Part shown: positions 1-64,000 of the stretch, one piece after another
Layout: each line of letters begins with the position of its first letter
Position numbering within the stretch: the first letter of the stretch is position 1
Origin: a virus
Taxonomy: Duplodnaviria; Heunggongvirae; Uroviricota; Caudoviricetes
IMG/VR virus record: IMGVR_UViG_3300028898_000252
Coordinates: 221,946-285,945 of that record
Length of the DNA: 64,000 nt
Reading direction: 5' to 3' (one strand)
Notes under the pieces: generated by a model
The model's input: the letters and a program-made list of their open reading frames with translations, nothing else
What the model was told of the DNA's origin: nothing
Database searches by the model: none
Position numbers and translations under genes: made by a program

Positions 1-1
1 C

Positions 2-913
2 TTATTTTTTTTCATTTTTTTTGCTTTCTTTAATTGAAACTAAAGGTTGTTGTTGTGTTGTTACTGGAGGAAGAGTTGGTGTTATACCTGGCATTCCTGG
101 AACTGGTTCTATTGGCATTTTATTAACTGGCGCATCCATTGCAACCAAAGAATTAATATTCGAAGTTTGAATTGGTTGTACCGCATAAATTTGATCTAAG
201 TTTGCTCTTTCGGCAATCATCATTCTCTGCTCTATAACTGCCCAATTTAACTCTTGAAGAGTCCCATTAAGGTAGCCTTTTTTATCGCCACTATAATCTT
301 TAAACCAAGCATGATGAAAAGTATCGACAACAATAACTGGAATTCCCATAACTGGTATATTTTCTGAGTGTTTTTCGATAACACAGTTCATGTATTTTTT
401 TGAATATGGATCATAGTAACATACTGCCCAACCTTCTAAAGCAACCATTCCACATGATCTAAAATCTAATTGCCACTGTTCGAATGTTCCAAAATCTTTT
501 GAGAGTCTTATGAATGGAATACTATCTGCTCTAACTTGAGAATTTAAGTCGGATATGTTTGAAAAATAGAGTTCGTGAAACTTTATTCCATTGAAATTAG
601 ATTGTTCATCAAGTTTTAGTCTTCTGAATTCAGAATTTGTTGGATTTAACGAATCCATGACTTTATTAACCGTATCAATTTTTGGGCTAATTTGATTTAC
701 GGCTTCTATATAGCTTCTATAAAGAGAAAAATGATTGTCTTTTGTGAAAGGACTTAGTTTTTCTGTTTTAAGAATAAATGGTTTTGCAATAAAATACACA
801 GCTTCCGAAATGAAGGTTTTTGCTTCGGTAATGATTTTATCTTTCACTGGAATATATTCTTTTATTTTTCTTTTAAGCTTTTCTTTTGTGTTTTCGTCAA
901 GGATATCATTCAT
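2..913 (-). CDS. Fe/Mn superoxide dismutase-like protein
   Basis: NHFSLY, HELYFSNI, FGTFEQW..DF, GWAV and VVDTFHHAW..DY match the SOD motifs (H..Y, H..F/Y, DxWEHAY); Pro/Gln-rich C-terminal tail. Confidence 0.7.
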   Translation of the reverse strand: MNDILDENTKEKLKRKIKEYIPVKDKIITEAKTFISEAVYFIAKPFILKTEKLSPFTKDNHFSLYRSYIEAVNQISPKIDTVNKVMDSLNPTNSEFRRLKLDEQSNFNGIKFHELYFSNISDLNSQVRADSIPFIRLSKDFGTFEQWQLDFRSCGMVALEGWAVCYYDPYSKKYMNCVIEKHSENIPVMGIPVIVVDTFHHAWFKDYSGDKKGYLNGTLQELNWAVIEQRMMIAERANLDQIYAVQPIQTSNINSLVAMDAPVNKMPIEPVPGMPGITPTLPPVTTQQQPLVSIKESKKNEKK

Positions 914-949
914 AACAAAATTAATTATAACCTTTAAATAAAGAAAAGA

Positions 950-2326
950 CTATGATTCTAAAGTTTCTTTTTCGATTTCTTTTAGTAAAAACCCACCATG
1001 TCCAGTAGCCAACTTATTTCCAAAATAGCTTTTCTTGGCACTAAAATCAATTTCATTTTCATCCAGTGTGTTAACTTCAACACCAAGTATTTGTAGGTCG
1101 CCATTCTTATTTGATGTTATAAGAAGTTTTGCTTGAATGAAATTCACAAGTTGCAAAATAGTTTTTGTAGTCTCTTTGAACCATTTATTTTCATTCAGTT
1201 TTGAATAAACATTTAATGCAAATTTATTAAGTAATTCAATCTTTTGATCGAAATTAAAACTTGGCGAACTTAATTGTGTCGTAATTGTATCAATTTGAGA
1301 ATTGTCTATTCCAAGTTTAGAGGCAACAGCAATTAAATTTTTATAAGTCTTTCGTTTTGTTAACGATAATATTATATTTTTCTCATCTTCTTCAGAAGAA
1401 GAATTTCCAAGAAGTATACCTAAAAGTTTTTCAAACAAATCAAAATTTGATATTCGTTTTTCTAAAACTGATCTTTTTTCAGATAAAATCTTTGCAATAA
1501 AAGCAATTGATCCATAGGCTCCATGTTTGCTACGACTACCGCCCTGCTTTACAGAAACCAAATAATTTTTTCCAGAAGTTAAATCTTTTATTTCTGCATC
1601 ATAACCTATTTGGTTTGCCTTAGAGGCAATATTCAGCATCGGTTTATCAAACATAATTGATGTTTTATTCATTGCAATCATCAACGGAACAATAAATTCT
1701 GAAACATATATATTTATTTCTTTTAAAAAACGTGAACCATCAGGTATTGTAATTGAATTATTATTTTTTAATCCAAGCAAAATTTTAAGAATAACTAATC
1801 CAAACTTAGTTCTATCTCCTTTTGCTTTTTTTAACAAAGTATTATAAATTTTATTTGGATCTTGAAATCTGTCCGTTTCGACAATTGATTTTGTGTCTGT
1901 GAACAATTCAGAAAAGTCAAATTTTGATGGCTGATATAATGCTTGCCCCGCAATAGCAGATTTTAGTCTTGGTTTAATCCCAAACCTAAGATCAAAATCA
2001 TCTCTTAGACTTAATCCTCCCCATGTAGGAATATCAGATTTTGAATTAATTTCTTTATCAAAATATCTAACTAAGTTATATTCTTGCTTAGTTTTATTTC
2101 GTGTTAACTGTACTAATACAGCACTTTTCACACGATCTGTTTTTTTAATATTAACCTTGTTTGCTACTTCGAATGTCTCATTCTCTATTAAGTTTAAAAT
2201 ATCAGAATTGATATTACCAAATTCACCATTAAAAATTTCAAGTTTTGTTAATGTATAGATTATTTGTTTGTTTCCTTCATCAATAAAAATATCACCAATT
2301 TTTCTATTTTTTATACCTTGTGCCAT
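950..2326 (-). CDS. hypothetical protein, possibly PD-(D/E)xK nuclease-like
   Basis: 458-aa ORF; YDAEI...LVSVKQG loosely resembles a D...(S/E)xK nuclease core. Confidence 0.3.
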   Translation of the reverse strand: MAQGIKNRKIGDIFIDEGNKQIIYTLTKLEIFNGEFGNINSDILNLIENETFEVANKVNIKKTDRVKSAVLVQLTRNKTKQEYNLVRYFDKEINSKSDIPTWGGLSLRDDFDLRFGIKPRLKSAIAGQALYQPSKFDFSELFTDTKSIVETDRFQDPNKIYNTLLKKAKGDRTKFGLVILKILLGLKNNNSITIPDGSRFLKEINIYVSEFIVPLMIAMNKTSIMFDKPMLNIASKANQIGYDAEIKDLTSGKNYLVSVKQGGSRSKHGAYGSIAFIAKILSEKRSVLEKRISNFDLFEKLLGILLGNSSSEEDEKNIILSLTKRKTYKNLIAVASKLGIDNSQIDTITTQLSSPSFNFDQKIELLNKFALNVYSKLNENKWFKETTKTILQLVNFIQAKLLITSNKNGDLQILGVEVNTLDENEIDFSAKKSYFGNKLATGHGGFLLKEIEKETLES

Positions 2327-2362
2327 TTTAACTCATATAAGTATGAATCTTCGAAATTGTAG

Positions 2363-3505
2363 TCAATTGCCAGAAAAAAGATAATCATAAATTTCTGACA
2401 AAGAAGCAATTTTATCTAGTTTGGTTGATAGTCCATATTTGTCTTTTGTAATTGATCCGCAATAAACCTCGTACACTGGGTACGCTTCGAAGTTTTCTGT
2501 TGGACTTATGTCCCAAACTTTTACTGTTAAGTCTGAAAACTTTTCTCCAATTACAGAGAGTTCGGCGTAAATTTTTCCTGTTTTTGTTGTTTTTAATATT
2601 GCTTTTCTTAAAATAAACCAAACTTGTTCTGTGATCTTTTTCTTTTCTCCTTCTTCAAGAAAATCGATTTCTCTAATCTCATCAACGCTTATAAGATTCA
2701 TCTCTTTTATTGCTTCAAAATATTTTGGATCAAGAATTAAACTTAAGTCTGCGCTACCTGCAAGTTCGAGCCAATATTTAGTTTTTTCTGCTCTTGACCA
2801 ATCTTCTGTTTTTAATTCTTGTTCTTTTTTTATTAGTTCATCTAAAATTGGTTGAATGTTATTATTTTTCTTCTTTGCTGAAGTTTTCTTTAATAAATCA
2901 AAATTTTCGACAATAACATTAAACGCTTGTTTGTAATTTGATAATTCACCAGTTGGCGAAACAAGATTTAAACTATCGAGGGCCTCTAAGCAAATAAGAT
3001 TTGTTAATCCTTTACGATTAAATTTAGAATGTTTCCAAGAACCATCTTCTTTTATTAATAAGTCTTTTATATCTTTATAAGGTTTATTTCTGTTAATTTC
3101 TTCGAGCGCTGCTTCTCCAATTCCATCAATTGTTGTCAATCCTGGAATTATTGTTTTTTCTTTAAATGGATGCATTTCATATCCCGCACTTGAGAAGTTA
3201 ATATCTGGTTTTGAGAATTTATAGCCAAGTTTTTGTGCCTCTCTCATTGCAACAGCTTTGGGATCTTCTTGACCAACAACTTTACCCTTTTCAAGAGCGG
3301 CATAATCTAAACAAGCTGTTATCCATTCATCTGGATGATATGTTAAAAGATAGCTGCATTGAAAAGTAGCTATTGAATAAGAAATTGCGTGGCTATTAGA
3401 AACAGAAATATCATTAGCATAAAAAGTATGGTCTTCATGATCCACTTCCAAATCATAAGTTTCTTCAATACCATAAAACTCAACAGAATCGATCTCGTCT
3501 AGCAT
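2363..3505 (-). CDS. dnaE: DNA polymerase III alpha, fragment 4 (IntC3 + C-terminal extein)
   Basis: Begins with an intein C-fragment (TYDLEV...FYANDISVSN), then SHAISY (DnaE FNKSH.AY), PDINFS, GLTTIDGIG (HhH) and an OB-fold-like KTTKTGKIYA region. Confidence 0.93.
   Translation of the reverse strand: MLDEIDSVEFYGIEETYDLEVDHEDHTFYANDISVSNSHAISYSIATFQCSYLLTYHPDEWITACLDYAALEKGKVVGQEDPKAVAMREAQKLGYKFSKPDINFSSAGYEMHPFKEKTIIPGLTTIDGIGEAALEEINRNKPYKDIKDLLIKEDGSWKHSKFNRKGLTNLICLEALDSLNLVSPTGELSNYKQAFNVIVENFDLLKKTSAKKKNNNIQPILDELIKKEQELKTEDWSRAEKTKYWLELAGSADLSLILDPKYFEAIKEMNLISVDEIREIDFLEEGEKKKITEQVWFILRKAILKTTKTGKIYAELSVIGEKFSDLTVKVWDISPTENFEAYPVYEVYCGSITKDKYGLSTKLDKIASLSEIYDYLFSGN
3395..3505 (-). 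mobile_element. split intein C-fragment IntC3 (37 aa, acidic)
   Basis: Block F YDLEV, block G ending SN, +1 Ser. Confidence 0.9.
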
Positions 3506-3642
3506 TATTTTTTTTCCTTTACAAAAGCTTCTATTTTTTTGAGAACCGAATCAAAATCAGAATTAATCTCGCTTTCCCAAATTCGTAATATTTTCCATCT
3601 TATAACCTTAAATTCTTGATTACAGATCATACATTTTTGCAT
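3505..3642 (-). pseudogene. 45-aa internally deleted remnant of a Vsr-like homing endonuclease (not in the ORF track)
   Basis: Manual translation MQKCMICNQEFKVIRWKILRIWESEINSDFDSVLKKIEAFVKEKK*; the WKILRIWESEI tail matches YKTLYIWESEL and YKVLTLWESEI in the two intact endonucleases; TAATG overlap with dnaE-4. Confidence 0.7.
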
Positions 3643-3662
3643 TTGACTAAAACCAGATACAA

Positions 3663-3929
3663 TTATTTTACTATAATTTGAAGCTTTTGCTCTATTATTT
3701 CTTTAACAGTTTTCATGCCATTAGGTGTTTGAATTTTATGATCTAACGTACAGACTAATTCTTTACCAGACTTCGTTTTAATTTTAACCAAATTTTTCAC
3801 ACCATTTTCAAACTTATTTTTTACTTTTACAAATCCATTGACACTATTGACTAAATCTTGGTTTGGTATAACCTCTTTAATTTTCTTAAATCCGTTTTGA
3901 GTTTCTACAAGTGAATCTCCATGCAAACA
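3663..3929 (-). mobile_element. split intein N-fragment IntN3 (88 aa, basic)
   Basis: Block A CLHGDSLV, block B CTLDHKI, then a stop codon. Confidence 0.9.
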
Positions 3930-4889
3930 TTGGTTAAACGAATACGCAACCAATTTTTCCATTTTATCAAAAAACTTTGATGCCTTTTGTTCTTCAAGAC
4001 CTGCAAAGGTTTTTGTTTTTTCTACAAACTCAGCTTTTAACTTCTCACGTTCTTTTGCCGCTTTTTCCTTGTTGTTGATTTCTTTCTTTGTAAATGCTTT
4101 ACGAACGGAATCTGTTTCGTCGAGAGGAACTCCACATAAATGATGATAAATTAACTGTAACTGTTCTTGAAAAATTAAGAGTCCGCTTGTTGGTTCTAAA
4201 ACTTCTTTTAAGAATGGATGTTCATATTTAATCAAATCTGGGTTTGCTCTATTCGCTAAAAAGTCTCTATCTACTTTTAATCCTAGTGGGCCTGGGCGGT
4301 GTATTGAAGTCGCAATCGCAATATCTTTGACCGATCTAGGCTTCATCCTTTTCATAAAATCTTGTGTGTTTGGTTTTACGAACTGGAAAATCGAAATAAA
4401 ATTTCCATTCCAAAACACGTTTTCATAAACTTTAAGATCATCCATTGGATTATTGTCTGGTGACAAATGATCATTAAACCATTTTTGAACTTCTTCAAAT
4501 GGTATTTCGGATTCTTGTCTTCCTGTTTGTTTTTTTAATATTTTTCTTACCGTGTTTTCAAAAATACGGAGTGTTCCAAGTGCCAAAAAGTCAAACTTAA
4601 GAAATCCAAAATGTTCTAGCATTCTGAAGTTTACACCTTCTGTCCAAGGTGTTTGGAGCGATCTTTTCTCACCCTTGCCGCCAATAATCAGAGGCATATT
4701 CTGGTTTTCGATCGGCGAGTCAGTGAGGACAACGCCGCCAGCGTGGCGACCGCAATTTGAAATTAATCCAGCTTCGGTCACTATATTAGGCTGATCGTCA
4801 ATAAAAGCACCTGTTGGAATATTGTGGTGAATATCAAAGACAGGTTTCTTACCAATTTTTTGAATTGAGATTATTTTATTCTGTTTCAT
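3663..4889 (-). CDS. dnaE: DNA polymerase III alpha, fragment 3 (IntC2 + extein + IntN3)
   Basis: ...GLISN|CGRHAGGVV, catalytic KFDFL, IFQF, RPGP, IFQEQ, AYSFNQ|CLHGDS... Confidence 0.94.
   Translation of the reverse strand: MKQNKIISIQKIGKKPVFDIHHNIPTGAFIDDQPNIVTEAGLISNCGRHAGGVVLTDSPIENQNMPLIIGGKGEKRSLQTPWTEGVNFRMLEHFGFLKFDFLALGTLRIFENTVRKILKKQTGRQESEIPFEEVQKWFNDHLSPDNNPMDDLKVYENVFWNGNFISIFQFVKPNTQDFMKRMKPRSVKDIAIATSIHRPGPLGLKVDRDFLANRANPDLIKYEHPFLKEVLEPTSGLLIFQEQLQLIYHHLCGVPLDETDSVRKAFTKKEINNKEKAAKEREKLKAEFVEKTKTFAGLEEQKASKFFDKMEKLVAYSFNQCLHGDSLVETQNGFKKIKEVIPNQDLVNSVNGFVKVKNKFENGVKNLVKIKTKSGKELVCTLDHKIQTPNGMKTVKEIIEQKLQIIVK
4755..4889 (-). mobile_element. split intein C-fragment IntC2 (45 aa)
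   Basis: KIISIQKIGKKPVFDI...GLISN, +1 Cys. Confidence 0.88.
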
Positions 4890-5331
4890 CGCCGAATTCT
4901 CGCTCCAACTTGAGACCTATTATTTTTTGATTTTCTATTTCCAAAAGATAAGAATAGAGTTCAATTCCATCATAATTTATACCTAAAGAAAATTGTGGTT
5001 TAAATTTATTTGTTAGTTGGATATTATTAATCCAAATCCAAGTATCGTGTGGGGTAAGAACTTTTTCATCGCTAATTGTATAAATAGTAACAAACATCTC
5101 TTGAATCTCTTTTTCGGATAAGAACTTACATTTGCGTAAAAATTCAATAGACATATCTTGACAACTAATAGCAAATACATCTAATTCTTCAAGCAATATC
5201 AATTTTTCCGAATGTATAATTTTTCTAGTTTTTAACTGATCAACCAAACTATAAAACAATTCAAAAACAGCTTGAGACTTTTCTAAAGTTACTTTTTCAT
5301 AGTCTTCAGAAAAAAATTGCTTTATATCCAT
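4876..5331 (-). CDS. hypothetical protein lying between IntN2 and IntC2
   Basis: 151-aa ORF overlapping both flanking dnaE fragments; no recognisable motif. Confidence 0.6.
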   Translation of the reverse strand: MDIKQFFSEDYEKVTLEKSQAVFELFYSLVDQLKTRKIIHSEKLILLEELDVFAISCQDMSIEFLRKCKFLSEKEIQEMFVTIYTISDEKVLTPHDTWIWINNIQLTNKFKPQFSLGINYDGIELYSYLLEIENQKIIGLKLEREFGDETE

Positions 5332-5600
5332 CCGATTAGAGAATCCTCATTTGTTAAATCTTTTACCTGTTTCCAACCTTTATCGGTTTGAACTAAATGG
5401 TCTTCAGTTAGTTCCAAAACCTTTCCATCTAAAGTTTCAATTTTGTAAACTTCTTTTTCTCCATTTTCGACTTTAAAAAAGTCTGAACTATATTGAATTT
5501 CTCCAACGTTGTCAATAAATGCTATCTTGTCTTGCTCTGTAATTTCAGAGTATTTTTTCCAACCGCTGTTAGTCAACAGTAATGTGTCCTCCGTAAAACA
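5322..5600 (-). mobile_element. split intein N-fragment IntN2 (92 aa, acidic)
   Basis: CFTEDTLLLT..GWK, block B LTEDHLV, GWKQVKDL, then stop. Confidence 0.9.
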
Positions 5601-6725
5601 TGATTTTATTTGTTTGAATAATACTTTTATGCTCGCTTCAAGTTGTGGATAATCTTCCAATAGTTTGTTAAAAGTTGGAGAGTTTTTCTCGGCACTTTCA
5701 TAAGAAAGAAACCAAACACCTCGATCGAAACCATCTTGTTTCTTATCTTCGTCAAGTGTTTCTTTTTCAATTTTTTGAGTAATTGGATTGATTTCTTCAA
5801 ATGGAATTTGGTATAACCTAGCCAAATCTTTAATTAAGGATTTAAGTTGAAGTTGGTTATAGTTTGAAACAGGTAATACGCATTCTTCTCCAAAATGCTC
5901 GATAAGAATTTTAATTGCCTCTTCTCTGTCTGCACAATCGCTATCAATGTCAGGTAAGGAATTGTGGGATAAAACATACACGCCATCTTTTTTATCTGAA
6001 ACCCAAAATGTATGGTCGGCTTCCAATTTAATATCAATTAAAGTTAATGGGACTTTACCTTTTTCGATAGAAAAAATTTCCCAAGTTTTATTATCAGATC
6101 CATTCCCATAAAATCTTGGCTGAGTTTTTGTAAAACTATTATCTACTACTGATTTTATAAATTCAACAGATACATCTTTATATTTTACATCTAAAGGAAT
6201 TTTTTGTATATGTGGACAATTAAATTGTTGAGCTGTAATAAATTTATGATTTGAACTAGCTATCAATTTTCCAACGCTATAAAATGGTCTATGAAAACCT
6301 TTCAAACCAAGACTGGTATGATTTAGCCAATAACCATACGTAATTTCATACCAGTCTGTACGATCTTTTGTTAGATCAATTGCCACGGTAGGAAAATATT
6401 TTCCTGTATGAGTTTTAATTCGGTCTCCGATTTTAATATTTTTTAATTGTTTAGGACCCGTATAGGTCAAGACCCAAGAATCTTCTCCGAGACATGCTTT
6501 CTTTTTACTTAAAAACCTTTCAAACAAAAGTCCATGTTTAATTGGATCAACCTGGGTAATTCCTAAAAGGTAACAAACTAAAGATCCCGCACCAGAATTA
6601 TGCACAGGAAAACCCTCGACGTTATACGAACTTTTATTCTCAACAGAAAGGTCATAAACCTTTCCAGTATATTTTCTATATGTTTTTGATTTTAGTTTCA
6701 TTATGTTTACCAGAGGCCATTCCAT
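5322..6725 (-). CDS. dnaE: DNA polymerase III alpha, fragment 2 (IntC1 + extein + cis mini-intein + extein + IntN2)
   Basis: VHN|SGAGSLVCYLLGIT..DP....LLFERFL; catalytic PDIDSD; QIKS|CFTEDT; the true start may be the ATG at 6701. Confidence 0.94.
   Translation of the reverse strand: MEWPLVNIMKLKSKTYRKYTGKVYDLSVENKSSYNVEGFPVHNSGAGSLVCYLLGITQVDPIKHGLLFERFLSKKKACLGEDSWVLTYTGPKQLKNIKIGDRIKTHTGKYFPTVAIDLTKDRTDWYEITYGYWLNHTSLGLKGFHRPFYSVGKLIASSNHKFITAQQFNCPHIQKIPLDVKYKDVSVEFIKSVVDNSFTKTQPRFYGNGSDNKTWEIFSIEKGKVPLTLIDIKLEADHTFWVSDKKDGVYVLSHNSLPDIDSDCADREEAIKILIEHFGEECVLPVSNYNQLQLKSLIKDLARLYQIPFEEINPITQKIEKETLDEDKKQDGFDRGVWFLSYESAEKNSPTFNKLLEDYPQLEASIKVLFKQIKSCFTEDTLLLTNSGWKKYSEITEQDKIAFIDNVGEIQYSSDFFKVENGEKEVYKIETLDGKVLELTEDHLVQTDKGWKQVKDLTNEDSLIGWI
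5961..6494 (-). mobile_element. contiguous mini-intein (178 aa, no endonuclease) in dnaE fragment 2
   Basis: CLGEDSWV, ASSNHKF, LIDIKLEADHTF...LSHN|S, immediately before SLPDIDSD. Confidence 0.88.
6597..6725 (-). mobile_element. split intein C-fragment IntC1 (35-43 aa, basic)
   Basis: YTGKVYDLSVENKSSYNVEGFPVHN, +1 Ser. Confidence 0.9.
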
Positions 6726-7165
6726 TGTTCATTTATTTTGATATGAATTTTTGGCAAAGCTGTTATCGGAAATTCATAATCTATAAGGTCAAGAGAAAAT
6801 GCACCAGTTCTATATTTCAAATAATTTGGAATTTTTTTAAAGATATATTCCTTAATGTTAAAAACATTAGCTATCATTATTTCAATCTTTGTTTCAGACA
6901 AATATTCTCCATATTCAGCAATGTAAAACTCATGGTTTTGAAAACTTAATGAGAGTGTATACTTTGGCAAATGTCTTAAAAAGATAAAAGCTGATTTTTC
7001 TGTCGCTTCTTCGTTTCTGTTTTTTAAGTGGAAATCCAGATATTCCTGATCTTTAAATAAACTTTCAACATCTGCTTTCAGTTCGGACACACGTTCCATT
7101 ATTTTATCATGTTGTGGGTGCGTCACATTGAGTTTTTCACAAATGAGTTTTATATTATATTTCAT
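6707..7165 (-). CDS. hypothetical protein
   Basis: 152-aa ORF overlapping both neighbours. Confidence 0.55.
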   Translation of the reverse strand: MKYNIKLICEKLNVTHPQHDKIMERVSELKADVESLFKDQEYLDFHLKNRNEEATEKSAFIFLRHLPKYTLSLSFQNHEFYIAEYGEYLSETKIEIMIANVFNIKEYIFKKIPNYLKYRTGAFSLDLIDYEFPITALPKIHIKINEQWNGLW

Positions 7166-7563
7166 AACAGTTTTAGCTCTCTAGTCAGCGGATCAATCTT
7201 CTCGCTAGAGTGTGGTCCTATAGCTAAGCATGTTTTAGTTGGCTGTCCATGAAACTCAGTTAATCCCGCGTCGGTTATTAAATTTACGGTCAACCCCGTC
7301 TCTTTTGCTGCTTGATACAATTCTATCAATTCTTTTTCTGTTTCGACATAAACGGCAACTTTTTTAAAATTGCCATCGATCCAGGAAATTTCTTCTTCAT
7401 CTAAAAGATCAATAGCTTTTTTTTCAGGACTGTTTCTAATCCTTTGAGTTAGCCATTTTATACTTGCGTGGGCAAGTTGGGCAGCTATTTTACCTTTTCT
7501 AACATTTAAGTCTTTTCTCCACACAAGAACTTGTTTTATATCATTTTCCATTTTTACATCCAA
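7162..7563 (-). CDS. pth2: peptidyl-tRNA hydrolase, Pth2 type
   Basis: KQVLVWRKDL...GKIAAQLAHAS, KKVAV, DAGLTE, TCLAIGP. Confidence 0.92.
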   Translation of the reverse strand: MDVKMENDIKQVLVWRKDLNVRKGKIAAQLAHASIKWLTQRIRNSPEKKAIDLLDEEEISWIDGNFKKVAVYVETEKELIELYQAAKETGLTVNLITDAGLTEFHGQPTKTCLAIGPHSSEKIDPLTRELKLL

Positions 7564-7931
7564 TCTCCGAAGTTTTCAACTTTCATTTCTGAAGGAAACT
7601 CATCCTCTTGAAAAGGTTTTGTCTCGATCATAATAGGGTTTTTATTTGAAACAAATTTTAAATATTCTCTACAGGAAACTCCCAAAACTCTTTCCTGAAT
7701 ACCTTTTTCAGTTAACAGTGTGTATAAACCATAAAGCATTAATCCGCTATTATAGTTTGGATCTAAGTGGTAACTTAGTTTATATTTTTCAAAAACGTTA
7801 GTTACTAAAAGTTTTTTGTTTCCCAATATCTCTTGTTCTATTTTCTTTTTGACTTCTTCAAACTTTGATTTAAATGAAGGATCTTTTAATATAGAAAGAA
7901 GCTCTTCTTTTGTTTTGTCGTAGTTTATCAT
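7554..7931 (-). CDS. hypothetical protein
   Basis: 125-aa ORF overlapping both neighbours. Confidence 0.55.
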   Translation of the reverse strand: MINYDKTKEELLSILKDPSFKSKFEEVKKKIEQEILGNKKLLVTNVFEKYKLSYHLDPNYNSGLMLYGLYTLLTEKGIQERVLGVSCREYLKFVSNKNPIMIETKPFQEDEFPSEMKVENFGDWM

Positions 7932-8767
7932 ATTGCTATCTCTAGTTCAGAATTGATTTTTTGCGGTTTATCAAAATTGGCGAATTCAAAATCATCGATA
8001 TTAAACTCGTAAAAACTTTTGCTTTGTTTTAAAGTAAAATTTGGCTGTTCTTGTAACGATTCTCTTTTTATGATTTCGTTTGCCGCATTTAAATGCCTAT
8101 CGTAAATATGAAGATTATGAACATAGTGGCAGAATTTGCCTGGTTTGTAACCAAGATCCGAGGCAACCATTAACTGTAAAGCATAATACTGTGCCTTGTT
8201 AATCCAGTTGGCCATAATATAATCTGAACTTCTTTGAATAAGAGTCATGTCAAGTATATAGTTTTTAGAGGTTAAGTCTTTTCGGACAGACCAAATTGTT
8301 TCAAATGCACAAGGATACAAACCTTCAGTTTCAAGAAGATCAGATTCTTGATATAGGTTAAGGATATGTCTTCTTCCGAATGGATTTTGTTTTAATCCAT
8401 GCAAAAGTTTATTCATTAAATCCCATTTTCTAACTGTTGCCCCATATCTTTGACCAATTGTTCCATTTCCAATTTCCCATTCATTCCACCAATTAATCCC
8501 AAGTTTTTTTGTATCTTCTAGTTTGGAAGATTGAAGTTGATAAATCCAAAAAATTTCTTTTATTCCTGATTTAACTGCTGTGTTTCTAAGTGTTGTAAAT
8601 GGCAATTCACCATTTTCTATATCATATTCTTCAAACACTTGTGTTACAAACAAACTATTCGCAGGAGTTCCATCTTTATATTTCGGTCTTGGATTTTCAT
8701 CTTTATTACCTTTCGTTATTAGTTTATATAAATTTTGTTTATAGTAGATATCTGCTTTTGCAAGCAT
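7928..8767 (-). CDS. thyA: thymidylate synthase
   Basis: IGQRYG, FGRRH, LYPC (catalytic Cys), QRSSD, N..QY, HIYDRH. Confidence 0.93.
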   Translation of the reverse strand: MLAKADIYYKQNLYKLITKGNKDENPRPKYKDGTPANSLFVTQVFEEYDIENGELPFTTLRNTAVKSGIKEIFWIYQLQSSKLEDTKKLGINWWNEWEIGNGTIGQRYGATVRKWDLMNKLLHGLKQNPFGRRHILNLYQESDLLETEGLYPCAFETIWSVRKDLTSKNYILDMTLIQRSSDYIMANWINKAQYYALQLMVASDLGYKPGKFCHYVHNLHIYDRHLNAANEIIKRESLQEQPNFTLKQSKSFYEFNIDDFEFANFDKPQKINSELEIAI

Positions 8768-8768
8768 T

Positions 8769-9176
8769 TTATTCTTTTTCTCCTTTTAGATTAGTAAAGT
8801 TAGAAATAAAACGAGAAATTTTTTCATCTTTTCCCATTTCTGGAATCAATGGGAATTCTTCTAAGCCATTTTCTGTTAAAAACTTTAACCATTCAAGATC
8901 ATATCTGCCTTTTTCTTTTCCAAGAAAAATCATATTTTTATTTTTTGGAAATACATATTCCAATTTAAAAGAATAGTTGACATCATCTATCCAAAAAACT
9001 TTTAATGGTCTAAATCCTTCTTCGTCATAAACCTGTACTGGCCCACTTACATTATGAACTTTTCCATTTAAACGGATTTCAATCATACCTGTTTCCCATT
9101 TAATTTTTCCCGTATAGTTTTCAGGAGGTTTCTCGTCGTTACATAATATTATTATATTATTCATTTTATTATTCAC
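8769..9176 (-). CDS. hypothetical protein, paralogue of 12637..13272
   Basis: One degenerate HN.SGP repeat and a shared C-terminal GKEKG.Y.LEWLKFLTENG..EFP..PEM block. Confidence 0.65.
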   Translation of the reverse strand: MNNKMNNIIILCNDEKPPENYTGKIKWETGMIEIRLNGKVHNVSGPVQVYDEEGFRPLKVFWIDDVNYSFKLEYVFPKNKNMIFLGKEKGRYDLEWLKFLTENGLEEFPLIPEMGKDEKISRFISNFTNLKGEKE

Positions 9177-9673
9177 TTTATTTCATTCTCTATTATTTTA
9201 GATTGCTTCCAATGCTCAGAAGTTTGAACATGATTTTCTCTTACGAACTTTAAATTAAATCTTCTAAAATCTCTATAAGGAAAGGAATCTGTAGGTCGAA
9301 TAACATAACCTTCACACTCATCTCCATTATTAGAAATGGGCCGATAAAGATCTTTCAAAATTTTTTCGTTATAAATTCCTCTATAAAGAATTTCTGGTGT
9401 TGGTACTTCTAACAAGTCTGCCCATTCTTTAGTTTCATCCCAAGAAAGACAAGTGTTGTATTCATTCCAAACGGAAAGAAGGTAATGGTAGTCTTTTAAA
9501 CTTTTATAATGAATACTATGCTTTGCGAAAACATTTTCGAAACAAAATCTCCAACCCTTTGGTAAATCATTTTTTATTGTGGAATGAAAAGCTTTAATTC
9601 TTGTTCTTGATGGATGATTTTCTAAACTATCTAGCGAACGTGCATGTATGTAATTGCTTATAACCAGAAACAA
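9173..9673 (-). CDS. RNA ligase, C-terminal part of an interrupted gene
   Basis: YIHARSLDS..HPSR, ENVFAKHSIHY, EGYVIR (motif IV), KFVRENHVQT (motif V); no clear start, possibly non-functional. Confidence 0.8.
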   Translation of the reverse strand: MFLVISNYIHARSLDSLENHPSRTRIKAFHSTIKNDLPKGWRFCFENVFAKHSIHYKSLKDYHYLLSVWNEYNTCLSWDETKEWADLLEVPTPEILYRGIYNEKILKDLYRPISNNGDECEGYVIRPTDSFPYRDFRRFNLKFVRENHVQTSEHWKQSKIIENEIK

Positions 9674-9691
9674 TTTTTACCAATTTCCATA

Positions 9692-10714
9692 TTATGTTTT
9701 TTTTGATATGAATTTTATTTTTTTATGTTTAAAATTTTCACATTTTTCATTTTGAGCACTGTACGAGATTTTATTTAATTTAAGTTTTTCTTTTATTAGA
9801 TTTTCAATTTCAATTTCAGATTTATTTTTCAATTCGCTTTCCCAAATATATAATGTTTTATAACCATATTTTTCCGCATTTTGTTTTTTTATTAAATCTT
9901 TATCCCAAATTTCTTTAACTTTAATTAAACCTAATGGATAGTTAATAAAATCATTTTCCTTATAGTAAAGAGGATTAGCATGCCAATAATCTCCATTAAT
10001 TTCTAATACATAATTTACATTAAAAATCTTAATATGAAAATCATAACTTTTTCGGTTTATCCAAAATTGTTCGCTATATAGTATATTTAATTTCTGTAAA
10101 GAATTTTTTATTTTACGTTCAAGCGAAGAATTATAACAAGAAACAATTTTTCTCGAACGTTTTTGAATTATTTTAGTTTTTTGTTCTTCTGTTAAAGAAT
10201 TCCAAGATAAAATACTTTCTGACCATAAATTTTGAAGCCTTTTCTTTTTTTCTTCTTCTGTAGAACTTTTCCATCCGAAATAATTTGCTTTTCCGTATAA
10301 GTTAGGAATAGCTTTTATTCCATATTTCTTTTCTTTAGAAGCTTGTGCTTTAATTCCATAATCTTTTGTTTTCCAAATATTATCTACTCCGTAATTTTTT
10401 AAAGAAGTTTTTCTCTTTTTTTCTTTAACAGAATCAAGACTACTTACATTCGACACACCATATTTTTCTAATAGATTTTCCTTATTTTCTTTTTTAAACG
10501 TATTTGTTTTTCTACTTTCTGAAATTGATCTAATCTTTATATTATTCTGTTTTAATATCAAAACACTTTCTTTAAAACCCAAATTAAACTGTTTCTTTAA
10601 TTTGGGTAAACTGTATTCCAAATCTCTATAACAATTAATGACTTCTTTGACGTTAATATTTTTATTTTTTATGATTTTTTGAACTTTTTCTTCATCTGTT
10701 AATTTTTTGGACAT
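9692..10714 (-). mobile_element. free-standing Vsr/DUF559-like putative homing endonuclease
   Basis: KYGV.N repeats; YDF...EINGDYWHANP...KD..K.....GYKTLYIWESE; sits inside the RNA ligase gene. Confidence 0.82.
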
Positions 10715-10748
10715 AGCAAAATTATTATTGATACAATGAAATATTGTT

Positions 10749-11297
10749 TTATAACAATTTTTCTAGAACCACAATTTCCCTATTCAAAAAATGATCCATT
10801 ATTGGAGAAGTTCGCTCTTCTTTATCTTTAGCTCCAGGACTCCAAGGAACATGATATGTTCTTGGGTATTTAACATATTCTTCAAATAAATGAATTACAG
10901 GTTTTAAAACTTTCTGTACAGATTCTTCATAAAAAAGCTCTCCTCTTAATCTAATTCCATTTGGTAAAACAAAGTTACCCCATTTGTCAATTTCTTGATC
11001 TTTATAATATTGCTCTGGTAATATTGTCGTTTTGATGCCACAAAGTTGCCTTAATTCATTACAAGAAATTAATGTTTCCTCTGCTTTTATATGACAAGGT
11101 TCGCAAACGGTTGCGCCATTGTCTTCAAAATACCCCTGACTTTCTCCCCAAAGTTTCCTTTCAATAATATGGTGAGCATCTAAATTTGTAGGTTCTTGGC
11201 TTGAATCAAATATTGCTTTTTCGCCGCATGCAACACAAGAAAATTTATCTCGCTTAAAAACTTGGTTTCTGAAGTCATCTCTATTCAAAGATTTCAT
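10749..11297 (-). CDS. HNH domain fused to the N-terminal part of the RNA ligase
   Basis: RDKFSCVACG..LDAHHI..NGATVCEPCH (HNH); KYPRTYHVPWSPG...VVLEKL stops inside ligase motif I (KxDG). Confidence 0.82.
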   Translation of the reverse strand: MKSLNRDDFRNQVFKRDKFSCVACGEKAIFDSSQEPTNLDAHHIIERKLWGESQGYFEDNGATVCEPCHIKAEETLISCNELRQLCGIKTTILPEQYYKDQEIDKWGNFVLPNGIRLRGELFYEESVQKVLKPVIHLFEEYVKYPRTYHVPWSPGAKDKEERTSPIMDHFLNREIVVLEKLL

Positions 11298-11361
11298 TTT
11301 GATTTTCTCCCACAGAATAAACTTATAATTTTTTCAATAGTAATTTTTACGAGCTGTACGT

Positions 11362-12009
11362 TTAAACCTCTTCCCAAAAAATACACTTTATTTTTTGCAT
11401 ATTTAACTTCTCTAAGCGAACAAGCAACCCATAAGATAAAAGTCTATGAGTACCATCTACAACTTTTATTGTGCTAGAATCTTTCTTTTTAACCATTAAT
11501 CCGCGGTTTGTAGCGATCCATAAATTTTCAGAATTTAGATATTTTTCAGAACAAATTTTCCAAGCTGGAACTGCTTTGTTTTTTTGTTTCTTGAGATCAA
11601 TTTTTAAACTTTCAACTCTTTTTTTAATATCATCAATTGCCTCAATTCCTTTTTGAACATTGTCTTTTGTTTTTCTGACAATTGTAAATTCTTTACTTTG
11701 TTCCGTTGATAATTGATATGAATCTAAAAACTGTTCGAATTTAATATCTGAGTAGCAAGATTCAAACTTTAAAAGTTCATCAAAGGTTATCTCGGCAACA
11801 CAAAGTGAAGCATCTTTCATATAATCATGAATCCATTTTCTTTTGGAAAGGAAAACTTCTTTTCTTAAACTATTTTCTAGTTTTGATGAAAAATCAGGTT
11901 TTTCAACCAGTTCTTTGTCTAATTTTTTTACGTTTTCAACTAAAGCATGATCTCCATTTAGCATAGACCAGATAGCGAAGTTTGTGTTTATTGATTTTAG
12001 TATTTTCAT
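11362..12009 (-). CDS. hypothetical protein with ParB/Srx-like motif
   Basis: VVDGTHRL. Confidence 0.4.
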   Translation of the reverse strand: MKILKSINTNFAIWSMLNGDHALVENVKKLDKELVEKPDFSSKLENSLRKEVFLSKRKWIHDYMKDASLCVAEITFDELLKFESCYSDIKFEQFLDSYQLSTEQSKEFTIVRKTKDNVQKGIEAIDDIKKRVESLKIDLKKQKNKAVPAWKICSEKYLNSENLWIATNRGLMVKKKDSSTIKVVDGTHRLLSYGLLVRLEKLNMQKIKCIFWEEV

Positions 12010-12061
12010 TATTTATTCTATCTTGTAGATGTGTAGTTAAAAATTAAGGAATCAATTTTAA

Positions 12062-12574
12062 ATGACATTAATGTTTATTGTTCATCACTTTTTAAGACCA
12101 ATTTGGTCCTATTTAATAAAATTTATTTTTTATGTTATTTATCTTTTCAAAGATAAAGAAAAACAGAAAGCAAATAGATTGTTGTGGGAAAACATAAAAA
12201 CTTTGGAGCAACTAAAACTATTTTTTTCTAATGTATACAAATACAAATATGATGGAATTATTGGTGAGCTAGATCACGATAATCCATCAAATGAATTTTT
12301 TGCAAACTTTGGAGATTGTGACGACATGGGAAGATTTTCTATGCTAAAATTAAAAGAACTTGGATTTGTTGCAACAAGAGTTGGTATTTTAAACTTATCA
12401 AACATTCGATCGTGGCATTATGATTGCTTATTTGAAATGAATGGTAAAAAAGTTTTATTTAATTATGGAAATTTAATAGAAGCAGATTCTGCCGATGAAT
12501 GTATTAAAAATTTAGGAAAAACATGGAACCTTTTCAGCGGAGACAAAGTAAATTGGTGGAAATGTTATTGGTAA
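12062..12574 (+). CDS. transglutaminase-like cysteine protease-fold protein
   Basis: GDCDD followed by WH.DC and FNYG; hydrophobic N-terminus. Confidence 0.5.
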   Translation: MTLMFIVHHFLRPIWSYLIKFIFYVIYLFKDKEKQKANRLLWENIKTLEQLKLFFSNVYKYKYDGIIGELDHDNPSNEFFANFGDCDDMGRFSMLKLKELGFVATRVGILNLSNIRSWHYDCLFEMNGKKVLFNYGNLIEADSADECIKNLGKTWNLFSGDKVNWWKCYW

Positions 12575-12636
12575 TTTTCAATTACAAACTATAAAGTTTA
12601 CAGACACAGAATCTTTTTTGTTTAGTTTTACACTTT

Positions 12637-13272
12637 CTATTTTTCTTTATTTAAAGAAATGAATAGATAAATAAAACTTCTTTCTTTTTCCATTTCTGGT
12701 ACAATCGGAAATTCACAAATCCCATTTTCTTCTGTGAGAAATTTTAGCCATTCAAGCCCATATTTTCCTTTTTCTTTTCCAACATAAATTTCTTTTTTCA
12801 TTAATTGGGCTAACAAATTCCAAGTAAAATAGTTTCCATCAATCCACCATTCTTTTGATCCGCTCATATTTTTTATATGTTCTACGGCAGGCCCGTCTAT
12901 TCTATGGCGATTTCCCTCTTTATACCATTCTTTTGATCCATCTTTGTATTCAATCGCTGGTCCATCTAATCTATGAAGTGAATGATTTTTATACCAATAT
13001 TTGGCACCGAATCTATCTATAATCGCAGGCCCATCCTCTCGATGAAGTTTGCCATCTTTATACCAATATTTGGAACCATTCTCCATAACAGCTGGGCCAC
13101 CTATTCTATGTCTTTTTCCTTCTTTAAACCAAGACCTATCTCCATTTTTATGCTCGAAAACACCTGTGAAATCTTTTGGAACGTCTTTGTTTTCTCGCTC
13201 TTTTATTACAATTGTTCCATTTTCATATTTGAATCTTTTATTTCTCATTTTTTTTAAGCACATTTCTTTCAT
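12637..13272 (-). CDS. HRxDGPA beta-repeat protein
   Basis: Four WY/FK.G..HR.(D/G)GPA repeats plus the C-terminal LKFLTENG domain. Confidence 0.75.
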   Translation of the reverse strand: MKEMCLKKMRNKRFKYENGTIVIKERENKDVPKDFTGVFEHKNGDRSWFKEGKRHRIGGPAVMENGSKYWYKDGKLHREDGPAIIDRFGAKYWYKNHSLHRLDGPAIEYKDGSKEWYKEGNRHRIDGPAVEHIKNMSGSKEWWIDGNYFTWNLLAQLMKKEIYVGKEKGKYGLEWLKFLTEENGICEFPIVPEMEKERSFIYLFISLNKEK

Positions 13273-13801
13273 ATTTGATTGAAACTTTTTCAGAACTGGC
13301 TTTAAAAAAGCCTTTTTCGTCGATCACTTGTTCGTTTTCCAACAACTTCCAACCAGAATTCAAAAAGGATTGGGGAGAAAAAGAAATAGATTTGTCATAT
13401 TTGGAATACTTTTTTTGTTCTTCAGATTCCTCTAATTCGGAAAAATAAACTTCTGTAACAAAGGGTAAAAACTGATTATAAATTTCTACACCTCCTATAA
13501 CAAATGCTTTTTCGGTTTCTGAATTAAGAAATTTTCGATTTTTGTCAAACCAATCTTCAACCGAAGCAAAAATCTTAATTCCCTCTTTTTGATCTAAAGT
13601 TTTCGATATTACGTGATTTATTCTTTTAGGAAGAGGCTTACCGATGGATTCGTAAGTTTTTCTACCCATTACAACAGTGTTATTCACCGTAAGCTCCTTA
13701 AACCACTTTAGATCAGAAGGAAGAAACCAAGAAAGGGCATTATCGTTTCCGATATGCCCTTCTTTTGTTGCCGCGACAATTAGTGCTAGTGTCATATTCA
13801 C
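13238..13801 (-). CDS. folA: dihydrofolate reductase
   Basis: IG..NAL.W.LPSDLKWFK..T, VVMGRKTYESIGKPLPKR, VIGG..IY. Confidence 0.95.
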   Translation of the reverse strand: MNMTLALIVAATKEGHIGNDNALSWFLPSDLKWFKELTVNNTVVMGRKTYESIGKPLPKRINHVISKTLDQKEGIKIFASVEDWFDKNRKFLNSETEKAFVIGGVEIYNQFLPFVTEVYFSELEESEEQKKYSKYDKSISFSPQSFLNSGWKLLENEQVIDEKGFFKASSEKVSIKYERNVLKKNEK

Positions 13802-13804
13802 ATG

Positions 13805-15514
13805 TTATGACTGGTTTTTTGTGCTGTCAAGCATCAATCTCGCAAGGGTACCCATCACAAAAAGATTGCCGACAGTCCAAACAAGCATTGCAAACCAGCC
13901 GAAAGGTGCCGCATGTAAACCTGATAGGAATGTTCCCATTAAGAAACCAGCGGTGCCAAGTGAAAATCCTCCAACCATAGGTCGAAGATGTTTACGATTA
14001 AAGAATATTGCACTCAAAACAATTGGTAGAAAAGCGCTTCCCAGAGGAAGGAATTGATGAATAAATCCATTTGTAAACATTGTCAAATCACCAGGTGGCC
14101 GCGAAATAATTTCAAGTCCTGGTATTGAGGCTGGCAAAATCATTGGTAAAAAGAACAAACCGACAGAAGCAAAAAGCGCTGGTAACAACCATTTCTTTGT
14201 AGATTCAAGTTTTCCACCTTTCTTTGTAATCCAAGATGTAACGAGTGCAAACATTAGCGCGAGAGAGAACCCGCGATACAAAACTTGTCTTGTTTTAATT
14301 GCCGCGAGCGCAGATTCGGCACTAGCAATACCAGCACCATACAATTGTGGGTTTGAATCGCCGTGTTCGGGAGTTTGAGCCGAATTTCTCAAAATTCCTT
14401 CGACAGCATCCACATTTGTTACGCCTTGAGACATAATCAAGGCTGTAATACCTGCAACGTGTGGTGTTGCCATTGAAGTACCAGACCACGCCGCGAATTG
14501 TTCGCAACCGTCTCTGCCGTGCTCACAAATTGTTTGTTGGAGAATGTTTACTCCAGGTGCCGCAATATCAACTTCTGGGCCGCGCGACGAAAACGAAGCA
14601 ATCATATCACCCGTTCCGATTGCACTGACAGCAAATGCACCCTCTTCATTTGCAGGAGATTCAACATATCTCCCATTGTTTCCCGCGGCACAAATTACCA
14701 CAGTTCCTTTTGATCGAGCATAGCTAATCGCTTCGGCCATTACTCGGTTTCTAGGTCCGCCACCTAATGAAAGGTTGATAACATGCGCTCCAGCGTCCGC
14801 CGCAAAACGAATTCCCTCTGCAACGTCTACTAACGTTCCAGAGCCTCGATAATCAAGAACTTTTACAGGAATAATGGTTGAGCAGTAGGCAATTCCCGCA
14901 ACTCCAACGCCGTTATTGGTTGTTTGAGCAATTGTTCCAGCAACGTGCGATCCGTGCCCTTGGTCGTCATTTGCATGTTCGTCATCGTTAACAAAATCCC
15001 AACCAGCAACACAGTTTGTTCCTTTAAGATCAGAAAGTTGTGAAAACCCATCGTGATTTTCGCACGCAACGCCCGTATCAATTACAGCAACTCGAATTCC
15101 TCGACCGCAGGTGGTATTCCACGCTCGTTCAACACCGACGCGATGCAATCCCCACTGTTGAGAATATTGTGGATCATTTGGCGTGAAAAATGCGTGCATT
15201 TCTTGGTTTTGATCCGCGGCCTGCACGTTTCGATTCGTTTGAAGTTGGCGAACAATTCGTTGTCCAACTTCTCGCGGGGCATTAAAAACATAAATTCTGT
15301 CTTCACCGACCATTTGCGGACTGTTTGCCCGCAAAGTAACTCCATATTGTGAAGCAATATCATTTACTGTGCTTTGAGACACAGAATCGTTGAAATCAAC
15401 AATAAACTCATCTTGTGGCGAGTTTTGACCACCACCAAAAGTTTGGGCTTGAACGCTTACGGAAGCGAGCAAAAGCGACAAACTGCACATTACGAACGCT
15501 GTTTTGTTTTTCAT
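13805..15514 (-). CDS. secreted, membrane-anchored subtilisin-like (S8) serine protease
   Basis: Signal peptide and prodomain; triad VIDTG / HGSHVAG / GTSMATPHVAG; several C-terminal hydrophobic helices; GGAGGT Shine-Dalgarno supports the ATG at 15514 over the GTG at 15529. Confidence 0.93.
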   Translation of the reverse strand: MKNKTAFVMCSLSLLLASVSVQAQTFGGGQNSPQDEFIVDFNDSVSQSTVNDIASQYGVTLRANSPQMVGEDRIYVFNAPREVGQRIVRQLQTNRNVQAADQNQEMHAFFTPNDPQYSQQWGLHRVGVERAWNTTCGRGIRVAVIDTGVACENHDGFSQLSDLKGTNCVAGWDFVNDDEHANDDQGHGSHVAGTIAQTTNNGVGVAGIAYCSTIIPVKVLDYRGSGTLVDVAEGIRFAADAGAHVINLSLGGGPRNRVMAEAISYARSKGTVVICAAGNNGRYVESPANEEGAFAVSAIGTGDMIASFSSRGPEVDIAAPGVNILQQTICEHGRDGCEQFAAWSGTSMATPHVAGITALIMSQGVTNVDAVEGILRNSAQTPEHGDSNPQLYGAGIASAESALAAIKTRQVLYRGFSLALMFALVTSWITKKGGKLESTKKWLLPALFASVGLFFLPMILPASIPGLEIISRPPGDLTMFTNGFIHQFLPLGSAFLPIVLSAIFFNRKHLRPMVGGFSLGTAGFLMGTFLSGLHAAPFGWFAMLVWTVGNLFVMGTLARLMLDSTKNQS

Positions 15515-15531
15515 TTTCCGACCTCCCACAC

Positions 15532-15559
15532 ACTATAAGTCGCGCGGGAGGCGAGTCAA
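15532..15559 (-). promoter_or_regulatory. sigma70-type promoter
   Basis: TTGACT-N16(GC-rich)-TATAGT upstream of the S8 gene. Confidence 0.65.
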
Positions 15560-15584
15560 CGGCGAATGAAAACTCATTTAAGAG

Positions 15585-15839
15585 TTAATCTTTTCGATCG
15601 ACAATTTTTTCATACTTGTATAAGTTTTTAATGTAAGAATGAAAGTATTTTCCTTTACTCTCTGCTTTTTTTAATTCTTCCCAAGTTTCTTCTGGGACTC
15701 CTTTATATGTATATGCTACTCCTGTTGTTTTAAACCAAATTGTTAATTGGTGATAAAGTTGATTATATTCAATTTTTGTTAGTAGTTTACTCGATTCTAC
15801 ATCGAGTTTATCTGTTGTTAGGAATTCGATCATTGACAT
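15585..15839 (-). CDS. KTSC domain protein
   Basis: VESS..TKIEY.....LTIWF..G..Y.Y.GVP...W..L..AESKGKYF. Confidence 0.88.
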   Translation of the reverse strand: MSMIEFLTTDKLDVESSKLLTKIEYNQLYHQLTIWFKTTGVAYTYKGVPEETWEELKKAESKGKYFHSYIKNLYKYEKIVDRKD

Positions 15840-15854
15840 ATTATAGTTATTATC

Positions 15855-16232
15855 CTATCTTTTCGTGACTTCTATTTTTGGAATATTAGTGTGAAATTTT
15901 GGATTTAAATAAAATAATAATTTGTTTACTGTTTTTTTATTCACAAAGATTTTTGTTTTATAGAGAGTGGTATTTTCTCTTTCATAAAGCCGAGTTTCAA
16001 TTTCTATTAAAATTAGAGTTTCTTTGGTTTTGATCTTAGTTTTTCCGAAAAATTTTCTTGAAAAAACAATTTCCAGTTCTTTAATTTGATATGTAAAATA
16101 CCTTGGATATAGCCAGCTAGGATTTAAATAGCTTACACTTAAAATGTTTGCCTTTTTAATAAAGGGAGCTAAAGTTTTCGCATCATATGCAGTCATATAT
16201 CCATACAATTCTATTGGTTTTTTATTTCTCAT
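15855..16232 (-). CDS. paralogue family A member
   Basis: IVFSRKF...IPKIEV C-terminus. Confidence 0.6.
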   Translation of the reverse strand: MRNKKPIELYGYMTAYDAKTLAPFIKKANILSVSYLNPSWLYPRYFTYQIKELEIVFSRKFFGKTKIKTKETLILIEIETRLYERENTTLYKTKIFVNKKTVNKLLFYLNPKFHTNIPKIEVTKR

Positions 16233-16585
16233 TTAAACGAAACCTCAATTCGAGGCAAGTCAATTATTTTTTTAACTTTTAAAAAGTCACGTAATCTATT
16301 AAATTGTTTTTTGCAAAGAAAAAATTCTTGGTCTTTCCAAGTTCTAAGTTTAGAAAGTTCTTCGTTTTGTAGTAGATACGTGGCATAAATTACAATTCTG
16401 TAAATTGGTTCATTTGAAATAAATTTAAATTTTTCTTTTAGTTTTCGAATCGTGTAAATATTTTGAATTAGAATAAAGTATTCAGTTCCAGTAAAACGAA
16501 AGCATTGATCTTTAAGGAGATATAATTTCTTTTCATTCTCGTCGGTATAAAAAACATCAAACTTTTCTTCTTTAAATTTTTTCAT
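16229..16585 (-). CDS. paralogue family A member
   Basis: IYTIRKLK..F....P.Y...LPRIEV. Confidence 0.6.
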   Translation of the reverse strand: MKKFKEEKFDVFYTDENEKKLYLLKDQCFRFTGTEYFILIQNIYTIRKLKEKFKFISNEPIYRIVIYATYLLQNEELSKLRTWKDQEFFLCKKQFNRLRDFLKVKKIIDLPRIEVSFK

Positions 16586-16968
16586 TTAAGATTTACCTCA
16601 ATTTTTTGAGGTTGAATAATATTAGATGGGTTTGCCCAATTTAAAAGTTTTTTCAAGTTTTGAATATCTAAATAAAGGCGATTATCAATTGAAATACAAT
16701 TTCCATAATAGGTTTTATTGCTCAAGTAAACTTTTAAATCGTTCTGTAAATCTTCAAAAGTGGAATCGAAAATAACGACTTCGAATAAAGGCATATTAAT
16801 TTTTATCGAAAACAAAGCTTTTATTTTACGAGAAGAAAGAATTCTATTAAGAATAATAATTGATGTTTTAAACTCATAAAAATCTAAAATATCAGAACTT
16901 TGGATAAATGAAAGTATATTCGATCTAAATCTGAAAAAATTGATTCTCGGTTTTTCTTTTTTTCTCAT
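16582..16968 (-). CDS. paralogue family A member
   Basis: ILSSRKIK..F...QPQKIEVNLK. Confidence 0.6.
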   Translation of the reverse strand: MRKKEKPRINFFRFRSNILSFIQSSDILDFYEFKTSIIILNRILSSRKIKALFSIKINMPLFEVVIFDSTFEDLQNDLKVYLSNKTYYGNCISIDNRLYLDIQNLKKLLNWANPSNIIQPQKIEVNLK

Positions 16969-17336
16969 TTCAGATTTACCTCAATTTTTTGAGGTTCAAA
17001 AGTGTGTAATATGTTTAATACTTTTTTAATTCGATTAAGATTAACTTGATCAATAAAAAGATGGGAAAATTGCTTTTCTAAAAATGGTCGATTAAATGTT
17101 ATAATATGTTTATCTAATTTTGAAAATAACATTATTTCATACATGCTTTGACATGCAAAAGATTTTGTTTTTTGTTTCCATTTTCTTGGAGTTAAAATTT
17201 TAACAACTGAAAGACAGTCATTTTTACAAAATACGCTCGAATAATGATCTTTAAATTCATCTATTCGCCTCTCAAACTTAACATATTCTTTAATACCTTT
17301 ACATGTTGCTGTTTGCCAAAATTCTATGCTATTCAT
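16965..17336 (-). CDS. paralogue family A member
   Basis: ILTPRKWK...EPQKIEVNLK. Confidence 0.6.
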   Translation of the reverse strand: MNSIEFWQTATCKGIKEYVKFERRIDEFKDHYSSVFCKNDCLSVVKILTPRKWKQKTKSFACQSMYEIMLFSKLDKHIITFNRPFLEKQFSHLFIDQVNLNRIKKVLNILHTFEPQKIEVNLK

Positions 17337-17689
17337 TTTAGTTGAATCTCAATTTTCGGGAGCGGATAGAAATTTTTAGGTTTTACGAAATTTAAATAAG
17401 TAAATAAATCATATGTTTTGATAAACACTTCTGACGAATTGGAAAGAGAAACGGCTTCATTTATCACGTTAGTTGTACTGTAGGGAATTAATATTTGATA
17501 TAATGAAAAATTTGGTTTAAATTTAAACATCGAATTAATTTTTCTTGGGGAGAGTATAGCATTTACTTTATATGTCCACACATAAGGACTATAGAAAGGA
17601 ATAGTCAAATTTATTTTATGAATTTCGAACGCGACCTTATCGCAACAAGCGCGAATAAAAACATGTATTTCAGTTTTATCTCTATTCAT
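17333..17689 (-). CDS. paralogue family A member
   Basis: ILSPRKIN..F...LPKIEIQLK. Confidence 0.6.
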   Translation of the reverse strand: MNRDKTEIHVFIRACCDKVAFEIHKINLTIPFYSPYVWTYKVNAILSPRKINSMFKFKPNFSLYQILIPYSTTNVINEAVSLSNSSEVFIKTYDLFTYLNFVKPKNFYPLPKIEIQLK

Positions 17690-18103
17690 TTATTTAAATC
17701 CTAAAAATTCTAAAGAATCGCCATCCGTGATAAATAAAGAATCATTATTATTTAATAATGAGTTCCATAGGCGTTTTGCTTCTTTTGATTGATTTTGAGA
17801 AGCCCAAAGTTTTAAACTAAATTTAATTTTAAGCCAGATCGCGGCACTTTTATAAAGTTTTTTTCCATAGCCTTTGCCGCGAAATTCTTTTTCAATAAAA
17901 GAATAATCTACATAGGGTTTATTAAACACATTTTCTTTCCACCATCTAATATAAGTTTGCCTTTTTTCTATCTGTTTAAGTCTATTCAGACTCACTTCTG
18001 TTGGTACAATAATAGATAAAAAACCAACTTCTGTTTGGTCTTTAATGAAATGAAATGAATATTTCTCAATAGATGGAAAGCAAGTAATGAAAATACGTTC
18101 CAT
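17690..18103 (-). CDS. GNAT-family acetyltransferase
   Basis: Motif A EFRGKGYGKKLY; QS.EA..LW. Confidence 0.75.
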   Translation of the reverse strand: MERIFITCFPSIEKYSFHFIKDQTEVGFLSIIVPTEVSLNRLKQIEKRQTYIRWWKENVFNKPYVDYSFIEKEFRGKGYGKKLYKSAAIWLKIKFSLKLWASQNQSKEAKRLWNSLLNNNDSLFITDGDSLEFLGFK

Positions 18104-18109
18104 CAGCCA

Positions 18110-18137
18110 AAGATAAAACCAAAATATTAGTTGTCAA
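18110..18137 (-). promoter_or_regulatory. sigma70-type promoter, probably giving a leaderless mRNA
   Basis: TTGACA-N16-TATCTT, ATG 6 nt downstream. Confidence 0.55.
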
Positions 18138-18138
18138 T

Positions 18139-18177
18139 AAAAGAAAATGCCCCGCAGATTTATATCCACGAGGCATT
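18139..18177 (-). terminator. intrinsic terminator
   Basis: GCCTCGTGGAT-ATAA-ATCTGCGGGGC stem (with G-U pairs) followed by ATTTTCTTTT. Confidence 0.7.
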
Positions 18178-18216
18178 CAACTAAGAGTTTTTTTGGTTTT
18201 TTTTAAGAAACTAAAA

Positions 18217-18591
18217 TTAAACTCGTTCCGATTTCATCTCTTTGATGTATTTCACAAAGAAACTGCCCGCTGATTGGCGTCGACGCCAATTTTGAGGAAT
18301 CTGTTTCGAAACATTCCGATACAGATATCGAGAACCATCTTTCATGGAAACAGTTAAGTTTCCAGTTGTTGAATCAGTTGAGTTTGCAACCCAACGAAAA
18401 CCAGTAACAAATGAAGAATCTTTAAAATTAAAGATCATTGTCGAGCTGCTCAACCGAGCAGTTCGTTTTGCCGCTGGTTTCCGCGACGTTGAATTTGTTG
18501 TACCAGTTGTTCGCGATGTTTTTGTAACCTTTCGCGAAGAAGTTGGTTTACGAGTTGATTTTTTTGTAGTTTTGGTAGTTGATTTTCTCAT
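18217..18591 (-). CDS. KTSC domain protein with K/R/T/S-rich histone-tail-like N-terminus
   Basis: About 50-aa basic low-complexity N-terminus; DSSF...LTVSMKDGSRYLYRNV.......QSAGSFF..YIK. Confidence 0.75.
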   Translation of the reverse strand: MRKSTTKTTKKSTRKPTSSRKVTKTSRTTGTTNSTSRKPAAKRTARLSSSTMIFNFKDSSFVTGFRWVANSTDSTTGNLTVSMKDGSRYLYRNVSKQIPQNWRRRQSAGSFFVKYIKEMKSERV

Positions 18592-18617
18592 GTGTTGTCT
18601 GTCTTTCTAGGTCGACC

Positions 18618-18645
18618 ATTCTAAGCACCGCGGCGCAGCGGTCAA
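18618..18645 (-). promoter_or_regulatory. sigma70-type promoter
   Basis: TTGACC-N16(GC-rich)-TAGAAT. Confidence 0.65.
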
Positions 18646-18667
18646 GAGGCAATCGTTATGCCAGTTT

Positions 18668-18901
18668 TCACTCTTCTTTATACTTAAACAAATACTGTTT
18701 GTATCTTTCTACAATTAATCCTAGTTCTGCTGATGTTAGCCCAACAGAATCCATTTTATCTTTTCCAACATAAACAAAATATATTTCTGAATATCTTTGT
18801 CTTGCATTGCCAAATTCGTCGCTTAATAAAAGCGTTCTCGCTCTTATCACAAGTTCTTGTTTTTCTCCAATTGTTTCGTCATGCAGGATTGTTTGTTTCA
18901 T
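18668..18901 (-). CDS. hypothetical protein
   Basis: 77-aa ORF overlapping the upstream gene. Confidence 0.45.
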   Translation of the reverse strand: MKQTILHDETIGEKQELVIRARTLLLSDEFGNARQRYSEIYFVYVGKDKMDSVGLTSAELGLIVERYKQYLFKYKEE

Positions 18902-19241
18902 GTTCTATTACCATTTCCTCGATTACTTCATTTTTTTGTTCTGGTTCAATTTTCGAATCTAGAATTTTTTTTATTCCTAATATTGAATATCCGTTAATGT
19001 CCAAATAAGCATCTAAACAGCCTTCTTCTGGTGGTAAAAGACTACTATTTGCAATTCTTGTTAGTTTGTCTAACACTCTTATAATAAACATTAGGTGTTG
19101 GTATTGATCATCTACAATTCCATCGGGAAACAATATTTTTAAATGATCAGCTGTTTTATTAAAACTACTGCCATATGCTCGATCTTTTTTCTCAAGTAAA
19201 TCTGCTTGCAACACAGCTATTTCATGAAAACTTTTTGTCAT
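18879..19241 (-). CDS. DUF1599 / nucleotide-modification-associated all-alpha domain protein
   Basis: KKDRAYGSSF, IRVLDKLTR, DAYLDINGY. Confidence 0.7.
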   Translation of the reverse strand: MTKSFHEIAVLQADLLEKKDRAYGSSFNKTADHLKILFPDGIVDDQYQHLMFIIRVLDKLTRIANSSLLPPEEGCLDAYLDINGYSILGIKKILDSKIEPEQKNEVIEEMVIEHETNNPA

Positions 19242-19278
19242 ACTTCATGTGTAGCGCCTCGTTTTCGCGGTAGCAATA

Positions 19279-19632
19279 CTAGGAAGTAATAACGGTAATA
19301 CTGTTATTTATAACTTTTATCCCTTTTCTTTTTAAATCTTGGAGCATTTTTTTGGTAAAAAATTTTAAGACACTTTCATTTTTTTCGTAAACTACATACG
19401 CAATATATATTTTTTTTCTTTTAAACCTTAAAAATCTTTTCTCGGTTGCAATATATATTTTTTCTTTTTTATTTTTTGCTAATCTTTTAAGTCGATTTTG
19501 CAAGATGCAAATTAATCTTCTTTTTGTTAAAAGACCATCAATCTTAACAATAGAAATTCCTTTAAGGGGAGCAAAATTAGAATTTAATTGAAGTGTTAGA
19601 AAATTATATCCGTCATTATTTTGATTCGACAT
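19279..19632 (-). CDS. hypothetical basic protein
   Basis: 117-aa ORF. Confidence 0.45.
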   Translation of the reverse strand: MSNQNNDGYNFLTLQLNSNFAPLKGISIVKIDGLLTKRRLICILQNRLKRLAKNKKEKIYIATEKRFLRFKRKKIYIAYVVYEKNESVLKFFTKKMLQDLKRKGIKVINNSITVITS

Positions 19633-19906
19633 TGGTCTCGTTTTTCATCTCAGAAGGCAAATTAATGTATACTACGATTATAGTATATTTACCCCGCATT
19701 GTTTGCGACAAACTTAAATATTCTTTGATCGATTTTTCAGCCATTTCCCACGAATCAAACAATGGATCAGTTTTTCCATCAATTGTAACCGCCTCAAAAA
19801 ACTCATTAACAATTCTAAATTTTTTTACAGGAACAAGTTTAAAATTATGTGAACTAATTTTTCTTGGTGATAAATCGTTTGACAGCGGTTTTGGTTTTTG
19901 ATCCAT
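19616..19906 (-). CDS. hypothetical protein
   Basis: 96-aa ORF. Confidence 0.5.
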   Translation of the reverse strand: MDQKPKPLSNDLSPRKISSHNFKLVPVKKFRIVNEFFEAVTIDGKTDPLFDSWEMAEKSIKEYLSLSQTMRGKYTIIVVYINLPSEMKNETNVESK

Positions 19907-19934
19907 TTGAATATAAATATTAATTTAGTTTTAT

Positions 19935-20324
19935 TTAAGTGCCAACTATAATTTTTTGAGGCTCAACAATAAAATTCCCTATATATTTTTTTAATTTTCT
20001 ATAAGTCTTAAATGTAATGATCCACTTACAATAATATTTGTCAACAAACGGTAATCCCTTCATTTCTATGAATTTATAATTTTTATTATCCATAAAACTC
20101 AATGAAACTAAAGTTCGATCAAGTTCTTTCTTGTATAAGGACTTTATTTTTCGAGGAGTTAAAAACTCATGTATTTTTAAAAAAAAGTCAAATGTATCGA
20201 ATATCATTCTAACATCAGAAAAAGCTTTTGTGTAAATATCATAGTGAGAAAAAGCAATTATTAAATGGTTAGGGTTAATACCTTTTTTAATACTAAATTT
20301 AATTTCTGTATTTTTCTTTTTCAT
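19935..20324 (-). CDS. paralogue family A member
   Basis: FLTPRKIK...EPQKIIV. Confidence 0.6.
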   Translation of the reverse strand: MKKKNTEIKFSIKKGINPNHLIIAFSHYDIYTKAFSDVRMIFDTFDFFLKIHEFLTPRKIKSLYKKELDRTLVSLSFMDNKNYKFIEMKGLPFVDKYYCKWIITFKTYRKLKKYIGNFIVEPQKIIVGT

Positions 20325-20707
20325 ATATTTACTTTTATTGTAGGTATTGGTTTTAATAGTTTTTTATTTACAAGAAAATCATAACACTCAGCAAAAATAA
20401 AAAACTTTTGTTTAATTGAGAAATGTTCATACATTATTGTTGGAAAATAAAAATCTATAATTTCTTTCTCGTCTCTGTATTTTCCCATATCATTTATTTG
20501 ATAAATGTCACTAAAAAATCTTTTAACTTTTCTTTTTGAAATAATTTTTACAGGAACTAATTCTTTAATTTCTTCTTCTGTTAGTGAGACAATGTTAAAA
20601 AAACATTCATTTTCTTCTTCATCTTTGATAATTTCAAAAAACATTGTATAGGTTGTTACCCTGCCCACTTTTGTTATACAGCTTTTTATCTGTTGTCTTG
20701 TGAGCAT
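20321..20707 (-). CDS. paralogue family A member (divergent)
   Basis: IISKRKVK..F...IPTIKV. Confidence 0.5.
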   Translation of the reverse strand: MLTRQQIKSCITKVGRVTTYTMFFEIIKDEEENECFFNIVSLTEEEIKELVPVKIISKRKVKRFFSDIYQINDMGKYRDEKEIIDFYFPTIMYEHFSIKQKFFIFAECYDFLVNKKLLKPIPTIKVNI

Positions 20708-20745
20708 AATTTTTAATACCTCTCATACAATAACTAATCCTTATT

Positions 20746-21060
20746 TCAATTCTTTGGGACCATTATAGACAAAATATGTTTACAAAATTCTTCGTAATTT
20801 ATAATTTTTTCTTTTCTGTTTAAACTTTCAAAATGGACAATATTGATTAACGCATCAAGTTCAAAATAAATATTATGTGATACTAAAGCAACTATTAAAA
20901 CTAATAATATTCTATTGACTAATTCCATTTCTGGAACTTTGTACTTACTTTCTTCAAAGAATTTATTTAAATCATGAATTTTAGCTATCGCTATTTCTTC
21001 TTGAAAATTTGTAAGATCATCAAGCAAACCAGACTCTAAAATTGCTTCTAAAGAATCCAT
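20746..21060 (-). CDS. hypothetical protein
   Basis: 104-aa ORF. Confidence 0.5.
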   Translation of the reverse strand: MDSLEAILESGLLDDLTNFQEEIAIAKIHDLNKFFEESKYKVPEMELVNRILLVLIVALVSHNIYFELDALINIVHFESLNRKEKIINYEEFCKHILSIMVPKN

Positions 21061-21905
21061 TCGTGGGCCTCGGATAATGTGTTTAAATGAACCTCTAATA
21101 CTTTATCAAAGTTTTTATGATAGCCGCCTGCGAGATTCCAAGCAACAGGAATTTTGTTTTCTTTAGCAAATTCAAAAACTATCTTGTCTCTTTGATGCAG
21201 TTCTTTTGTTGTAAAATATCCTCCGTATGGATCTTCAATGTGAGGATCTGCGCCAGCTTGATACAAAATTAAATCACAATATTTTGTGAATCTATTCATT
21301 TCATTTTTTAATGTCACTTCGAAATCATAAAATAATGTTTTTTTATCAAAACTATCAACAACTCCACCAAAAGTATAGTGGTGGATAAAATCTTTTAAAT
21401 TTAATCTTTTGATTATATCATCCGTTCCATTTCCATAATGGGCATCAATATCAATAATTGAAATTAGAATATCTGGGTATTGCTGCTTTAGCTTAATCGC
21501 AGCTAGTATAAGCCCATTAAAAGTACAAAACCCCATACATTCATTATATGTTGCGTGGTGAAATCCCGATGTTGGAGAACAAGAAAAAGTTTTGTTTTCG
21601 AATGCAGATTTTGCCGCAGCATAAAATGAAGCATTTGTCCAATGCAGAGATTCTGCTACTTCTTGAAGTTTGTTTTCAAACCCATTTTGTTTTTCGCAAT
21701 TTAACACCGCATCAACATGTTGTTGATCATGGCCTAAATAAAAATCATTTCTTGAATATGGTTCAAAATTATCAATCATTTCGACATAATCAAAACTTTT
21801 TATTTCTTCAACAAATCGTTTTGGTTTTCCTGCCGACGGAGAAAAACTAATGTTGTTTGCGACATTCTGTTTATCGTTATAGAACACTTTTATTTTTTTA
21901 TTCAT
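21048..21905 (-). CDS. Zn-dependent histone deacetylase-family (HDAC/AcuC-like) amidohydrolase
   Basis: GFHHA, GFCTFN, DIDAHYGNGT, QAGADPHIED, GGY. Confidence 0.92.
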   Translation of the reverse strand: MNKKIKVFYNDKQNVANNISFSPSAGKPKRFVEEIKSFDYVEMIDNFEPYSRNDFYLGHDQQHVDAVLNCEKQNGFENKLQEVAESLHWTNASFYAAAKSAFENKTFSCSPTSGFHHATYNECMGFCTFNGLILAAIKLKQQYPDILISIIDIDAHYGNGTDDIIKRLNLKDFIHHYTFGGVVDSFDKKTLFYDFEVTLKNEMNRFTKYCDLILYQAGADPHIEDPYGGYFTTKELHQRDKIVFEFAKENKIPVAWNLAGGYHKNFDKVLEVHLNTLSEAHEWIL

Positions 21906-21915
21906 TGTTATCTTT

Positions 21916-22263
21916 CTACAGTAGGATTATATTGTCTTTTATCATTTCAATTATTTCTTTCAATAATTGTTGATTGGAATATTCATCGATTACTAGAGAC
22001 GAAGATAATTTTAAGAGTTCGTTAATTTCAGGAATATTACCAACTATTTTTATGGTAGTTGTAATAACATCTCTTGCGGATTTAAAATCTATTTTTTGAC
22101 GTGTTGTCCAAGCAGAATATTTATAATTGTGAATTTTTAAACAATTCTTCGAACAACATAAAACATTTGCCGATCGATCGGCAAATTTAATATCTTGAGA
22201 AGGTAAAAACAACATTCCACAGTTTGAGCAAAAAATTTGGTAGAATATCATTTTTGGTCCCAA
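21916..22263 (-). CDS. hypothetical Cys-rich (Zn-ribbon) protein
   Basis: CSNCG...CCSKNC; directly downstream of dnaE-1. Confidence 0.5.
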   Translation of the reverse strand: MGPKMIFYQIFCSNCGMLFLPSQDIKFADRSANVLCCSKNCLKIHNYKYSAWTTRQKIDFKSARDVITTTIKIVGNIPEINELLKLSSSLVIDEYSNQQLLKEIIEMIKDNIILL

Positions 22264-22285
22264 ATATAGATATTACTTTAAAAAA

Positions 22286-22576
22286 TTAAAAACATACTTT
22301 TTCGAATTCATCATCATCTTTTAAGTCAGATGCCGCGACCCAACCACGATTTTTCGTAAGAAATTTATGATCTTTTGTGCAAGAAATTATCGTACCATCA
22401 TCAAATTCGAGTTCTACTATCTCTTCGTCTTGAAGATCGTGATCCCAACATTTTAAAACTTTTTGAATTGAGCCATCGTGGGTATAAACCCATTCTTCTT
22501 TTGAAGAAGAAAACTCTTCAATATTCAATTTTCTTTTTGAAGAAGGAATATGTATTTTTGTTCCTGGTAAGAAACA
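22286..22576 (-). mobile_element. split intein N-fragment IntN1 (96 aa, acidic)
   Basis: CFLPGTKI, block B CTKDHKFLT, RGWVAASDL, then stop. Confidence 0.92.
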
Positions 22577-24136
22577 ACCTCTGCCAGCTCCTAATAACAT
22601 TTTTTTACCAATCAAATTAAGACTTTGGGCACAAGTCAAAAAATACTTTTCAAGTTTTAAATGTTTGATAACGTCAAGTTCTTCAAGAGCGCGGTCAACA
22701 TATTTTGTATCTTCAATTTTCTTTTTTGATTCTAGACCAGACATAACCAAATCGACGAGCTCGTTAAAACTTATTTCATCTTCATTCAAACCATCGGATT
22801 TAAAATCTTTAATTTTATTTTCTGATATTAACTTATTCAGACTTGGAAGTTTTGGAGTTTTATCGAATTCTATTTTCTTGTCAATTGCTTCAAAAGCAAT
22901 TTCATGCGTTCGTTCAATTGCGTCGCAAACTATTTCATGATATTCTTCGGTATAAATTTCAGGATAATCTTTAACACAATAGTTTTTATAAGCGTTCCAC
23001 ATTTGAGTGGCATTCTTTGGATATAACTCATGTTCCAACTCTTCAATTTTTTGTGGAATTGTATTTGGATCAATTTCTTTAAGTTTATCGACAGTCATTC
23101 TTGCGAGAGTTTTATAAATAATTCTTTCTTTCCAGTGTTCGGGATTTGGATAGTGGCAATCTGCGGTCGCAATAACTTTTATTCCAGTTCTTTTTGATAA
23201 TTCAATTAAATGATAATTCAGCAAATGTTGATATGGAACTTTGTTAAACTGTATTTCAAGAAAAAAATTATCTTTATTGCCTCCTAAAACGTATATAAAT
23301 TGCTCGGCAAGTAGTTTTAGTTCAGATTGAATCTGATCGAATTTGTAAGTTTTTAGTTTATCGACATCACTCTTGTAATCTTCTTCATTTAGGTTAAGAT
23401 CTAAAAAATGTTTTATGAGTATTTTATTTGGTTCGCCACCTAAACAAGCGCTGCTTGCTATTATATTACCATTAGCATTTTGCTTTATTAAGTCGAAATC
23501 CATACGTGGAAAAAAATAAAATCCTTCTTTATAAGAAAGAGAAGTTAGTTTAAACAAACTATGTAAACCTGCTGTGTTTTTTGCAAGCAATACTAAATGA
23601 CTTCTTGAACGAAGAGGATCTCTAACTTTGTTGGATTTAGTTTCTTCTTCATTTTCAACAACAGTTGTTTCAACATTTCCTTCAGCGTCTTTCAAAAGCG
23701 CAACTTCTTTATTTAAAAGTTCGTAGTTTTCAACTTCTGCTATAAATTCTGCTTTTCGCTTTTCTTCAATTTCATCAAAAATAATAAACTCATCTGTTGA
23801 TTTTTTTGGTTTTGCTTTATTTGTTTTTTTATTTTGCTTTTCTATTTCTTTTCTTTTTGAAGTTTCTTCTTTTAAAGAAGACCACTCCGATATGGATGGA
23901 ATAAAATAAGACTCAATTCCATAAAGAATTTTGAATTCTTTACCTTCTTTTTTAAGACCCTCGTAGTATTTGTAAGAGTGAGAAAAAGTGTTCATGTTTC
24001 CATGATCTGTAATTGCGTGAGCTCCAAGTTCATTTTTTTGGGCAAAATCAAAATGATCCTGGGGAAGTCCGATGGCATCGCCAATACTTCCGTTTGAATG
24101 TGCATGTAGATTCACATACTTTTTAGGCTCTCTCAT
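22286..24136 (-). CDS. dnaE: DNA polymerase III alpha, fragment 1 (PHP domain + IntN1)
   Basis: NLHAHS..S.GDA, ITDHG, GIE, HLVLLAKN, SACLGGE, TADCHY, EL.VI....YFL, GAGRG|CFLPGT. Confidence 0.95.
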   Translation of the reverse strand: MREPKKYVNLHAHSNGSIGDAIGLPQDHFDFAQKNELGAHAITDHGNMNTFSHSYKYYEGLKKEGKEFKILYGIESYFIPSISEWSSLKEETSKRKEIEKQNKKTNKAKPKKSTDEFIIFDEIEEKRKAEFIAEVENYELLNKEVALLKDAEGNVETTVVENEEETKSNKVRDPLRSRSHLVLLAKNTAGLHSLFKLTSLSYKEGFYFFPRMDFDLIKQNANGNIIASSACLGGEPNKILIKHFLDLNLNEEDYKSDVDKLKTYKFDQIQSELKLLAEQFIYVLGGNKDNFFLEIQFNKVPYQHLLNYHLIELSKRTGIKVIATADCHYPNPEHWKERIIYKTLARMTVDKLKEIDPNTIPQKIEELEHELYPKNATQMWNAYKNYCVKDYPEIYTEEYHEIVCDAIERTHEIAFEAIDKKIEFDKTPKLPSLNKLISENKIKDFKSDGLNEDEISFNELVDLVMSGLESKKKIEDTKYVDRALEELDVIKHLKLEKYFLTCAQSLNLIGKKMLLGAGRGCFLPGTKIHIPSSKRKLNIEEFSSSKEEWVYTHDGSIQKVLKCWDHDLQDEEIVELEFDDGTIISCTKDHKFLTKNRGWVAASDLKDDDEFEKVCF

Positions 24137-24146
24137 TTTTACCTTT

Positions 24147-24413
24147 TTATATGATTTGAATTTGATCTGGATCAGCTATGTCAACATCAATTGCGTTTTC
24201 CCCATAAATTACTTTTACATCTATAAACCAAAACGTATTAAGTGGTTCCGCGCTCTGTTTTACAAGTTGTATATTTTTTAACTCATCTTCTAATCGATAT
24301 TTCGTGGCTTGAGTCAATTGCTCAAATCTGAATTTATTCATTAGTTCCATTGCGTAAAAATCTAATACTCTGTTTAGAAAAGCTTTGTCTATTTGTATTT
24401 TTTTATTTTGCAT
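24147..24413 (-). CDS. hypothetical protein
   Basis: 88-aa ORF. Confidence 0.5.
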   Translation of the reverse strand: MQNKKIQIDKAFLNRVLDFYAMELMNKFRFEQLTQATKYRLEDELKNIQLVKQSAEPLNTFWFIDVKVIYGENAIDVDIADPDQIQII

Positions 24414-24452
24414 TCTATTTCTTTCGCATTGAAAGACCTATCAAATAGGTTT

Positions 24453-25199
24453 TCATTTTTCATATTTTTTAAACTTTAAAGGTTCGTCATGGACTAATTT
24501 ACACAAAGTTTTGTCTTCGAAAATATCAGTTAATTTAGATTGATTTCCATTTAAAATACATCCATCTTTAACCATTCTTAATCCATGAGAATAATCAACA
24601 TATGTAACGATGTGATCTATTCCATTTAGTTTTTGGATTATTGTTCCATCAGAATTAAACCACCCATAAATAGCAACATTGGTTTTATACTTTGGATTTG
24701 ATAATACATTGGTAAGAACAATATCTTTTTTATGCCCTGCAACTAAATCTCCAGAATTCCAACCTGCTTGAATCATTTGTTCTTGAACTTTTTTTGAATG
24801 ATCCAAATAACACTTGGTCGAATCTCTGTTAAATTTCTTTGTTTCATTTTTGTAAAGTTCGCTCCAAGAAATTGCTCTAGGCTTAATTTTTGCAGCAGAA
24901 TATATTTGTTGCACCATTTTAGGTGTCGGTAACACAAGATCATACTTAGCCATTAGTTCAGCGCATGTCAAGGGGCTCATAGGACAATGAAACCACTCTG
25001 TATTATTGCCAAGGCAAAGATAATCATTATAAACAAAATACTCTAAAACATTTACCCCGTCAGAAACAACAACTTTAGACATTACTTCACTAATCCAGAT
25101 AGGAAAAATTTCCTGATCTAGAAATAGCTTTATCTGCTGTTCTCTTTTAGATTGAGACCCAGCAGACGATAATTTATCAATGATTTCTTGAAGATTCAT
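24453..25199 (-). CDS. conserved hypothetical protein
   Basis: LPTPKMV, AGHKKDIV, VAIYGW, H..YVDYSHG.R look like a conserved bacterial family of unknown function. Confidence 0.6.
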   Translation of the reverse strand: MNLQEIIDKLSSAGSQSKREQQIKLFLDQEIFPIWISEVMSKVVVSDGVNVLEYFVYNDYLCLGNNTEWFHCPMSPLTCAELMAKYDLVLPTPKMVQQIYSAAKIKPRAISWSELYKNETKKFNRDSTKCYLDHSKKVQEQMIQAGWNSGDLVAGHKKDIVLTNVLSNPKYKTNVAIYGWFNSDGTIIQKLNGIDHIVTYVDYSHGLRMVKDGCILNGNQSKLTDIFEDKTLCKLVHDEPLKFKKYEK

Positions 25200-25220
25200 A
25201 TTAATAATAGTTATTAACTA

Positions 25221-27215
25221 TTATTTATTTCCAATATCAACAATCTCACATGCTCCAGAAGTACAAGCGAGTTCTTGCGCTCCCGTTGTTCCATCTTCTG
25301 TTTCAAACAAACTGAAATCTTTCCAAGAAATTTCTTTTGGAAAATTTTTCACCATTTCTTCGTACTGTTCCTTGGATATTTCTTGATATGGAGCCTGCCG
25401 ATAAGTGTGTTCTGATTTTGGTAAAAATGACACGCCTCCAATGTTATCAAAATTTTTATATACCCAAGCTCCAACATCCATCCATTCATCTTCTCCTACT
25501 TGGATTGTAACTGAAGGATTATGTTCTGACCAATGTTCTCTATATGTTTTCCATAGTTCTAGATGTTGAATTGCAGTTATTTCTTTTGACGTAACTACAT
25601 TTTCTGGTGCTTTAACTGGAAAAGAAAAGACTGTTGTGTTTTCGGGTTTCATTACGTCAGGTTCGTTTGGAATTCCAGAGGCTTTTAAGAAAGCTGTAAG
25701 TGGGTCTTTATTATCTGCTCTAACTGTTCTGATATAATATTTCGAATACCAAGGGTGGATTCCGCTCGAAACTCCAACCAATTGAGAAACTGTACCAGAA
25801 GGTTTTACACAGGTTATTGCTGCGCTTGGTTCAATGCCAATTTTTTCTGCTTCTTGTGTATTAACCTCAACAGCGTATTCTCTCATCCTTGTTAATCTGC
25901 TGACCAATTCTGATGAATTAGTTGACATAAATTGATTACCATAAATTCCAGTTAAAGAAACACCTAAAAGTCTTTCTTCTTCACAATTATTTTTCCACGA
26001 TTTTCTGATATATTTGAAATTTGTTAATGAAGATTGCCATGTTCCAAGTAATGTAGCAAGACGAATTTTATTCATTAACGTCTCTTCTGTATCGTATTCC
26101 TTAATAACAACTTCTGTTAAGTTACAAAATTGTAAACTTCTTAAAATAATTTCTGCGCAAGGATTTGTTCCGAAAGATTTAGTCGAATCTCTTCTGCCGA
26201 ATTTTTCTAAATGTTTTTTAACAGAATCTGCATTGTAAATGCCACGTTCGCCAGATTTTGATTCGTATAAATTTCTCCACTCTCTTAAAAACTGTGCAGT
26301 GTTTGGTTTTGAATAGTAAACAGCTGAATTGTTTGCAAGAGAACGTTGAGATTGTGATTCCCACCACTGTCCACTTTTTGCTTTTGCCATTTCAAAATCA
26401 TCAAGATTCGAAAGCGAAATCAAAGCAGAACGTCGAACACCGCCAACAACAACAACTTCACCAATTTTACACATTAGGTCGTGAGCTTCAATTGATTTGA
26501 GTCGTCTTCCTTTTGCTCCTTTAAATATTTGAACTGTAAATCTAAAAAGTTCTTTTAATGGTTCTGGTCCCGATGCTCTACCTCCAAATGTTTTTAACCT
26601 AGCCCCAGCAGGTCTAACTTTATGCATATCCCATTTTGGAATTTGACCATTAACAAGAAGAGAAATTAATTCTTTATATGCTTTTGCCCAACCAATTTTG
26701 CTATCTTCAACGACTATTGTTGTTTCGGTTTGTTCAAATTCATCTGCGATAACTGGTAAATTTTTTATATACTCTTGTTCAACAGAAAATCCAACACCAG
26801 TTCCATTCATTAAAATATACATTGCTTCATCAAAAGCTCTTAAAGAGTCAATCGCAATAAAACTACAGTTGTAAAGGGCAACATGTTCGATTTCAGCGGC
26901 GTTACCAGCTGTCATTAAAGCTCTCATCGAGGGCATTATATCATGTTCGAGAATTGCGGTTTTTATTTCATTAAATATTCCATCAGTTGAACTGTAGCGA
27001 TGGTTTGTGACCAAATGTTTTTTCATAAATGAAATATATCTTTCAACAGTTTCAACCCAATTTTCTCTGCGTTGTTGATCTTCCAACCATCTTGCATATC
27101 TGCTTATATGAATAAAATTTTTATATGGATCGGAAATAAATCCATCTTGATTAATAATTGTACTATTCATTTGTTGTGTTTTCATTTCTTTATTTGTGTT
27201 ATTCATTAAAAACAT
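25221..27215 (-). CDS. nrdJ: class II (adenosylcobalamin-dependent) ribonucleotide reductase
   Basis: MPSMR, YNC, GTNPCAEI (thiyl radical Cys), TCVKPSGT, C-terminal CTSGAC; no intein. Confidence 0.93.
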   Translation of the reverse strand: MFLMNNTNKEMKTQQMNSTIINQDGFISDPYKNFIHISRYARWLEDQQRRENWVETVERYISFMKKHLVTNHRYSSTDGIFNEIKTAILEHDIMPSMRALMTAGNAAEIEHVALYNCSFIAIDSLRAFDEAMYILMNGTGVGFSVEQEYIKNLPVIADEFEQTETTIVVEDSKIGWAKAYKELISLLVNGQIPKWDMHKVRPAGARLKTFGGRASGPEPLKELFRFTVQIFKGAKGRRLKSIEAHDLMCKIGEVVVVGGVRRSALISLSNLDDFEMAKAKSGQWWESQSQRSLANNSAVYYSKPNTAQFLREWRNLYESKSGERGIYNADSVKKHLEKFGRRDSTKSFGTNPCAEIILRSLQFCNLTEVVIKEYDTEETLMNKIRLATLLGTWQSSLTNFKYIRKSWKNNCEEERLLGVSLTGIYGNQFMSTNSSELVSRLTRMREYAVEVNTQEAEKIGIEPSAAITCVKPSGTVSQLVGVSSGIHPWYSKYYIRTVRADNKDPLTAFLKASGIPNEPDVMKPENTTVFSFPVKAPENVVTSKEITAIQHLELWKTYREHWSEHNPSVTIQVGEDEWMDVGAWVYKNFDNIGGVSFLPKSEHTYRQAPYQEISKEQYEEMVKNFPKEISWKDFSLFETEDGTTGAQELACTSGACEIVDIGNK

Positions 27216-28638
27216 CTTTCACTTCGGTATCGATTTCTCTAAGTCTTCGTTGTCTTTCTTTAAAGAAATTTTTTAAGTTTGGGTTTGCGGAAGTTCCGCC
27301 ACTAGCTGCTGATTTAACTGCTAAATCTTTGTTTGTGTCTGGTGTATTACTTTCTTCTATTACGTTAAGAGTCGATTTTGCCGTATCTAAAAAGATATTA
27401 TATGTCTTATCTTTTATTCCCATTCTGTTTTTAGCAACATGAAGTGTTCCATAACCTGCCTTTTGAAAAAGACCTAAAATAAAATCTGCTTCTGCGGCCT
27501 GAGCATAAGATTCTGCTAAATTGGTTTCATCAACAACCCCCGACTTGGTTCCATCTTTGTTGGATTGAAGAGCTGTCCAAATTGGACAGAACATTTCTTT
27601 TGCCATTGCTCTTAATTCTCTAATAATCAACTGAAGTTCTATTCTTGTATGTTCATGTTTTTCGGAACTTCTTATAAGAGCTGCATAGTCAACAATGATA
27701 ATATCTGGCTTTAGATTCTTATAAGCCATTTTTTCAATAAATGTTTTTAAATTTGTTACCGTTGGTACACCAGAAGGAAACTCTTTGATTATTAATTTTC
27801 CAAGAATCCCTTTCTCTTTAAGAGAATCAATTTCTTGTTTGACAAGATCTTTATTATCATTTAAATCAGAACAGTCAATTTTTGTTATATAAGAATCATA
27901 TCGCAGTGCGACATATTCTTCTGGCATTTCCATTGTAAAATGGAAAACTGTTTTTCCTCTTAGTAAAGCTTCTGCACCAAACTGGATAAGTAAATGTGAC
28001 TTTCCGTGATTTGTTGGCGCTACAACAATTCCAATTTCTTTTGGAGCTAATCCACCATTTAAAATCACCTTTTGGTCTAATTCAGGTATTCCAGTTGAAA
28101 TTGGAAGTCTTGCTTCCTTTGAATATCTTCTTTCAAATTCTTCTGTATAGTCTAACCCTTGAGATTGTGTGATTCCAAACGAGGCAACTTCTTTTATTTT
28201 TTCAACTACTAAATCATAGTTGCCTTGTTCAACGAATGAAGTCGCTTCCAAAACTGTTTGATATGTTTTTTGTTTTTTGCACCAATCAAGTGATTTTTCT
28301 TTTGCATATTTTAAATCACCTAAATGCTCATTCTTTTTAACTTCTGATAAAAAGACATCAATTCTGTTTTGAAGTGGTTTATCATTTACAAAAGATTCTT
28401 TTGTTAAAGAATCCAAAAGATCTAATGATGGAAATTCTTTATATTTTTCATGATGTTTTAAATAAAGTTTACTTACCGCTTTTAGATGTAAACTATCATC
28501 ATCAAAAAAATCAGGAGAAAAAACTTCTATGAAGCCTTTTGCCCATTCTTTGTCAACAATCATGGCTTGCATAATACGCTCTTGCATTGCCTGATTCCAG
28601 TTTGCGTCAGAGAAAGATCTAGCTATCGAGTCAGTCAT
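27199..28638 (-). CDS. replicative DNA helicase (DnaB/gp41-like)
   Basis: Walker A APTNHGKS, TMEM, IIVDY, TALQSN, AKNR. Confidence 0.9.
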   Translation of the reverse strand: MTDSIARSFSDANWNQAMQERIMQAMIVDKEWAKGFIEVFSPDFFDDDSLHLKAVSKLYLKHHEKYKEFPSLDLLDSLTKESFVNDKPLQNRIDVFLSEVKKNEHLGDLKYAKEKSLDWCKKQKTYQTVLEATSFVEQGNYDLVVEKIKEVASFGITQSQGLDYTEEFERRYSKEARLPISTGIPELDQKVILNGGLAPKEIGIVVAPTNHGKSHLLIQFGAEALLRGKTVFHFTMEMPEEYVALRYDSYITKIDCSDLNDNKDLVKQEIDSLKEKGILGKLIIKEFPSGVPTVTNLKTFIEKMAYKNLKPDIIIVDYAALIRSSEKHEHTRIELQLIIRELRAMAKEMFCPIWTALQSNKDGTKSGVVDETNLAESYAQAAEADFILGLFQKAGYGTLHVAKNRMGIKDKTYNIFLDTAKSTLNVIEESNTPDTNKDLAVKSAASGGTSANPNLKNFFKERQRRLREIDTEVKDVFNE

Positions 28639-28756
28639 TTATTTATGCCCGTTTTATTCCTTTTTTGTTTAGACATGCGAATTCTCAGCTAAAAATAGCT
28701 TTTTTAAATTTGATATCCATTAGTATTACTAATGAGTATCGTTGTTACAAATTTCC

Positions 28757-29740
28757 CTATCTCACCATTTTTTTTAAATCTGATAGGAAATAATCCCAAT
28801 CTTGTGTGTGTTGCATTTTCGCAGCATGCAAAATTTTAACAAATTCCATTTTTCTTAGTAGGTTATTTCGTTCAGAAACTTGTTTGTCGATTTCTGCTAT
28901 CTGTGAAGCAGAGAGGACAGTGGTTGAAAGATACATCAACTGCCAATTTTTTTCAATAGTCTCGAAGTTTTCTTGCAGATTTTTGAGTGCCTTGGATGGT
29001 TTTTTTGTTTCAAACAGTAGTTTATTAGCTTCTTCTTTTATCCACTTTAAATCTTTTTCTTCTTTTGAAAGAATTGGGAAAAGTTTATTTGCTGTTTTTT
29101 CTCCAACCCCTTCAATACCCTTAATTGAATCTGATTCGTCTCCGATCATTGACCGAAGTAAACAAACATTTTCTACTAAGACACCAAATTTTTCTTGAAT
29201 ATAATTCTTTGAAATATACATCTTTTTTAATGGATCATATATCTCAATATTTGGATCAATAAGCAATTGATAGAAATCCTTATCTCCAGATAAGATTACT
29301 TTTTTATCTGGTAAAGATTTTAATTTTGAAGTTGCCAAATAAGCAATTATATCGTCGCACTCTGTATTTTCCACATAAATCTGATATATTGGCAAACAAT
29401 CAAGTAAACTTAACAAAAGACTAAGTTGTTTAGGTTTATTGTTTTCATCATAAAATGGATTAACTCTTCCATCATCTCTGTATTGATGAAATTCTTTTAT
29501 TTCAGTTTGCTTTGAACTATGAGCTTTATAACTTGAATCTATTGATTTTCTTCTTGAGGAAGCACCACCTTGTTCCCAAACAACAACAATTTCTTTTGGC
29601 TGTATTGTTTTTATAGCATATTTCAAAGTGTTAATAAATCCAACAACTCCGCCAACAAGATCGCCATTTGCTGTAACAGATTGATTTGCGGCAAAATTAC
29701 GCATAAAATTATTAAAACCATCTACTAAAAGTATAGACAT
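28757..29740 (-). CDS. 5'-3' exonuclease / flap endonuclease (Pol I 5'-nuclease or T4 RNase H-like)
   Basis: LLVDG, YK, ECDD, SGDKDFYQL, GDESDSIKGIEGVGEKTA. Confidence 0.92.
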   Translation of the reverse strand: MSILLVDGFNNFMRNFAANQSVTANGDLVGGVVGFINTLKYAIKTIQPKEIVVVWEQGGASSRRKSIDSSYKAHSSKQTEIKEFHQYRDDGRVNPFYDENNKPKQLSLLLSLLDCLPIYQIYVENTECDDIIAYLATSKLKSLPDKKVILSGDKDFYQLLIDPNIEIYDPLKKMYISKNYIQEKFGVLVENVCLLRSMIGDESDSIKGIEGVGEKTANKLFPILSKEEKDLKWIKEEANKLLFETKKPSKALKNLQENFETIEKNWQLMYLSTTVLSASQIAEIDKQVSERNNLLRKMEFVKILHAAKMQHTQDWDYFLSDLKKMVR

Positions 29741-29755
29741 TATTTTGTTTTCCTT

Positions 29756-30280
29756 TCAATTGGAAACTGTACCTGTATCAGAAAATACACTTGGATATAT
29801 TTTATCTCTAAACAAGTGACCTGCGGTTTTATGCGTCGCTAAATCTTCATATATCTTTTCTTTTTGCAAAAAAGCCTGATAAACCGTTAACAACACAATA
29901 ATTTTTTGTTGCAAGTCATTGCGATCAAAATCATTATTTACGACATTAAATTTTAATACCAAAATTCGAAAAAGTGCATCGAGTACTGGGTTTACCACTT
30001 GATTTTGAAAATCCGTAATCGAAATTTGATATTTTGTAAACATATCTTTCATGGATAAATTTTTATTTTCTTCAAAAAAGTTTTTGAAGAAAACTTCATC
30101 TTTACCTTTTAACCCACAAAATCTTACTGATAAAGTTTTTTCTTCTCTTGTAAAGAGAAACCTAAAACTATCACCTATAAATGAATTTTTGTTTAAATTG
30201 CTATTTTTTTCCGATACTAAAATATCAAATGGTAAAACTTGAGTTTTATTAATTTTAGATTCCTGTTGATCCAAATCCAT
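29756..30280 (-). CDS. hypothetical protein
   Basis: 174-aa ORF. Confidence 0.5.
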   Translation of the reverse strand: MDLDQQESKINKTQVLPFDILVSEKNSNLNKNSFIGDSFRFLFTREEKTLSVRFCGLKGKDEVFFKNFFEENKNLSMKDMFTKYQISITDFQNQVVNPVLDALFRILVLKFNVVNNDFDRNDLQQKIIVLLTVYQAFLQKEKIYEDLATHKTAGHLFRDKIYPSVFSDTGTVSN

Positions 30281-30728
30281 TTGCTCCTCTTGTCGTTTCT
30301 GTTGCAGTTTCTGTAAAAGAAAGATTTACTTCTTGGGCAGTAGAAGAAATTGTATAAATTATCATTTGAGCAATTCTATCTCCAATTTTAAATTGATGAG
30401 CATAATTGCTATTATTGTTCATAATACATTTTATTTCTCCTCTAAAAGAGATATCAATAATACCACCAGAAGGAACAATTCTTTTCAAGGCAAGCCCCGA
30501 ACGTCCTTCTATTTTAAGAAATCGAGAAATGGAATCATCTATTTCCACATCGGCAAGTTTTAACCCAGTATTAACTGCTCTTGTTTCGCCAGGAAGTAAT
30601 ATGCATTCTTCTGCTGAAAACAAATCGAATGCCGCATCAGCATCGCGTGCTTTTACTGGCATTCTCGCCTCTTCTAGTGCTTTAATGAATTTTATATTTA
30701 TCATCGTCGGATGACTAAATCCTAGCAA
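30255..30728 (-). CDS. dut: dUTPase (trimeric)
   Basis: AAFDL, GRSGLA, GIID..FRGEI, DRIAQ, RGANGFGSTG; the true start is probably the internal ATG (MINIK). Confidence 0.93.
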   Translation of the reverse strand: MLGFSHPTMINIKFIKALEEARMPVKARDADAAFDLFSAEECILLPGETRAVNTGLKLADVEIDDSISRFLKIEGRSGLALKRIVPSGGIIDISFRGEIKCIMNNNSNYAHQFKIGDRIAQMIIYTISSTAQEVNLSFTETATETTRGANGFGSTGI

Positions 30729-30747
30729 CTAGGATATCTCGCGACAA
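30719..30747 (-). promoter_or_regulatory. sigma70-type promoter
   Basis: TTGTCG-N17-TAGGAT upstream of dut. Confidence 0.45.
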
Positions 30748-30764
30748 TGCCACAAGATATTTAA

Positions 30765-32651
30765 TTAATCCAGGCTGTGCTCATCAGTTGGAATGCCAGT
30801 TGTTACAGAAATTTCATCTTTCTCATTATCTCTTAGAATAAAGGCACCGTCACACAACATTAAAATATACTCTTTATATTTTGGATCGTTAAAAACTGTA
30901 ACGAAATCTACTTTATAAAAACTTTTATCTCCTTTTACTTCTCCCGTTAAACAATCAATTAATTCAATTTTTTTCCAAGCTCCTGCACCAGAAATACTAG
31001 CACAGATACCATTTATTGCACATTTTTCTCTATTTTCTTTATATTTTGGGGTTTCACAAAAAGCTCTGAGGTCATCAAAAAGAATTTCGTAATCATTTAT
31101 ACCTTTATCATAAAGAATTTGCAGCTCTGCTTGTCTGTAAGGTCTTGCGACTTTATTCTTAACTGTTGCTACTCTAACTTGAATCCCTTTTATAATTTCT
31201 TGTTTTTCGACAAGCTCTTTGATTTTTTGTGGGGTATAAACTCGTAATCTAACTGACGCAGCAAATGGAATTGCCATACCACCAGGAGTAGTAGTATTAT
31301 GATTTATTTGACCTTCAGCTAAGTAACAATTTGTATTTTCTACTGAAAGATCTAGAACATCAATTTTGCCGTCAACTTTAACAGCGTCAGGATGATCTTT
31401 TAATTCTATCCATCCATTGTTAAACCAGACTTTATGATTTGCGGTTCCTTTTAAAGAACCTAGACTATAAAAAGAATCAACAGAAGGTTTTACGACTAGA
31501 TCTGTTAATTTACTCCATACAGTTTTATTTTGAACAATATCGTAACTTTCAATTTCAATATCATCATTCAATGACAACATACCGACTTCATCAAATGATG
31601 AAATACCATACCTTTCAAATAAATCTTTTAAAGTAACTTCTTCTTCTTTGTAAACGTTATTTTCTATATCCATTTTTATAAATCTTTCTATTTTTTCTTG
31701 TATTTCTCTTTTTTTTAGTTTTAGTATTTCAGATTCCCAAAGTGTCAGAACTTTATAGCCATCAGTTACAAGTGTGTCAATTCTTGTTTTATCTTTTTCC
31801 CAAACTTCTTCTTTATCTACCCTTTTTGTATTATCAGGATTTGCGTGCCAATAATCTCCATAACATTCAATTATTAAATTATTTCCTAAAGAAAAATCAG
31901 GATAAAACCATTTATTATCTAACAATAATGGAGATTCATATTCCCAATTAATTTTTAAATCATTTAAAATATTTCCAACAATAAATTCAATTTTAGTCAT
32001 TTTACACGAATTTAGTTCGTATTTTTTTGGGAAATTAAGATCTCTTTGAAGTTTATTCGCATAAAATTTTGACCAATATCTAATTTTTTTTATTCTTTCT
32101 GGTTTATTTGCTGCAATTTTTAATTGTTCTATACCTCCATTAGTTAACCATTTTTTATAAGATTCTACTCTTCTTTTTTTCACTTCAGGATTTTGAGTAG
32201 CCTTATAAACTTTTAATTTATATTCTTCATTTTGATATAATTTTTTCTTAATTTTAGACTGAAGTTCATGGTTATAAGACTTTTTTAGAGTGCTTCTGTA
32301 TTCTTCTGAATTTATAACTTTTTTATGATTAAAAATCATTTTCTCTTCAATTTTTTTAAAATACTCAACACAAAAAGAAATCTCTTCAGTTGAAATTAAT
32401 CTATTGTTTAAAAACCATTTATAGGCATTTTTTTTATTAAAAAAATATTTATAAAACTTGTAAAGTTTTTCAGCTATTTGTAAATTTTCGAAATATAAAC
32501 AAAAATATCTTATAGAAGATGTCGAAATCGGCATTTCCCCATCTTTATAATTTTGCTTACAAATTTTAAACTCTTCTTTTAGTTTAATTTCAAAAATTGG
32601 TTTATTTTTCTTAATTGTAAATTTGAAATTAAAATAATCTTTTTCATCCAT
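30765..32651 (-). CDS. recA: Vsr-like endonuclease + split intein C-fragment + RecA C-terminal extein
   Basis: YPDF...ECYGDYWHANP...GYKVLTLWESE; intein blocks GTANHKV and VLDLSVENTNCY...INHN; then TTTPGG.AIPF.ASVRL and KNKVARPYR. Confidence 0.9.
   Translation of the reverse strand: MDEKDYFNFKFTIKKNKPIFEIKLKEEFKICKQNYKDGEMPISTSSIRYFCLYFENLQIAEKLYKFYKYFFNKKNAYKWFLNNRLISTEEISFCVEYFKKIEEKMIFNHKKVINSEEYRSTLKKSYNHELQSKIKKKLYQNEEYKLKVYKATQNPEVKKRRVESYKKWLTNGGIEQLKIAANKPERIKKIRYWSKFYANKLQRDLNFPKKYELNSCKMTKIEFIVGNILNDLKINWEYESPLLLDNKWFYPDFSLGNNLIIECYGDYWHANPDNTKRVDKEEVWEKDKTRIDTLVTDGYKVLTLWESEILKLKKREIQEKIERFIKMDIENNVYKEEEVTLKDLFERYGISSFDEVGMLSLNDDIEIESYDIVQNKTVWSKLTDLVVKPSVDSFYSLGSLKGTANHKVWFNNGWIELKDHPDAVKVDGKIDVLDLSVENTNCYLAEGQINHNTTTPGGMAIPFAASVRLRVYTPQKIKELVEKQEIIKGIQVRVATVKNKVARPYRQAELQILYDKGINDYEILFDDLRAFCETPKYKENREKCAINGICASISGAGAWKKIELIDCLTGEVKGDKSFYKVDFVTVFNDPKYKEYILMLCDGAFILRDNEKDEISVTTGIPTDEHSLD
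31296..31673 (-). mobile_element. long split intein C-fragment (about 126 aa) of RecA
   Basis: Starts near MDIENN, contains blocks B, F and G, ends HN, +1 Thr; lacks block A. Confidence 0.85.
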
Positions 32652-32697
32652 TTGACATTTTTGTTCTTATTTTAATTTTTGTGTCTGGTGAAACACA
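32644..32697 (-). mobile_element. atypically short split intein N-fragment (17 aa)
   Basis: CVSPDTKIKIRTKMSNG*, block A only. Confidence 0.85.
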
Positions 32698-33429
32698 AGC
32701 ATCTCCATGTAAGATACCAATTTTTTGTCTTGTCTGATTAACAAGTAAGAGTGTGACTCTTTTATCTTTCAAGATCTGATTAACTTTCATAATACCTTTG
32801 CTAAGAGCTCTAGCTTTGATTCCAATTTGTTGTTGTTCGTAGGTTGCCTCTAACTCGGTTCTAGAAACTGAAGCCGCTACTGAGTCCCACACGATGATTA
32901 CTGGCAGATTGTTATCTTGATTTTTAACAGAGGTGATTATTTGTTCTATTAATTGAAATGTATCTTCGATACATTGTTCTTGGACGAAAATTAATTCGTC
33001 GGTATTGACTCCAAGCATCGCAAGATTCTCCACAGATGTTGCATTTTCAGAGTCAATATAAACTGCTATTGCCCCATTTTTTTGAGCCTGCGCGCATATT
33101 GTTTGCGCAAGAGTTGATTTCCCAGAAGAAGGTTCTCCAAAAACTTCAATTATTCTTCCTTCTGGAATTCCTCCATTTCTTTTATTTGAAATAATATAGT
33201 CTAATTTTATTGCTGATGTTGAGAACCAATTTTTTACATTAGTTGGTGCATCGTCATCTGTTTTAAGATTATAAGCAATCTTTTCTCCGCGGGTTTTGTT
33301 TATTTCTTTAGTGATTCCAGAAATAATTGCCATTCTTTTGGAAGAGGCTTGCTCTTGAGGCTCTAGTAAATTTGTGGTTTTGGGAGTAAGCGATACTTCT
33401 TGTTTGTTGCCTTTTTTAATGTTTGCCAT
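32644..33429 (-). CDS. recA: RecA/UvsX recombinase N-terminal part + 17-aa intein N-fragment
   Basis: GGIPEGRIIEVFGEPSSGKST, YIDSE, WDSVAA, NQTRQKIGILHGDA|CVSPDTKIKIR. Confidence 0.93.
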   Translation of the reverse strand: MANIKKGNKQEVSLTPKTTNLLEPQEQASSKRMAIISGITKEINKTRGEKIAYNLKTDDDAPTNVKNWFSTSAIKLDYIISNKRNGGIPEGRIIEVFGEPSSGKSTLAQTICAQAQKNGAIAVYIDSENATSVENLAMLGVNTDELIFVQEQCIEDTFQLIEQIITSVKNQDNNLPVIIVWDSVAASVSRTELEATYEQQQIGIKARALSKGIMKVNQILKDKRVTLLLVNQTRQKIGILHGDACVSPDTKIKIRTKMSNG

Positions 33430-33475
33430 TTTTCTATCTTCTATTATTGTTCCTTTGGATTATTTTACAATAGAC

Positions 33476-33509
33476 AAAAATAAAGCCAAGTATTTTTAGT
33501 ACTTGGCTT
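33476..33509 (-). terminator. intrinsic terminator
   Basis: 10-bp perfect stem AAGCCAAGTA/TACTTGGCTT followed by TATTTTT on the minus strand. Confidence 0.7.
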
Positions 33510-33534
33510 CAAAAAACCTTAAATAGGTTTTTGG

Positions 33535-34431
33535 TTAAGCTGATGCGTCTTTTTTAATTCCAGCTTTAGCTTTTAGTGCATTCAATTTTGCTATTGCCGC
33601 ACTTGTTGATGTGGCTGAAGTTGAAGCAGAAAATTTCTGTGTTTTTTCATCATCTGTTTCCATAACAACTCCTTCCGACAAAACTTCAGAAGAAGCTTGA
33701 GGTTCAGCAGGATTAACTTCCATGTTTTTAGCTTCGTAGAATGCATCCAATACTTTTCTTAAGTTTTCAGGAGATTTAACAAATCCTTTTTGAATTTCCA
33801 AAATTTTTGGAGCAGATTCTATAAGTTTAGTTCTTTCTTCTGGCGTTTTCGCTAGTGGCGAAGGGCTTATTCTCAATTGAAAAGAATAACCTCTTACTTG
33901 TTTTCCATTCCAAAGTTTGGGTTTTCCAGAGTTGTCTGTTTTTGGAAACACTTTGATTTCAAAGTCGTATCCATCAACAGGATCAAAAACATCTTTATCT
34001 TGATAATCTTCAGATTGTAAAGCGTTATAGATTTGATCTCTTATTTCTTTTGAAAATTCAAAAACTTGAATTCCTGCCGCTTCATTTCCTCTATCTAAAA
34101 GAAGAGAAAAATAGGTTTCATTTGCTTTTAAGTTTTTTGCAACATCCCAATTATCTCTTCGAATTGCATCATATTCTTCTTTTACAGAGTCAGGTAAACC
34201 AAACTGATATGGAGCAACAAATCGTTTATTCGCTTCGAGATTTCTATAAAATAAAATTTCATAGAAAGGTTCATCTGTAACATTATCTGTTGGTTGTATA
34301 AATCTTACTTTATACGTTTTCCCAATTTCAGGTTTCCATGTTGGATAAGCGGGTACAAATTCTTTTTTTGTGTATTGTGGTTTTGGTGTTAGTTTATCTT
34401 TGATTGCTTGTAGATATTTTGGTTGAGCCAT
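33535..34431 (-). CDS. single-stranded DNA-binding protein (gp32-like)
   Basis: WKP....VRFI, PF, DVFDPVDGYDF; located next to recA. Confidence 0.7.
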   Translation of the reverse strand: MAQPKYLQAIKDKLTPKPQYTKKEFVPAYPTWKPEIGKTYKVRFIQPTDNVTDEPFYEILFYRNLEANKRFVAPYQFGLPDSVKEEYDAIRRDNWDVAKNLKANETYFSLLLDRGNEAAGIQVFEFSKEIRDQIYNALQSEDYQDKDVFDPVDGYDFEIKVFPKTDNSGKPKLWNGKQVRGYSFQLRISPSPLAKTPEERTKLIESAPKILEIQKGFVKSPENLRKVLDAFYEAKNMEVNPAEPQASSEVLSEGVVMETDDEKTQKFSASTSATSTSAAIAKLNALKAKAGIKKDASA

Positions 34432-34554
34432 TTTTATTTTTTTCCTTGTGTCTGTGTAATCTAGTCCTCGAATTTTTGGTCATCAATAAGTGAAAATAAT
34501 GACTGGTGTCGGACTGGTGAGACTGTGCCTATAATTAGTATTTTCGAATACTTT

Positions 34555-35583
34555 TTACTCGTTTGCGCGAGTAATTTTCGCGAAAATATTATATTTTTCA
34601 AAACTTAATTTTAGATTATTTTCCACACTAAAACTTGGTTTAGCATAAAAAAGTAAAGCATCATGAATTACAAATAATGGATTGATATGATCCATATTGT
34701 CTTTATAAAAATCACTTAATAATAAAAGTGATAAATCTGCGGCAGAACTTTGAATGTAATAATTTACAACCATATAAGGTTGAAAATTTGCCTCAACTGC
34801 TTGTTCTTTAGAAAGTAGTGGTTTTCCAAAAAGATTGTACAGCTGTCCTTGCTCATATAAAGCATTCAATAATTCATTTTTAAAATTTAAAAACTTTTCA
34901 TTTAAAAGAAAATTTTCTAGTAATTCACTTTCAGCGTGGTTAATCTCTTTGATGTGATCAATATTTGAACCATAAAGAATTTTTAATACCGCTGATTTTA
35001 TATCACTTCTTTCTATAAATTTCAATCCTAATTTAGTTTTTATTGAAAAATAAAGGTCCTGATAGTTTAATTCATCATATCCTAAAATTTGAAAAAGCAG
35101 CGAAGGTTCTAGCGCCGAAAAGTCTATCATGTAGAGATTTTTATCTTTAAAAATTTTTTTTCGATCATCCTTTTTTAAAGTTAAAATTTGTGGACCATTT
35201 ATTACTTTTTGCCTTCCAGTAATAGAAGTTATTCTGTCATAGGAAGCAATTTCTGTTTTTGGTAAAAATGACTCGATTATATGAAAATTTCGCTTATCAC
35301 CAGTAGTTTTATATTCTTCTAACAAATCTTTTAAATTTTCAAGATTCAGATAATCTTCTGATGATTCTAAATTATCTAATATGAAATTAGATCTTTTAAA
35401 GATCTTTTGATAATAGAAATTTGCGTTTTCGAATGTCTCAATTTTTTTTAAAATTGAGCTAATGTTTTTATTTTTTTCTAAAAAATCTTCAACCTCTAAA
35501 TCTGAATCGAGATTCAACTGGTCACAAATTGTTTGTATTTTATCTGCTATTGGGTGACGTACTATTTTTAAAAGTGTAAACAT
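34555..35583 (-). CDS. minimal family A DNA polymerase domain protein
   Basis: TGR, motif A IDFSALEP, motif B R..IK....K..YG, VNYYIQSSAAD, motif C VIHDAL. Confidence 0.8.
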   Translation of the reverse strand: MFTLLKIVRHPIADKIQTICDQLNLDSDLEVEDFLEKNKNISSILKKIETFENANFYYQKIFKRSNFILDNLESSEDYLNLENLKDLLEEYKTTGDKRNFHIIESFLPKTEIASYDRITSITGRQKVINGPQILTLKKDDRKKIFKDKNLYMIDFSALEPSLLFQILGYDELNYQDLYFSIKTKLGLKFIERSDIKSAVLKILYGSNIDHIKEINHAESELLENFLLNEKFLNFKNELLNALYEQGQLYNLFGKPLLSKEQAVEANFQPYMVVNYYIQSSAADLSLLLLSDFYKDNMDHINPLFVIHDALLFYAKPSFSVENNLKLSFEKYNIFAKITRANE

Positions 35584-36461
35584 TATTTAAGTTTTCTTGT
35601 TTCTAGAATTGATTTAAACATTTCAGCGAAAAGTTTTGGATATTTTGGAGAATAATTGGGATTACTTCCCATGTTATATAACAGACAATCATCTTCAAGA
35701 TTTGAAAATTTTAAACCAGCAAGAGCAGCTCTATACCAGAACCACATATCTTCTGTTAGAGGAAATATATCATCATACATTCCAATTTTACTTACAACAT
35801 TTCTTCGAAATAAAACAGAAGCATTTCCAATCGGATTTAATCCATTAAATAGCCAATAAAGACATTCGTCGTGATCTAAAGGTCTTCTTTCTAATAGAAT
35901 ATAATCTTTAGGTTTAGTTTGAACATTTTTATGTCTTCCTATGTATTGAGTACCTAAGATATCTATCTCTTTATTTGACTGTAAGAAAGATACTTGTTTT
36001 TGCAATTTATATTCGTCTATCCAAATATCGTCAGCATCTTGATTTGCAATAAAGTCATATTTTATTTCATTTTGGATTTCCTCATGAAAAACACATTGAA
36101 ATCCGAAATTTCTAGTTTGTGGAATTCCTTGAAATTCAATTTGATTTTTTATTAAAAAAGATTCCTTAATCTTTTCTGATTCTAAATTTTGCAAAAATTT
36201 AGAATATAATTCGATTTCGGTTCCATCTGTTGGATTATTGTAAATAATAAAAATTTTATTTGTGATATTTGGATCTAATTTTTGATAAAAAACAGATTTT
36301 ATACATTCTACTATATATTGCTTTGCATTATAAACAGGAATGATTGTTGCTATTCTGATGCTTCTATCCATGACTTTATATAAGTTGGATGGATAACTCC
36401 TATATTTTCTGGAGTCAATCCGAAAACCGAACTCCCATCCCAGGGTTGATGAAAAATCCAT
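35583..36461 (-). CDS. glycosyltransferase family 2
   Basis: IIPVYNA, RN.G, QDADD, EDM.FW; the true start is probably downstream (MDRSIR). Confidence 0.88.
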   Translation of the reverse strand: MDFSSTLGWEFGFRIDSRKYRSYPSNLYKVMDRSIRIATIIPVYNAKQYIVECIKSVFYQKLDPNITNKIFIIYNNPTDGTEIELYSKFLQNLESEKIKESFLIKNQIEFQGIPQTRNFGFQCVFHEEIQNEIKYDFIANQDADDIWIDEYKLQKQVSFLQSNKEIDILGTQYIGRHKNVQTKPKDYILLERRPLDHDECLYWLFNGLNPIGNASVLFRRNVVSKIGMYDDIFPLTEDMWFWYRAALAGLKFSNLEDDCLLYNMGSNPNYSPKYPKLFAEMFKSILETRKLK

Positions 36462-37366
36462 CCCGCGGTTTTTTCTTCTATTTCTTGTGCGTAAGATTTT
36501 ATCATTTCTGATGTAACCTCAGAATTTTTTAAATTTGGAAACATAGGATTTGTTTTTTCTGAGTTTTCTCCATAAAGTGAAGACCACGAGTTTGCCCAAA
36601 AATTTTTATATGTTTGAAGTTTTCTTTCAATATTAAACCACGAATAATGATAAACACATGGATATTTTTCGTGGTTTATAACATATTTTTTATACAATTT
36701 CTCATATGTTTCTAAATCATCTTCATTATACAATGAGCTTTGTCTTAAATTCCAATAGAAATCTATGTTTGGCATATATTGTTGGATTGGATTTAATGTT
36801 GACGAATTAATCAAATTACAACCATCTGACCCTTGTTTAGAAAACAATAAATTATCTTTATCATACCAGCGTAATTGTTTAGGTATTCCATGAGTTATAT
36901 GGGATAGATTTTTTGTTATTCTTTCTTTTGTTGGACCTATATCAATTCTTATTTTTTTCTTGCCCCAAAATTCAATAACAGGCAAATGTAAAACTTCAAT
37001 ATTTCCTGTTGAAAATTCGAAGCATAGATCTTTCCATTTTTTTATATCTTTTTCGTGAAAAATCTCATCAATATCAAATTGAATTAATACTGTTCCAGTA
37101 CAAAGTTTTCTAGAATTAGCTTTTGCTATACCATCATTGATTCCGTGATTTTTCGATTTCCAATCAAGTTCTGAATCATGAATTACTTTAATTTTTTTAT
37201 TTGCCTTTTCTAATTCTTTTAGAAGTTTTAAAGTTCCATCATTATTTCTCGACGAATCATAAACAATTAGCTCGTCGACAATAGGAAGTACAGACTCGAT
37301 TGAAGCTTTTAATGGATATTGTCCTTCAAAGCAATCTTTTGTTGTTGTATAAGCTGATATTTTCAT
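36350..37366 (-). CDS. GT-A fold glycosyltransferase
   Basis: SIESVLPIVDELIVYDS...DGT, QFDIDE, HYSW. Confidence 0.8.
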   Translation of the reverse strand: MKISAYTTTKDCFEGQYPLKASIESVLPIVDELIVYDSSRNNDGTLKLLKELEKANKKIKVIHDSELDWKSKNHGINDGIAKANSRKLCTGTVLIQFDIDEIFHEKDIKKWKDLCFEFSTGNIEVLHLPVIEFWGKKKIRIDIGPTKERITKNLSHITHGIPKQLRWYDKDNLLFSKQGSDGCNLINSSTLNPIQQYMPNIDFYWNLRQSSLYNEDDLETYEKLYKKYVINHEKYPCVYHYSWFNIERKLQTYKNFWANSWSSLYGENSEKTNPMFPNLKNSEVTSEMIKSYAQEIEEKTAGWIFHQPWDGSSVFGLTPENIGVIHPTYIKSWIEASE

Positions 37367-37791
37367 TCTGTTACCTTTATTTTAAGAAATAAATCTTCTT
37401 TTGAGGAAAGATAATCAATAACTTCATCTGTTTTATGATGGGAAAAATAATCTATCTTTAAGTAATTTTTAAAATTTATAGTGTTTTTGTGCATATCTGC
37501 TGGGTCGCAGGCTCCAGCAACGCAGTTGATTTGTTCAATTTGTTCAATTTGTTTTTCAGATAAATACTTTACGACATAAGCAAAAAGGATTTTATCTTTA
37601 AACTGTTCTAAAAATTTTTTTGGTTCCAAAATAAACAAATCTAACGATCCAAGTATTTCTTTATTAAAAAATAAATATTCTTCTAATGGAATAGTCTTCT
37701 CTGCTAGTGTATAATATCTTAGTGTTGATAATATCAGCTTATATTCTGGTTTCATATTAGCCTTTACACCATTCTGTTCCATAGTATACAC
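37363..37791 (-). CDS. hypothetical protein
   Basis: 142-aa ORF. Confidence 0.5.
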   Translation of the reverse strand: MYTMEQNGVKANMKPEYKLILSTLRYYTLAEKTIPLEEYLFFNKEILGSLDLFILEPKKFLEQFKDKILFAYVVKYLSEKQIEQIEQINCVAGACDPADMHKNTINFKNYLKIDYFSHHKTDEVIDYLSSKEDLFLKIKVTE

Positions 37792-38653
37792 AAAATCTAC
37801 AACTTGATCTATTTTTTGTGTAGTAATGTTTTCTTATATTAATAAAGAACTTTTTAATAAGATCTTCGGCTTCTTTTAATTGTTTTTCTTGAACTTCTAT
37901 TGGAATAAACAAACAACGGTCTTTATTTGACTTTGGTGTTTTCCTTCTTAAAACAACAAATCCACATTCTATTTGATCTAGAGGAATATTATTTTTTATA
38001 GAATAAAAATGTTTATAAAGAACAAGTTGTAAATATTTTTTTGGATCTGTAGATTTTGATTTGTCCCACCAATCTTTGGAACCTTTCCAGTCAATTATAT
38101 AATATTTGTTATTTGATTTAATAATTCCATCAACAAAACCTTTAAAAAAATAACCAGTTTCATTTTCAATAGGCTCAAACATTTCATATTCTGCGGCAAT
38201 AAATTCCCAATTAGGGAATGTTTTTTCCATAAATTCAGGAATTTGAGAAACTATTGGTTCAAGCACATCTTGCCAATTTTCTCGCTCTTCTTCAAGTTCT
38301 TCAAATTTTGAAAGTTTTGAAAATGCTTCAGTTAATTTTCTTTTCTCTTCTTCAAAATCGGGAAGTTTTTTTGTTATCAAATAATTTTCTAACATATCGT
38401 GAAGAATTTGTCCAAATTCTGTATTTTCATTAGGACCATCTAATGGAATTTGATCAATATATTTTAACCTATGTTTAAACTTACACTCATACCAGGTAAG
38501 AAGTTCGGAAAAACTGATATAGTTTTTCTTTTTTTCCATTGGAAGAGTCGAAACATTTCCTTCAAAAATTTTTTTGAGTGCAAAATCTTCCTTATTTCCG
38601 TCTTGCTCGAAATAAACAATTGGAAGGACTTTTTTCTTGTTTTCTACTGACAT
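37757..38653 (-). CDS. PD-(D/E)xK exonuclease (RecB/Cas4-like)
   Basis: ISFS...C, G..LH, KGFVD, IIDWK, QL.LY, CRFC......C. Confidence 0.85.
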   Translation of the reverse strand: MSVENKKKVLPIVYFEQDGNKEDFALKKIFEGNVSTLPMEKKKNYISFSELLTWYECKFKHRLKYIDQIPLDGPNENTEFGQILHDMLENYLITKKLPDFEEEKRKLTEAFSKLSKFEELEEERENWQDVLEPIVSQIPEFMEKTFPNWEFIAAEYEMFEPIENETGYFFKGFVDGIIKSNNKYYIIDWKGSKDWWDKSKSTDPKKYLQLVLYKHFYSIKNNIPLDQIECGFVVLRRKTPKSNKDRCLFIPIEVQEKQLKEAEDLIKKFFINIRKHYYTKNRSSCRFCVYYGTEWCKG

Positions 38654-38690
38654 AGGTTATGTGTAACCCATGATTACCTCCGAGGCAATG

Positions 38691-39800
38691 TCAAGAATAA
38701 ATCGAGGAGTTGTGTCTAACCCCAAACTCGACATTTGTTTGAAACTCTTTTATTGACCTTGAATTAGTATAACTCATAGCAGAACGAATCCCGCCAGCTA
38801 TGTTGGCTATAACTTCTTTAACACTTCCTTTTACTTTAACTTCAACTTCTTTGCCTTCTGGTGTTGCCATCATAATGTTTGGATCATTTAATAAATCACT
38901 TTGTAGTTTCATTGAACCAAATGACGCCATTCCCCTATATTTTACAATACCTTTATTTGGTTCAATCGTTTTAGTTAAAGATTCCAGAAATAGTGCTGTT
39001 GCATCATTGTGATCAGTTTTAAGTTTTTCTTTAAGGTAATTTATCTCTTCTAAAACTCTAACAACTGGGGGTGTTTCTTGGCACCCAGCAAAGAAACTTC
39101 CACTCATAACTAATGTCGCCCCAGCTCCTAATGCTTTTGCAAAATCTCCAATTTCTTTGCAGCCGCCGTCAGCAATTATAGGAACAAAAAGTTCTCTATT
39201 GTTACATGTATCCGCGACACACGAAAATGTTGGAGAATTTACTCCAGTTGTATTTTTTGTCGTGCAAATGCTTCCAGACCCAACCAATGTTTTTACTGCA
39301 TCTGCTCCCATTTTTTGTAAAGCAATTGCGCCTTCTGGTGTTCCAACATTTCCTAATACAATATAAATTTCTTTTCTATACGAAAGATTATTAACATAAT
39401 TCATTAATATTTCTACATGATGGCACCACGCATTAGCAATATCTACTATAAAATGGCGCGCACCAGCTTTATAAAGTTCATCAATTCTAATTTTGTAATC
39501 TTTAACACCAAGACTGCAAAAACAATAAGCTTTGGACTCTAACACAGTTTTAAATTGTTTTACATTTTCTTCAACAGACATGAATCTATGAAGAGCGGCA
39601 ATCGCGCCAGCTTCATAAGCGGCAATCGCCATTTCTTTTTCGCAAACAGTATCCATATTTGATACAATAACTGGTATTTTTATTTCCAAACCAAGAAAAT
39701 TTACTTTTGTATTAGCCTCTGTTCTTGATTTAAGAGAAGAGTATCCAGGTTTTATAAAAACATCTTGATAGTTATATTTAGGTTGATTGTCAAATCGCAT
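38691..39800 (-). CDS. IMP dehydrogenase / GMP reductase family protein
   Basis: SNMDTV, GSGSICTT, IIADGG, MSGSFFAG, YRGMAS, PEG. Confidence 0.9.
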   Translation of the reverse strand: MRFDNQPKYNYQDVFIKPGYSSLKSRTEANTKVNFLGLEIKIPVIVSNMDTVCEKEMAIAAYEAGAIAALHRFMSVEENVKQFKTVLESKAYCFCSLGVKDYKIRIDELYKAGARHFIVDIANAWCHHVEILMNYVNNLSYRKEIYIVLGNVGTPEGAIALQKMGADAVKTLVGSGSICTTKNTTGVNSPTFSCVADTCNNRELFVPIIADGGCKEIGDFAKALGAGATLVMSGSFFAGCQETPPVVRVLEEINYLKEKLKTDHNDATALFLESLTKTIEPNKGIVKYRGMASFGSMKLQSDLLNDPNIMMATPEGKEVEVKVKGSVKEVIANIAGGIRSAMSYTNSRSIKEFQTNVEFGVRHNSSIYS

Positions 39801-39809
39801 AACGCAAAT

Positions 39810-39838
39810 ATAATAAGACGGCTGTTATCTCTGAACAA
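39810..39838 (-). promoter_or_regulatory. sigma70-type promoter
   Basis: TTGTTC-N17-TATTAT, 9 nt before the ATG. Confidence 0.4.
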
Positions 39839-39855
39839 TGGTCTATAGTTAATGT

Positions 39856-40242
39856 ATGAGTCTTAAAATGGAATTAACACCAGAAAACAAAGAAATAGTT
39901 CAAAGGTTTATTGAGCACTGCAAACAAGAATTAGGAATTTCTTCTAAGTTCACTGTAAGACTAATAAAAAAAGGGCTAAAAGATCCCACGGCGGGAACAT
40001 TTAACCCTTCAACAAAAGAAGTAAATGTTTGTTGCAAAAATCGTGCTATAGCAGATTGTTTAAGAACAATTGCGCATGAATTAACTCATCTCAAACAATT
40101 AGAAGAAATGGATCACGACAATGGATTTCCAACAAATGATGAAGAATTACAGCCTTTTGAAGACGAAGCAAATGTATCGAGCGGAAAATTAGTGAGATAT
40201 TGGGGCAGGAAACACAGAGAGATTTATGGAGACTTAAAGTAA
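39856..40242 (+). CDS. HExxH zinc metallopeptidase-like protein
   Basis: TIAHELTHLKQ...EDEAN. Confidence 0.7.
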   Translation: MSLKMELTPENKEIVQRFIEHCKQELGISSKFTVRLIKKGLKDPTAGTFNPSTKEVNVCCKNRAIADCLRTIAHELTHLKQLEEMDHDNGFPTNDEELQPFEDEANVSSGKLVRYWGRKHREIYGDLK

Positions 40243-40563
40243 GTCTAAAATAGATCTTTTCTTTTCGGCAAAAGGTAGATCTATTTCTTTTAATAGAAGA
40301 TCTGCTTGCCCTATTCCTACTATAGTTGTACTCTGACCACAGTTTTTCATTTCGTATTTAAAATATTTAAATTCAAAAGTATTAATATCGATACAAACAA
40401 TAATATTGATTAATTCTCCAAGATCAATAAATCTAATAGGATTAAAAGAAAATGGTTTTAATTTTTTTATAAAAAAATCTTCCCGAGAATAAAACATTTC
40501 CAATTCCGAAAAGTTTCCAATTACGATTACATCTTTTATATTATCTTCTACATTGTTTTTCAT
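40234..40563 (-). CDS. hypothetical protein
   Basis: 109-aa ORF. Confidence 0.45.
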   Translation of the reverse strand: MKNNVEDNIKDVIVIGNFSELEMFYSREDFFIKKLKPFSFNPIRFIDLGELINIIVCIDINTFEFKYFKYEMKNCGQSTTIVGIGQADLLLKEIDLPFAEKKRSILDLL

Positions 40564-41486
40564 TTTATATTACTCCAAAAAAACTCTGATCGCGAAGAAA
40601 GATAGTTAATCATCTCTTCTCTCGAAGAATTAAACCAGGCTTCATCTTTGTGTTGAACATTTCTGTTTAATAACAGATCAAGACCAAGAAGTTTTGCTTC
40701 AATTACTATTCTTGGACAAGTGTCTTTGTCTGATGGTCTAAAACAAAAAGTTTGATACTTTGCCATTTCAGCTAAAAATTGTTTATATGGCAATTTTGGT
40801 AAATGGACATATTCTTTTCCTTCTACATTCAAATACGCTATTGTACTCTCAATTCCTTTTATCCAGGAAGAATTATCTTTTGATAAAATTGCTATCTTTT
40901 TAAGTTTTTCTTTATTTTTTGTTTCTTGATATAAAGATTCTATAAAATCAAGTGATTCTTTATCAAAGACAGAGGAAAGAACTTCTGAATTTACTTCTTT
41001 TATTTCTGGAACCTTTGTTGTGTAGTGCTTTTTCTGTGCTTCACTCATCCAAAATATTTTTTGGGCCGCTTTAAAAAATGGAACGAGAACATTTTTTATT
41101 GCCTCATTTGTTGCACAATCGCAAGGTTTTTTTGTTTGCATTAAATGCAAGCCTTCAGATCTAAAACGACAATACTTGTAATCGAACTCAATTATATAAT
41201 ATTTGACAGCTTCTTCTACAAAAGTATCCAAACTTTCACTTGTGGCTGTCACAAAGTTTGTTATTATAAAGGTTTTATCTTTATTATTTCTTATAAGTTC
41301 AGGTGTTAATGAATTAGAATGTAATTTAAATATTTTTCTTGATCTAGGTGCTTCTTTTATTAGAGATTCTGTTGTTAATTCCGCTCCACCTTGAATTTCT
41401 TCAACAAAAAAATCGGCAACTACAACAGTATCAAACATAGATGGAATATGAAATTCCATTGGCAAATTAGTAAAAACATTTTTCAT
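40560..41486 (-). CDS. GT-B fold glycosyltransferase-like protein
   Basis: GGAE, WIKG, DTCPRIVIEAKLLG (D/E-x7-E). Confidence 0.65.
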   Translation of the reverse strand: MKNVFTNLPMEFHIPSMFDTVVVADFFVEEIQGGAELTTESLIKEAPRSRKIFKLHSNSLTPELIRNNKDKTFIITNFVTATSESLDTFVEEAVKYYIIEFDYKYCRFRSEGLHLMQTKKPCDCATNEAIKNVLVPFFKAAQKIFWMSEAQKKHYTTKVPEIKEVNSEVLSSVFDKESLDFIESLYQETKNKEKLKKIAILSKDNSSWIKGIESTIAYLNVEGKEYVHLPKLPYKQFLAEMAKYQTFCFRPSDKDTCPRIVIEAKLLGLDLLLNRNVQHKDEAWFNSSREEMINYLSSRSEFFWSNIK

Positions 41487-43513
41487 TTTTTATCTTCTTC
41501 TTTCACTTCTTCAACGCTATCATTATGATCGAATATTTGATATGTAACATATTTTTCATTTTCGTCATTTGAAAAAATTTCTCCATCTCGATATAAAATT
41601 TCTAGAAAATCCATTGCATGACATTTGTTGATCAAACTAAACGGTAGTTTCTTTTTATTCTCAATAGTTTTAGGAACACACTCTTCCAAAGTAAAAGAAC
41701 TAAAAACAGTAATTTCATTCTTTTCCAAATCTAAAGAATCAAAAACATAAGGATGTAATCCTATTCCAACAACATCTCCTTTTTTCCAAGAAGACAATAT
41801 CTCTACTACTTTATCTCTGTCTTGTAACAAACCATTTGGTTCGGGAGACACATCAAAAGAATATTCCAAATTCTTTTCTTCATAGAAGATATTTCCAAAA
41901 GAGTTATATTTCGATACATGATTTTTATGTATTTTGTTTTTAACTTTGATTTCTTTTACAAGTTTTGGAGTTTGTTCGCCTTTTTTATCCGCATTTTCTG
42001 ATTGCATTTTTCTACCTGCTAATTTAGCCACGCAGTTTTCCGCTGTCAAGCTCATAGAAAAAGCATATTCTTTTGCATTATCTAACTTCAATATTTTATC
42101 AGTTACTTTAGAATTGAAGAATAAAAGAATTTTCAAGTCAGTTTCTTCGTGTATTTTTTCTATAAAATTTTTTCTATTTAAAGTTTTATTTAAGAACTTA
42201 AATAAAAAGTTTCCAAATTTTAGTTTTAACTTAAATAAAAGTTCATCACTGTTTATAAAATCAATTCCGAATCCTACTTTTTCTTCTTTTGAATTTCCTT
42301 TTCCGAAGTATTTTACTCCTCGATATTTTCGTTTCTGGAAACCGAGTCCGTTAAAAACGGTTGCCCAATTTTGATATTTTGTATTCACATAATTCCATAA
42401 AGGAACATCGAAAAACAGTTTTTTCATTACTTCGGAACGGTATTCTATATATTCGGTAATTGTTTTTCCAGTATATTTTTCTGTTAATTGTTTTTTAACG
42501 ACTCCATACTTTAATATAAAATTTTCCAATTCATTAAAAAACTTTTTATATTTTATAAACTCATCTTGATTTCGTTCAATAAAACCTAAATTTATCAATT
42601 TTTTAGCCCATATTTCAGACGCTTTTTCAAGAGAAAAATTATTTTTAACATTAATTGCATCATTTTTTTTATAATAAACAACACTTGAAACAACTTTATC
42701 AAGTTCTTCATCTGTAAATGAAGATTTATCTTCCATTCGTTCTCTTATTTTCAAAGCATAAGTTTTTATAGCAGAAACAAAATTTAAATCAGAACTTAAA
42801 TTAAATTTTGCAATTTGCATTAATTCTTTAAACAAAGTATCATTTCTTTTGCCTTTAGGGATTATTTTATCTGATAAATTTAAAGATGAACTATTTTGAG
42901 AGTAAACGATCTCTTGTTTTTTACCAACAAATGATTCTTTATTGTTTTCAAAAGACTGTAAAAAAGATATAATCCAATCTGGCATTGGACGTATTTCTTG
43001 GCCATTCCACTCATATCTATTTAATGATTTATGAAGAGATCCAACAGTAACAGCATATCTTCCATCAGATAAAATATCAAAGCCTCTCATATCTGGCTTT
43101 ATTTTAGATTTGATCTCAATAGAAGAGTCTAAAATAAAATAAAAATGCATTCCTTTTCCTGTCAGAACTTCACAGGTATTTTCCTTTTTTAAACTTTCAA
43201 TTAAATCTTTCTCAGTTTCCATGTTGTCAAAATCTAAAATAACAAGGCGTTTTGTTTTTGAACGATTTAATCCAGTTTGAACAGCCATGTTATACTGATT
43301 CTTATTTATTAGATCGATATAATATTGGATAGTATCTGTCGACACATTTAAATCCTTTACAAAATCTTTATTTTTCCATTTTCCTTTTGGATGTTTTCCT
43401 TTACTAATGCATAAACTCGATCCACAGGTACAGATACCATCCTCAGTAATAGAGTTTAATAGAATTAAAATAAACTCGTTCTGATGTGCAATGGAGGAAT
43501 AAAAAGACCGCAT
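41483..43513 (-). CDS. bifunctional primase-polymerase (AEP) with PriCT domain
   Basis: CTCG..C..KGKHP, ILDFD, TGKGMHFYF, GFDI, SLH....YEW, GKRNDTLF. Confidence 0.82.
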   Translation of the reverse strand: MRSFYSSIAHQNEFILILLNSITEDGICTCGSSLCISKGKHPKGKWKNKDFVKDLNVSTDTIQYYIDLINKNQYNMAVQTGLNRSKTKRLVILDFDNMETEKDLIESLKKENTCEVLTGKGMHFYFILDSSIEIKSKIKPDMRGFDILSDGRYAVTVGSLHKSLNRYEWNGQEIRPMPDWIISFLQSFENNKESFVGKKQEIVYSQNSSSLNLSDKIIPKGKRNDTLFKELMQIAKFNLSSDLNFVSAIKTYALKIRERMEDKSSFTDEELDKVVSSVVYYKKNDAINVKNNFSLEKASEIWAKKLINLGFIERNQDEFIKYKKFFNELENFILKYGVVKKQLTEKYTGKTITEYIEYRSEVMKKLFFDVPLWNYVNTKYQNWATVFNGLGFQKRKYRGVKYFGKGNSKEEKVGFGIDFINSDELLFKLKLKFGNFLFKFLNKTLNRKNFIEKIHEETDLKILLFFNSKVTDKILKLDNAKEYAFSMSLTAENCVAKLAGRKMQSENADKKGEQTPKLVKEIKVKNKIHKNHVSKYNSFGNIFYEEKNLEYSFDVSPEPNGLLQDRDKVVEILSSWKKGDVVGIGLHPYVFDSLDLEKNEITVFSSFTLEECVPKTIENKKKLPFSLINKCHAMDFLEILYRDGEIFSNDENEKYVTYQIFDHNDSVEEVKEEDKK

Positions 43514-43631
43514 GGGAGATAAGTAAGTTACACTTTATCACTATCAATACTCTAATCTATTCCTCCCTCCCAAACCCTCTTAGTGTAGTGACCACAAAAC
43601 GGAGATTATCTCTATACTACTTAAAGAAGTA

Positions 43632-44339
43632 ATGTCAAGCTATTTGAATAAGAGTAGAATAAGAAAAGTTTATGGCTATCAGCGGTACGAACCAAAAAAT
43701 ACTCAAGTTGTTATTGATGAAAATGGAACAATTCAAACGATTGATATTTCGAAAATAAAAATTGATAGACAATTTTATTTAATGCCTGGAAAAAAAGAAT
43801 ATGCTATATTACCAACAAGTTCTTTTTTTTCTGGAGAATATCTAGAAGAAGTTTTTCATATCTCTTCTTTTGCGACAGCTTCTTCCATTACATTTTCTAC
43901 TCCATTTTCTTCTAAGCCTATTGTCACAATAGAATTTTTAACAAGTTCAAATAATCTTTATAATATTTCAAATTTTGTAAAAAATATAGCGACCACTGGA
44001 TTTGACATTCAATATTCTTCTGAATTTTCTGGTTCCTTTGTTTGTAGAGCTGTTTATGCTGCAAATTATCCTATAATTGTTGAAAGATTACCTCGACTAT
44101 CTTCTAATTATTATACAGCTTCAGCAGGGATAGTTTCATTAAACAATAGCGATAATTCAACAATAACTTATAATAGTCTACTTGGAGATCCTACAGAACT
44201 ATTTTTAGGTCTAGAAGATGGTGGAACTAACTTAAGTCAAGTTTATCCTTCTCTGTCTGGTTCTCTATCTACAACTACAGCAAGTATTAATATTTCTTCT
44301 CAAACAGATTCAACTTTAAATTTTATAGTTGTTAAATAA
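43632..44339 (+). CDS. putative virion/tail-associated protein
   Basis: S/T-rich with ITFSTPFSSKP (H-lectin-like); upstream of the fibre gene. Confidence 0.5.
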   Translation: MSSYLNKSRIRKVYGYQRYEPKNTQVVIDENGTIQTIDISKIKIDRQFYLMPGKKEYAILPTSSFFSGEYLEEVFHISSFATASSITFSTPFSSKPIVTIEFLTSSNNLYNISNFVKNIATTGFDIQYSSEFSGSFVCRAVYAANYPIIVERLPRLSSNYYTASAGIVSLNNSDNSTITYNSLLGDPTELFLGLEDGGTNLSQVYPSLSGSLSTTTASINISSQTDSTLNFIVVK

Positions 44340-46488
44340 CGTTACCAACTTAATTATTAAAGAGAAAATGGCAATAGATTTTAGAGCTAATCAAATTAGA
44401 GTTGAAAAAATAATTTCTTCTGGATCAACAATTATAATTTATCCATCTGGCGCTGCTTCTGACTTAGCAGGCACAATTAACACTGGTATTTTTCCTCAAA
44501 CAGGATTTGGCTCAGATGTTTTCCTTTTTGTTTCTGGTGGAGTAACTCGTGGAGGTACATCCAAAAACGTAAGTCTTTTTGGAGGAATTTTAGTTTCTTC
44601 TGGAGCTATTTATGCTTTAGCTGGATTAAGCGGATCTCATACTAAATTAGCTGATGGAACTTCATATCTTATTGCTTCTGGTGCTGTAACAATTGTTACA
44701 AATTCAAATGGAAGTATAACAATTGGTTCTACAGGTGGCGGGGCTTCTTTTAGTTTTAATTCTACTTCAATAGCTTATTCTGGTTCTAGCGGATTAACTG
44801 GAAGCGGCAATTTTATTTTTAATGATAATACTGGAACAATTAAAATTTTTGAAGCAGAAGATGGTTTAGAAATTACAAGAAATACATTAAAAGTTTCTGA
44901 TCCAACAACTGAAACTGGGGCAAAAGATTTTACTATTAATGGCTCAAATGCTATAGTTTCTGGTTCTGGTGGAGCAATAACAGTAAATGCGGGAAATTCG
45001 GGATATTACGAAGGTGTTCCAAATACAGGTGGCGCTATTTCTTTAAATGCTGGTTCTGGTTCAAATGTCACCGATACATTTGTTCAAAGTGCTGGAACAG
45101 GTGGTTCAATTACATTAACTCCTGGAGCTGGTGGTTCTTCTTATGGAACTGCTCGCGGAGGAACTGGTGGATCTCTTATTTTTAATGGTTCATTTGGCGG
45201 AAATAGTTTTTCAAGCTATGGTGGTGCTGGAAGTAATATTTATATAACTGCTGGTTCCGCTGGTTCAGGTTCCGCTGGTTCAGGTTTAGGTGGTAATATT
45301 GAAATAACATCTGGACCGCCTTATTTTGGTTTCGCAGATGCAGACTCAGGTTATCTAAAACTTAATGTTGGTTATAGAACATTATCAACAACATTAAGCA
45401 GCGCTTCAATTAGAATTGATTCTGATGGTTTTGCAAGAAATGTTATATTTGGATTCGATCACATTTCTGTTGGTGGGATAACAGATTCTTACTTTATTGT
45501 TTCTGGTAGCCCAACTAGAAATGCACTTTTCATGAGCGATCTCATTTCTTCTGCTTCTATTAAAGCTATAACTGGATTTTCTGGTTCTCATACTAAATTA
45601 GTTGATGGAACTTCATATCTTATTGCTGCTGGTGGTATTACTATCACAACACAGTCAAACGGCTCAATTGAAATTTCGTCGAGCGCTGGTGGAAGTAGTT
45701 TACCTTCTGCTTCAAATGGAAGTGTGCTTGCTTATTCAAGCGATACTTGGGCTGCATCAAATGTTGGATCATTAGGACAACCACTTGTTTCATCTGGATC
45801 TGGTCAAGCTTTGTTTTCTAATGTTGTAGCTCCTTTAAGAATTGGAAATGGCTCTACGGCAACATTAGATGCGGACATGGCATTTGGATTGGGATATAAC
45901 TATAAAGCTATCAAAATAAGAGATTTTTTTAACTCGACATGGTTAAATATTTGGAGTAAAAATGGATCTAACTATTGGACATATGGAACAACCGATGCGA
46001 CAAACTCTAGTGGGACAATTCTTTATGCTCCGTCAAGTGCCAATTTTTATATTTATACGGGTGCCTCATTACATTTTCAAATTTCTGCTGGAGCTCTTAC
46101 TGTTGGAACCACCTCGGATTCTACAACAATAAGAGGAAATCCATTAACTATAGGCTTAACAACCGTTGTGGCAACATATCAGGGTGGAGCAAAAATACCA
46201 GAAACGACAATTTCTTCAAATACAACTCTTGACGCTTCTCATGAAGTTGTATTTGTTGACGCTTCTTCTGCACACGTCACAGCATCTTTGCCAGCGGGTT
46301 CAACAGGAAGAATATTATCAATACAAAGAATTTCTGGTTCAAATGATGTTGTTGTTGTCAGAGGAAGTTCTGACACAATTAGAGCATACGGAACAGCAGG
46401 ATTAACAGAATATAAAATTTCAGACAATGCTCGAAGAGGTTTAATTTTTAGATCTTCTGGAACAGAATGGGTTTTCGAGGTGGCGTAA
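44329..46488 (+). CDS. Gly/Ser-rich tail fibre-like protein
   Basis: GG.I...AG beta-solenoid repeats; duplicated SGSHTKL.DGTSYLIA.G block; C-terminal V.VDAS...T.SLP domain; likely start ATG at 44368. Confidence 0.7.
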   Translation: MLNNVTNLIIKEKMAIDFRANQIRVEKIISSGSTIIIYPSGAASDLAGTINTGIFPQTGFGSDVFLFVSGGVTRGGTSKNVSLFGGILVSSGAIYALAGLSGSHTKLADGTSYLIASGAVTIVTNSNGSITIGSTGGGASFSFNSTSIAYSGSSGLTGSGNFIFNDNTGTIKIFEAEDGLEITRNTLKVSDPTTETGAKDFTINGSNAIVSGSGGAITVNAGNSGYYEGVPNTGGAISLNAGSGSNVTDTFVQSAGTGGSITLTPGAGGSSYGTARGGTGGSLIFNGSFGGNSFSSYGGAGSNIYITAGSAGSGSAGSGLGGNIEITSGPPYFGFADADSGYLKLNVGYRTLSTTLSSASIRIDSDGFARNVIFGFDHISVGGITDSYFIVSGSPTRNALFMSDLISSASIKAITGFSGSHTKLVDGTSYLIAAGGITITTQSNGSIEISSSAGGSSLPSASNGSVLAYSSDTWAASNVGSLGQPLVSSGSGQALFSNVVAPLRIGNGSTATLDADMAFGLGYNYKAIKIRDFFNSTWLNIWSKNGSNYWTYGTTDATNSSGTILYAPSSANFYIYTGASLHFQISAGALTVGTTSDSTTIRGNPLTIGLTTVVATYQGGAKIPETTISSNTTLDASHEVVFVDASSAHVTASLPAGSTGRILSIQRISGSNDVVVVRGSSDTIRAYGTAGLTEYKISDNARRGLIFRSSGTEWVFEVA

Positions 46489-46489
46489 T

Positions 46490-47203
46490 ATGCATTCTAT
46501 TTCAACTAATATTATGATAGACCAACTTCCCAGAGCCTTTGGCTCTGGGAGTCTTGTTGCTTGGTATCGCGGGGATCAAGTAGTCTATGACGGAAGTAAT
46601 AAAGTATCCAAATGGACGGATAAATCGGGGAATGGTTATCACCTTCTTCAATCAAACGCCTCTTACAAACCAACTTTTGTTGCATCTATTGCAGGAAAAA
46701 ACAGAAAACCTGGAGTTGAAGCGGTTTCAACTGGTGAATATTTGCAATGTGCTAACTTTGTAATGCCAGTTGCTAAAACTGTTGTAATTGTTGTCGGTAG
46801 TTTCACGGCTGGAGCTTATGTGTCTTCACTTTATACTGGTGGTATTGAATATTTCTATGCTTATCACCCTTCAACAGCAACATTTTACAACAAAGATAAT
46901 CTTGGTGGTGCCCATTATATGACATGTGCTGGTGCGAATTTTTTTCAAGCAAACACAGATCATATTCTCATGTACGACCTAACAACCCCTTCTCTTTATA
47001 GAAATAATGTTGCACTTGGAGGATCTATTACAGGTTCGCCGCTTACGAACGCAACAAAAACAGGAGACCTTAGCCTGTTTTCAGCTTGGTCTGGTGGATC
47101 TGGTTCAAGAATGCAAATCCTCGAAGTTATTATATACAATAAAGCTTTAAGCGCAGCCGAAAGAAATTCTTTAAACAATTACCTCAATGCAAGATATGGA
47201 TAA
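46490..47203 (+). CDS. LamG/ConA-like virion protein
   Basis: LVAWY..D, VSKW.DKSGNG, EVIIYN.ALS..E.....YL..RYG. Confidence 0.7.
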   Translation: MHSISTNIMIDQLPRAFGSGSLVAWYRGDQVVYDGSNKVSKWTDKSGNGYHLLQSNASYKPTFVASIAGKNRKPGVEAVSTGEYLQCANFVMPVAKTVVIVVGSFTAGAYVSSLYTGGIEYFYAYHPSTATFYNKDNLGGAHYMTCAGANFFQANTDHILMYDLTTPSLYRNNVALGGSITGSPLTNATKTGDLSLFSAWSGGSGSRMQILEVIIYNKALSAAERNSLNNYLNARYG

Positions 47204-47205
47204 AA

Positions 47206-49683
47206 TTATAATAATTCGCTTGCGATAGTCGCAAGTTTACTTCGTTCACCTTTTACAAGAGAGATGTGACCAGCTATTTCTTCACCTTTAAATTTTTCGA
47301 TTGCGATAACAAGTCCATTTGTAAATTTATTTAAATAAGTGCTATCAATTTGGTTGTGATCTCCAAGAAGAACAATTTTTGTTCCTTCCCCAACTCTTGT
47401 TAAAATTGTTTTCATTTCGTGCAAACTTAAGTTTTGACTTTCATCAACAAGAAATATACATTTAGGAATTGAACGACCCCTAACGAATGTCGTTGCTTCA
47501 ACTTGAATTATGCCGCGATCAAACAAGTCTTGCATAGCAAAAGAATGCTTTAGGTTTTCACTTTTCTTTGATTTGGTTGCACCTTTAGAAATTGCATCAT
47601 CAATGTTTTCATTTAAAAGGAATTCAAGATTATCTTTAAATGGAGCAATCCAAGGGTCCATTTTTTCACCCAAAGTCCCAGGAAGAGCTCCTATATCTTT
47701 TCCAAGAGGTTGAATATTTCTAGTAATTAATATTTTATTATATTTTCTTTTTGTTAAAGTTAGTTCAAGAGCTGCGGCGAGAGAAATTAATGTATTGTGA
47801 GTAACAATGTAGTCGTCAGTAACATATAGGTGATCTTTCGCATCAACACTTATACACTGCGCGAATTTTTTTCCAATCAATTCAACTTTTTCAATTGTTC
47901 TTACTGGTTGATATTTCGTTCTCTCTTTGAATTTAGTACTTTTTCTACTAAGTTTAAAAGGTATAATACCTGTTGGCAAAGATATACGAACAGCGAAAGA
48001 TGGTCTTCCATTTTTCTTTTCTTTTTTATGAGGATATTTTGTCTGTTTATTACAAATAACAGCTTTTCCACCAAAAGACCAAACAAGTTCTTGAATATCA
48101 GAAGCAAGTTTATGCGAGGTTGTATAGAAAATTGTTGTTCGGCCTTCTTTGTCTACATATCCATCTGTATCCATAAGTCCTTGCAATACTTTTAATCGAA
48201 TTTCCGAACTGTTATACTTATAAATTTCAGGAATAAATTTGTCCCATGAATGTTTATCAATTAAACCTAATTCTTTTAATTGACTTTGAACAAAATTTAC
48301 TCCTTTTTCTTTTAAAATTTCTTGTACTTCATTTATAATTTCTGTATCGGTGCTTAAAAGATTTATTGTACCATTTGTAAAACATCTATCTCCAAGTAAT
48401 ACTCCTAAAACATAAGGATCTAATTGAACTGATTTTTTAGGAAAATCAATATTGTTAACCATCGGTATTTCATATATTTTTCTATTGTGAATAGTTTTTA
48501 AACCGTCTTTAATTTCTTTTAAAGAAACAACTTTTGATATTCTTTTTCCTTTTGGTTTTCTATTATCTTCTACTTTCCATAAGTGATCTTCGCAACATTC
48601 TGTGCTAGAACCGTCTGAAAATGTAACTCGATATATGTCTTTAATACCTTGAGGATAAACACCCGTTACTTTAGTTTTTTTGCCATTCTTTCCAATCACA
48701 AAATCTCCTTTTTTAATTTGGCCCATCGTAGTCCAGCCTAAAGGGGTCAAAATTTTAGCATCGAGAGGCTGAGCTTTGCCTGCCCCCGATCTAGAACTCA
48801 CAGTAACCAAACTAATAGAATCATCCATAAGAAGGTCAAGTAAAAATGCCTGTTCCATATTTTTACTTTTTATATTCCAGGTACCAGCTTGAAATGGAAC
48901 AAAATGAAGTGGTTTTCCAGGTTTAAGAAATCTCCCAGCTATTTTAACATCAGACTCATCAGATTCAAAAACGATAAATTGATTTGGATACAAACCTTTT
49001 TCTTCTTCTTCGGTTAAAATAATATTATTTTTATCTTGATAAAATTTATCCATCTCTTCTTTTGAGATTTTGAAAGTTTTAATACCAGTATAAAACTCAG
49101 ATTCTGATGCAGGCATATTAAGAATTTTGCTTATATCTTTTGAAAGTTTTTTATAATCTTCACATTCAACACCGACAGAAATGGCCTTAATTCTTAAAAG
49201 CAAATCCCGAGTAACAAGAATAACTTTTTCGCTTGAATACTTTTGTTTATATTCTAGACAAAATTGAACGATTTTATTATCGCCCTTGGAATAATCCAGT
49301 TCTGGAATTGAAATAATAACATTTGACTCTAAATCTTTTTGATTTAAAATCTTTAATTTTCCAAGTTTTTTTCCAAGTGATATTCCTGTTTTAACATCAT
49401 TTTTATTTTCTTTGACAAATTCAATTAACTGTCTTGAAATTTCTCTGGCATTTTTACCGACATCATCTTGTTTATCTTTAAACCTATCTAATTCTTCAAC
49501 AACAATCAAAGGCAGAACAATATCATTATTTTGAAATGATCTTAAACATTCTGCATCGGATAATAAAACATTTGTATCTAAAATAAAAGTTTTTTTTGAT
49601 TCGCTACTTGAACTTTTTTTAGATGGTTTTTTCATTTTTATTTTCACTTTTGTTCCTTTTTTGGAGTTATTTTTTTGGTACAA
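47206..49683 (-). CDS. phoH: PIN domain-PhoH ATPase with intein
   Basis: ILDTNVLL, EELD, DN.I, VTRD (PIN); GAGK|T split by intein; GALPG, RGRSI, VDESQN, GD..QID. Confidence 0.92.
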   Translation of the reverse strand: MYQKNNSKKGTKVKIKMKKPSKKSSSSESKKTFILDTNVLLSDAECLRSFQNNDIVLPLIVVEELDRFKDKQDDVGKNAREISRQLIEFVKENKNDVKTGISLGKKLGKLKILNQKDLESNVIISIPELDYSKGDNKIVQFCLEYKQKYSSEKVILVTRDLLLRIKAISVGVECEDYKKLSKDISKILNMPASESEFYTGIKTFKISKEEMDKFYQDKNNIILTEEEEKGLYPNQFIVFESDESDVKIAGRFLKPGKPLHFVPFQAGTWNIKSKNMEQAFLLDLLMDDSISLVTVSSRSGAGKAQPLDAKILTPLGWTTMGQIKKGDFVIGKNGKKTKVTGVYPQGIKDIYRVTFSDGSSTECCEDHLWKVEDNRKPKGKRISKVVSLKEIKDGLKTIHNRKIYEIPMVNNIDFPKKSVQLDPYVLGVLLGDRCFTNGTINLLSTDTEIINEVQEILKEKGVNFVQSQLKELGLIDKHSWDKFIPEIYKYNSSEIRLKVLQGLMDTDGYVDKEGRTTIFYTTSHKLASDIQELVWSFGGKAVICNKQTKYPHKKEKKNGRPSFAVRISLPTGIIPFKLSRKSTKFKERTKYQPVRTIEKVELIGKKFAQCISVDAKDHLYVTDDYIVTHNTLISLAAALELTLTKRKYNKILITRNIQPLGKDIGALPGTLGEKMDPWIAPFKDNLEFLLNENIDDAISKGATKSKKSENLKHSFAMQDLFDRGIIQVEATTFVRGRSIPKCIFLVDESQNLSLHEMKTILTRVGEGTKIVLLGDHNQIDSTYLNKFTNGLVIAIEKFKGEEIAGHISLVKGERSKLATIASELL
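47794..48774 (-). mobile_element. class 3 intein (327 aa) with LAGLIDADG domain
   Basis: Starts Ala (AQPLDAKI); WCT triplet in EDHLW / AQCISV / VTHN; LGVLLGDR and LQGLMDTDG motifs; +1 Thr. Confidence 0.88.
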
Positions 49684-49957
49684 AAACTAAATTGTATTTT
49701 ATTTTTTTTAGATTTTCTCGCCGCTCAAGTTGTAATGTATTTATTGCCCTATATAGAAAAAGACTTATGGTTCTTAACCTTGTAAGTTTTTTTCTTGTTC
49801 GTCTACCTGCGGAAAATATACCTTTGGTAAGAAATTTGTTAAAGTCTCTATTAATAAACTTTAACAAAACATCAAATTCTTTTTTAAGAAGATAAGGATT
49901 ATTTTTAATAGTTTCAAGATCGATGGGATAATATTTTTCCATTTTCTTTTTTGGCAT
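49667..49957 (-). CDS. basic Hc1 (histone H1-like) family-like protein
   Basis: DFNKF..KG..SAGRRTRKKL resembles the D..KF..KGN..AG.R.RK pattern. Confidence 0.5.
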   Translation of the reverse strand: MPKKKMEKYYPIDLETIKNNPYLLKKEFDVLLKFINRDFNKFLTKGIFSAGRRTRKKLTRLRTISLFLYRAINTLQLERRENLKKIKYNLVFVPKK

Positions 49958-49958
49958 T

Positions 49959-50420
49959 TTATTTTCTTAGAACTGTCATGATAAAATTAATTATCTGCAA
50001 TGTAAATCCACCTAAAATGATCCACATAAATTTTGAAAAATTTTCATGAAAATCAACAGAGCTTTTAATTTTTTCAAGATCTTTTCCACCAATTGTTTTA
50101 AGTTGTTTAGTGATCTCGTTAAGATCTTTTTGTTCTTTTGTCTCTTCTTTTTTCTCGGCAGGAATTTCAAATTTTTTCTCGATAGAACAAATTGTCTTGT
50201 TAATACTCTCAAGAGTATTTTCCATTTTCAACATTCTGGGATATATTCCCGTTTCTGGGTCTGTTAATTTTTCAACCCTTAACTCAACTTCTGAAAGATC
50301 TTTTGCCAACGAATCTATCTTTGCCACCGTTTCCCCACCAAGAACGGGAGATTTTTCTAATTTATCTAGTCTGTTAACGACCTTGAGTAATAGTCCAATC
50401 GGTTCTCGTTCTTCTGACAT
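49959..50420 (-). CDS. coiled-coil protein with C-terminal transmembrane helix
   Basis: DPETGIYPR, heptads, hydrophobic C-terminus. Confidence 0.55.
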   Translation of the reverse strand: MSEEREPIGLLLKVVNRLDKLEKSPVLGGETVAKIDSLAKDLSEVELRVEKLTDPETGIYPRMLKMENTLESINKTICSIEKKFEIPAEKKEETKEQKDLNEITKQLKTIGGKDLEKIKSSVDFHENFSKFMWIILGGFTLQIINFIMTVLRK

Positions 50421-50454
50421 TTTAACAATCCTTGTTTAAATTACAAAGTTAACT

Positions 50455-51834
50455 ATGTTGAATAGAATACCAAAAAATAAATTAATTGAAAATGATAAAT
50501 TTTTTAATGAAATCAAGGAATTAATCAATGAAAAATTTTCTTTAATTTTAAATCAAGATAGAGCAAAAAATTTTTATATTGAGAAGTATAATTTGTTTGA
50601 AAATATAAGATCTTCAAAATTCTTATTCAACTATTTAAGAAATTTCAATAAAGAAAATGATGTTGAACGACTTTTTATAGAAATTTTTTATAAAATATTA
50701 GCAGACTCAGAAAAAGCAATAAACGGTTCTTCTTTTTTCACTTTTTACTTTATATTAAATTTCATATTAATGGAAGAAGAGACCAAATTAAATTTCACAA
50801 AACAATTTTATAAAATTCTTGAAGAAAACAACTTTGATGTACCAAACAAAAATGAATTTGACATTTATGTAAAAAACTTATTCGAACAAAAACCTAAGTG
50901 GTATTATGAATTATACAAAAAAATGAATGAATTATCTGGTCTTAGAAATCAAATAATATTAAAACAATCGAATTCATTAAATCTCGTATTGGAAACCAAA
51001 TCAGGATATCATTTTAACGGAACAATACATCCTATTTTTTTTAAAAACGGAATTAAAACAATAGAAATTAATGATTTTAAACCAATAATTGTTGACGGAA
51101 TAATAGAAAACTCTTCTGAAATATTTAATATTTTAAATTATTCATATGAAACAAAGACACCAATTTTATTAATTTCACAAAAGTTTAGTGAAGAAGTTCT
51201 TAATATTATTGCAGCGAATTATACAAGAAACAATGTTCCAATTTATCCAATTGAATTAGAAACGTCTCTTTTTACATTAAATCAGGTAACTGACTTATCA
51301 GTTATTTGTAAAACATTACCAATTTCTGTTTTAAGTGGCGAATCTCTTATTACAAAAAATGCGAAAGATATACAGATTGTTGAAAAATGTATTATCAGAC
51401 AAGATAGCTTTATTATTGAAAATAAAAGTTCTAGACAAGATGTAGAAAATCACATTAGATTCTTAATAAAACGAAAACAAGAAAAAACAGAAGAATATAA
51501 GTCTATTGAAATAGATGACTATAATAAACTATATGATTCTCGAATTGAAAAACTTCTAGGAAGTATTATTGAGGTACAAATTCCAAAAACTTGGTCTAAA
51601 ACGAAAATTACTGAATTTTCGTCTTTTTTTGACAATGTTTTAAAAACAACAAAAAATTATTATACGCATGGATTAGCAAATGAAAAACTGCTGAATCTAA
51701 TGAATAATTTACCACTAAAAACAAATTTAATTTCTTCTCAGGAGCTACTATTACAAATTATTTACGGAATTAAGTTTGCGAGTAGTTTTACGGATACTTT
51801 AAATAAAGTAAATGGGGCTATAATCCAAATTTAA
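50455..51834 (+). CDS. divergent GroEL-like chaperonin
   Basis: Apical-domain pattern IVDGII....EI..IL......PILLI...FSEEVL.....N; RIEKLLG; GDGTTT replaced by INGSSF. Confidence 0.65.
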   Translation: MLNRIPKNKLIENDKFFNEIKELINEKFSLILNQDRAKNFYIEKYNLFENIRSSKFLFNYLRNFNKENDVERLFIEIFYKILADSEKAINGSSFFTFYFILNFILMEEETKLNFTKQFYKILEENNFDVPNKNEFDIYVKNLFEQKPKWYYELYKKMNELSGLRNQIILKQSNSLNLVLETKSGYHFNGTIHPIFFKNGIKTIEINDFKPIIVDGIIENSSEIFNILNYSYETKTPILLISQKFSEEVLNIIAANYTRNNVPIYPIELETSLFTLNQVTDLSVICKTLPISVLSGESLITKNAKDIQIVEKCIIRQDSFIIENKSSRQDVENHIRFLIKRKQEKTEEYKSIEIDDYNKLYDSRIEKLLGSIIEVQIPKTWSKTKITEFSSFFDNVLKTTKNYYTHGLANEKLLNLMNNLPLKTNLISSQELLLQIIYGIKFASSFTDTLNKVNGAIIQI

Positions 51835-52697
51835 TATTTAAATTCACTTTTAATTTTCGAATCCAATTGTTCTGGCGTTTGATTTTCTACAAAAGAATTT
51901 ACAATTAATTGCTTGAGTAAAACTTGAGCGTTAGTTGAATTTAACTTTTCGCCAAGTTCATTTTCATAGTGTTTATATAAATTATTTAACTCAACTTTCG
52001 TTTTGTTGAAAACATCCTTTAATTCTGAAGGATTTTGCTGCTGTGTACTTTTTGGATTTGTAATTTGATTAGTAACATTCTCTGGGTTTTGAATTTGTTT
52101 AATCTGAGAATTAATTTGCTCTAAAGATGTTTTTAATTGTTTTTTTGGCAAATTCACAAATTCGCTGCTGAATAAATTTATATCCAAATAAGGAATATCA
52201 CTAACATAGTTTGGGTTGTTGCTCAACATAGCAAGTGCTTTTTTAAACCAAGGAGAATTGTCTGCTTTTAAGGCAGTCATAATTTGTTTTCTGACTTCTT
52301 GGGCACTTGGAGAATTACCTAGTATTGCATTTTCATCTGGTGTTTTTTTATCGTCAAAAAAATCTCGGAGAGCTGGGAGTCTCGACAATGTGATTAAATC
52401 ATTCGAAAGAAAATTCCACATTTTAGAATAGAAAGAAACGACCTTTCCAGTAATGTCTCTTGACTTTTTTGGATCAGAGACAGAAGAATTTATATCAGTT
52501 TCAGCTTTTGCAATAGCCTGTTTTAGCGAATTAAAACTTGGCATTACATTAGAGACCAATCCATTTAATTTTTCTAGTTGATCTGCTAAAACTTTTAAAT
52601 TTTGTGTATCAATAGCTTCGTTTAATTTTTTGAGTACAAGATTTGAATCTATTGTTTCTTTTAATATTTTTTGATTTAGATCTCTAAGCGTATTCAT
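51831..52697 (-). CDS. hypothetical protein
   Basis: 288-aa helical ORF. Confidence 0.55.
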   Translation of the reverse strand: MNTLRDLNQKILKETIDSNLVLKKLNEAIDTQNLKVLADQLEKLNGLVSNVMPSFNSLKQAIAKAETDINSSVSDPKKSRDITGKVVSFYSKMWNFLSNDLITLSRLPALRDFFDDKKTPDENAILGNSPSAQEVRKQIMTALKADNSPWFKKALAMLSNNPNYVSDIPYLDINLFSSEFVNLPKKQLKTSLEQINSQIKQIQNPENVTNQITNPKSTQQQNPSELKDVFNKTKVELNNLYKHYENELGEKLNSTNAQVLLKQLIVNSFVENQTPEQLDSKIKSEFKY

Positions 52698-52753
52698 TAC
52701 AACTGTTAACTATTTTAGTTATACTTCTTCTTGAAATAAAACATGTTGATAAA

Positions 52754-53413
52754 ATGAATAATGGTTTAAAACTTACCAAAAAAATAATTCAAAATACAGA
52801 ATCTTATGAGGAAATAAAAGTTGATTCGACTGAATCTATTAAAGAACATGGAAACCTAGAAAATGAAAAAACGTTACCAAAAAAATTTTATTTGCCTGTT
52901 TTAAATTTGAATTATGAAGATAAATGGGAATCTGTTCCAAAAAATAAAAGAAAACATTTGACCGATCAAGAAGCGGAAAAGGTTTGTACAGAAAACTGTT
53001 GTGGTTATAAAGGATTGGCAGCGGCCTGCTGCCAAATAGACCCAGAAAGCTTAGAACATGTGTTGGGTAGTGTAGATAAAGATGACATTTCTAAAATACT
53101 AAAACATTTTAGAAAAATTAATCCATCAATAGAAAAATCTGATATTGTTATTGAAAAAGAAGAAGGCATTCGAATTGGAAATACATTTTTTAATGGGCAT
53201 GAGGCTTTTAAATCAGACAAATCTTATCCTATGCTTAGATTTCAGGTGCACGAAAATAGATTTATATGCAAATTTTTAAATCCGAAAACTAAACGTTGTG
53301 GAATTTATGAAGTAAGACCAAAAATGTGTGAAAATTATTGGTGTTCTTATTTAAAGAAAAGTTTCTTAATAAGGACACCGAGTAATCCAAACACATACAA
53401 GAAAATTTTATGA
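52754..53413 (+). CDS. YkgJ-family Zn/Fe-chelating cysteine cluster protein
   Basis: C...CC.......CC and CKFL.....CGIYEVRP.MC. Confidence 0.8.
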   Translation: MNNGLKLTKKIIQNTESYEEIKVDSTESIKEHGNLENEKTLPKKFYLPVLNLNYEDKWESVPKNKRKHLTDQEAEKVCTENCCGYKGLAAACCQIDPESLEHVLGSVDKDDISKILKHFRKINPSIEKSDIVIEKEEGIRIGNTFFNGHEAFKSDKSYPMLRFQVHENRFICKFLNPKTKRCGIYEVRPKMCENYWCSYLKKSFLIRTPSNPNTYKKIL

Positions 53414-53431
53414 GCAGTTTATATCAAGTTA

Positions 53432-54046
53432 TTGCATTTCGCTAATTGGAATTTAATAATAGGAAATAAGACTACTCCCATGAGCAAAAAGAAACCAAAT
53501 CAATTTGACGTAATTTGCGAATCCAAAGAACAAGTATCGCCACCATTAAAAAGAAAATGGACACAGCCAGATAAAGGAAAAATAAACTATAATGATGTTA
53601 TTTCTTGGGTCAAAACAAAGCTTAACAGCGATGAAAAAGATTCAAGTTTATATCATTTAATTGTTGGAACAGATTCACAAAAAAGATCAAACAAGGTAAG
53701 ATTTGTAACCATTATCGCTCTTTACAAAGAAGGCAAAGGTGGAATGTATTTTTATACAAGTCATCTTTTGCCAAAAGAATTATTTGGCAAAACAAAACAT
53801 GATAAATCAAGAATTTATCAAGAGGTTGAATATTCAATAGAAACAGCAAACCAATTAATGACAGATATTGGAGATCAAATTATTCCATCTATCCATATTG
53901 ATGCATCGCCAAAACATAAAAAAGAATACACGTCTGATATATCTGATAATTTAATGTCTTTGATTCGTTCTTATGGTTTTGAACCATGTATTAAACCGTT
54001 TTCTTTCGCGGCATCTTCTATTGCAAATAAACATTCAAAAGGTTAA
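53432..54046 (+). CDS. RNase H-like YkuK (DUF458) family protein
   Basis: IVGTDSQ, G.GG, EV..SI, IHID, IKP...AS..A; likely start ATG at 53480. Confidence 0.82.
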   Translation: MHFANWNLIIGNKTTPMSKKKPNQFDVICESKEQVSPPLKRKWTQPDKGKINYNDVISWVKTKLNSDEKDSSLYHLIVGTDSQKRSNKVRFVTIIALYKEGKGGMYFYTSHLLPKELFGKTKHDKSRIYQEVEYSIETANQLMTDIGDQIIPSIHIDASPKHKKEYTSDISDNLMSLIRSYGFEPCIKPFSFAASSIANKHSKG

Positions 54047-54729
54047 TCGAAATCTATTTGGTAATCATCATAACCTGAGTATAGGTCAATTATGATGAAA
54101 TGGCCATTTGAATTTAGTGCAATGTTATTCAAGTGTAGGTCATCTAGACGTAGATTACAGTTTTTGACTGCAAGCAAAAATTCTTTAAAATTTGGTTTTG
54201 ACAAAAAGTATCTTAAAATATTTCTGTAAGATTCTAACCCATATCTTTTATAATGTTTATAACCTTTAATCCAGTTAATAATATCTGAAAAACCATAAAA
54301 CTCAGATTCGCTAATATCGTTTAATTCTTCTAAATTGATATCAAAAAAATCTAAAACAAGGTGTTGCACTTGTTTGTTTTTTTTGTATGTAACTGCTGCT
54401 CGTTCAACCACAGCCCAACCGCGACCAGAACTATAAATCTTTGGAAACCATTCAGGGGCACATTCTGCGGCAGAAACTTCAGTATTGATATCAGAAAGAC
54501 CACTTGAATTCTTAGCAACTTTTAATACTTTTTTGGGTCCGAGCGAAAACACAATTTTATACTGACCTTCGCCAGTTACCTTAAAACCATTATTTTTTAA
54601 TAACTGAATTGCTGAACGATAATTTTCATTTTCAATCATTTTTTCCAAATTAACTAATAAATTTGGATCAGATTCTAGTTTAGTTTTTTCATCCAAACTT
54701 CTATTTTCTTTCATGAATATAAGTAACAT
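54043..54729 (-). CDS. protein kinase-like fold protein
   Basis: GEGQYK, VLKVA, E in helix C, DLHLNNI, IID. Confidence 0.72.
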   Translation of the reverse strand: MLLIFMKENRSLDEKTKLESDPNLLVNLEKMIENENYRSAIQLLKNNGFKVTGEGQYKIVFSLGPKKVLKVAKNSSGLSDINTEVSAAECAPEWFPKIYSSGRGWAVVERAAVTYKKNKQVQHLVLDFFDINLEELNDISESEFYGFSDIINWIKGYKHYKRYGLESYRNILRYFLSKPNFKEFLLAVKNCNLRLDDLHLNNIALNSNGHFIIIDLYSGYDDYQIDFD

Positions 54730-54761
54730 TTTAAAATATTTTTAATATTCTAATCAAGAAA

Positions 54762-55148
54762 ATGGATACAAAAGAACAAGCCAGACTAAAACTAGATTCA
54801 GAAATCGAAAAAGCTCTGTATCAATATACAAACAAAATCAAAGAAAATCTTTATGATTTCGTAATGCTTAATGTAAAACGTGACCAACAGCTTAATTCAA
54901 TTATCGATACAACAACATTAAAAATTTTAATTGATTTGTCTCAAAGAGCAATACAGCAAGGAAAAGGACTTTTTGTCGAAGAATTTAATAGAGATATTAA
55001 AAAAGCATTGGATGGCTATGTTGGTGCTGAAAACCCTACTTCGAAAGTCTCAACAATAGAGACGCCCCCAACAGAAACAAAGGAACCAGTAAAACAAGTT
55101 GGCTTAACAAACAAACCAAAAATTTCATTTTCTTTTCCGCAAGAATAA
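54762..55148 (+). CDS. hypothetical protein
   Basis: 128-aa ORF. Confidence 0.55.
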   Translation: MDTKEQARLKLDSEIEKALYQYTNKIKENLYDFVMLNVKRDQQLNSIIDTTTLKILIDLSQRAIQQGKGLFVEEFNRDIKKALDGYVGAENPTSKVSTIETPPTETKEPVKQVGLTNKPKISFSFPQE

Positions 55149-55184
55149 TTCTTCTATTATTTATTTTTTCAACATTTAAATAAA

Positions 55185-55667
55185 ATGAATTCCTATATAA
55201 AACATCTAATAGAATGCAATTGTATTCTCCCTCAGTTTAAAAGAGTTCAACCTCCTCTTTTTCATAAGTTTATAGCGTTTTCTGAATTAGATCCAAAAGA
55301 TGAAAAAATAATCTCATCTTATGTTAAGTGCAATAATTGCGGAGCGGTTCATAGAGTTTACGAGGTTTCAAAATCTGAAATTACGAAAAATGAAAACACA
55401 AAAGGAGTAGTTTCGATAGAGGAAATTAAATTGGGAATGTCTGAAAAACTTTCAATAATATTAGAAAAATATGAATGTCCTTTGCCAACATGGCAAGAGG
55501 TTTCTTTTATTATTGAAAATAAGTTGTGGGGAAAAGAAATTATATTATCAAAAGAAACAGAAGAAACAAAGACTCAGAAAAGGATACTCTTTACAACTTT
55601 ATTAATTGCTGGTGAAACTCTCTTTAAAATAAATAAAAGAGAAAAGGAAACAAACAATGAACAATAA
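55185..55667 (+). CDS. Zn-ribbon hypothetical protein
   Basis: ECNC...KCNNCGAVH. Confidence 0.6.
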   Translation: MNSYIKHLIECNCILPQFKRVQPPLFHKFIAFSELDPKDEKIISSYVKCNNCGAVHRVYEVSKSEITKNENTKGVVSIEEIKLGMSEKLSIILEKYECPLPTWQEVSFIIENKLWGKEIILSKETEETKTQKRILFTTLLIAGETLFKINKREKETNNEQ

Positions 55668-55971
55668 ACAAATAGAAGAAACCGATCCATTTGTCGACGA
55701 AGATTTTACAAATGAAATAGACTTGGCTTCTCTTGAAACAACTCTTACAAAAGAAGAAAAAAATAAATGTTTTGAAGTGGTTCGCGAAGTAGCGAACTAT
55801 CTCAAAACAGACCGCGAAAAGCTTTATATGATGGAACGTTTAATTCTTGAACTTGAAAATCATATTGCAAGCGAATCTTTTATGTCTGCAATAAAATCTT
55901 CTCGAAAAGTATTAAATAAAAAAGATGGAACTACTTTAGTTGCTGGCACAAAAAAAGGATTAGTTCTCTAA
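55657..55971 (+). CDS. hypothetical protein
   Basis: 104-aa ORF. Confidence 0.55.
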   Translation: MNNKQIEETDPFVDEDFTNEIDLASLETTLTKEEKNKCFEVVREVANYLKTDREKLYMMERLILELENHIASESFMSAIKSSRKVLNKKDGTTLVAGTKKGLVL

Positions 55972-56219
55972 TGATCAAATATGAAACACAGTTTAGTAAA
56001 GTTTTTATAAAAAGAAATGATGGCTTATATCAAGAGGTTATAAGACATTTTATAAAAACCACAAATACATTAACCAATCAAATAACAACGTCATTCGACA
56101 AAGAAATTATTGGTAAATTGTTTAAACGAGCGACCGTAAGAGATGTTGGGGTAAACGGAACTGAATCTTTTGTTGATGAGAACACTGGCGAAACAATTTT
56201 GTTAGTTGCTATTCAATAA
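55971..56219 (+). CDS. hypothetical protein
   Basis: 82-aa ORF, TAATG-coupled to the upstream gene. Confidence 0.5.
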   Translation: MIKYETQFSKVFIKRNDGLYQEVIRHFIKTTNTLTNQITTSFDKEIIGKLFKRATVRDVGVNGTESFVDENTGETILLVAIQ

Positions 56220-57051
56220 TAAGTTTATGATTTCTAAGTTACCAAGTTGGCTTGATCCAACAAAAGAAATAACAAATTCTTCAAAACCTAAATGGTTTAC
56301 TGATTTGGAAAGACCAAAACAAGACGCTGTTTTTTATCTCTGGGTTATTGACTCTTTCTTTCATGCAGCAAATGAAAACGGTTTTATTCTATCACCAGAT
56401 AAATTAATTGAAATAACTGCAAATGCAGCTGTTGAAACAGGACACGGACAAAAATGGAATGGGAATAATTGGGGTGGTGTTAAAATTAGCAAACCTTATG
56501 TTGACAGTTACAAAATAAAACATAACAATCCTCCATCATGGTTTAGAAGTAAAGGACACGTCGCAGGTGGCGATGACGAAACTGTTTATTATGTACATTT
56601 CGAATCACCGCAAGAATATGCAAATTATTGGCTTGAAAAATTTGTTCCCATGAATTTTTCGGATGCAGAACCCACGCCAGAAAATAAAAAATCAAGATAT
56701 TATAAAACATCAAAAGCTTTTTGGGAAAACCTAACTGGAGATACCGCACATTGGTTTTATGAATTGTGTGTTTCTGGTTATAAAGGAGAAGTTACAAAAA
56801 AGAATCCTGCTCCAAGTGTGGAAACGCTTTTTAATTGCAAGTCTAGAATTCAAATAATGGTTTCGCAACTAATTTTAGCTTTAACACCTGATGGTGTTTG
56901 GGGACCAAAATCAAAACAAACCTGCAAAGAATTTCAAAAAAAATATGGAATTACAGAATCTGGCGAGCTAACCAAAGAAACTATTGATAAAATTGTTAAT
57001 TCATATTTTACTCTTGCAGAATATAGCAAAAGACTAAATTTAAATTTTTAA
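56206..57051 (+). CDS. GH73-like glucosaminidase/muramidase with peptidoglycan-binding domain
   Basis: AAVETG.G.....NNWGGVK, GY, C-terminal DGVWGPKS....FQ...G...SG. Confidence 0.72.
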   Translation: MLFNNKFMISKLPSWLDPTKEITNSSKPKWFTDLERPKQDAVFYLWVIDSFFHAANENGFILSPDKLIEITANAAVETGHGQKWNGNNWGGVKISKPYVDSYKIKHNNPPSWFRSKGHVAGGDDETVYYVHFESPQEYANYWLEKFVPMNFSDAEPTPENKKSRYYKTSKAFWENLTGDTAHWFYELCVSGYKGEVTKKNPAPSVETLFNCKSRIQIMVSQLILALTPDGVWGPKSKQTCKEFQKKYGITESGELTKETIDKIVNSYFTLAEYSKRLNLNF

Positions 57052-57878
57052 AATTGAATTAAAGAATCTATTGGACGAGGAATGTAAATTCCATTTTTAT
57101 AACCTTTTGATTTTAACATCGCAACAGTTTTTCCTAAAGGAACACCATCGCAATCTTTCTCTGTCATTCCGAAAGAAATTTGTCGTTGTTTCCATATTGA
57201 AATATCTTCGGAACTGTCCATGTCAAAACATTCATAACCTGCATCTTTTAATGCCCAAAATATATGTTCTCCTGGGTCTCCAGGGCCTCTTTCTGACGTT
57301 ATATTAACATGTCCAATAATTCCTATTAAATCATCTCCACTACCTTCAGCGGCTGATAAACGCTTAATTTGTTTTAAGTTAGGTTTATTTTGTTTTTTGT
57401 TCCAAGGAATTTGTCGTTGAATTCCAAGCGCAGCAGTTAACACATCAATTAACAATACAGTTTTTTCTATTTCCTTAGAATATAAAATTCGCTTGGAAGA
57501 TCCAAAAGGATCTTTGTCTTGGACCATTTCAATTCCAAGCGAAAATCCATTAACATTACCAGCTTGCCATGAAAAATCGATAAATGGATCATTTTGGCAT
57601 ATAACATCTCCATTCAAATCAACTGTATAATCCCAAGAAACTTGTCGGTCTGTATTGGTTTGGTACCTTGCCAATGTTTCATCAATAGTAGAATCCCTAC
57701 CGTCCCCAGTTACTAAATTACTCAAAATACCTTCATGTGTATGAACAACAATCATTCTCGCCGCGCGAGTACGTTTGGTTTTATCTGTAATATATTTAAC
57801 ATTCTTAATTCCGTCATCCCAACATTTCGTATTTAGATTTGGGATTTCATATTTTTTTGAATTTAAAATTATAGACAT
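57048..57878 (-). CDS. N-acetylmuramoyl-L-alanine amidase (Amidase_2)
   Basis: IVVHT, N..SLGIE, GH.......DPG; C-terminal DG..G.T peptidoglycan-binding-like repeat. Confidence 0.8.
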   Translation of the reverse strand: MSIILNSKKYEIPNLNTKCWDDGIKNVKYITDKTKRTRAARMIVVHTHEGILSNLVTGDGRDSTIDETLARYQTNTDRQVSWDYTVDLNGDVICQNDPFIDFSWQAGNVNGFSLGIEMVQDKDPFGSSKRILYSKEIEKTVLLIDVLTAALGIQRQIPWNKKQNKPNLKQIKRLSAAEGSGDDLIGIIGHVNITSERGPGDPGEHIFWALKDAGYECFDMDSSEDISIWKQRQISFGMTEKDCDGVPLGKTVAMLKSKGYKNGIYIPRPIDSLIQF

Positions 57879-57897
57879 TGTTTTAAATATAAATTAA

Positions 57898-58194
57898 TTA
57901 GATCAAGCAATACTTGTGGACCCAATAAATACCATTAACGTCATCTAAAATTTTAACATATTCTTTATCGTTGGAAAGTTCTAATAAAATAACACTATTA
58001 TTTGGAATAGGAACTATTAACTCATGAGTTTTTTTGTATTTGCAATATTCGTTTCTTGTTCCATAAACTTGTTTGTTAACAATTTTATAATTTTTATTAA
58101 AATCTATCTCAAATTTTTCTTCGTTTTTTGAAGACAAAAAACAAATCAGCTGCATTGTTTCATCATGAAAATTTCCCTTGACAACTTGGATCAT
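57898..58194 (-). CDS. hypothetical protein
   Basis: 98-aa ORF. Confidence 0.45.
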   Translation of the reverse strand: MIQVVKGNFHDETMQLICFLSSKNEEKFEIDFNKNYKIVNKQVYGTRNEYCKYKKTHELIVPIPNNSVILLELSNDKEYVKILDDVNGIYWVHKYCLI

Positions 58195-58218
58195 TTGCTT
58201 TAAATAGTATTACAAAAA

Positions 58219-58686
58219 ATGTGTGAAATTTGTCTAAAACAAAAATGTATTTGCCAAAAGATTATTAATGAAGAAATTGATGAAATCGGATTTCTAATAT
58301 CAAAACCAAAAAAAAGAAAATCCATAAAAATAGAATTATCTTTGTTTCAAAACACAAAAGAAGTTGAAAACAAATATATTTTAAAAATGCTAGCTGCCGC
58401 AAAAAAAAGAGCAGAAAAAAAGAAAATCGAATTTGATCTAGAAATTGAAGATATAGAAATTCCAAGATTTTGTCCAATCCTTGGTATTCCACTATATTCG
58501 TCTAAATTAAATACAGACTGTAGCCCTTCAATAGATAGAATAGATAACACCAAAGGTTATACAAAGACTAATATACAAGTTATATCAACAAGGGCAAACA
58601 GAATTAAAAACGATTCAACATTTGAGGAAATTGAAAAACTCTACTTGTTTCTCAAAGAAAATAAATTTAAAAAAGGGCTTGACTAG
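58219..58686 (+). CDS. HNH-type phage endonuclease
   Basis: CPILGIPL, SIDRIDNTKGY...NI.VIS..AN..KN. Confidence 0.82.
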   Translation: MCEICLKQKCICQKIINEEIDEIGFLISKPKKRKSIKIELSLFQNTKEVENKYILKMLAAAKKRAEKKKIEFDLEIEDIEIPRFCPILGIPLYSSKLNTDCSPSIDRIDNTKGYTKTNIQVISTRANRIKNDSTFEEIEKLYLFLKENKFKKGLD

Positions 58687-58706
58687 TACCTACATGTGCT
58701 TACCTT
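58679..58706 (+). promoter_or_regulatory. sigma70-type promoter
   Basis: TTGACT-N16-TACCTT, then a GGAGGT Shine-Dalgarno and the ATG at 58724. Confidence 0.55.
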
Positions 58707-58723
58707 GACACGGAGGTGCTCCA

Positions 58724-59266
58724 ATGGCAAAAATACTCGGTAAAAAAGGTGCTTTGACAAAGAAAAGCATCTTAGAATATCAAGACTATGAACTTTATAG
58801 TAAGGATTTAATTCCAATAACTGATGACTATGAATTTCTTATTCTTGAAATTTGCGAAAATGACTTTTTAAAATTTTCTGAGATTTTGGAATATAAAGTT
58901 TTAACGGAAAATGGAATTTGTTATTTACAAACATCTGAAAACAGTTTATTTTTATCCGATGAGCAACTAAAAATGAAGAAAGGAAAACTTTCTTTGAAAA
59001 AAGATTTACAGATCACATCTAATATTCAAAAAAGTCTTCTAAAAATAGAATCTTATAACTTTAATCGCTGGGATCTTTATTCTTCAGATAAAGAAATTGA
59101 CAGTTCTTTTTTGAATATTTTTTATGATATAAAGTTTCACTCTCTGGTAAAAGAAAATTTTGCAGTTGATTTATTAAAATATACTGCTTGGCATCCTATC
59201 TTTCAAGATGTTGTTATTTTAACAGAGCCAAAATCGTTTCATTGGGTGGAACTTCCAGTTCTTTAA
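58724..59266 (+). CDS. hypothetical protein (family B motif)
   Basis: YKVLTENGIC. Confidence 0.55.
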   Translation: MAKILGKKGALTKKSILEYQDYELYSKDLIPITDDYEFLILEICENDFLKFSEILEYKVLTENGICYLQTSENSLFLSDEQLKMKKGKLSLKKDLQITSNIQKSLLKIESYNFNRWDLYSSDKEIDSSFLNIFYDIKFHSLVKENFAVDLLKYTAWHPIFQDVVILTEPKSFHWVELPVL

Positions 59267-59657
59267 TTTCAAAGATTTCAGGCAGAATTAAATTCTTTTG
59301 TTTTTCCAAAACACTAAGATATGGCGAGGGCACTATCCGAAAATAGTGCCCTTTTTTTATTTTTGTGATCTCGAAACGTATTATTCCTATTTCAATAATT
59401 TTTTTAGTTGTTAAAAACGAACCAATAATAACTGCTGTTATGAAAGTTTCACTTTCTTTTTTAAGTAAAAACTGTAAGTTATTTAAAAATATAATCTCAT
59501 TTTTTTTAAACAAAAATACATTTTCTTTTTTACTGATCAAATTTAATAAAGATTCGAATTTTGTATAAACATTTTGATTTGTATCTTTATTTAAAAAATT
59601 AAATAAAGTTTTGAATTCATATTCTTCTATTTTGTAAAATACTTTTTCTTTAATCAA
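59214..59657 (-). CDS. hypothetical protein (possible family B)
   Basis: SFLTTKKII. Confidence 0.45.
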   Translation of the reverse strand: MIKEKVFYKIEEYEFKTLFNFLNKDTNQNVYTKFESLLNLISKKENVFLFKKNEIIFLNNLQFLLKKESETFITAVIIGSFLTTKKIIEIGIIRFEITKIKKGHYFRIVPSPYLSVLEKQKNLILPEIFEIKELEVPPNETILALLK

Positions 59658-60202
59658 AGCAAAATTTCCACAACAGAATATTGATTTAAAATTTCTTTTA
59701 CAAGATTTTCTATTCGTTTTTTTGGCCGTATTTTTTTACTTCTGGAAAGCTCTTCTGCTCCAATTATTTTAAACGAAATAGGAAAAGAAATTCCATTCTC
59801 ATCTCTTAGGTTTAAATAATTTTCGTAGTTGAAAATAGAGCTATAGTCGAACTGACTAATAATAGGCGCAAAGATCTCCAAATCAACAAAATCAGAACCG
59901 TTTATTTCCGTTTCTAAGACGCATTTAATATTGTCTGTAGATAAACAGATCAAATACATACCAGATTCTGTCAAAACATTTACTGTTGTTGTGTATTCAA
60001 TTGAAATGTCTCCAGAAAAACCTGTTTTGTCTTGTGTGGTAAAAACTAAAGCTGTCGATTTAACTAAGTTTAGAAGAAGAGCTTCTTCGTTGTTAAAAAA
60101 TAATTTTTCTTTGCACGAATGTAAACTATTATAAAGAAACCATATTCTTTCTTTAAGATATGTATCGAAAACTTCTTTAACTAGAAGATTTTTTGGTTCC
60201 AT
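59654..60202 (-). CDS. hypothetical protein (family B motif)
   Basis: VNVLTESG. Confidence 0.5.
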   Translation of the reverse strand: MEPKNLLVKEVFDTYLKERIWFLYNSLHSCKEKLFFNNEEALLLNLVKSTALVFTTQDKTGFSGDISIEYTTTVNVLTESGMYLICLSTDNIKCVLETEINGSDFVDLEIFAPIISQFDYSSIFNYENYLNLRDENGISFPISFKIIGAEELSRSKKIRPKKRIENLVKEILNQYSVVEILL

Positions 60203-60658
60203 TTATTTTTCATAACTAGTGGCCAAAATCTCTTTAATTGGTTTGCTAATTTCTAGAAGGATTTCTTCAAAAAGTAGCTCAATTGTTTTTTTATGTTTTA
60301 TATTTGTTAAAATTTTGTTAAAAATAAATGGATCTGTGATCCAACCTTGATAACCTTCTTGATAAGAAATCCGAATAAGCGTTCGCTCAATTATGTTTTC
60401 GGTTGTTAAAAACTTAACTTTACAGTCAATATATCCTTTTGTTTCAAGCTTTAGGTGTTTTTCAGTTTTAACAAAGACTCCAAGAGGCAAACGTATGTCA
60501 CAAGAAGGTGTCTCTAAATTAGATGAAAAATCTTTCAAAGCATATGGGTTTGTTTTTTCAAACAAGTCAATAATTTTCTTTTCATAAGATGAAAAAATTT
60601 CATCAACTTTTGCTTTAAGTGTTTGAATATTATCAGATGTAACCATTTCTATATTCAT
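60203..60658 (-). CDS. hypothetical protein (family B motif)
   Basis: VKFLTTENII. Confidence 0.5.
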   Translation of the reverse strand: MNIEMVTSDNIQTLKAKVDEIFSSYEKKIIDLFEKTNPYALKDFSSNLETPSCDIRLPLGVFVKTEKHLKLETKGYIDCKVKFLTTENIIERTLIRISYQEGYQGWITDPFIFNKILTNIKHKKTIELLFEEILLEISKPIKEILATSYEK

Positions 60659-61086
60659 TATTTTTCCAACTTAAAAGGTTTGATCGAAACTTTATCTAGT
60701 TCATATTTAGATTTCATTTCTTTTGTTATTTCGTAAGTAAAATCTAATCTCTGTAGTGGTTTGTTGTCAATAGAAAAATCATTAAAAGGAAAATTTAACC
60801 AAAAATTTAAGTTCGTATATCCTTTAAGTTCTAATACAGCAAAAACGACCTCAACTATTTCCAGTTCGGTTAACAATTTCACACTTTTAGACCAAATAAA
60901 GGCTTCTTCTGTTATTTTCCACTCTAAGTTAGAATCTAATAAAATAAATGTCTTTCCTTTATATAAAATATTCTTATTTTCAAAATACTTTACATATTTT
61001 TTTATTTCAAGTTCAATAGATTCATAAAAAACATCTAAATAAATGTTTTTTATCGCAAGAACAAATTTTTCCTGAAAAGAATCCAT
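60658..61086 (-). CDS. hypothetical protein (family B motif)
   Basis: VKLLTELEI. Confidence 0.5.
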   Translation of the reverse strand: MDSFQEKFVLAIKNIYLDVFYESIELEIKKYVKYFENKNILYKGKTFILLDSNLEWKITEEAFIWSKSVKLLTELEIVEVVFAVLELKGYTNLNFWLNFPFNDFSIDNKPLQRLDFTYEITKEMKSKYELDKVSIKPFKLEK

Positions 61087-61182
61087 GTAATTTTAAATAC
61101 ATATTTTTTTACTCAGATTCGTAGTTAACACTACTATAATTAAATTAATCTTTTGCCTATATAATAAATGAGTTTTTAACTA

Positions 61183-61656
61183 ATGACGACATCATTTCCA
61201 TCTTCTTTAGATAATTTTCTAAATCCCTCTGGGACAACCAAACTTAATGATGCGACTTATTTACACCACGAACAACATTCAAATGCGAATGATTCGATAG
61301 AAGCAATTGAACAAAAATTAGGAATTAATTTATCGAGTATAAGTTCTACTTTGGATTTTGCAAAATTTTTATATTTTTTAACTGAAACACAACACAGTTC
61401 TGGAATTTACAGAGAAATAGAAGGACTTCCATTTCCAACAAAAATAGTTTGGTATGCCTCTCCTACCGCAATTTCAAGTCAAAAATTAGTTGAAAAAGAA
61501 TATGTGTATGGACCTGGAAGTAAAAAATTTGTAACCCAAGTTATTTATAGACTTTACAGTGCTGGTTCTGTTGTAAGGACAATAACAGACACCATACAAC
61601 TTAGCAACAGTGGAAATGGTCCATTTGAACAATCAAGAATAAGGACGATTACTTAG
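61183..61656 (+). CDS. putative virion structural protein
   Basis: FPSSLD.F.NP.......H..QH...ND.I.AIE.KLG N-terminus typical of phage tail-associated proteins. Confidence 0.55.
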   Translation: MTTSFPSSLDNFLNPSGTTKLNDATYLHHEQHSNANDSIEAIEQKLGINLSSISSTLDFAKFLYFLTETQHSSGIYREIEGLPFPTKIVWYASPTAISSQKLVEKEYVYGPGSKKFVTQVIYRLYSAGSVVRTITDTIQLSNSGNGPFEQSRIRTIT

Positions 61657-61701
61657 TATTTTACTTTCAGCTAAATATTTATTTTTGAGGAAAATAAATA
61701 G

Positions 61702-62331
61702 ATGCCTTTAGATTCACCAGTTTCAATTTTGTTTAATAGTGATGGAATTGAATTAGCAGTTTCTGGTGGTAGTACACCGCCAGTTTCAACAAGCGCATTA
61801 ATGATTGCTGGTATTGATGCAGCAAGCGCGGCAAGAGTATTAAGAACTCACACAGATGGAACTTTATTCGTCACTGGTACTGTTTCCACAACAGCAACAA
61901 GTGTCGGTCAAGGAAATTCTGGTTCAATTGCGCAGTCTTGGTATGTGCAACTTACAAATGGAACAACTGTTATTGGACAAGGCCAAACAACAGCATTATT
62001 TGTAACTGGAAATGTTACTGTAACAAACATTGTAACAACAAGTATGCAACGTTCAACTTCGAGTTCAATTGCTACTGTTGCAAGAACTGGAACCAGTACC
62101 ACCATTCTTGCTGCAAACGGATACCGAAATGGAGCGTCAGTTTTTAATGATTCTAATGCTGTATTATATTTGCGTTTATCTGCTGGTTCCGCAACAACAA
62201 CAAGTTATTCAACAAAACTTGGCGCACAATCTTATTTTGAAGTTCCAACAGAATATTCAGGAATTATTAATGGAATTTGGGCTTCTGCTGGATCAGGAAA
62301 TGCTTTGGTAACAGAATACACACCTACCTAA
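61702..62331 (+). CDS. putative virion structural protein
   Basis: T/S/G-rich; C-terminal beta-sandwich LAAN..R.GA...ND....LY. Confidence 0.55.
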   Translation: MPLDSPVSILFNSDGIELAVSGGSTPPVSTSALMIAGIDAASAARVLRTHTDGTLFVTGTVSTTATSVGQGNSGSIAQSWYVQLTNGTTVIGQGQTTALFVTGNVTVTNIVTTSMQRSTSSSIATVARTGTSTTILAANGYRNGASVFNDSNAVLYLRLSAGSATTTSYSTKLGAQSYFEVPTEYSGIINGIWASAGSGNALVTEYTPT

Positions 62332-62394
62332 ACATTAATTAAATATTAATATTTAATATATTAATATAATTACACGTTTAGTTAGTAGAGTAAT

Positions 62395-63720
62395 ATGCCA
62401 TTATTTAACGATGATACACCAATAACTCCTGGCTTAGATGTTTCAAATTCAGAAGGGTCATTAATTTATGGTGCAGATTCTGGTAGCGCCGCAAGACAAA
62501 TCAAGGTAACTTCCGATGGTTATTTGCAAATTGATTTTCTTCCGCAGGCAAAAACTCAATTTGGACAAAATCGAACTGTCAATCCTTATACTCTTGCAGA
62601 TAATGTTAATAAATATGGATTTGATTTAATTGAATTTGCTTCAGCTTCTGTTGGTTCTGGAACCGTTGTTTCTATTACTTCTCAGAGTGCTGTTTCGCTT
62701 CGTGTAAGTTCAACAAATGGTGATTATGCAAGAATTAGATCAAACACTTATTATAGATATCAAGCAGGAAAAGAGCAAAATGTAAAATTATCTTGTTATA
62801 TACCAGGTGGAGCAAAGGCAAATCAAATTTCTAGAATTGGATATTTTGACGATTCAGATGGCTTATTTTTTGCTTTATCAGGATCAAATTTTGGAATTTA
62901 TAAAAGATATTCTTCGTTAGGAGGCTCTGTGCAAGAAACATTTATTTCTCAGTCAAGTTTTAACAAGTTAAAACTTGATGGAACATCCAATGATTATGTT
63001 TTGGATTTGACGAAAGCTAATTTATTTGAAATTAGATTCCAATGGCTAGGAGTAGGAAATGTTGAATTTTTTATAAACAATTCTCTTGTCCACTCAATGA
63101 CCAATGTTAATACTTTTAATGGTCCTTATATTAAAACTGGGGTGTTACCCATAGCTCTAGAAATACAAAACAATGGATCTTCTACAGGAAATGAGCTTAA
63201 TTTTATTTGTTCATCGGTTGAATCTGACGGTGGAGCTACGCCACCAAAATATACTTTTAACGCATACAATTCTACAGATATTTCAACAACAACAACAGAA
63301 CGACCTTTATTGTTAATAAGACCTGGAACTTTGTTTCGTTCTATTGAAAATAGAGTTGTTGGATTACCAATTCGTTTAGCTATTAGCACAGAAGGCGCAA
63401 GAGCTGGGTTTAGAATAATTTTAAATCCAACAACTATTACTGGAGGTTCTTGGGTTTCTGCAAGTGTAAATAATTCTGCATTTGAATATAATATCTCGGC
63501 CACAGCTTTTACTGGTGGCGAAACTCTTTATAGAGGTTTTATTCCGAACACAAATGACTCAAGAGAAATTGACTTAGAAAGATTTTTCGAATCTAACGCA
63601 AGAGGTTTAAAACTTAATGGTTTCGCAACGAATGTTGATAGTTTGTTAATAACAGGTGTTAACGAAGCAACAGGAACAACTTTAATGCGCGCGTCACTTA
63701 CATGGCAGGAGATAAGATAA
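62395..63720 (+). CDS. putative virion structural protein (beta-rich)
   Basis: RYQAGK, GYFD..DG.FF, FQWLGVG, LP...E, WQE. Confidence 0.55.
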   Translation: MPLFNDDTPITPGLDVSNSEGSLIYGADSGSAARQIKVTSDGYLQIDFLPQAKTQFGQNRTVNPYTLADNVNKYGFDLIEFASASVGSGTVVSITSQSAVSLRVSSTNGDYARIRSNTYYRYQAGKEQNVKLSCYIPGGAKANQISRIGYFDDSDGLFFALSGSNFGIYKRYSSLGGSVQETFISQSSFNKLKLDGTSNDYVLDLTKANLFEIRFQWLGVGNVEFFINNSLVHSMTNVNTFNGPYIKTGVLPIALEIQNNGSSTGNELNFICSSVESDGGATPPKYTFNAYNSTDISTTTTERPLLLIRPGTLFRSIENRVVGLPIRLAISTEGARAGFRIILNPTTITGGSWVSASVNNSAFEYNISATAFTGGETLYRGFIPNTNDSREIDLERFFESNARGLKLNGFATNVDSLLITGVNEATGTTLMRASLTWQEIR

Positions 63721-64000
63721 ATGGCTATAGGATTTGATATTCATGAAAAAGTTAGATATTTTAATTTTTGGTCAGATATAAAACCTTATATTGACGGAAC
63801 TAGTTCAAGTTTAGCTTATAATTGGTCGTATACACCAAATAATGAATATTATTTAATCGCAACTGAACCTTATGTTGGATTTAATTTTATTTGTTATTTG
63901 GAAAATACTTCATCGGTCGAAAGAACAGACTTTGAAAAGAATTGGAAGAATTTACCTCTGAAAAAAGCTAGTGGTTCTTTTGTCGATGTTAGATTAATAA
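63721..64000 (+). CDS. hypothetical protein, truncated by the window end
   Basis: ATG directly after the previous stop; frame open to the window end (MAIGFDIHEK...). Confidence 0.5.
   Translation, partial: MAIGFDIHEKVRYFNFWSDIKPYIDGTSSSLAYNWSYTPNNEYYLIATEPYVGFNFICYLENTSSVERTDFEKNWKNLPLKKASGSFVDVRLI

Follow-up and report, generated by a model that had tools for sequence, protein, structure and literature searches.

A phage DnaE polymerase encoded in four pieces and predicted to be joined by three split inteins and one cis intein

Cyanobacterial DnaE is reportedly a split protein that is joined through the Ssp/Npu DnaE intein (Wu et al. 1998; Caspi et al. 2003). In Trichodesmium erythraeum, the split dnaE combines one split intein with additional cis inteins, according to the passage of PMC2874743 in which Liu & Yang (2003) are cited. 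Fractured genes in environmental phage-like DNA, including DnaE-1, -2, and -3, were described by Dassa, London, Stoddard, Schueler-Furman & Pietrokovski (2009; PMC2677866). These three DnaE loci have different integration points, were found on short reads, and comprise one split intein and two pieces each, one of them with part of a second intein. Moreover, multi-fragment ligation with orthogonal split inteins has been engineered (PMC7090010), as has tandem trans-splicing (PMC7210297, PMC12707363), and one-pot reactions have shown that divergent split inteins, gp41-1 and NrdJ-1 among them, can function jointly (Pinto, Thornton & Wang, 2020; PMC7090010). Our literature search found no paper in which two or more split inteins join a single natural protein.

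Here, we describe a dnaE that is encoded as four minus-strand ORFs within the window (the whole 64,000-nt stretch of DNA that was analysed) of an uncultured phage whose record is a complete genome of 390,884 bp, and we establish its anatomy, colinearity, catalytic residues, conservation, and the selection acting on it. Cutting the ORFs at their intein motifs reproduced exactly the four ORFs, their order and coordinates, and the extein total of 520 + 34 + 120 + 275 + 343 = 1292 aa proposed by the initial annotation (Table 1). The parts are arranged as ext1-IntN1 / IntC1-ext2a-cis intein-ext2b-IntN2 / IntC2-ext3-IntN3 / IntC3-ext4, with fragments 2, 3, and 4 spanning 4.4 kb on one strand and fragment 1 located 15.56 kb away.

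Table 1. Coordinates of the dnaE pieces, intein parts, and intervening stretches in window numbering.
Feature	Coordinates	Strand	Length	Characteristics
Fragment 1 ORF	22286-24136	minus	616 aa	
ext1	22577..24136	minus	520 aa	PHP + palm start; ends GAGRG; PRK05673 4-365
IntN1	22289..22576	minus	96 aa	Cys1; block B TKDH; net charge -8; stop codon 22286-22288
Stretch between fragments 1 and 2	6726..22285	minus	15.56 kb	~30 unrelated genes
Fragment 2 ORF	5322-6725	minus	467 aa	
IntC1	6597..6725	minus	43 aa (as ORF)	TIGR01443 match; ends VHN, then +1 Ser
ext2a	6495..6596	minus	34 aa	SGAGS...SKKKA; E. coli residues 364-397
cis mini-intein	5961..6494	minus	178 aa	Cys1; block B SSNH; ends SHN, then +1 Ser
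ext2b	5601..5960	minus	120 aa	SLPDIDSD...KQIKS; both catalytic Asp of PDIDSD
IntN2	5325..5600	minus	92 aa	Cys1; block B TEDH; net charge -10; stop codon 5322-5324
ORF between IntN2 and IntC2	4876..5331	minus	151 aa	Overlaps its neighbours by 10 and 14 nt
Fragment 3 ORF	3663-4889	minus	408 aa	
IntC2	4755..4889	minus	45 aa	Insertion between blocks F and G; ends ISN, then +1 Cys
ext3	3930..4754	minus	275 aa	CGRHAGG...AYSFNQ; remaining palm (KFD, third catalytic Asp) + fingers
IntN3	3666..3929	minus	88 aa	Cys1; block B TLDH; net charge +7; stop codon 3663-3665
Spacer between fragments 3 and 4	3506..3662	minus	157 nt	Contains a 44-codon mini-ORF
Fragment 4 ORF	2363-3505	minus	380 aa	
IntC3	3395..3505	minus	37 aa	TIGR01443 match; ends VSN, then +1 Ser
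ext4	2366..3394	minus	343 aa	SHAISY... to the end; HhH (HHH_6) + C-terminal region; stop codon 2363-2365

As in the published fractured genes, a replication gene is split into separately translated same-strand ORFs with canonical intein halves, and in relatives of this phage the halves are separated by free-standing genes for endonucleases. In contrast to those loci, three split inteins and one cis intein are distributed over four pieces (five in relatives), and one pair is separated by 15.6 kb with ~30 genes in between, so that the halves are adjacent at sites 2 and 3 but not at site 1. The fractured-gene arrangement with an endonuclease between the halves is absent from sites 1, 2, and 3: site 3 lacks an intervening gene, and the site 2 ORF is not recognizable as an endonuclease. 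Judged against the published fractured genes, several split inteins in one natural gene appear to be new. The locus resembles cyanobacterial DnaE in the host protein and, at site 1, in the location of the halves at distant loci; the cyanobacterial system, however, has a single split and two pieces. A split intein together with cis inteins in one gene reportedly also occurs in Trichodesmium dnaE.

The four pieces are colinear on the NCBIfam DnaE profile PRK05673 (4-365, 364-394 and onward, 505-751, and 751-1010), whose family cut-off is reached by none of the fragments singly. In addition to intein/Hint matches at the ORF ends, Pfam matches comprise PHP, DNA_pol3_alpha, DNA_pol3_finger, and HHH_6, and the DnaE domain order is kept across the pieces (PHP, palm with three catalytic Asp, fingers, HhH). 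PDIDSD in ext2b and KFD in ext3, located in different genes as recognized in the initial annotation, align to D401, D403, and D555 of E. coli. The proposal that intein removal restores DnaE motifs at four junctions likewise held: all four are gap-free relative to the uninterrupted dnaE of related phages (L010, L012, L013, and L016) as well as to Taq and E. coli Pol III alpha. The breaks coincide exactly with intein split points, each piece has its own start and stop codon, no piece contains a frameshift or internal stop, and the catalytic motifs are intact. A search of the complete genome revealed neither a second dnaE, intact or otherwise, nor a PolB. A PolA-like ORF of 342 aa is found at 34555-35583, with a match below threshold; a second polymerase activity besides DnaE through this weak candidate is conceivable. 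The genome is also heavily invaded: besides a fractured recA and genes for endonucleases, it contains no fewer than six additional intein matches.

Each of the three pairs has the N half, C half, and split position of a class 1 canonical split intein. All four inteins have Cys1, block B (T/S)xxH, block-F Asp, terminal Asn, and a Ser or Cys at +1, and the splicing residues are invariant in 10 fragment 2 homologues and 4 fragment 1 homologues. The block-F Asp of pairs 1, 2, and 3 lies within YDL, FDI, and YDL, respectively, IntN1, IntN2, and IntN3 exceed the TIGR01445 cut-off, and the IntN/IntC lengths of 96/43 (or 35), 92/45, and 88/37 aa correspond to the canonical split site, for which roughly 90-105 aa of IntN and 35-45 aa of IntC are expected. 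The penultimate His is missing from IntC2 and IntC3, which end in SN. The highly active Npu DnaE intein likewise ends in SN.

Among the pairs, the N halves are 22-39% identical (IntN2 versus IntN3, 39%), and the C halves cannot be aligned beyond blocks F and G. The nearest solved relatives of IntN1, IntN2, and IntN3 belong to three different intein lineages, NrdJ-1/DnaE, DnaX, and gp41-1; the matches to NrdJ-1 (8ubs), the Spl DnaX mini-intein (7cfv), and gp41-1 (6qaz) are distant and local (E ~1e-6 to 1e-7), and host sites and proteins differ. The net charges of IntN/IntC are -8/+3 in pair 1 and -10/+1 in pair 2, while the polarity is reversed in pair 3 (+7/-12). The same basic IntN and acidic IntC are found in gp41-1. 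Pairs 1 and 2 are thus alike in polarity, with an acidic IntN and a charge of +6 and +5 in the first 15 residues of IntC, and consequently electrostatics cannot account for IntC1 ignoring its tethered IntN2.

At site 1, ext1 ends at the equivalent of E. coli G363, and IntN1, which matches TIGR01445 positions 1-83, is 60-73% identical among relatives with invariant C1/T/H. Besides NrdJ-1, its nearest solved structures are the Ssp/Npu DnaE inteins, to which the match is weak (E ~1e-5). IntC1 has no block-F His, and its pattern YxGKVYDLSV...VHN/SGAGS (the slash marking the junction here and below) is invariant in 10 proteins. The part borders of the initial annotation were confirmed except that IntC1 probably comprises 35 aa rather than 43 and starts at Met9 (6701), since relatives begin fragment 2 there; no clear Shine-Dalgarno sequence precedes fragment 2. 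Complex modelling, which covered pair 1, yielded a score of 0.71 for IntN1 + IntC1 compared with 0.00 for the best control; among 80 solved complexes, 58 attain this level, as do 2 of 110 mismatched pairs. The runs had at least 87% of contacts in common, with a partner pLDDT of at least 66. The pass of this model may partly be owed to resemblance to solved split inteins. The genes between fragments 1 and 2 include thymidylate synthase, DHFR, S8 peptidase, an RNA ligase piece, HNH endonuclease, and a deacetylase-like protein, and the corresponding gap measures 14.2 kb in G001, 11.3 kb in G002, and 10.9 kb in G003.

The cis mini-intein of fragment 2 lacks an endonuclease domain and is positioned three residues ahead of catalytic D401 (E. 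coli numbering). Its model adopts a HINT fold (pLDDT 76.5) that matches those of the inteins gp41-1, Prp8, and DnaB. It is absent from P0010, a relative at 90% identity, and the same site carries a split intein in L007 and L008.

At site 2, C376, T440, D442, and H443 of IntN2 are invariant among relatives, and dN/dS relative to L025 is 0.065 for IntN2 and 0.049 for IntC2. The +1 position is occupied by Cys in place of the L or V found in homologues lacking an intein, a replacement that is sensible only where splicing is required. The ext3 segment that follows maps to E. coli 508-758. The 151-aa ORF between the halves matches no Pfam or PHROG family and no nuclease family; an ORF at this position also occurs in five relatives (L007, L008, L009, L025, and L027) but is just 20-75% identical, with a dN/dS of 0.21 and a structure model too poor for use (pLDDT 53).

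Site 3 is located between K758 and S759 (E. coli numbering), within the same FNKSH motif as the cyanobacterial DnaE junction. The latter is AEY/CFN(KSH), with site 3 four residues downstream. A cyanobacterial DnaE split-intein allele was ruled out by this position, by the closest relation of IntN3 to gp41-1, and by the different site of IntN1. IntN3 is 84% identical in L025 (dN/dS 0.093), and IntC3 (dN/dS 0.075) contains no basic residue. The spacer weakly resembles (30% over 56 aa) the C-terminal end of a 340-aa ORF located at 9692-10714 of the window, and its mini-ORF is not kept as an ORF in L025. At its place, L009 and L027 have an ORF of 325-330 aa; possibly, the spacer is the remnant of a lost endonuclease gene.

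The arrangement of fragments 2, 3, and 4 recurs in two other samples at ~91% identity, and in three more relatives (L007-L009) fragment 1 lies ~11-14 kb from fragment 2. Identical layouts were found in independent samples for L025 and L026 as well as for L027 and L028. A survey of piece numbers, as suggested in the initial annotation, yielded four or five dnaE pieces in relatives, the same splits in independent assemblies, and other combinations of split sites in more distant metagenomic phages. The notion that no such case had been described holds insofar as we found no publication on multi-split joining of a natural protein, but the phage is not unique. In every relative examined, IntC1 and IntN2 are tethered on one chain, and in L007 a 311-aa free-standing ORF between intein halves matches HNH and endonuclease PHROGs. 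Relative to L025, dN/dS is 0.05-0.15 for the intein halves and 0.02-0.18 for the exteins; relative to more distant relatives, the intein halves show a pN of 0.07-0.27 with saturated pS. By these ratios, the intein halves are under purifying selection of a strength like that of the polymerase exteins, and neutral evolution of the fragments was not seen.

These features make it very likely that four precursors are joined by three split inteins and one cis intein into one DnaE, and the predictions of the initial four-piece ligation model at the level of sequence (colinearity, residues, sole dnaE, selection) all hold. In this scheme, the phage would make the four precursors in the arrangement given above, the mini-intein of fragment 2 would excise in cis, and each IntN would pair with its cognate IntC, completing a HINT domain that undergoes standard class 1 splicing, i.e., Cys1 acyl shift, transfer to the +1 Ser/Cys, terminal Asn cyclization, and peptide-bond shift. 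The product would be one DnaE-type polymerase of 1292 aa and 148.8 kDa with a restored dNTP-binding GRG/S loop and restored PDIDSD (catalytic), HAGG, and FNxSH motifs. As the inteins are located within or beside active-site motifs, the polymerase should stay inactive before all joints are spliced. We infer that splicing occurs and that the three pairs are orthogonal: the right order would demand that each half reacts with its cognate partner alone. Fidelity would be most critical for IntC1/IntN2 and IntC2/IntN3, which, as soundly reasoned in the initial annotation, share a chain and would otherwise cyclize the fragment.

Orthogonality might be less than strict, with the order steered by kinetics, extein contacts, or synthesis order, and with by-products such as cyclized fragment 2 or an ext1-ext3 skip being tolerated or degraded. 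The equal charge polarity of pairs 1 and 2 and the identity between IntN2 and IntN3 are in line with this reading. We nevertheless consider it unlikely: with IntC1 and IntN2 tethered in all relatives examined, even a weak cross-reaction would be efficient and costly, yet the layout is old and conserved under strong selection. Moreover, the C halves are alignable at blocks F and G alone, and orthogonality is the rule among natural split inteins that have diverged (PMC7090010). That at least one joint is left unspliced, the halves serving as non-covalent docking modules of a multi-chain polymerase, is improbable. Although the penultimate His missing from IntC2 and IntC3 might hint at it, Cys1, (T/S)xxH, terminal Asn, and the +1 nucleophile are present at every joint and invariant in relatives, the +1 Cys of site 2 is an intein-specific substitution, and an unspliced HINT domain of ~130 aa would lodge in the dNTP-binding loop and beside the catalytic motifs.

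Given the heavy invasion of the genome and the weak PolA-like ORF, dnaE could also be imagined as being wrecked by selfish elements, leaving no working polymerase and replication to the host or another enzyme. Strong purifying selection on exteins and intein halves with saturated synonymous sites, intact reading frames and catalytic motifs, and the lack of another dnaE or PolB render this highly implausible. The metagenomic origin of the record might suggest that a chimeric contig or sequencing errors produced the gene breaks as an artefact of assembly or gene calling. This is effectively refuted already, since the same breaks with matching halves occur on contigs from several samples and assemblies (P0125 on 16 contigs) and fall exactly at intein split points between ORFs with their own start and stop codons.

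Joining by three split inteins and one cis intein would parallel the engineered systems, in which several divergent split inteins act at once to join at least three polypeptides in fixed order and each internal fragment begins with an IntC and ends with an IntN. In contrast to these designed systems, the set is natural, and its conservation suggests selection within one essential enzyme. On balance, we favour the view that this phage clade holds a natural set of three to four co-working split inteins selected in this way, in which non-cognate halves are tethered on one chain (IntC1/IntN2 being even electrostatically compatible) and partner choice would follow a specificity code beyond charge. 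If true, the clade would possess the most fragmented proteins known from trans-splicing, with four pieces here and five in relatives and with exteins of down to 34 and 6 residues. The clade would also offer a natural series in which one site switches among cis, split-with-endonuclease, and split-without-endonuclease forms, and the phage and its kin would be a natural source of split inteins operating side by side and hence of ready-made orthogonal ligation tools.

The four minus-strand ORFs encoding DnaE pieces are present exactly as described in the initial annotation, and cutting the precursors at the motifs named there reproduces its extein total of 1292 aa (148.8 kDa). Pfam recovers the domain order PHP, DNA_pol3_alpha, finger, and HHH_6 and places Hint/intein matches at the ORF ends, while the pieces span positions 4–365, 364–394 and onward, 505–751, and 751–1010 of the NCBIfam model PRK05673. 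The intein N-terminal (TIGR01445) and C-terminal (TIGR01443) models are matched as well. The joined exteins are 44–49% identical to the uninterrupted dnaE of four related phage contigs (L010, L012, L013, and L016), and their alignment shows no gap at any of the four junctions, with the Taq and E. coli Pol III alpha alignments in agreement. The analysis confirms the observation, and sequence and evolutionary data support its interpretation as a putative four-piece ligation.

Composition and coordinates of dnaE pieces, insertion sites, and further features (window coordinates unless a contig is named; E. coli numbering for sites)
Feature	Position	Strand	Composition or remark
Fragment 1		−	ext1 520 aa + IntN1 96 aa
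Fragment 2		−	IntC1 43 + ext2a 34 + cis intein 178 + ext2b 120 + IntN2 92 aa
Fragment 3		−	IntC2 45 + ext3 275 + IntN3 88 aa
Fragment 4		−	IntC3 37 + ext4 343 aa
Site 1	G363/S364		dNTP-binding loop
Site b (cis intein)	397/398		3 residues ahead of catalytic D401
Site 2	N507/A508		ahead of HAGG
Site 3	K758/S759		FNKSH motif
ORF151	4876–5331	−	151 aa
RNA ligase domain ORF	9173–9673	−	profile positions 23–171 only
DUF7487 ORF	9692–10714	−	340 aa
HNH endonuclease ORF	10749–11297	−
recA, two ORFs	30765–33429	−	N part 261 aa, RecA profile 6–199; last part of 628-aa ORF, RecA 200–262
Intein C-terminal match in 628-aa recA ORF	~31296–31367
PolA-like ORF	34555–35583	−	342 aa; family A profile 206–343 of 381
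Site b split and PDID/SD intein ORFs	L007:6912–7403, 8264–9451; L008:6829–7314, 8175–9365		also L028
Broken PDID/SD intein	L009:8033–8716, 8744–9421
Different site 3 intein	L008:9860–11122; L009:9863–11122, 12085–13257; L027:7953–11330
Intein matches outside the window	G000:C1 ~387.1–387.5, 206.2–207.5, 184.5–185.8, 350.8–351.8, 146.5–146.8 kb		at least five, in open frames of 515–900 aa

All joints look catalytically competent, as predicted from their motifs. Cys1, the block B (T/S)xxH, the block F Asp, the terminal Asn, and a Ser or Cys at +1 occur in 4/4 inteins. These residues are invariant for IntC1 and IntN2 in 10 fragment 2 homologues from different metagenomes, and likewise for IntN1 (4 sequences). 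Site 2 has Cys at +1 where intein-free homologues carry Leu or Val, a substitution that marks a joint obliged to splice. The last two residues of IntC2 and IntC3 are SN instead of HN; the very active Npu DnaE intein likewise ends in SN. The cis intein is modeled as a HINT fold (pLDDT 76.5) with the gp41-1, Prp8, and DnaB inteins as top PDB matches. For IntN1 and IntC1, encoded 15.56 kb from each other, the modeled complex scores 0.71 (best control 0.00), a mark attained by 58/80 solved complexes and 2/110 mismatched pairs, with contact agreement of at least 87% between runs and partner pLDDT of at least 66. Because solved split inteins exist, this predicted complex shows likeness and is not proof of binding.

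An assembly artefact or a decaying gene could also leave a polymerase in pieces, and the initial annotation had named an intact dnaE elsewhere, with neutrally evolving fragments, as grounds against its own reading. The whole-genome profile search yields no further dnaE, all six matches being these pieces, and the genome holds no family B polymerase. A PolA-like ORF with a sub-threshold family A DNA polymerase match (25 bits versus a cut-off of 34) may be a polymerase fragment or remnant. Neutral evolution is contradicted by dN/dS values of 0.15 (IntC1), 0.065 (IntN2), 0.049 (IntC2), 0.093 (IntN3), 0.075 (IntC3), and 0.02–0.18 (exteins), all drawn from the closer relative L025 alone. Versus more distant relatives, the intein halves display a pN of 0.07–0.27, like the exteins; for L007, L008, and L009, saturation of synonymous sites (pS 0.65–0.8) means that pN is set against pS only. 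Apparent IntN3 alignments in L007 were spurious, being in fact IntN2 matches. These data, with the recurrence in relatives described below, rule out an assembly artefact and speak strongly against decay.

The arrangement recurs in relatives. L025 and L026, from other samples, share the order of fragment 2, ORF151, fragment 3, spacer, and fragment 4 at ~91% identity, the cis intein being absent, and in three further records fragment 1 with IntN1 is encoded on the same strand as fragment 2, at distances of 14.2, 11.3, and 10.9 kb. Throughout the clade, sites 1 and 2 are fixed, while the remaining sites vary. In L007 and L008, site b is occupied by a split intein whose halves are separated by a 311-aa endonuclease gene (HNH/endonuclease PHROGs); L028 too has a split intein at site b, and all three contigs carry an additional cis mini-intein at PDID/SD. 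Consequently, two inteins flank the six-residue extein SLPDID with its two catalytic Asp, and an ORF of 161–163 aa contributes 34 polymerase residues only, flanked by IntC1 and another IntN. In L009, a break separates blocks F and G of the PDID/SD intein, and the following ORF carries its 18-aa C piece, which has SIVSHN at its end; the break represents either an atypical natural split whose IntC is very short or a recent nonsense/frameshift change.

Site 3 in L008, L009, L027, and L028 harbors a different intein with Ser1 and Ser+1 nucleophiles, which begins with SLKS, has SMDH as block B, and ends with TSN/S; the 325–330-aa ORF separating its halves matches no known family. The same Ser1 IntN type terminates the more distant database proteins P0037, P0154, and P0157, while site 3 is intein-free in L007 and in ~20 database proteins of 664–673 aa. 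As a result of this variable occupancy, the number of pieces among relatives is three, four, or five (four in L007, five in L008 and L028). More distant metagenomic proteins, classified by a BLAST-based map and spot-checked by eye, include internal DnaE pieces that lie between an IntC and an IntN inserted at different pairs of sites. They also reveal a sixth split site in the region of E. coli LEPTYG, close to extein residue 867, where IntN follows ETAG or NEAG; P0174, P0175, P0030, and P0035 are internal fragments beginning with IntC. None of the GenBank phages has the same layout, no record spans at least 80% of fragment 2, and fragment 3 identity stays below 60% throughout, so there is no cultured relative. 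Multi-split dnaE is recurrent in uncultured phages.

One chain bears IntC1 and IntN2, another IntC2 and IntN3, and we share the argument of the initial annotation that mis-pairing of such tethered halves would cyclise the fragment. The long conservation of the arrangement implies that cross-reaction does not occur at a harmful rate. Pairwise identity among the three N halves is 22–39%, and alignment of the C halves is confined to blocks F and G. Among solved structures, each pair has different closest relatives: IntN1 comes nearest to NrdJ-1 and Ssp/Npu DnaE, IntN2 to Spl DnaX, and IntN3 to gp41-1. Net charges of IntN and IntC are −8 and +3 in pair 1, −10 and +1 in pair 2, and +7 and −12 in pair 3; polarity is reversed in pair 3 and alike in pairs 1 and 2, and charge alone cannot explain the avoidance of cross-reaction. 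Orthogonality is usual among divergent natural split inteins, of which five have been combined in one pot (PMC7090010). We infer that the three pairs are orthogonal.

The genome is that of a jumbo phage; the window covers bases 221,946–285,945 of its IMG/VR record of 390,884 bp, which has direct terminal repeats and a completeness rating of 100%. The GC content is ~30%. Genes around the dnaE pieces form a replication and nucleotide-metabolism module comprising class II RNR, a DnaB-like helicase, a 5′-3′ exonuclease, recA, a gp32-like SSB, thymidylate synthase, and DHFR. Within this module, recA is a further fractured gene, and together with the intein matches outside the window the genome is unusually intein-rich. 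The RNA ligase appears to lack its N-terminal part; the DUF7487 and then the HNH ORF lie upstream of it. ORF151 lies between IntN2 and IntC2, overlapping both, throughout the clade. It diverges fast (identity 20–75%), yet with a dN/dS of 0.21, matches nothing in Pfam or PHROGs, and yields a model too poor for use (pLDDT 53); it may encode a homing endonuclease, new or degenerate, or some other protein. The 157-nt spacer between fragments 3 and 4 shows weak, local similarity to the 340-aa (DUF7487) ORF of the window, no conserved ORF lies at its position in L025, and it is possibly an endonuclease fossil.

Fractured genes were defined by Dassa et al, 2009 (PMC2677866), who also reported three DnaE loci on short reads with differing integration points, one with part of a second intein; these may be glimpses of genes such as this one. 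At sites 2 and 3 the layout is close to that of a fractured gene, but no recognisable endonuclease gene separates the halves, while the distant loci at site 1 recall the cyanobacterial case. In Trichodesmium dnaE, one split intein occurs alongside cis inteins (Liu & Yang, 2003, as cited in PMC2874743). The four-piece dnaE reads as a multi-split fractured gene with seemingly competent joints, not as something categorically new. To our knowledge, natural protein trans-splicing involves two pieces, with cyanobacterial DnaE, Nanoarchaeum PolB, and fractured phage genes as examples, and joining three or more pieces in fixed order is an engineering feat dependent on hand-picked orthogonal inteins. 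Our full-text literature search, of incomplete coverage and hence absence of evidence only, returned no case of a natural protein assembled through two or more split inteins.

If true, a conserved four- and five-piece essential polymerase would mean that evolution, too, solved ordered multi-piece joining, with an intein set necessarily compatible within one cytoplasm, including non-reacting halves on a shared polypeptide. This is of real interest for intein biology and protein engineering, and it makes possible a direct test of the determinants of split-intein partner specificity. Moreover, single sites among relatives form a natural series from no intein through a cis mini-intein to split inteins with or without an endonuclease gene, which informs on the origin and fixation of split inteins. 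For the phage itself, the arrangement suggests that polymerase activity depends on the joint presence of four gene products.

Follow-up and report, generated by a model that had tools for sequence, protein, structure and literature searches.

The third split intein of the DNA polymerase III alpha subunit (DnaE) of a jumbo phage, formed by the halves IntN3 and IntC3, is probably a gp41-1-type intein of mobile origin, whose charge polarity was inherited and whose orthogonality towards the other inteins of the gene is a by-product. The pair is predicted to be a functional, naturally split class-1 intein, and its family would occupy one DnaE site, after ..Y-x-F-N-K/Q and before S-H-A...

The window (the whole 64,000-nt stretch of DNA analysed) comes from a complete virus record of 390,884 bp, a jumbo phage with direct terminal repeats and ~30 % G+C. 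Among the GenBank-derived phage records compared none was close, every match being below 31 % identity. At least 12 inteins are present in the whole 391-kb genome, four of them in DnaE; those outside DnaE are located in PhoH (window 47206-49683), a RecA-like gene and ORFs at ~140, 145, 185, 207, 351 and 387 kb of the genome. DnaE is encoded by four minus-strand ORFs, whose pieces are joined or interrupted by three split inteins and one cis mini-intein, and its exteins sum to ~1,292 aa. The pieces, inteins and intervening ORFs are the following.

22286-24136 (-): DnaE piece A, 616 aa; PHP domain and start of the catalytic domain, then IntN1 (Pfam PHP, E 3.3e-24; Intein_splicing)
22289-22576 (-): IntN1, 96 aa, net charge -8; C-terminal part of piece A
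5322-6725 (-): DnaE piece B, 467 aa; IntC1, a 34-aa extein, the mini-intein, a 120-aa extein with PDIDSD, IntN2
6597-6725 (-): IntC1, 43 aa; likely start at the Met at 6701
5961-6494 (-): contiguous (cis) mini-intein, 178 aa; within piece B, just before PDIDSD
5325-5600 (-): IntN2, 92 aa; end of piece B
4876-5331 (-): ORF of 151 aa between IntN2 and IntC2; homologues in the related loci L003 (139 aa) and L005 (151 aa)
3663-4889 (-): DnaE piece C, 408 aa; IntC2, a 275-aa extein, IntN3
4755-4889 (-): IntC2, 45 aa; start of piece C
3666-3929 (-): IntN3, 88 aa; fused to the piece C extein, stop codon 3663-3665
3505-3642 (-): ORF of 45 aa between IntN3 and IntC3; its stop overlaps the IntC3 start (TAATG)
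2363-3505 (-): DnaE piece D, 380 aa; IntC3 followed by the C-terminal extein of 343 aa, which has the HhH domain (Pfam HHH_6, E 2.2e-11)
3395-3505 (-): IntC3, 37 aa; ends ..VSN, with Ser+1 next

Pieces A and B lie 15.5 kb apart. The last part of the Pol III alpha catalytic domain ('NTPase' in Pfam) and the fingers (DNA_pol3_finger, E 2.9e-30) lie within the 275-aa extein of piece C. The 151-aa ORF matched no family and is not an endonuclease. An earlier note on this DNA had placed a split intein pair at 3395-3929, and the translations locate IntN3 and IntC3 at the two ends of that interval; its passage on the pairs leaves out the cis mini-intein at 5961-6494.

Neither half of pair 3 matched an intein family in Pfam; the identity of the pair rests on a solved-structure match, on homologues and on the predicted complex. 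The best solved structure for IntN3 is the gp41-1 intein (6QAZ; E 5.5e-6, ~31 % identity over 74 aligned residues), and no DnaE intein is among its solved-structure matches up to E = 10. The best solved matches of IntN1 are NrdJ-1 and cyanobacterial DnaE inteins, and that of IntN2 is the Spl DnaX mini-intein. Mutual identity between IntN1, IntN2 and IntN3 is 22-39 %. Judged by these comparisons, inteins 1, 2 and 3 are separate lineages rather than diverged copies of one.

All class-1 (HINT) splicing residues are present in pair 3, namely Cys1, block B T61-L-D-H64, S36-N37 and Ser+1. Cys1, His64, Ser36 and Asn37 are invariant in the homologue alignments A1 (IntN, 14 homologues) and A2, and the penultimate Ser of IntC3 (..VSN) is kept in 26 of 26 family members. 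Relative to L005, a 92 %-related locus, dN/dS is 0.09 for IntN3 and 0.075 for IntC3, with similar values in the exteins; both halves are thus under purifying selection. The host gene is presumably essential for replication. Contiguous alleles of 125-137 aa align end to end with IntN3 plus IntC3. Excision restores the host motif: the window has ..YSFNQ and SHAISYS.. on either side of the intein, against an uninterrupted ..YSFNM-SHAISYS.. in L003.

The predicted IntN3 + IntC3 complex scored 0.94, against 0.00 for the best of three controls, and passed a mark that 58 of 80 solved complexes and 2 of 110 mismatched pairs also attain, although, similar complexes having already been solved, such a pass may show likeness rather than prove binding. 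Contact agreement between runs was at least 98 %, with a partner pLDDT of at least 92. Residues 47-52 of IntN3 (LVKIKT) are predicted to lie against residues 5-11 of IntC3 (IDSVEFY). We infer that the Lys-rich strand of IntN3 (VKNLVKIKTKSGK) would attract the acidic first strand of IntC3 (LDEIDSVEF), that the two strands would zip together antiparallel, and that the HINT fold would then form. Cys1, T-x-x-H, the terminal Asn and Ser+1 would carry out trans-splicing, giving ..YSFNQ-SHAISYS.. within the ~1,292-aa DnaE.

Net charges and junction residues of the three pairs, with a slash at the splice junction, are listed below.

Pair 1: IntN1 -8, IntC1 +3, junction HN/S
Pair 2: IntN2 -10, IntC2 +1, junction SN/C
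Pair 3: IntN3 +7, IntC3 -12, junction SN/S

Charges counted by hand in the earlier note held on recount from the translations; IntC1 is +3 where about +4 had been claimed, and becomes +4 if started at the internal Met, the start used by the relatives L003 and L005. IntN3 contains 16 K, 0 R, 3 D and 6 E (net +7), and IntC3 contains 6 D and 6 E with no K or R (net -12). The polarity of pair 3 is indeed opposite to that of pairs 1 and 2, as had been claimed, and the pair-specific C-terminal chemistry was confirmed likewise. The presence of an extra loop in IntC2 (IPTGAFIDDQPN) was also confirmed, and both L003 and L005 conserve it.

These charges were set against all windows of equal length in those ORFs of the phage that are at least 150 aa long. 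The -12 of IntC3 over 37 aa ranks among the lowest 0.1 % of own-proteome windows, whereas the +7 of IntN3 over 88 aa is only within the top 5 %; IntN1 and IntN2 are in the lowest 7 % and 3 %, respectively. Whole-fragment charges of IntC1 and IntC2 are unremarkable against the proteome, these fragments being basic over their first ~18 residues only (+5 and +4). Local strand charges in pair 3 are +4 for IntN3 and -7 for IntC3, which is the gp41-1-type polarity of a basic IntN strand and an acidic IntC strand.

A charge product, the local net charge of the late IntN strand multiplied by that of the first IntC strand, was calculated for each combination of halves; negative values attract and positive values repel.

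IntN1: with IntC1 -35, with IntC2 -28, with IntC3 +49
IntN2: with IntC1 -10, with IntC2 -8, with IntC3 +14
IntN3: with IntC1 +20, with IntC2 +16, with IntC3 -28

Every non-cognate combination involving pair 3 is repulsive (+14 to +49), and the cognate pair 3 product is -28. The products of IntN1 with IntC2 and of IntN2 with IntC1 are as attractive as the cognate ones; with a polarity common to both, pairs 1 and 2 cannot be separated by charge. An electrostatic contribution that sets pair 3 apart from pairs 1 and 2 is plausible but unproven. The reversed polarity would disfavour pairing of pair 3 with inteins 1 and 2 as a by-product of ancestry, and the orthogonality of the three pairs would come mainly from their being unrelated inteins. 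The orthogonality reading of the earlier note thus stands in part: pair 3 is reversed and, on simple electrostatics, repels non-cognate halves, but the evolutionary divergence attached to this reading does not stand. A separate idea, that middle fragments avoid ends of opposite charge and so avoid self-association, was rejected, as the ends of piece B are a basic IntC1 and an acidic IntN2; the homologue P0010, with an acidic IntC and a basic IntN, also counters it.

According to that divergence reading, selection against cross-splicing within the genome drove the three pairs apart and the charge reversal of pair 3 is adaptive. The repulsive products involving pair 3 speak for it, and IntN2 and IntN3, the two most similar IntNs (39 %), have opposite strand charges (KIETLDG versus KIKTKSG). 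However, pairs 1 and 2 have the same polarity, and the reading is very improbable. Searching 1.84 billion representative proteins with IntN3 yielded 736 matches; of the best 150, 46 are located at the DnaE site of pair 3 (following ..Y-x-F-N-K and preceding S-H..). Among the matches listed, the N-terminal parts of the contiguous same-site mini-inteins (125-137 aa) range from -4 to +8 (median +2, n=15) and their C-terminal parts from -2 to -10 (median -5, n=12). One contiguous allele, P0030, is +8/-7, and its C-terminal end is nearly identical to IntC3. The 31 split IntC homologues at this site have net charges of 0 to -14, with a median of -8 when IntC3 is included (n=32).

Single-split genes add to this. 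P0001 is a 997-aa ORF ending in an IntN that is 67 % identical to IntN3, with a charge of +3; this one ORF holds the PHP domain, the catalytic domain and the fingers, and its DnaE therefore has no other split. The partner, P0160, is encoded on the same contig (17,266 bp), and its IntC has a charge of -9. The earlier note had itself held that the same charge pattern in contiguous or single-split alleles would refute divergence of co-resident pairs, and the pattern was found in both, in the acidic C-terminal parts of 12 contiguous alleles and in the +3/-9 of P0001/P0160. Divergence within the genome is also at odds with the separate lineages of the three inteins, with the close relative L003, in which site 3 is empty and pair 2 is unchanged, with P0010, a single polypeptide in which an acidic IntC from a different site (-12) and a basic IntN of site 3 occur together, both halves being of the reversed-polarity type, and with L007.

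L007 has a single-split DnaE and, at the same site, an IntN of -9 and an IntC with a basic first strand, a flipped local polarity; local polarity can thus flip without a co-resident split in the gene. L008 resembles L007, with an acidic IntN strand and a basic first IntC strand. A mirrored whole-fragment charge in this acidic-IntN subclade was considered and rejected, since the IntCs of L001, L007 and L008 are all -1 overall; the basic part of IntC is the first strand only, in L007 and L008. Along the IntN tree, charge sign is clustered: it changes 5 times against 11.9 times in shuffles, with 0 of 500 shuffles as low, on a tree that is poorly resolved (strong support on 4 of 45 inner branches).

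Another account would have incoming split inteins retained more readily if their polarity is unlike that of the residents, so that mixed sets accumulate in multi-split genes. Both the window and P0008 combine a pair-2-type IntC, with its basic first strand, with a basic site-3 IntN, and the repulsion argument applies here as well. Such sorting is nevertheless improbable, if somewhat less so than divergence: pairs 1 and 2 are found together despite a common polarity, both halves on P0010 are of the reversed-polarity type, single-split genes show both polarities, and orthogonality is usual between unrelated split inteins even without a filter of this kind (PMC7090010).

Split alleles are more charged than contiguous ones (absolute IntN charge, p = 4e-5; IntC charge, p = 0.003), the sequences compared being not independent of one another. 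Selection therefore acted on charge after splitting, in part perhaps for specificity, in line with the published proposal that stronger charge networks are favoured once an intein is split (10.1101/546465). In principle, the contiguous alleles might derive from split ones by re-fusion. At this DnaE site, polarity is inherited, changeable, stronger in split alleles and not tied to co-resident splits. The basic IntN and acidic IntC of pair 3 would accordingly come from the intein lineage, the polarity being already present in contiguous alleles and strengthened in split ones. It is conceivable, though doubtful, that the family at this site is 'charge-swappable', with both polarities at one site and a labile polarity that measurably aids pairing fidelity in multi-split genes. 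If so, natural variants would supply matched orthogonal pairs on one scaffold.

The charge might also serve mainly for solubility, or for keeping the free halves disordered until they meet, with little role in partner choice. The stronger charge of split alleles, of either sign, agrees with this. Likewise, NpuDnaE with swapped zipper strands (CS-NpuDnaE) still splices with the wild-type partner and showed no orthogonality, and its authors suggest a solubility aid (10.1101/546465). An earlier whole-fragment charge swap of NpuDnaE is cited in the same preprint (its ref. 23). However, engineering the same strands in split NpuDnaB (Oth-NpuDnaB) did yield orthogonality (10.1101/546465), and the predicted interface of pair 3 sets the Lys strand directly on the acidic strand. 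A main role in solubility is possible but has the smaller chance of being right; it is compatible with inherited polarity and by-product orthogonality and does not exclude them.

Under the preferred reading of an inherited, mobile intein, pair 3 would have arrived in the phage as a 'fractured gene' element in which a free-standing homing endonuclease of the Vsr-like type lay between IntN and IntC; this endonuclease would since have decayed to the 45-aa ORF. The ..ILRIWESEI.. segment of this ORF weakly matches the C-terminal ..LRFWE.. motif of a 282-aa endonuclease in L001 (E 0.009), and the ORF also weakly matches the window's own 340-aa endonuclease (E 0.001). [quoted passage not shown] The same slot is filled by intact endonuclease genes (282-323 aa) in L001, L007 and the contig bearing P0153, and one relative's contig has an intact DUF559-like gene of 286 aa lying between the two halves. 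In L005 no ORF was found between the pair 3 halves. The 340-aa Vsr-like endonuclease gene of the window lies at 9692-10714 (-), flanked by ORFs at 9173-9673 and 10749-11297.

Three fractured DnaE loci were reported by Dassa et al. 2009 (PMC2677866). As in the present gene, split inteins break DnaE at non-cyanobacterial sites in these loci, one of which also bears part of a second intein. A same-strand Vsr/DUF559-like endonuclease is located between the published halves, where pair 3 has the short putative remnant. In contrast to those loci, three split inteins and one cis intein are present here in a single gene, and one pair of halves is separated by the 15.5 kb between pieces A and B.

When viral contigs were scanned with DnaE piece D, one locus was returned: L003, a syntenic contig of 185 kb that is 74 % identical in this piece. 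IntC1 and pair 2 are present in L003 as in the window (IntN2 -7, IntC2 +1), and pieces C and D form one 671-aa protein with site 3 empty. With pair 2 kept and site 3 empty, intein 3 appears to be a separately gained or lost mobile element. The cis mini-intein is one contiguous stretch in the window; in L003 (2300-3600) it is split, with a 311-aa endonuclease gene between its two parts, and L005 (3901-4746) lacks it. These three states among close relatives are a natural series for how inteins become split. L003 also has an additional contiguous 140-aa intein at 3451-4638, inside the catalytic motif between PDID and SD, which the window does not have. Intein content thus differs site by site among close relatives, which fits the expectation for mobile elements.

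Several features are shared between pair 3 and gp41-1: a basic IntN and an acidic IntC, a zipper (predicted in pair 3) of a late IntN strand and the first IntC strand, Ser at +1, and an origin in phages, where the setting is a fractured gene for gp41-1 and putatively so for pair 3. With 88 and 37 aa, the halves of gp41-1 have the same lengths as those of pair 3. The two differ in host protein, which is the gp41 helicase for gp41-1 and DnaE for pair 3, and in the penultimate residue, which is His in gp41-1 and Ser in pair 3. Positive N-halves and negative C-halves have been described for gp41-1 and gp41-8 (Dassa et al. 2009, PMC2677866), and the charge zipper of gp41-1 is opposite to that of NpuDnaE (Beyer et al. 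2019, 10.1101/546465; crystal structure 6QAZ).

The Npu/Ssp DnaE split intein has in common with pair 3 the DnaE host, a canonical split with a short IntC and, as predicted for pair 3, association driven by electrostatics. However, its IntN is acidic and its IntC basic, the polarity being reversed in pair 3, and it is of another intein lineage, no kin of IntN3 among DnaE inteins having been found in the solved structures up to E = 10. The cyanobacterial DnaE intein site is presumably a few residues upstream of site 3 (..AEY/CFNKSH..).

Split inteins are widely used tools for protein ligation, for which sets that do not cross-react are useful. The three pairs and the cis intein must work together in one presumably essential protein, which makes them reasonable candidates for testing. 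Reversed polarity, charge zippers, orthogonality by charge swap and large orthogonal libraries are already published. In the set tested by Pinto et al., 15 of 16 split inteins were mutually orthogonal (PMC7090010). With such engineered and collected sets (CS-NpuDnaE, Oth-NpuDnaB and the 15-member library of PMC7090010) the present set shares the idea that polarity can lower cross-reaction and that orthogonal sets allow ligation of multiple fragments. Those sets are bench-tested, whereas the present one is a natural candidate set within one gene.

Other split or interrupted genes were observed. The RecA-like gene of the window (30765-33429, (-)) appears to be split very early in its intein: the first ORF ends ..GDA-CVSPDTKIKIRTKMSNG followed by a stop, and the second, overlapping it by 8 bp, opens with a Vsr-like endonuclease domain in frame with the rest of the intein (..GQINHN/T) and the RecA C-terminus. 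Either a frameshift or an atypical split of an intein that has kept its endonuclease could account for this arrangement. In L001 (55-5847), DnaE is broken into pieces of 655 and 394 aa that are separated by four genes; the first piece ends ..LINGIAK at a stop, the second starts MVNVKKIPFDDQ, and no intein halves were found at this break. The L001 DnaE looks like a non-spliced split polymerase. Additionally, a gene for a subtilisin-like protease of 574 aa, located at 13805-15529 (-) in the window, has 41 % G+C in a genome of ~30 %, which points to a recent foreign origin.

Follow-up and report, generated by a model that had tools for sequence, protein, structure and literature searches.

The fracturing of phage genes by split inteins and the occurrence of split inteins with very short N-terminal halves have been described separately. 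In the fractured genes reported by Dassa et al. 2009, the endonuclease gene and the C-terminal intein half (IntC) overlap by 6-69 bp, and recA is mentioned for group I introns only, and not as an intein-split host gene, in the parts of that paper considered here (PMC2677866). VidaL (16-aa N-terminal half, or IntN; PDB 6VGV) and PolB16 OarG (15-aa IntN) are naturally split after strand beta2, at the position referred to as S1, and few short-N inteins split at this position have been characterised (PMC13014065). Such inteins are sought for protein semisynthesis because so short an N part is accessible by peptide synthesis. Finally, I-Bth0305I is an EDxHD/Vsr-like homing endonuclease encoded in the recA group I intron of the Bacillus phage 0305phi8-36 (PMC3239194; PDB 3R3P). 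The locus analysed in this study is a fractured recA and contains an S1-type split intein, two known kinds combined, and its in-frame junction between endonuclease and IntC is a rare variant.

The window, i.e. the whole stretch of 64,000 nucleotides that was analysed, belongs to a virus record of 390,884 bp with direct terminal repeats and 33% G+C, in which the split recA encodes the only RecA. Two ORFs on the minus strand make up the locus. ORF A (33429-32644, 261 aa) consists of the RecA N-extein (32698-33429, aa 1-244, ending ...QKIGILHGDA), a 17-aa IntN, CVSPDTKIKIRTKMSNG (32647-32697), and the stop codon TGA (32646-32644). ORF B (32651-30765, 628 aa), which has no internal stop, carries a Vsr-like/EDxHD homing endonuclease (31674-32651, aa 1-326), an IntC of 126 aa (31296-31673, aa 327-452) and the RecA C-extein with its stop codon (30765-31295, 176 aa, beginning TTTPGGMAIPF). 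The stop of ORF A and the endonuclease start overlap by 8 nt, ATGGATGA (32644-32651, minus strand). Each half of the host gene is fused to one half of the intein, with a homing-endonuclease gene (HEG) between them, as in fractured genes. Pfam RecA matches the N-extein with its positions 6-199 (E 1.5e-38) and ORF B aa 453-519 with its positions 200-262 (E 8.9e-13), and therefore the two ORFs hold one RecA cut in its L2 loop. This agrees with the split RecA reported in a preliminary description of this DNA, whose coordinates and sequences proved exact and which had correctly noted that no stop separates endonuclease and IntC. The N-extein is 86-87% identical to the N part of the relatives P0003 and P0012, and the C-extein is 77% identical to both and 84% identical to P0024. 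Consensus scans, which provide weak evidence, placed promoter-like sites before recA-N together with a terminator-like hairpin that belongs to the upstream gene (33443-33511, minus strand) and identified no terminator-like site between ORF A and ORF B. As read from its genes, this giant phage encodes its sole RecA recombinase as two pieces, which the split intein should rejoin. A tblastn search against GenBank phages matched RecA-C and distant nucleases only, indicating that no deposited phage has this layout; viral contig scans gave no matches with ORF B as the single query, and nothing useful with its relatives P0129 and P0135.

All the catalytic residues of a class 1 intein are present, comprising Cys1 (C245 of ORF A), T403 and H406 of the block B motif GTANH, the terminal ...AEGQINHN of IntC and, directly after it, the Thr at position +1 (T453). 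An alignment with contiguous and split relatives, on which the homology of IntC is based, shows that Cys1, the T..H pair, the HN dipeptide and Thr+1 are conserved in both kinds, although Pfam at normal thresholds makes no intein call in ORF B and the C-terminal block PF14890 matches IntC weakly (12.8 bits). IntN aligns with residues 1-17 of the contiguous relatives, as expected from the 17-aa half proposed earlier. The fold was judged on one contiguous relative (L084), whose intein of 133 aa is 61% identical to IntC and yielded an AF2 model with a pLDDT of 92.7, in which strands span residues 7-12 and 15-20, separated by a turn at 13-14, and a helix follows at 21-27. In a Foldseek search its top matches were inteins, with Pho RadA (4E2U) first at a TM of 0.79 and Mtu RecA and VidaL (6VGV) also appearing, and the model has the horseshoe shape of the Hint fold. 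In it, the window's IntN corresponds to the first strand, the strand at 7-12 and the following turn, in which it ends, and IntC begins before the strand at 15-20. The modelled break is thus at the S1 position, directly after strand beta2 and before helix alpha1. Intein-less relatives (P0012 and P0018) read G(G/S)DPT(V/T)TPGG at the insertion point, so splicing would restore a normal L2 loop; the predicted product would be a RecA of 420 aa. Layout, homology and the fold of the contiguous relative are observed, and trans-splicing between IntN and IntC is predicted.

The first 326 residues of ORF B align over the full length with free-standing Vsr-like endonucleases of ~330-360 aa, in keeping with the family named in the preliminary description. 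A phmmer search with this endonuclease recovered 1694 relatives, of which the full-length matches are mostly free-standing proteins of 330-360 aa, and two homologs are named Vsr endonuclease by JGI. The nuclease core (~aa 211-311) contains PDF at 251 and E262, D266 and H269 within IIECYGDYWHANPD (from aa 260); indeed, the motifs PDF ... IEcxGDxWHANP ... D..R ... WE are all found at ORF B aa 251-305 and are invariant in alignment A2. Pfam matches were sub-threshold only, and the match to I-Bth0305I (PDB 3R3P) was weak (E 0.014), but with its motifs intact the protein is predicted to be an active endonuclease. Two relatives share the in-frame state of the window (P0001 and P0002, 92% identical). 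Compared with the window, P0001 shows 99-100% identity beyond aa 210 but only 77% in aa 1-210, a swap of the N-terminal module in which the endonuclease ORF is still open. In P0002, endonuclease identity is 96% in aa 1-210 and 91% in aa 211-326, compared with 86% for RecA-C; the higher conservation of the endonuclease is indirectly consistent with a mobile gene spreading between diverged hosts.

Relatives of the element were found in several states. Besides the intein-less RecAs, contiguous mini-inteins occupy the same site in P0003-P0011, P0013, P0015, L084, L085, L087 and L105, and stand-alone IntC-RecA-C proteins of ~300 aa form about 75 clusters. A census of 63 non-redundant loci with both a RecA-N end and an IntC identified 58 that are split at or near the S1 loop and five that are contiguous. 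The split loci comprise 27 with a Vsr-like endonuclease gene, 11 with another insert of >500 nt and 20 without an endonuclease gene. Most loci have an IntN of 14-20 aa with the same motif; in a second group it measures 25-39 aa. The earlier suggestion that split inteins with short N-halves are rare in nature is not supported by these dozens of RecA-family split loci with an IntN of 14-20 aa; such inteins are rare among the characterised ones, but within this family of RecA inteins short-N splits are common.

What sets the window apart is the reading frame of its endonuclease. The endonuclease ORF overlaps the IntC ATG by 4-47 nt and in another frame in all 34 non-redundant relatives with this endonuclease. 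The preliminary description was right to treat the in-frame state as abnormal and a separate ORF as the normal condition; in the window, the endonuclease is not a separate ORF but runs into IntC without a stop. One relative (L083) reads GTAAATGG where the window reads ATAAAAATGG, the two extra A residues in a homopolymer run bringing the endonuclease into frame with IntC. Two further loci (L002 and L003) retain an endonuclease remnant that has lost most of its body and reads ...KIKEFI/MINKKEEY in frame with IntC, L002 also having the same AATGGATGA junction as the window where the stop of RecA-N/IntN meets the endonuclease start. Three more distant in-frame fusions (P0129, P0135 and P0161) were also identified, so that the in-frame state recurs in at least four lineages. 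No Met is found at the junction in P0129 and P0161, and the fusion may therefore be the sole source of IntC in some phages. A published description of an in-frame endonuclease-IntC junction was not found in our literature search, and a RecA/UvsX split intein may have been described before. An intein under the name 'VidaL UvsX-2' may be one such case; the search did not return this name.

The preliminary description had left two options for ORF B, namely an endonuclease-IntC fusion or an internal start at 31673. Met327 is a putative internal start (31671-31693, minus strand; ATG at 31673-31671, preceded by aaatagaaagatttataaaa). In the locus L082, the protein P0024 (84% identical) begins MDIKNTLYKEEE (MDIKN), exactly at the equivalent of Met327; this locus has no endonuclease gene, and the frame is closed 11 codons upstream of the IntC ATG. 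Its leader, AGAAAGAATTATAAAATGGATATA, matches AGAAAGATTTATAAAAATGGATATA of the window, is followed by the same ATGGATATA start and corresponds to ~45 nt of the 3' end of the HEG that have been retained; of the global DNA alignment between the L082 spacer and the endonuclease, the two ends were used, the AT-rich middle being unreliable. The HEG-less state of L082 shows use of the ATG in L082, not in the window. Within ORF B, Met327 is the best ATG according to a start-context matrix built on 292 long-ORF starts of this genome, with a score of 3.45 (60th percentile of true starts and 98th of internal ATGs) compared with 0.68 for Met1, on a scale that separates true from false starts weakly (means of 2.3 and -2.4, sd about 3). 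Met327 is thus very likely a working start. Ribosomes initiating at Met1 meet no stop before the end of ORF B, and so the 628-aa fusion is probably produced too; through the 8-nt overlap with ORF A, its translation could be coupled to that of RecA-N. The internal start is accordingly the better supported of the two options, on the basis of L082 with P0024, of L002 and of the context score, with the fusion as a probable companion. Dual expression, with Met327 supplying the working precursor, would most likely describe ORF B, and we infer the use of both starts from these comparisons.

Our preferred reading, to which we assign a probability of about 0.65, is that of a recA fractured by an HEG that invaded the S1 site, with two products of ORF B and trans-splicing that yields RecA. 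The starting state would have been a class 1 mini-intein in the RecA L2 loop, whose gene was invaded at the S1 site, in the loop that directly follows strand beta2, by a Vsr-like/EDxHD HEG. This invasion would have left RecA-N and the 17-aa IntN as one gene, with the HEG starting 8 nt before the IntN stop and its 3' end normally overlapping the IntC start in another frame; in the lineage of the window, the HEG came to lie in the frame of IntC, and so no stop stands between them. ORF B would then give rise to a 628-aa endonuclease-IntC-RecA-C fusion from Met1 and to a 302-aa IntC-RecA-C from Met327, the latter corresponding to the product of relatives from which the HEG has been lost. Docking of IntN on IntC would complete the Hint fold, and trans-splicing would produce the 420-aa RecA, the only one of the phage.

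A different scenario for ORF B, which we regard as possible but doubtful, is that most or all IntC is produced as endonuclease-IntC-RecA-C, whose translation is coupled to that of ORF A by the ATGGATGA overlap. The fusion would in that case be the working and selected form, made in step with RecA-N so that the two halves are present at 1:1, and splicing would free an endonuclease-IntC/IntN complex equivalent to a split maxi-intein with its nuclease at the S1 site. Such a selected fusion might, equally tentatively, be a living intermediate on the way from a free-standing endonuclease gene to an endonuclease domain built into the intein. The 628 codons are free of stops in the window and likewise in P0001 and P0002, in-frame fusions recur in the three distant relatives (two of them lacking a junction Met), and the 8-nt overlap suits translational coupling. 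Furthermore, the AF2 model of ORF B (pLDDT 81, pTM 0.29) shows the domains as separate units, with a helix (314-331) and a loop of ~9 residues linking them, an arrangement that implies no clash and gives no reason against docking of IntN on the fusion. However, the endonuclease is in frame in none of the 34 fetched loci that contain it, so the fusion is rare and not favoured. Besides that, close relatives in which the HEG is absent or decayed use the internal ATG, the start score of Met327 exceeds that of Met1, and in one wastewater contig (run X5) a single nucleotide is missing at 32501, within an A5 run, a change that would disrupt the endonuclease frame around codon 50 without affecting IntC-RecA-C.

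A decaying gene, in which splicing of the split recA product has ceased and the phage manages without RecA, is a very unlikely alternative explanation of the same layout. Splicing activity of the intein is predicted only, and Thr is a less common choice as the +1 nucleophile, both of which would suit decay. Nevertheless, the splicing residues, Thr+1 included, are conserved in contiguous and split relatives, the exteins are free of stops and share 77-87% identity with intact relatives, no second RecA is encoded in the genome, and the split form has been kept in dozens of lineages, in some of them after loss of the HEG.

The two-ORF layout itself is genuine. Positions 32644-32651 are bridged by contigs of four runs from four studies, which differ by substitutions and contain no indel; these contigs (rather than raw reads) derive from wastewater, activated sludge and one RNA library. 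Because the junction is bridged without an indel in four independent studies, the layout is real rather than the product of a frameshift artefact. Every dataset compared has the stop at 32646-32644, so that IntN and IntC, separated by this stop after the 17-aa IntN, are on different polypeptides, and the locus is not one uninterrupted ORF as in a contiguous maxi-intein. An indel joining both ORFs had been named in the preliminary description as the outcome that would undo its split, to be sought in reads at 32640-32655; it was sought in contigs instead, and was absent in all four studies. The RNA contigs span both junctions, in material where transcript ends are invisible and DNA carry-over is possible. 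The scenario that ORF A and ORF B, overlapping and one frame step apart, form one contiguous intein with an endonuclease domain, through assembly or sequencing error or a programmed frameshift, is highly improbable given the same indel-free junction in contigs of four studies, relatives whose IntN stops at the same loop with different junction sequences, an AAT GGA TGA that is no slippery site, and the lack of an RNA family match. Both sequencing error and programmed frameshifting were consequently rejected on the contigs and the junction sequence. A search of the region against Rfam RNA families returned neither an RNA family nor an intron match, and a group I intron at the locus was discarded on this ground.

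The RecA intein family offers many natural variants with an IntN of 14-20 aa, together with contiguous, split and endonuclease-less relatives for comparison; its 14-aa forms, found in L012, L096, L098 and L099, are shorter than the shortest characterised IntN (15 aa), and Thr is used at +1. In closely related phages all stages are seen of an endonuclease invading, splitting and leaving an intein gene, in support of the model of gene breaking put forward by Dassa et al. Of the steps in this model, the in-frame state may represent the only one not yet documented, with the endonuclease half-way to becoming an intein domain, and if the fusion does splice, IntC would tolerate an N-terminal cargo of 326 aa, a property useful for design.

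Compared with the described systems, the locus resembles the fractured genes of Dassa et al. (PMC2677866) in that a split intein interrupts a phage gene of DNA metabolism and a Vsr-like endonuclease gene lies between the two parts, extending at its 3' end into the IntC gene (6-69 bp there and 4-47 nt in the relatives examined here). It differs from them in that those inteins are split at the canonical site, whereas this one is split at S1, 17 aa from its N end, and in that the endonuclease is a separate ORF there but is in frame with IntC and stop-free here. In its S1 split directly after strand beta2, the window's intein is like VidaL and PolB16 OarG. By eye, the IntN of VidaL, CLPKEAVVQIRLTKKG, has the same pattern as the 17-aa IntN, and the start of its IntC, MIEEKKVTVQEL, the same pattern as MDIENNVYKEEEVTLKDL (VidaL sequences from the supplement of PMC10264447). 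VidaL nevertheless has the exteins ESG/SGK, and therefore another host protein and insertion site than the RecA L2 loop (PMC10264447), and its structure (6VGV) ranks 27th by Foldseek, with 18% identity to the L084 model; the relationship is distant, and the intein would work like VidaL without being a close relative of it. I-Bth0305I belongs to the same nuclease family by motif and is also found in a phage recA, but it is encoded by an intron and not inside an intein gene, and similarity outside the core is very low. Finally, should the fusion be the form in use, its nuclease would be equimolar with the host protein and set free together with the intein, as in contiguous maxi-inteins. The locus differs from these in that IntN and the nuclease are on separate chains, in that the nuclease lies at the S1 loop instead of the canonical insertion point, and in that it is Vsr-like and not of the LAGLIDADG or HNH family.

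Two kinds of variation were seen in the endonuclease part of ORF B, the frame that joins the Vsr-like endonuclease, IntC and RecA-C. At window position 32501, one contig from wastewater (run X5; depth 17) has lost a single base of an A5 run, a deletion that would shift the frame of the endonuclease near codon 50, and which might represent a decaying endonuclease allele within the population. Secondly, P0001, a close relative carrying the same in-frame arrangement, matches ORF B at 99-100% identity in the stretch that begins at residue 211 and runs to the C terminus; over residues 1-210 (window 32022-32651), identity falls to 77%. Judged from this identity contrast, the N-terminal module of the endonuclease, presumably its DNA-binding part, looks as if it had been exchanged by recombination. 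A Vsr-like paralogue lies away from recA as a free ORF (9692-10714), matching residues 215-326 of ORF B (tblastn E 1e-6) and, in Pfam, DUF7487. Elsewhere in the window, DnaE is split into several pieces bearing intein halves (2363-6725 and 22286-24136), namely PHP with IntN (22286-24136), the NTPase part with Hint (5322-6725), the finger domain (3663-4889) and HHH (2363-3505); in all, 11 Intein_splicing matches are scattered across the phage genome.

Independent in-frame endonuclease-IntC-RecA-C fusions occur in the proteins P0129, P0161 and P0135, from distant RecA lineages; their C-extein is TTSGG, and in P0129 and P0161 the junction contains no Met. Other RecA genes (related loci L005:2320-2912 and L006:2290-2883, and proteins P0014 and P0017) hold two inteins just 6-8 residues apart, the first inserted at KIG|C and the L2-loop intein at GDPT|C. 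The KIG|C intein of L005 and L006 is contiguous, and their L2-loop intein is split by the endonuclease gene.

Split RecA inteins also come in a second class (L017, L180, L183, L191, L202, L210, L216, L230, L237 and L241), in which IntN measures 25-39 aa (CVDLDTEIEVEFDENSMFNKEYFNKNFK, ending at a stop, is one example), only a short gap precedes IntC and there is no endonuclease gene; the split point in this class probably falls after the first helix (S2-like). At some loci (L202:403-2295, L211, L212-L218 and L227-L241), a Vsr-like endonuclease lies past the complete intein end, between TTxGG and the remaining RecA-C. Here, either the extein itself is fractured or a group I intron, like the one in recA of Bacillus phage 0305phi8-36, is present a few codons away from where the intein is inserted.

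Finally, the split RecA inteins of L012 (3083-3131), L096 (3863-3911), L098 (3867-3918), L099 (3145-3193), L016 (264-312) and L169 have an IntN of 14 aa, exemplified by CVTPDTRIRIRKYV and CVTPDTKIKIRRRK, each ending at a stop. These are shorter than the 15-aa IntN of PolB16, the record-short IntN (cited in PMC13014065).
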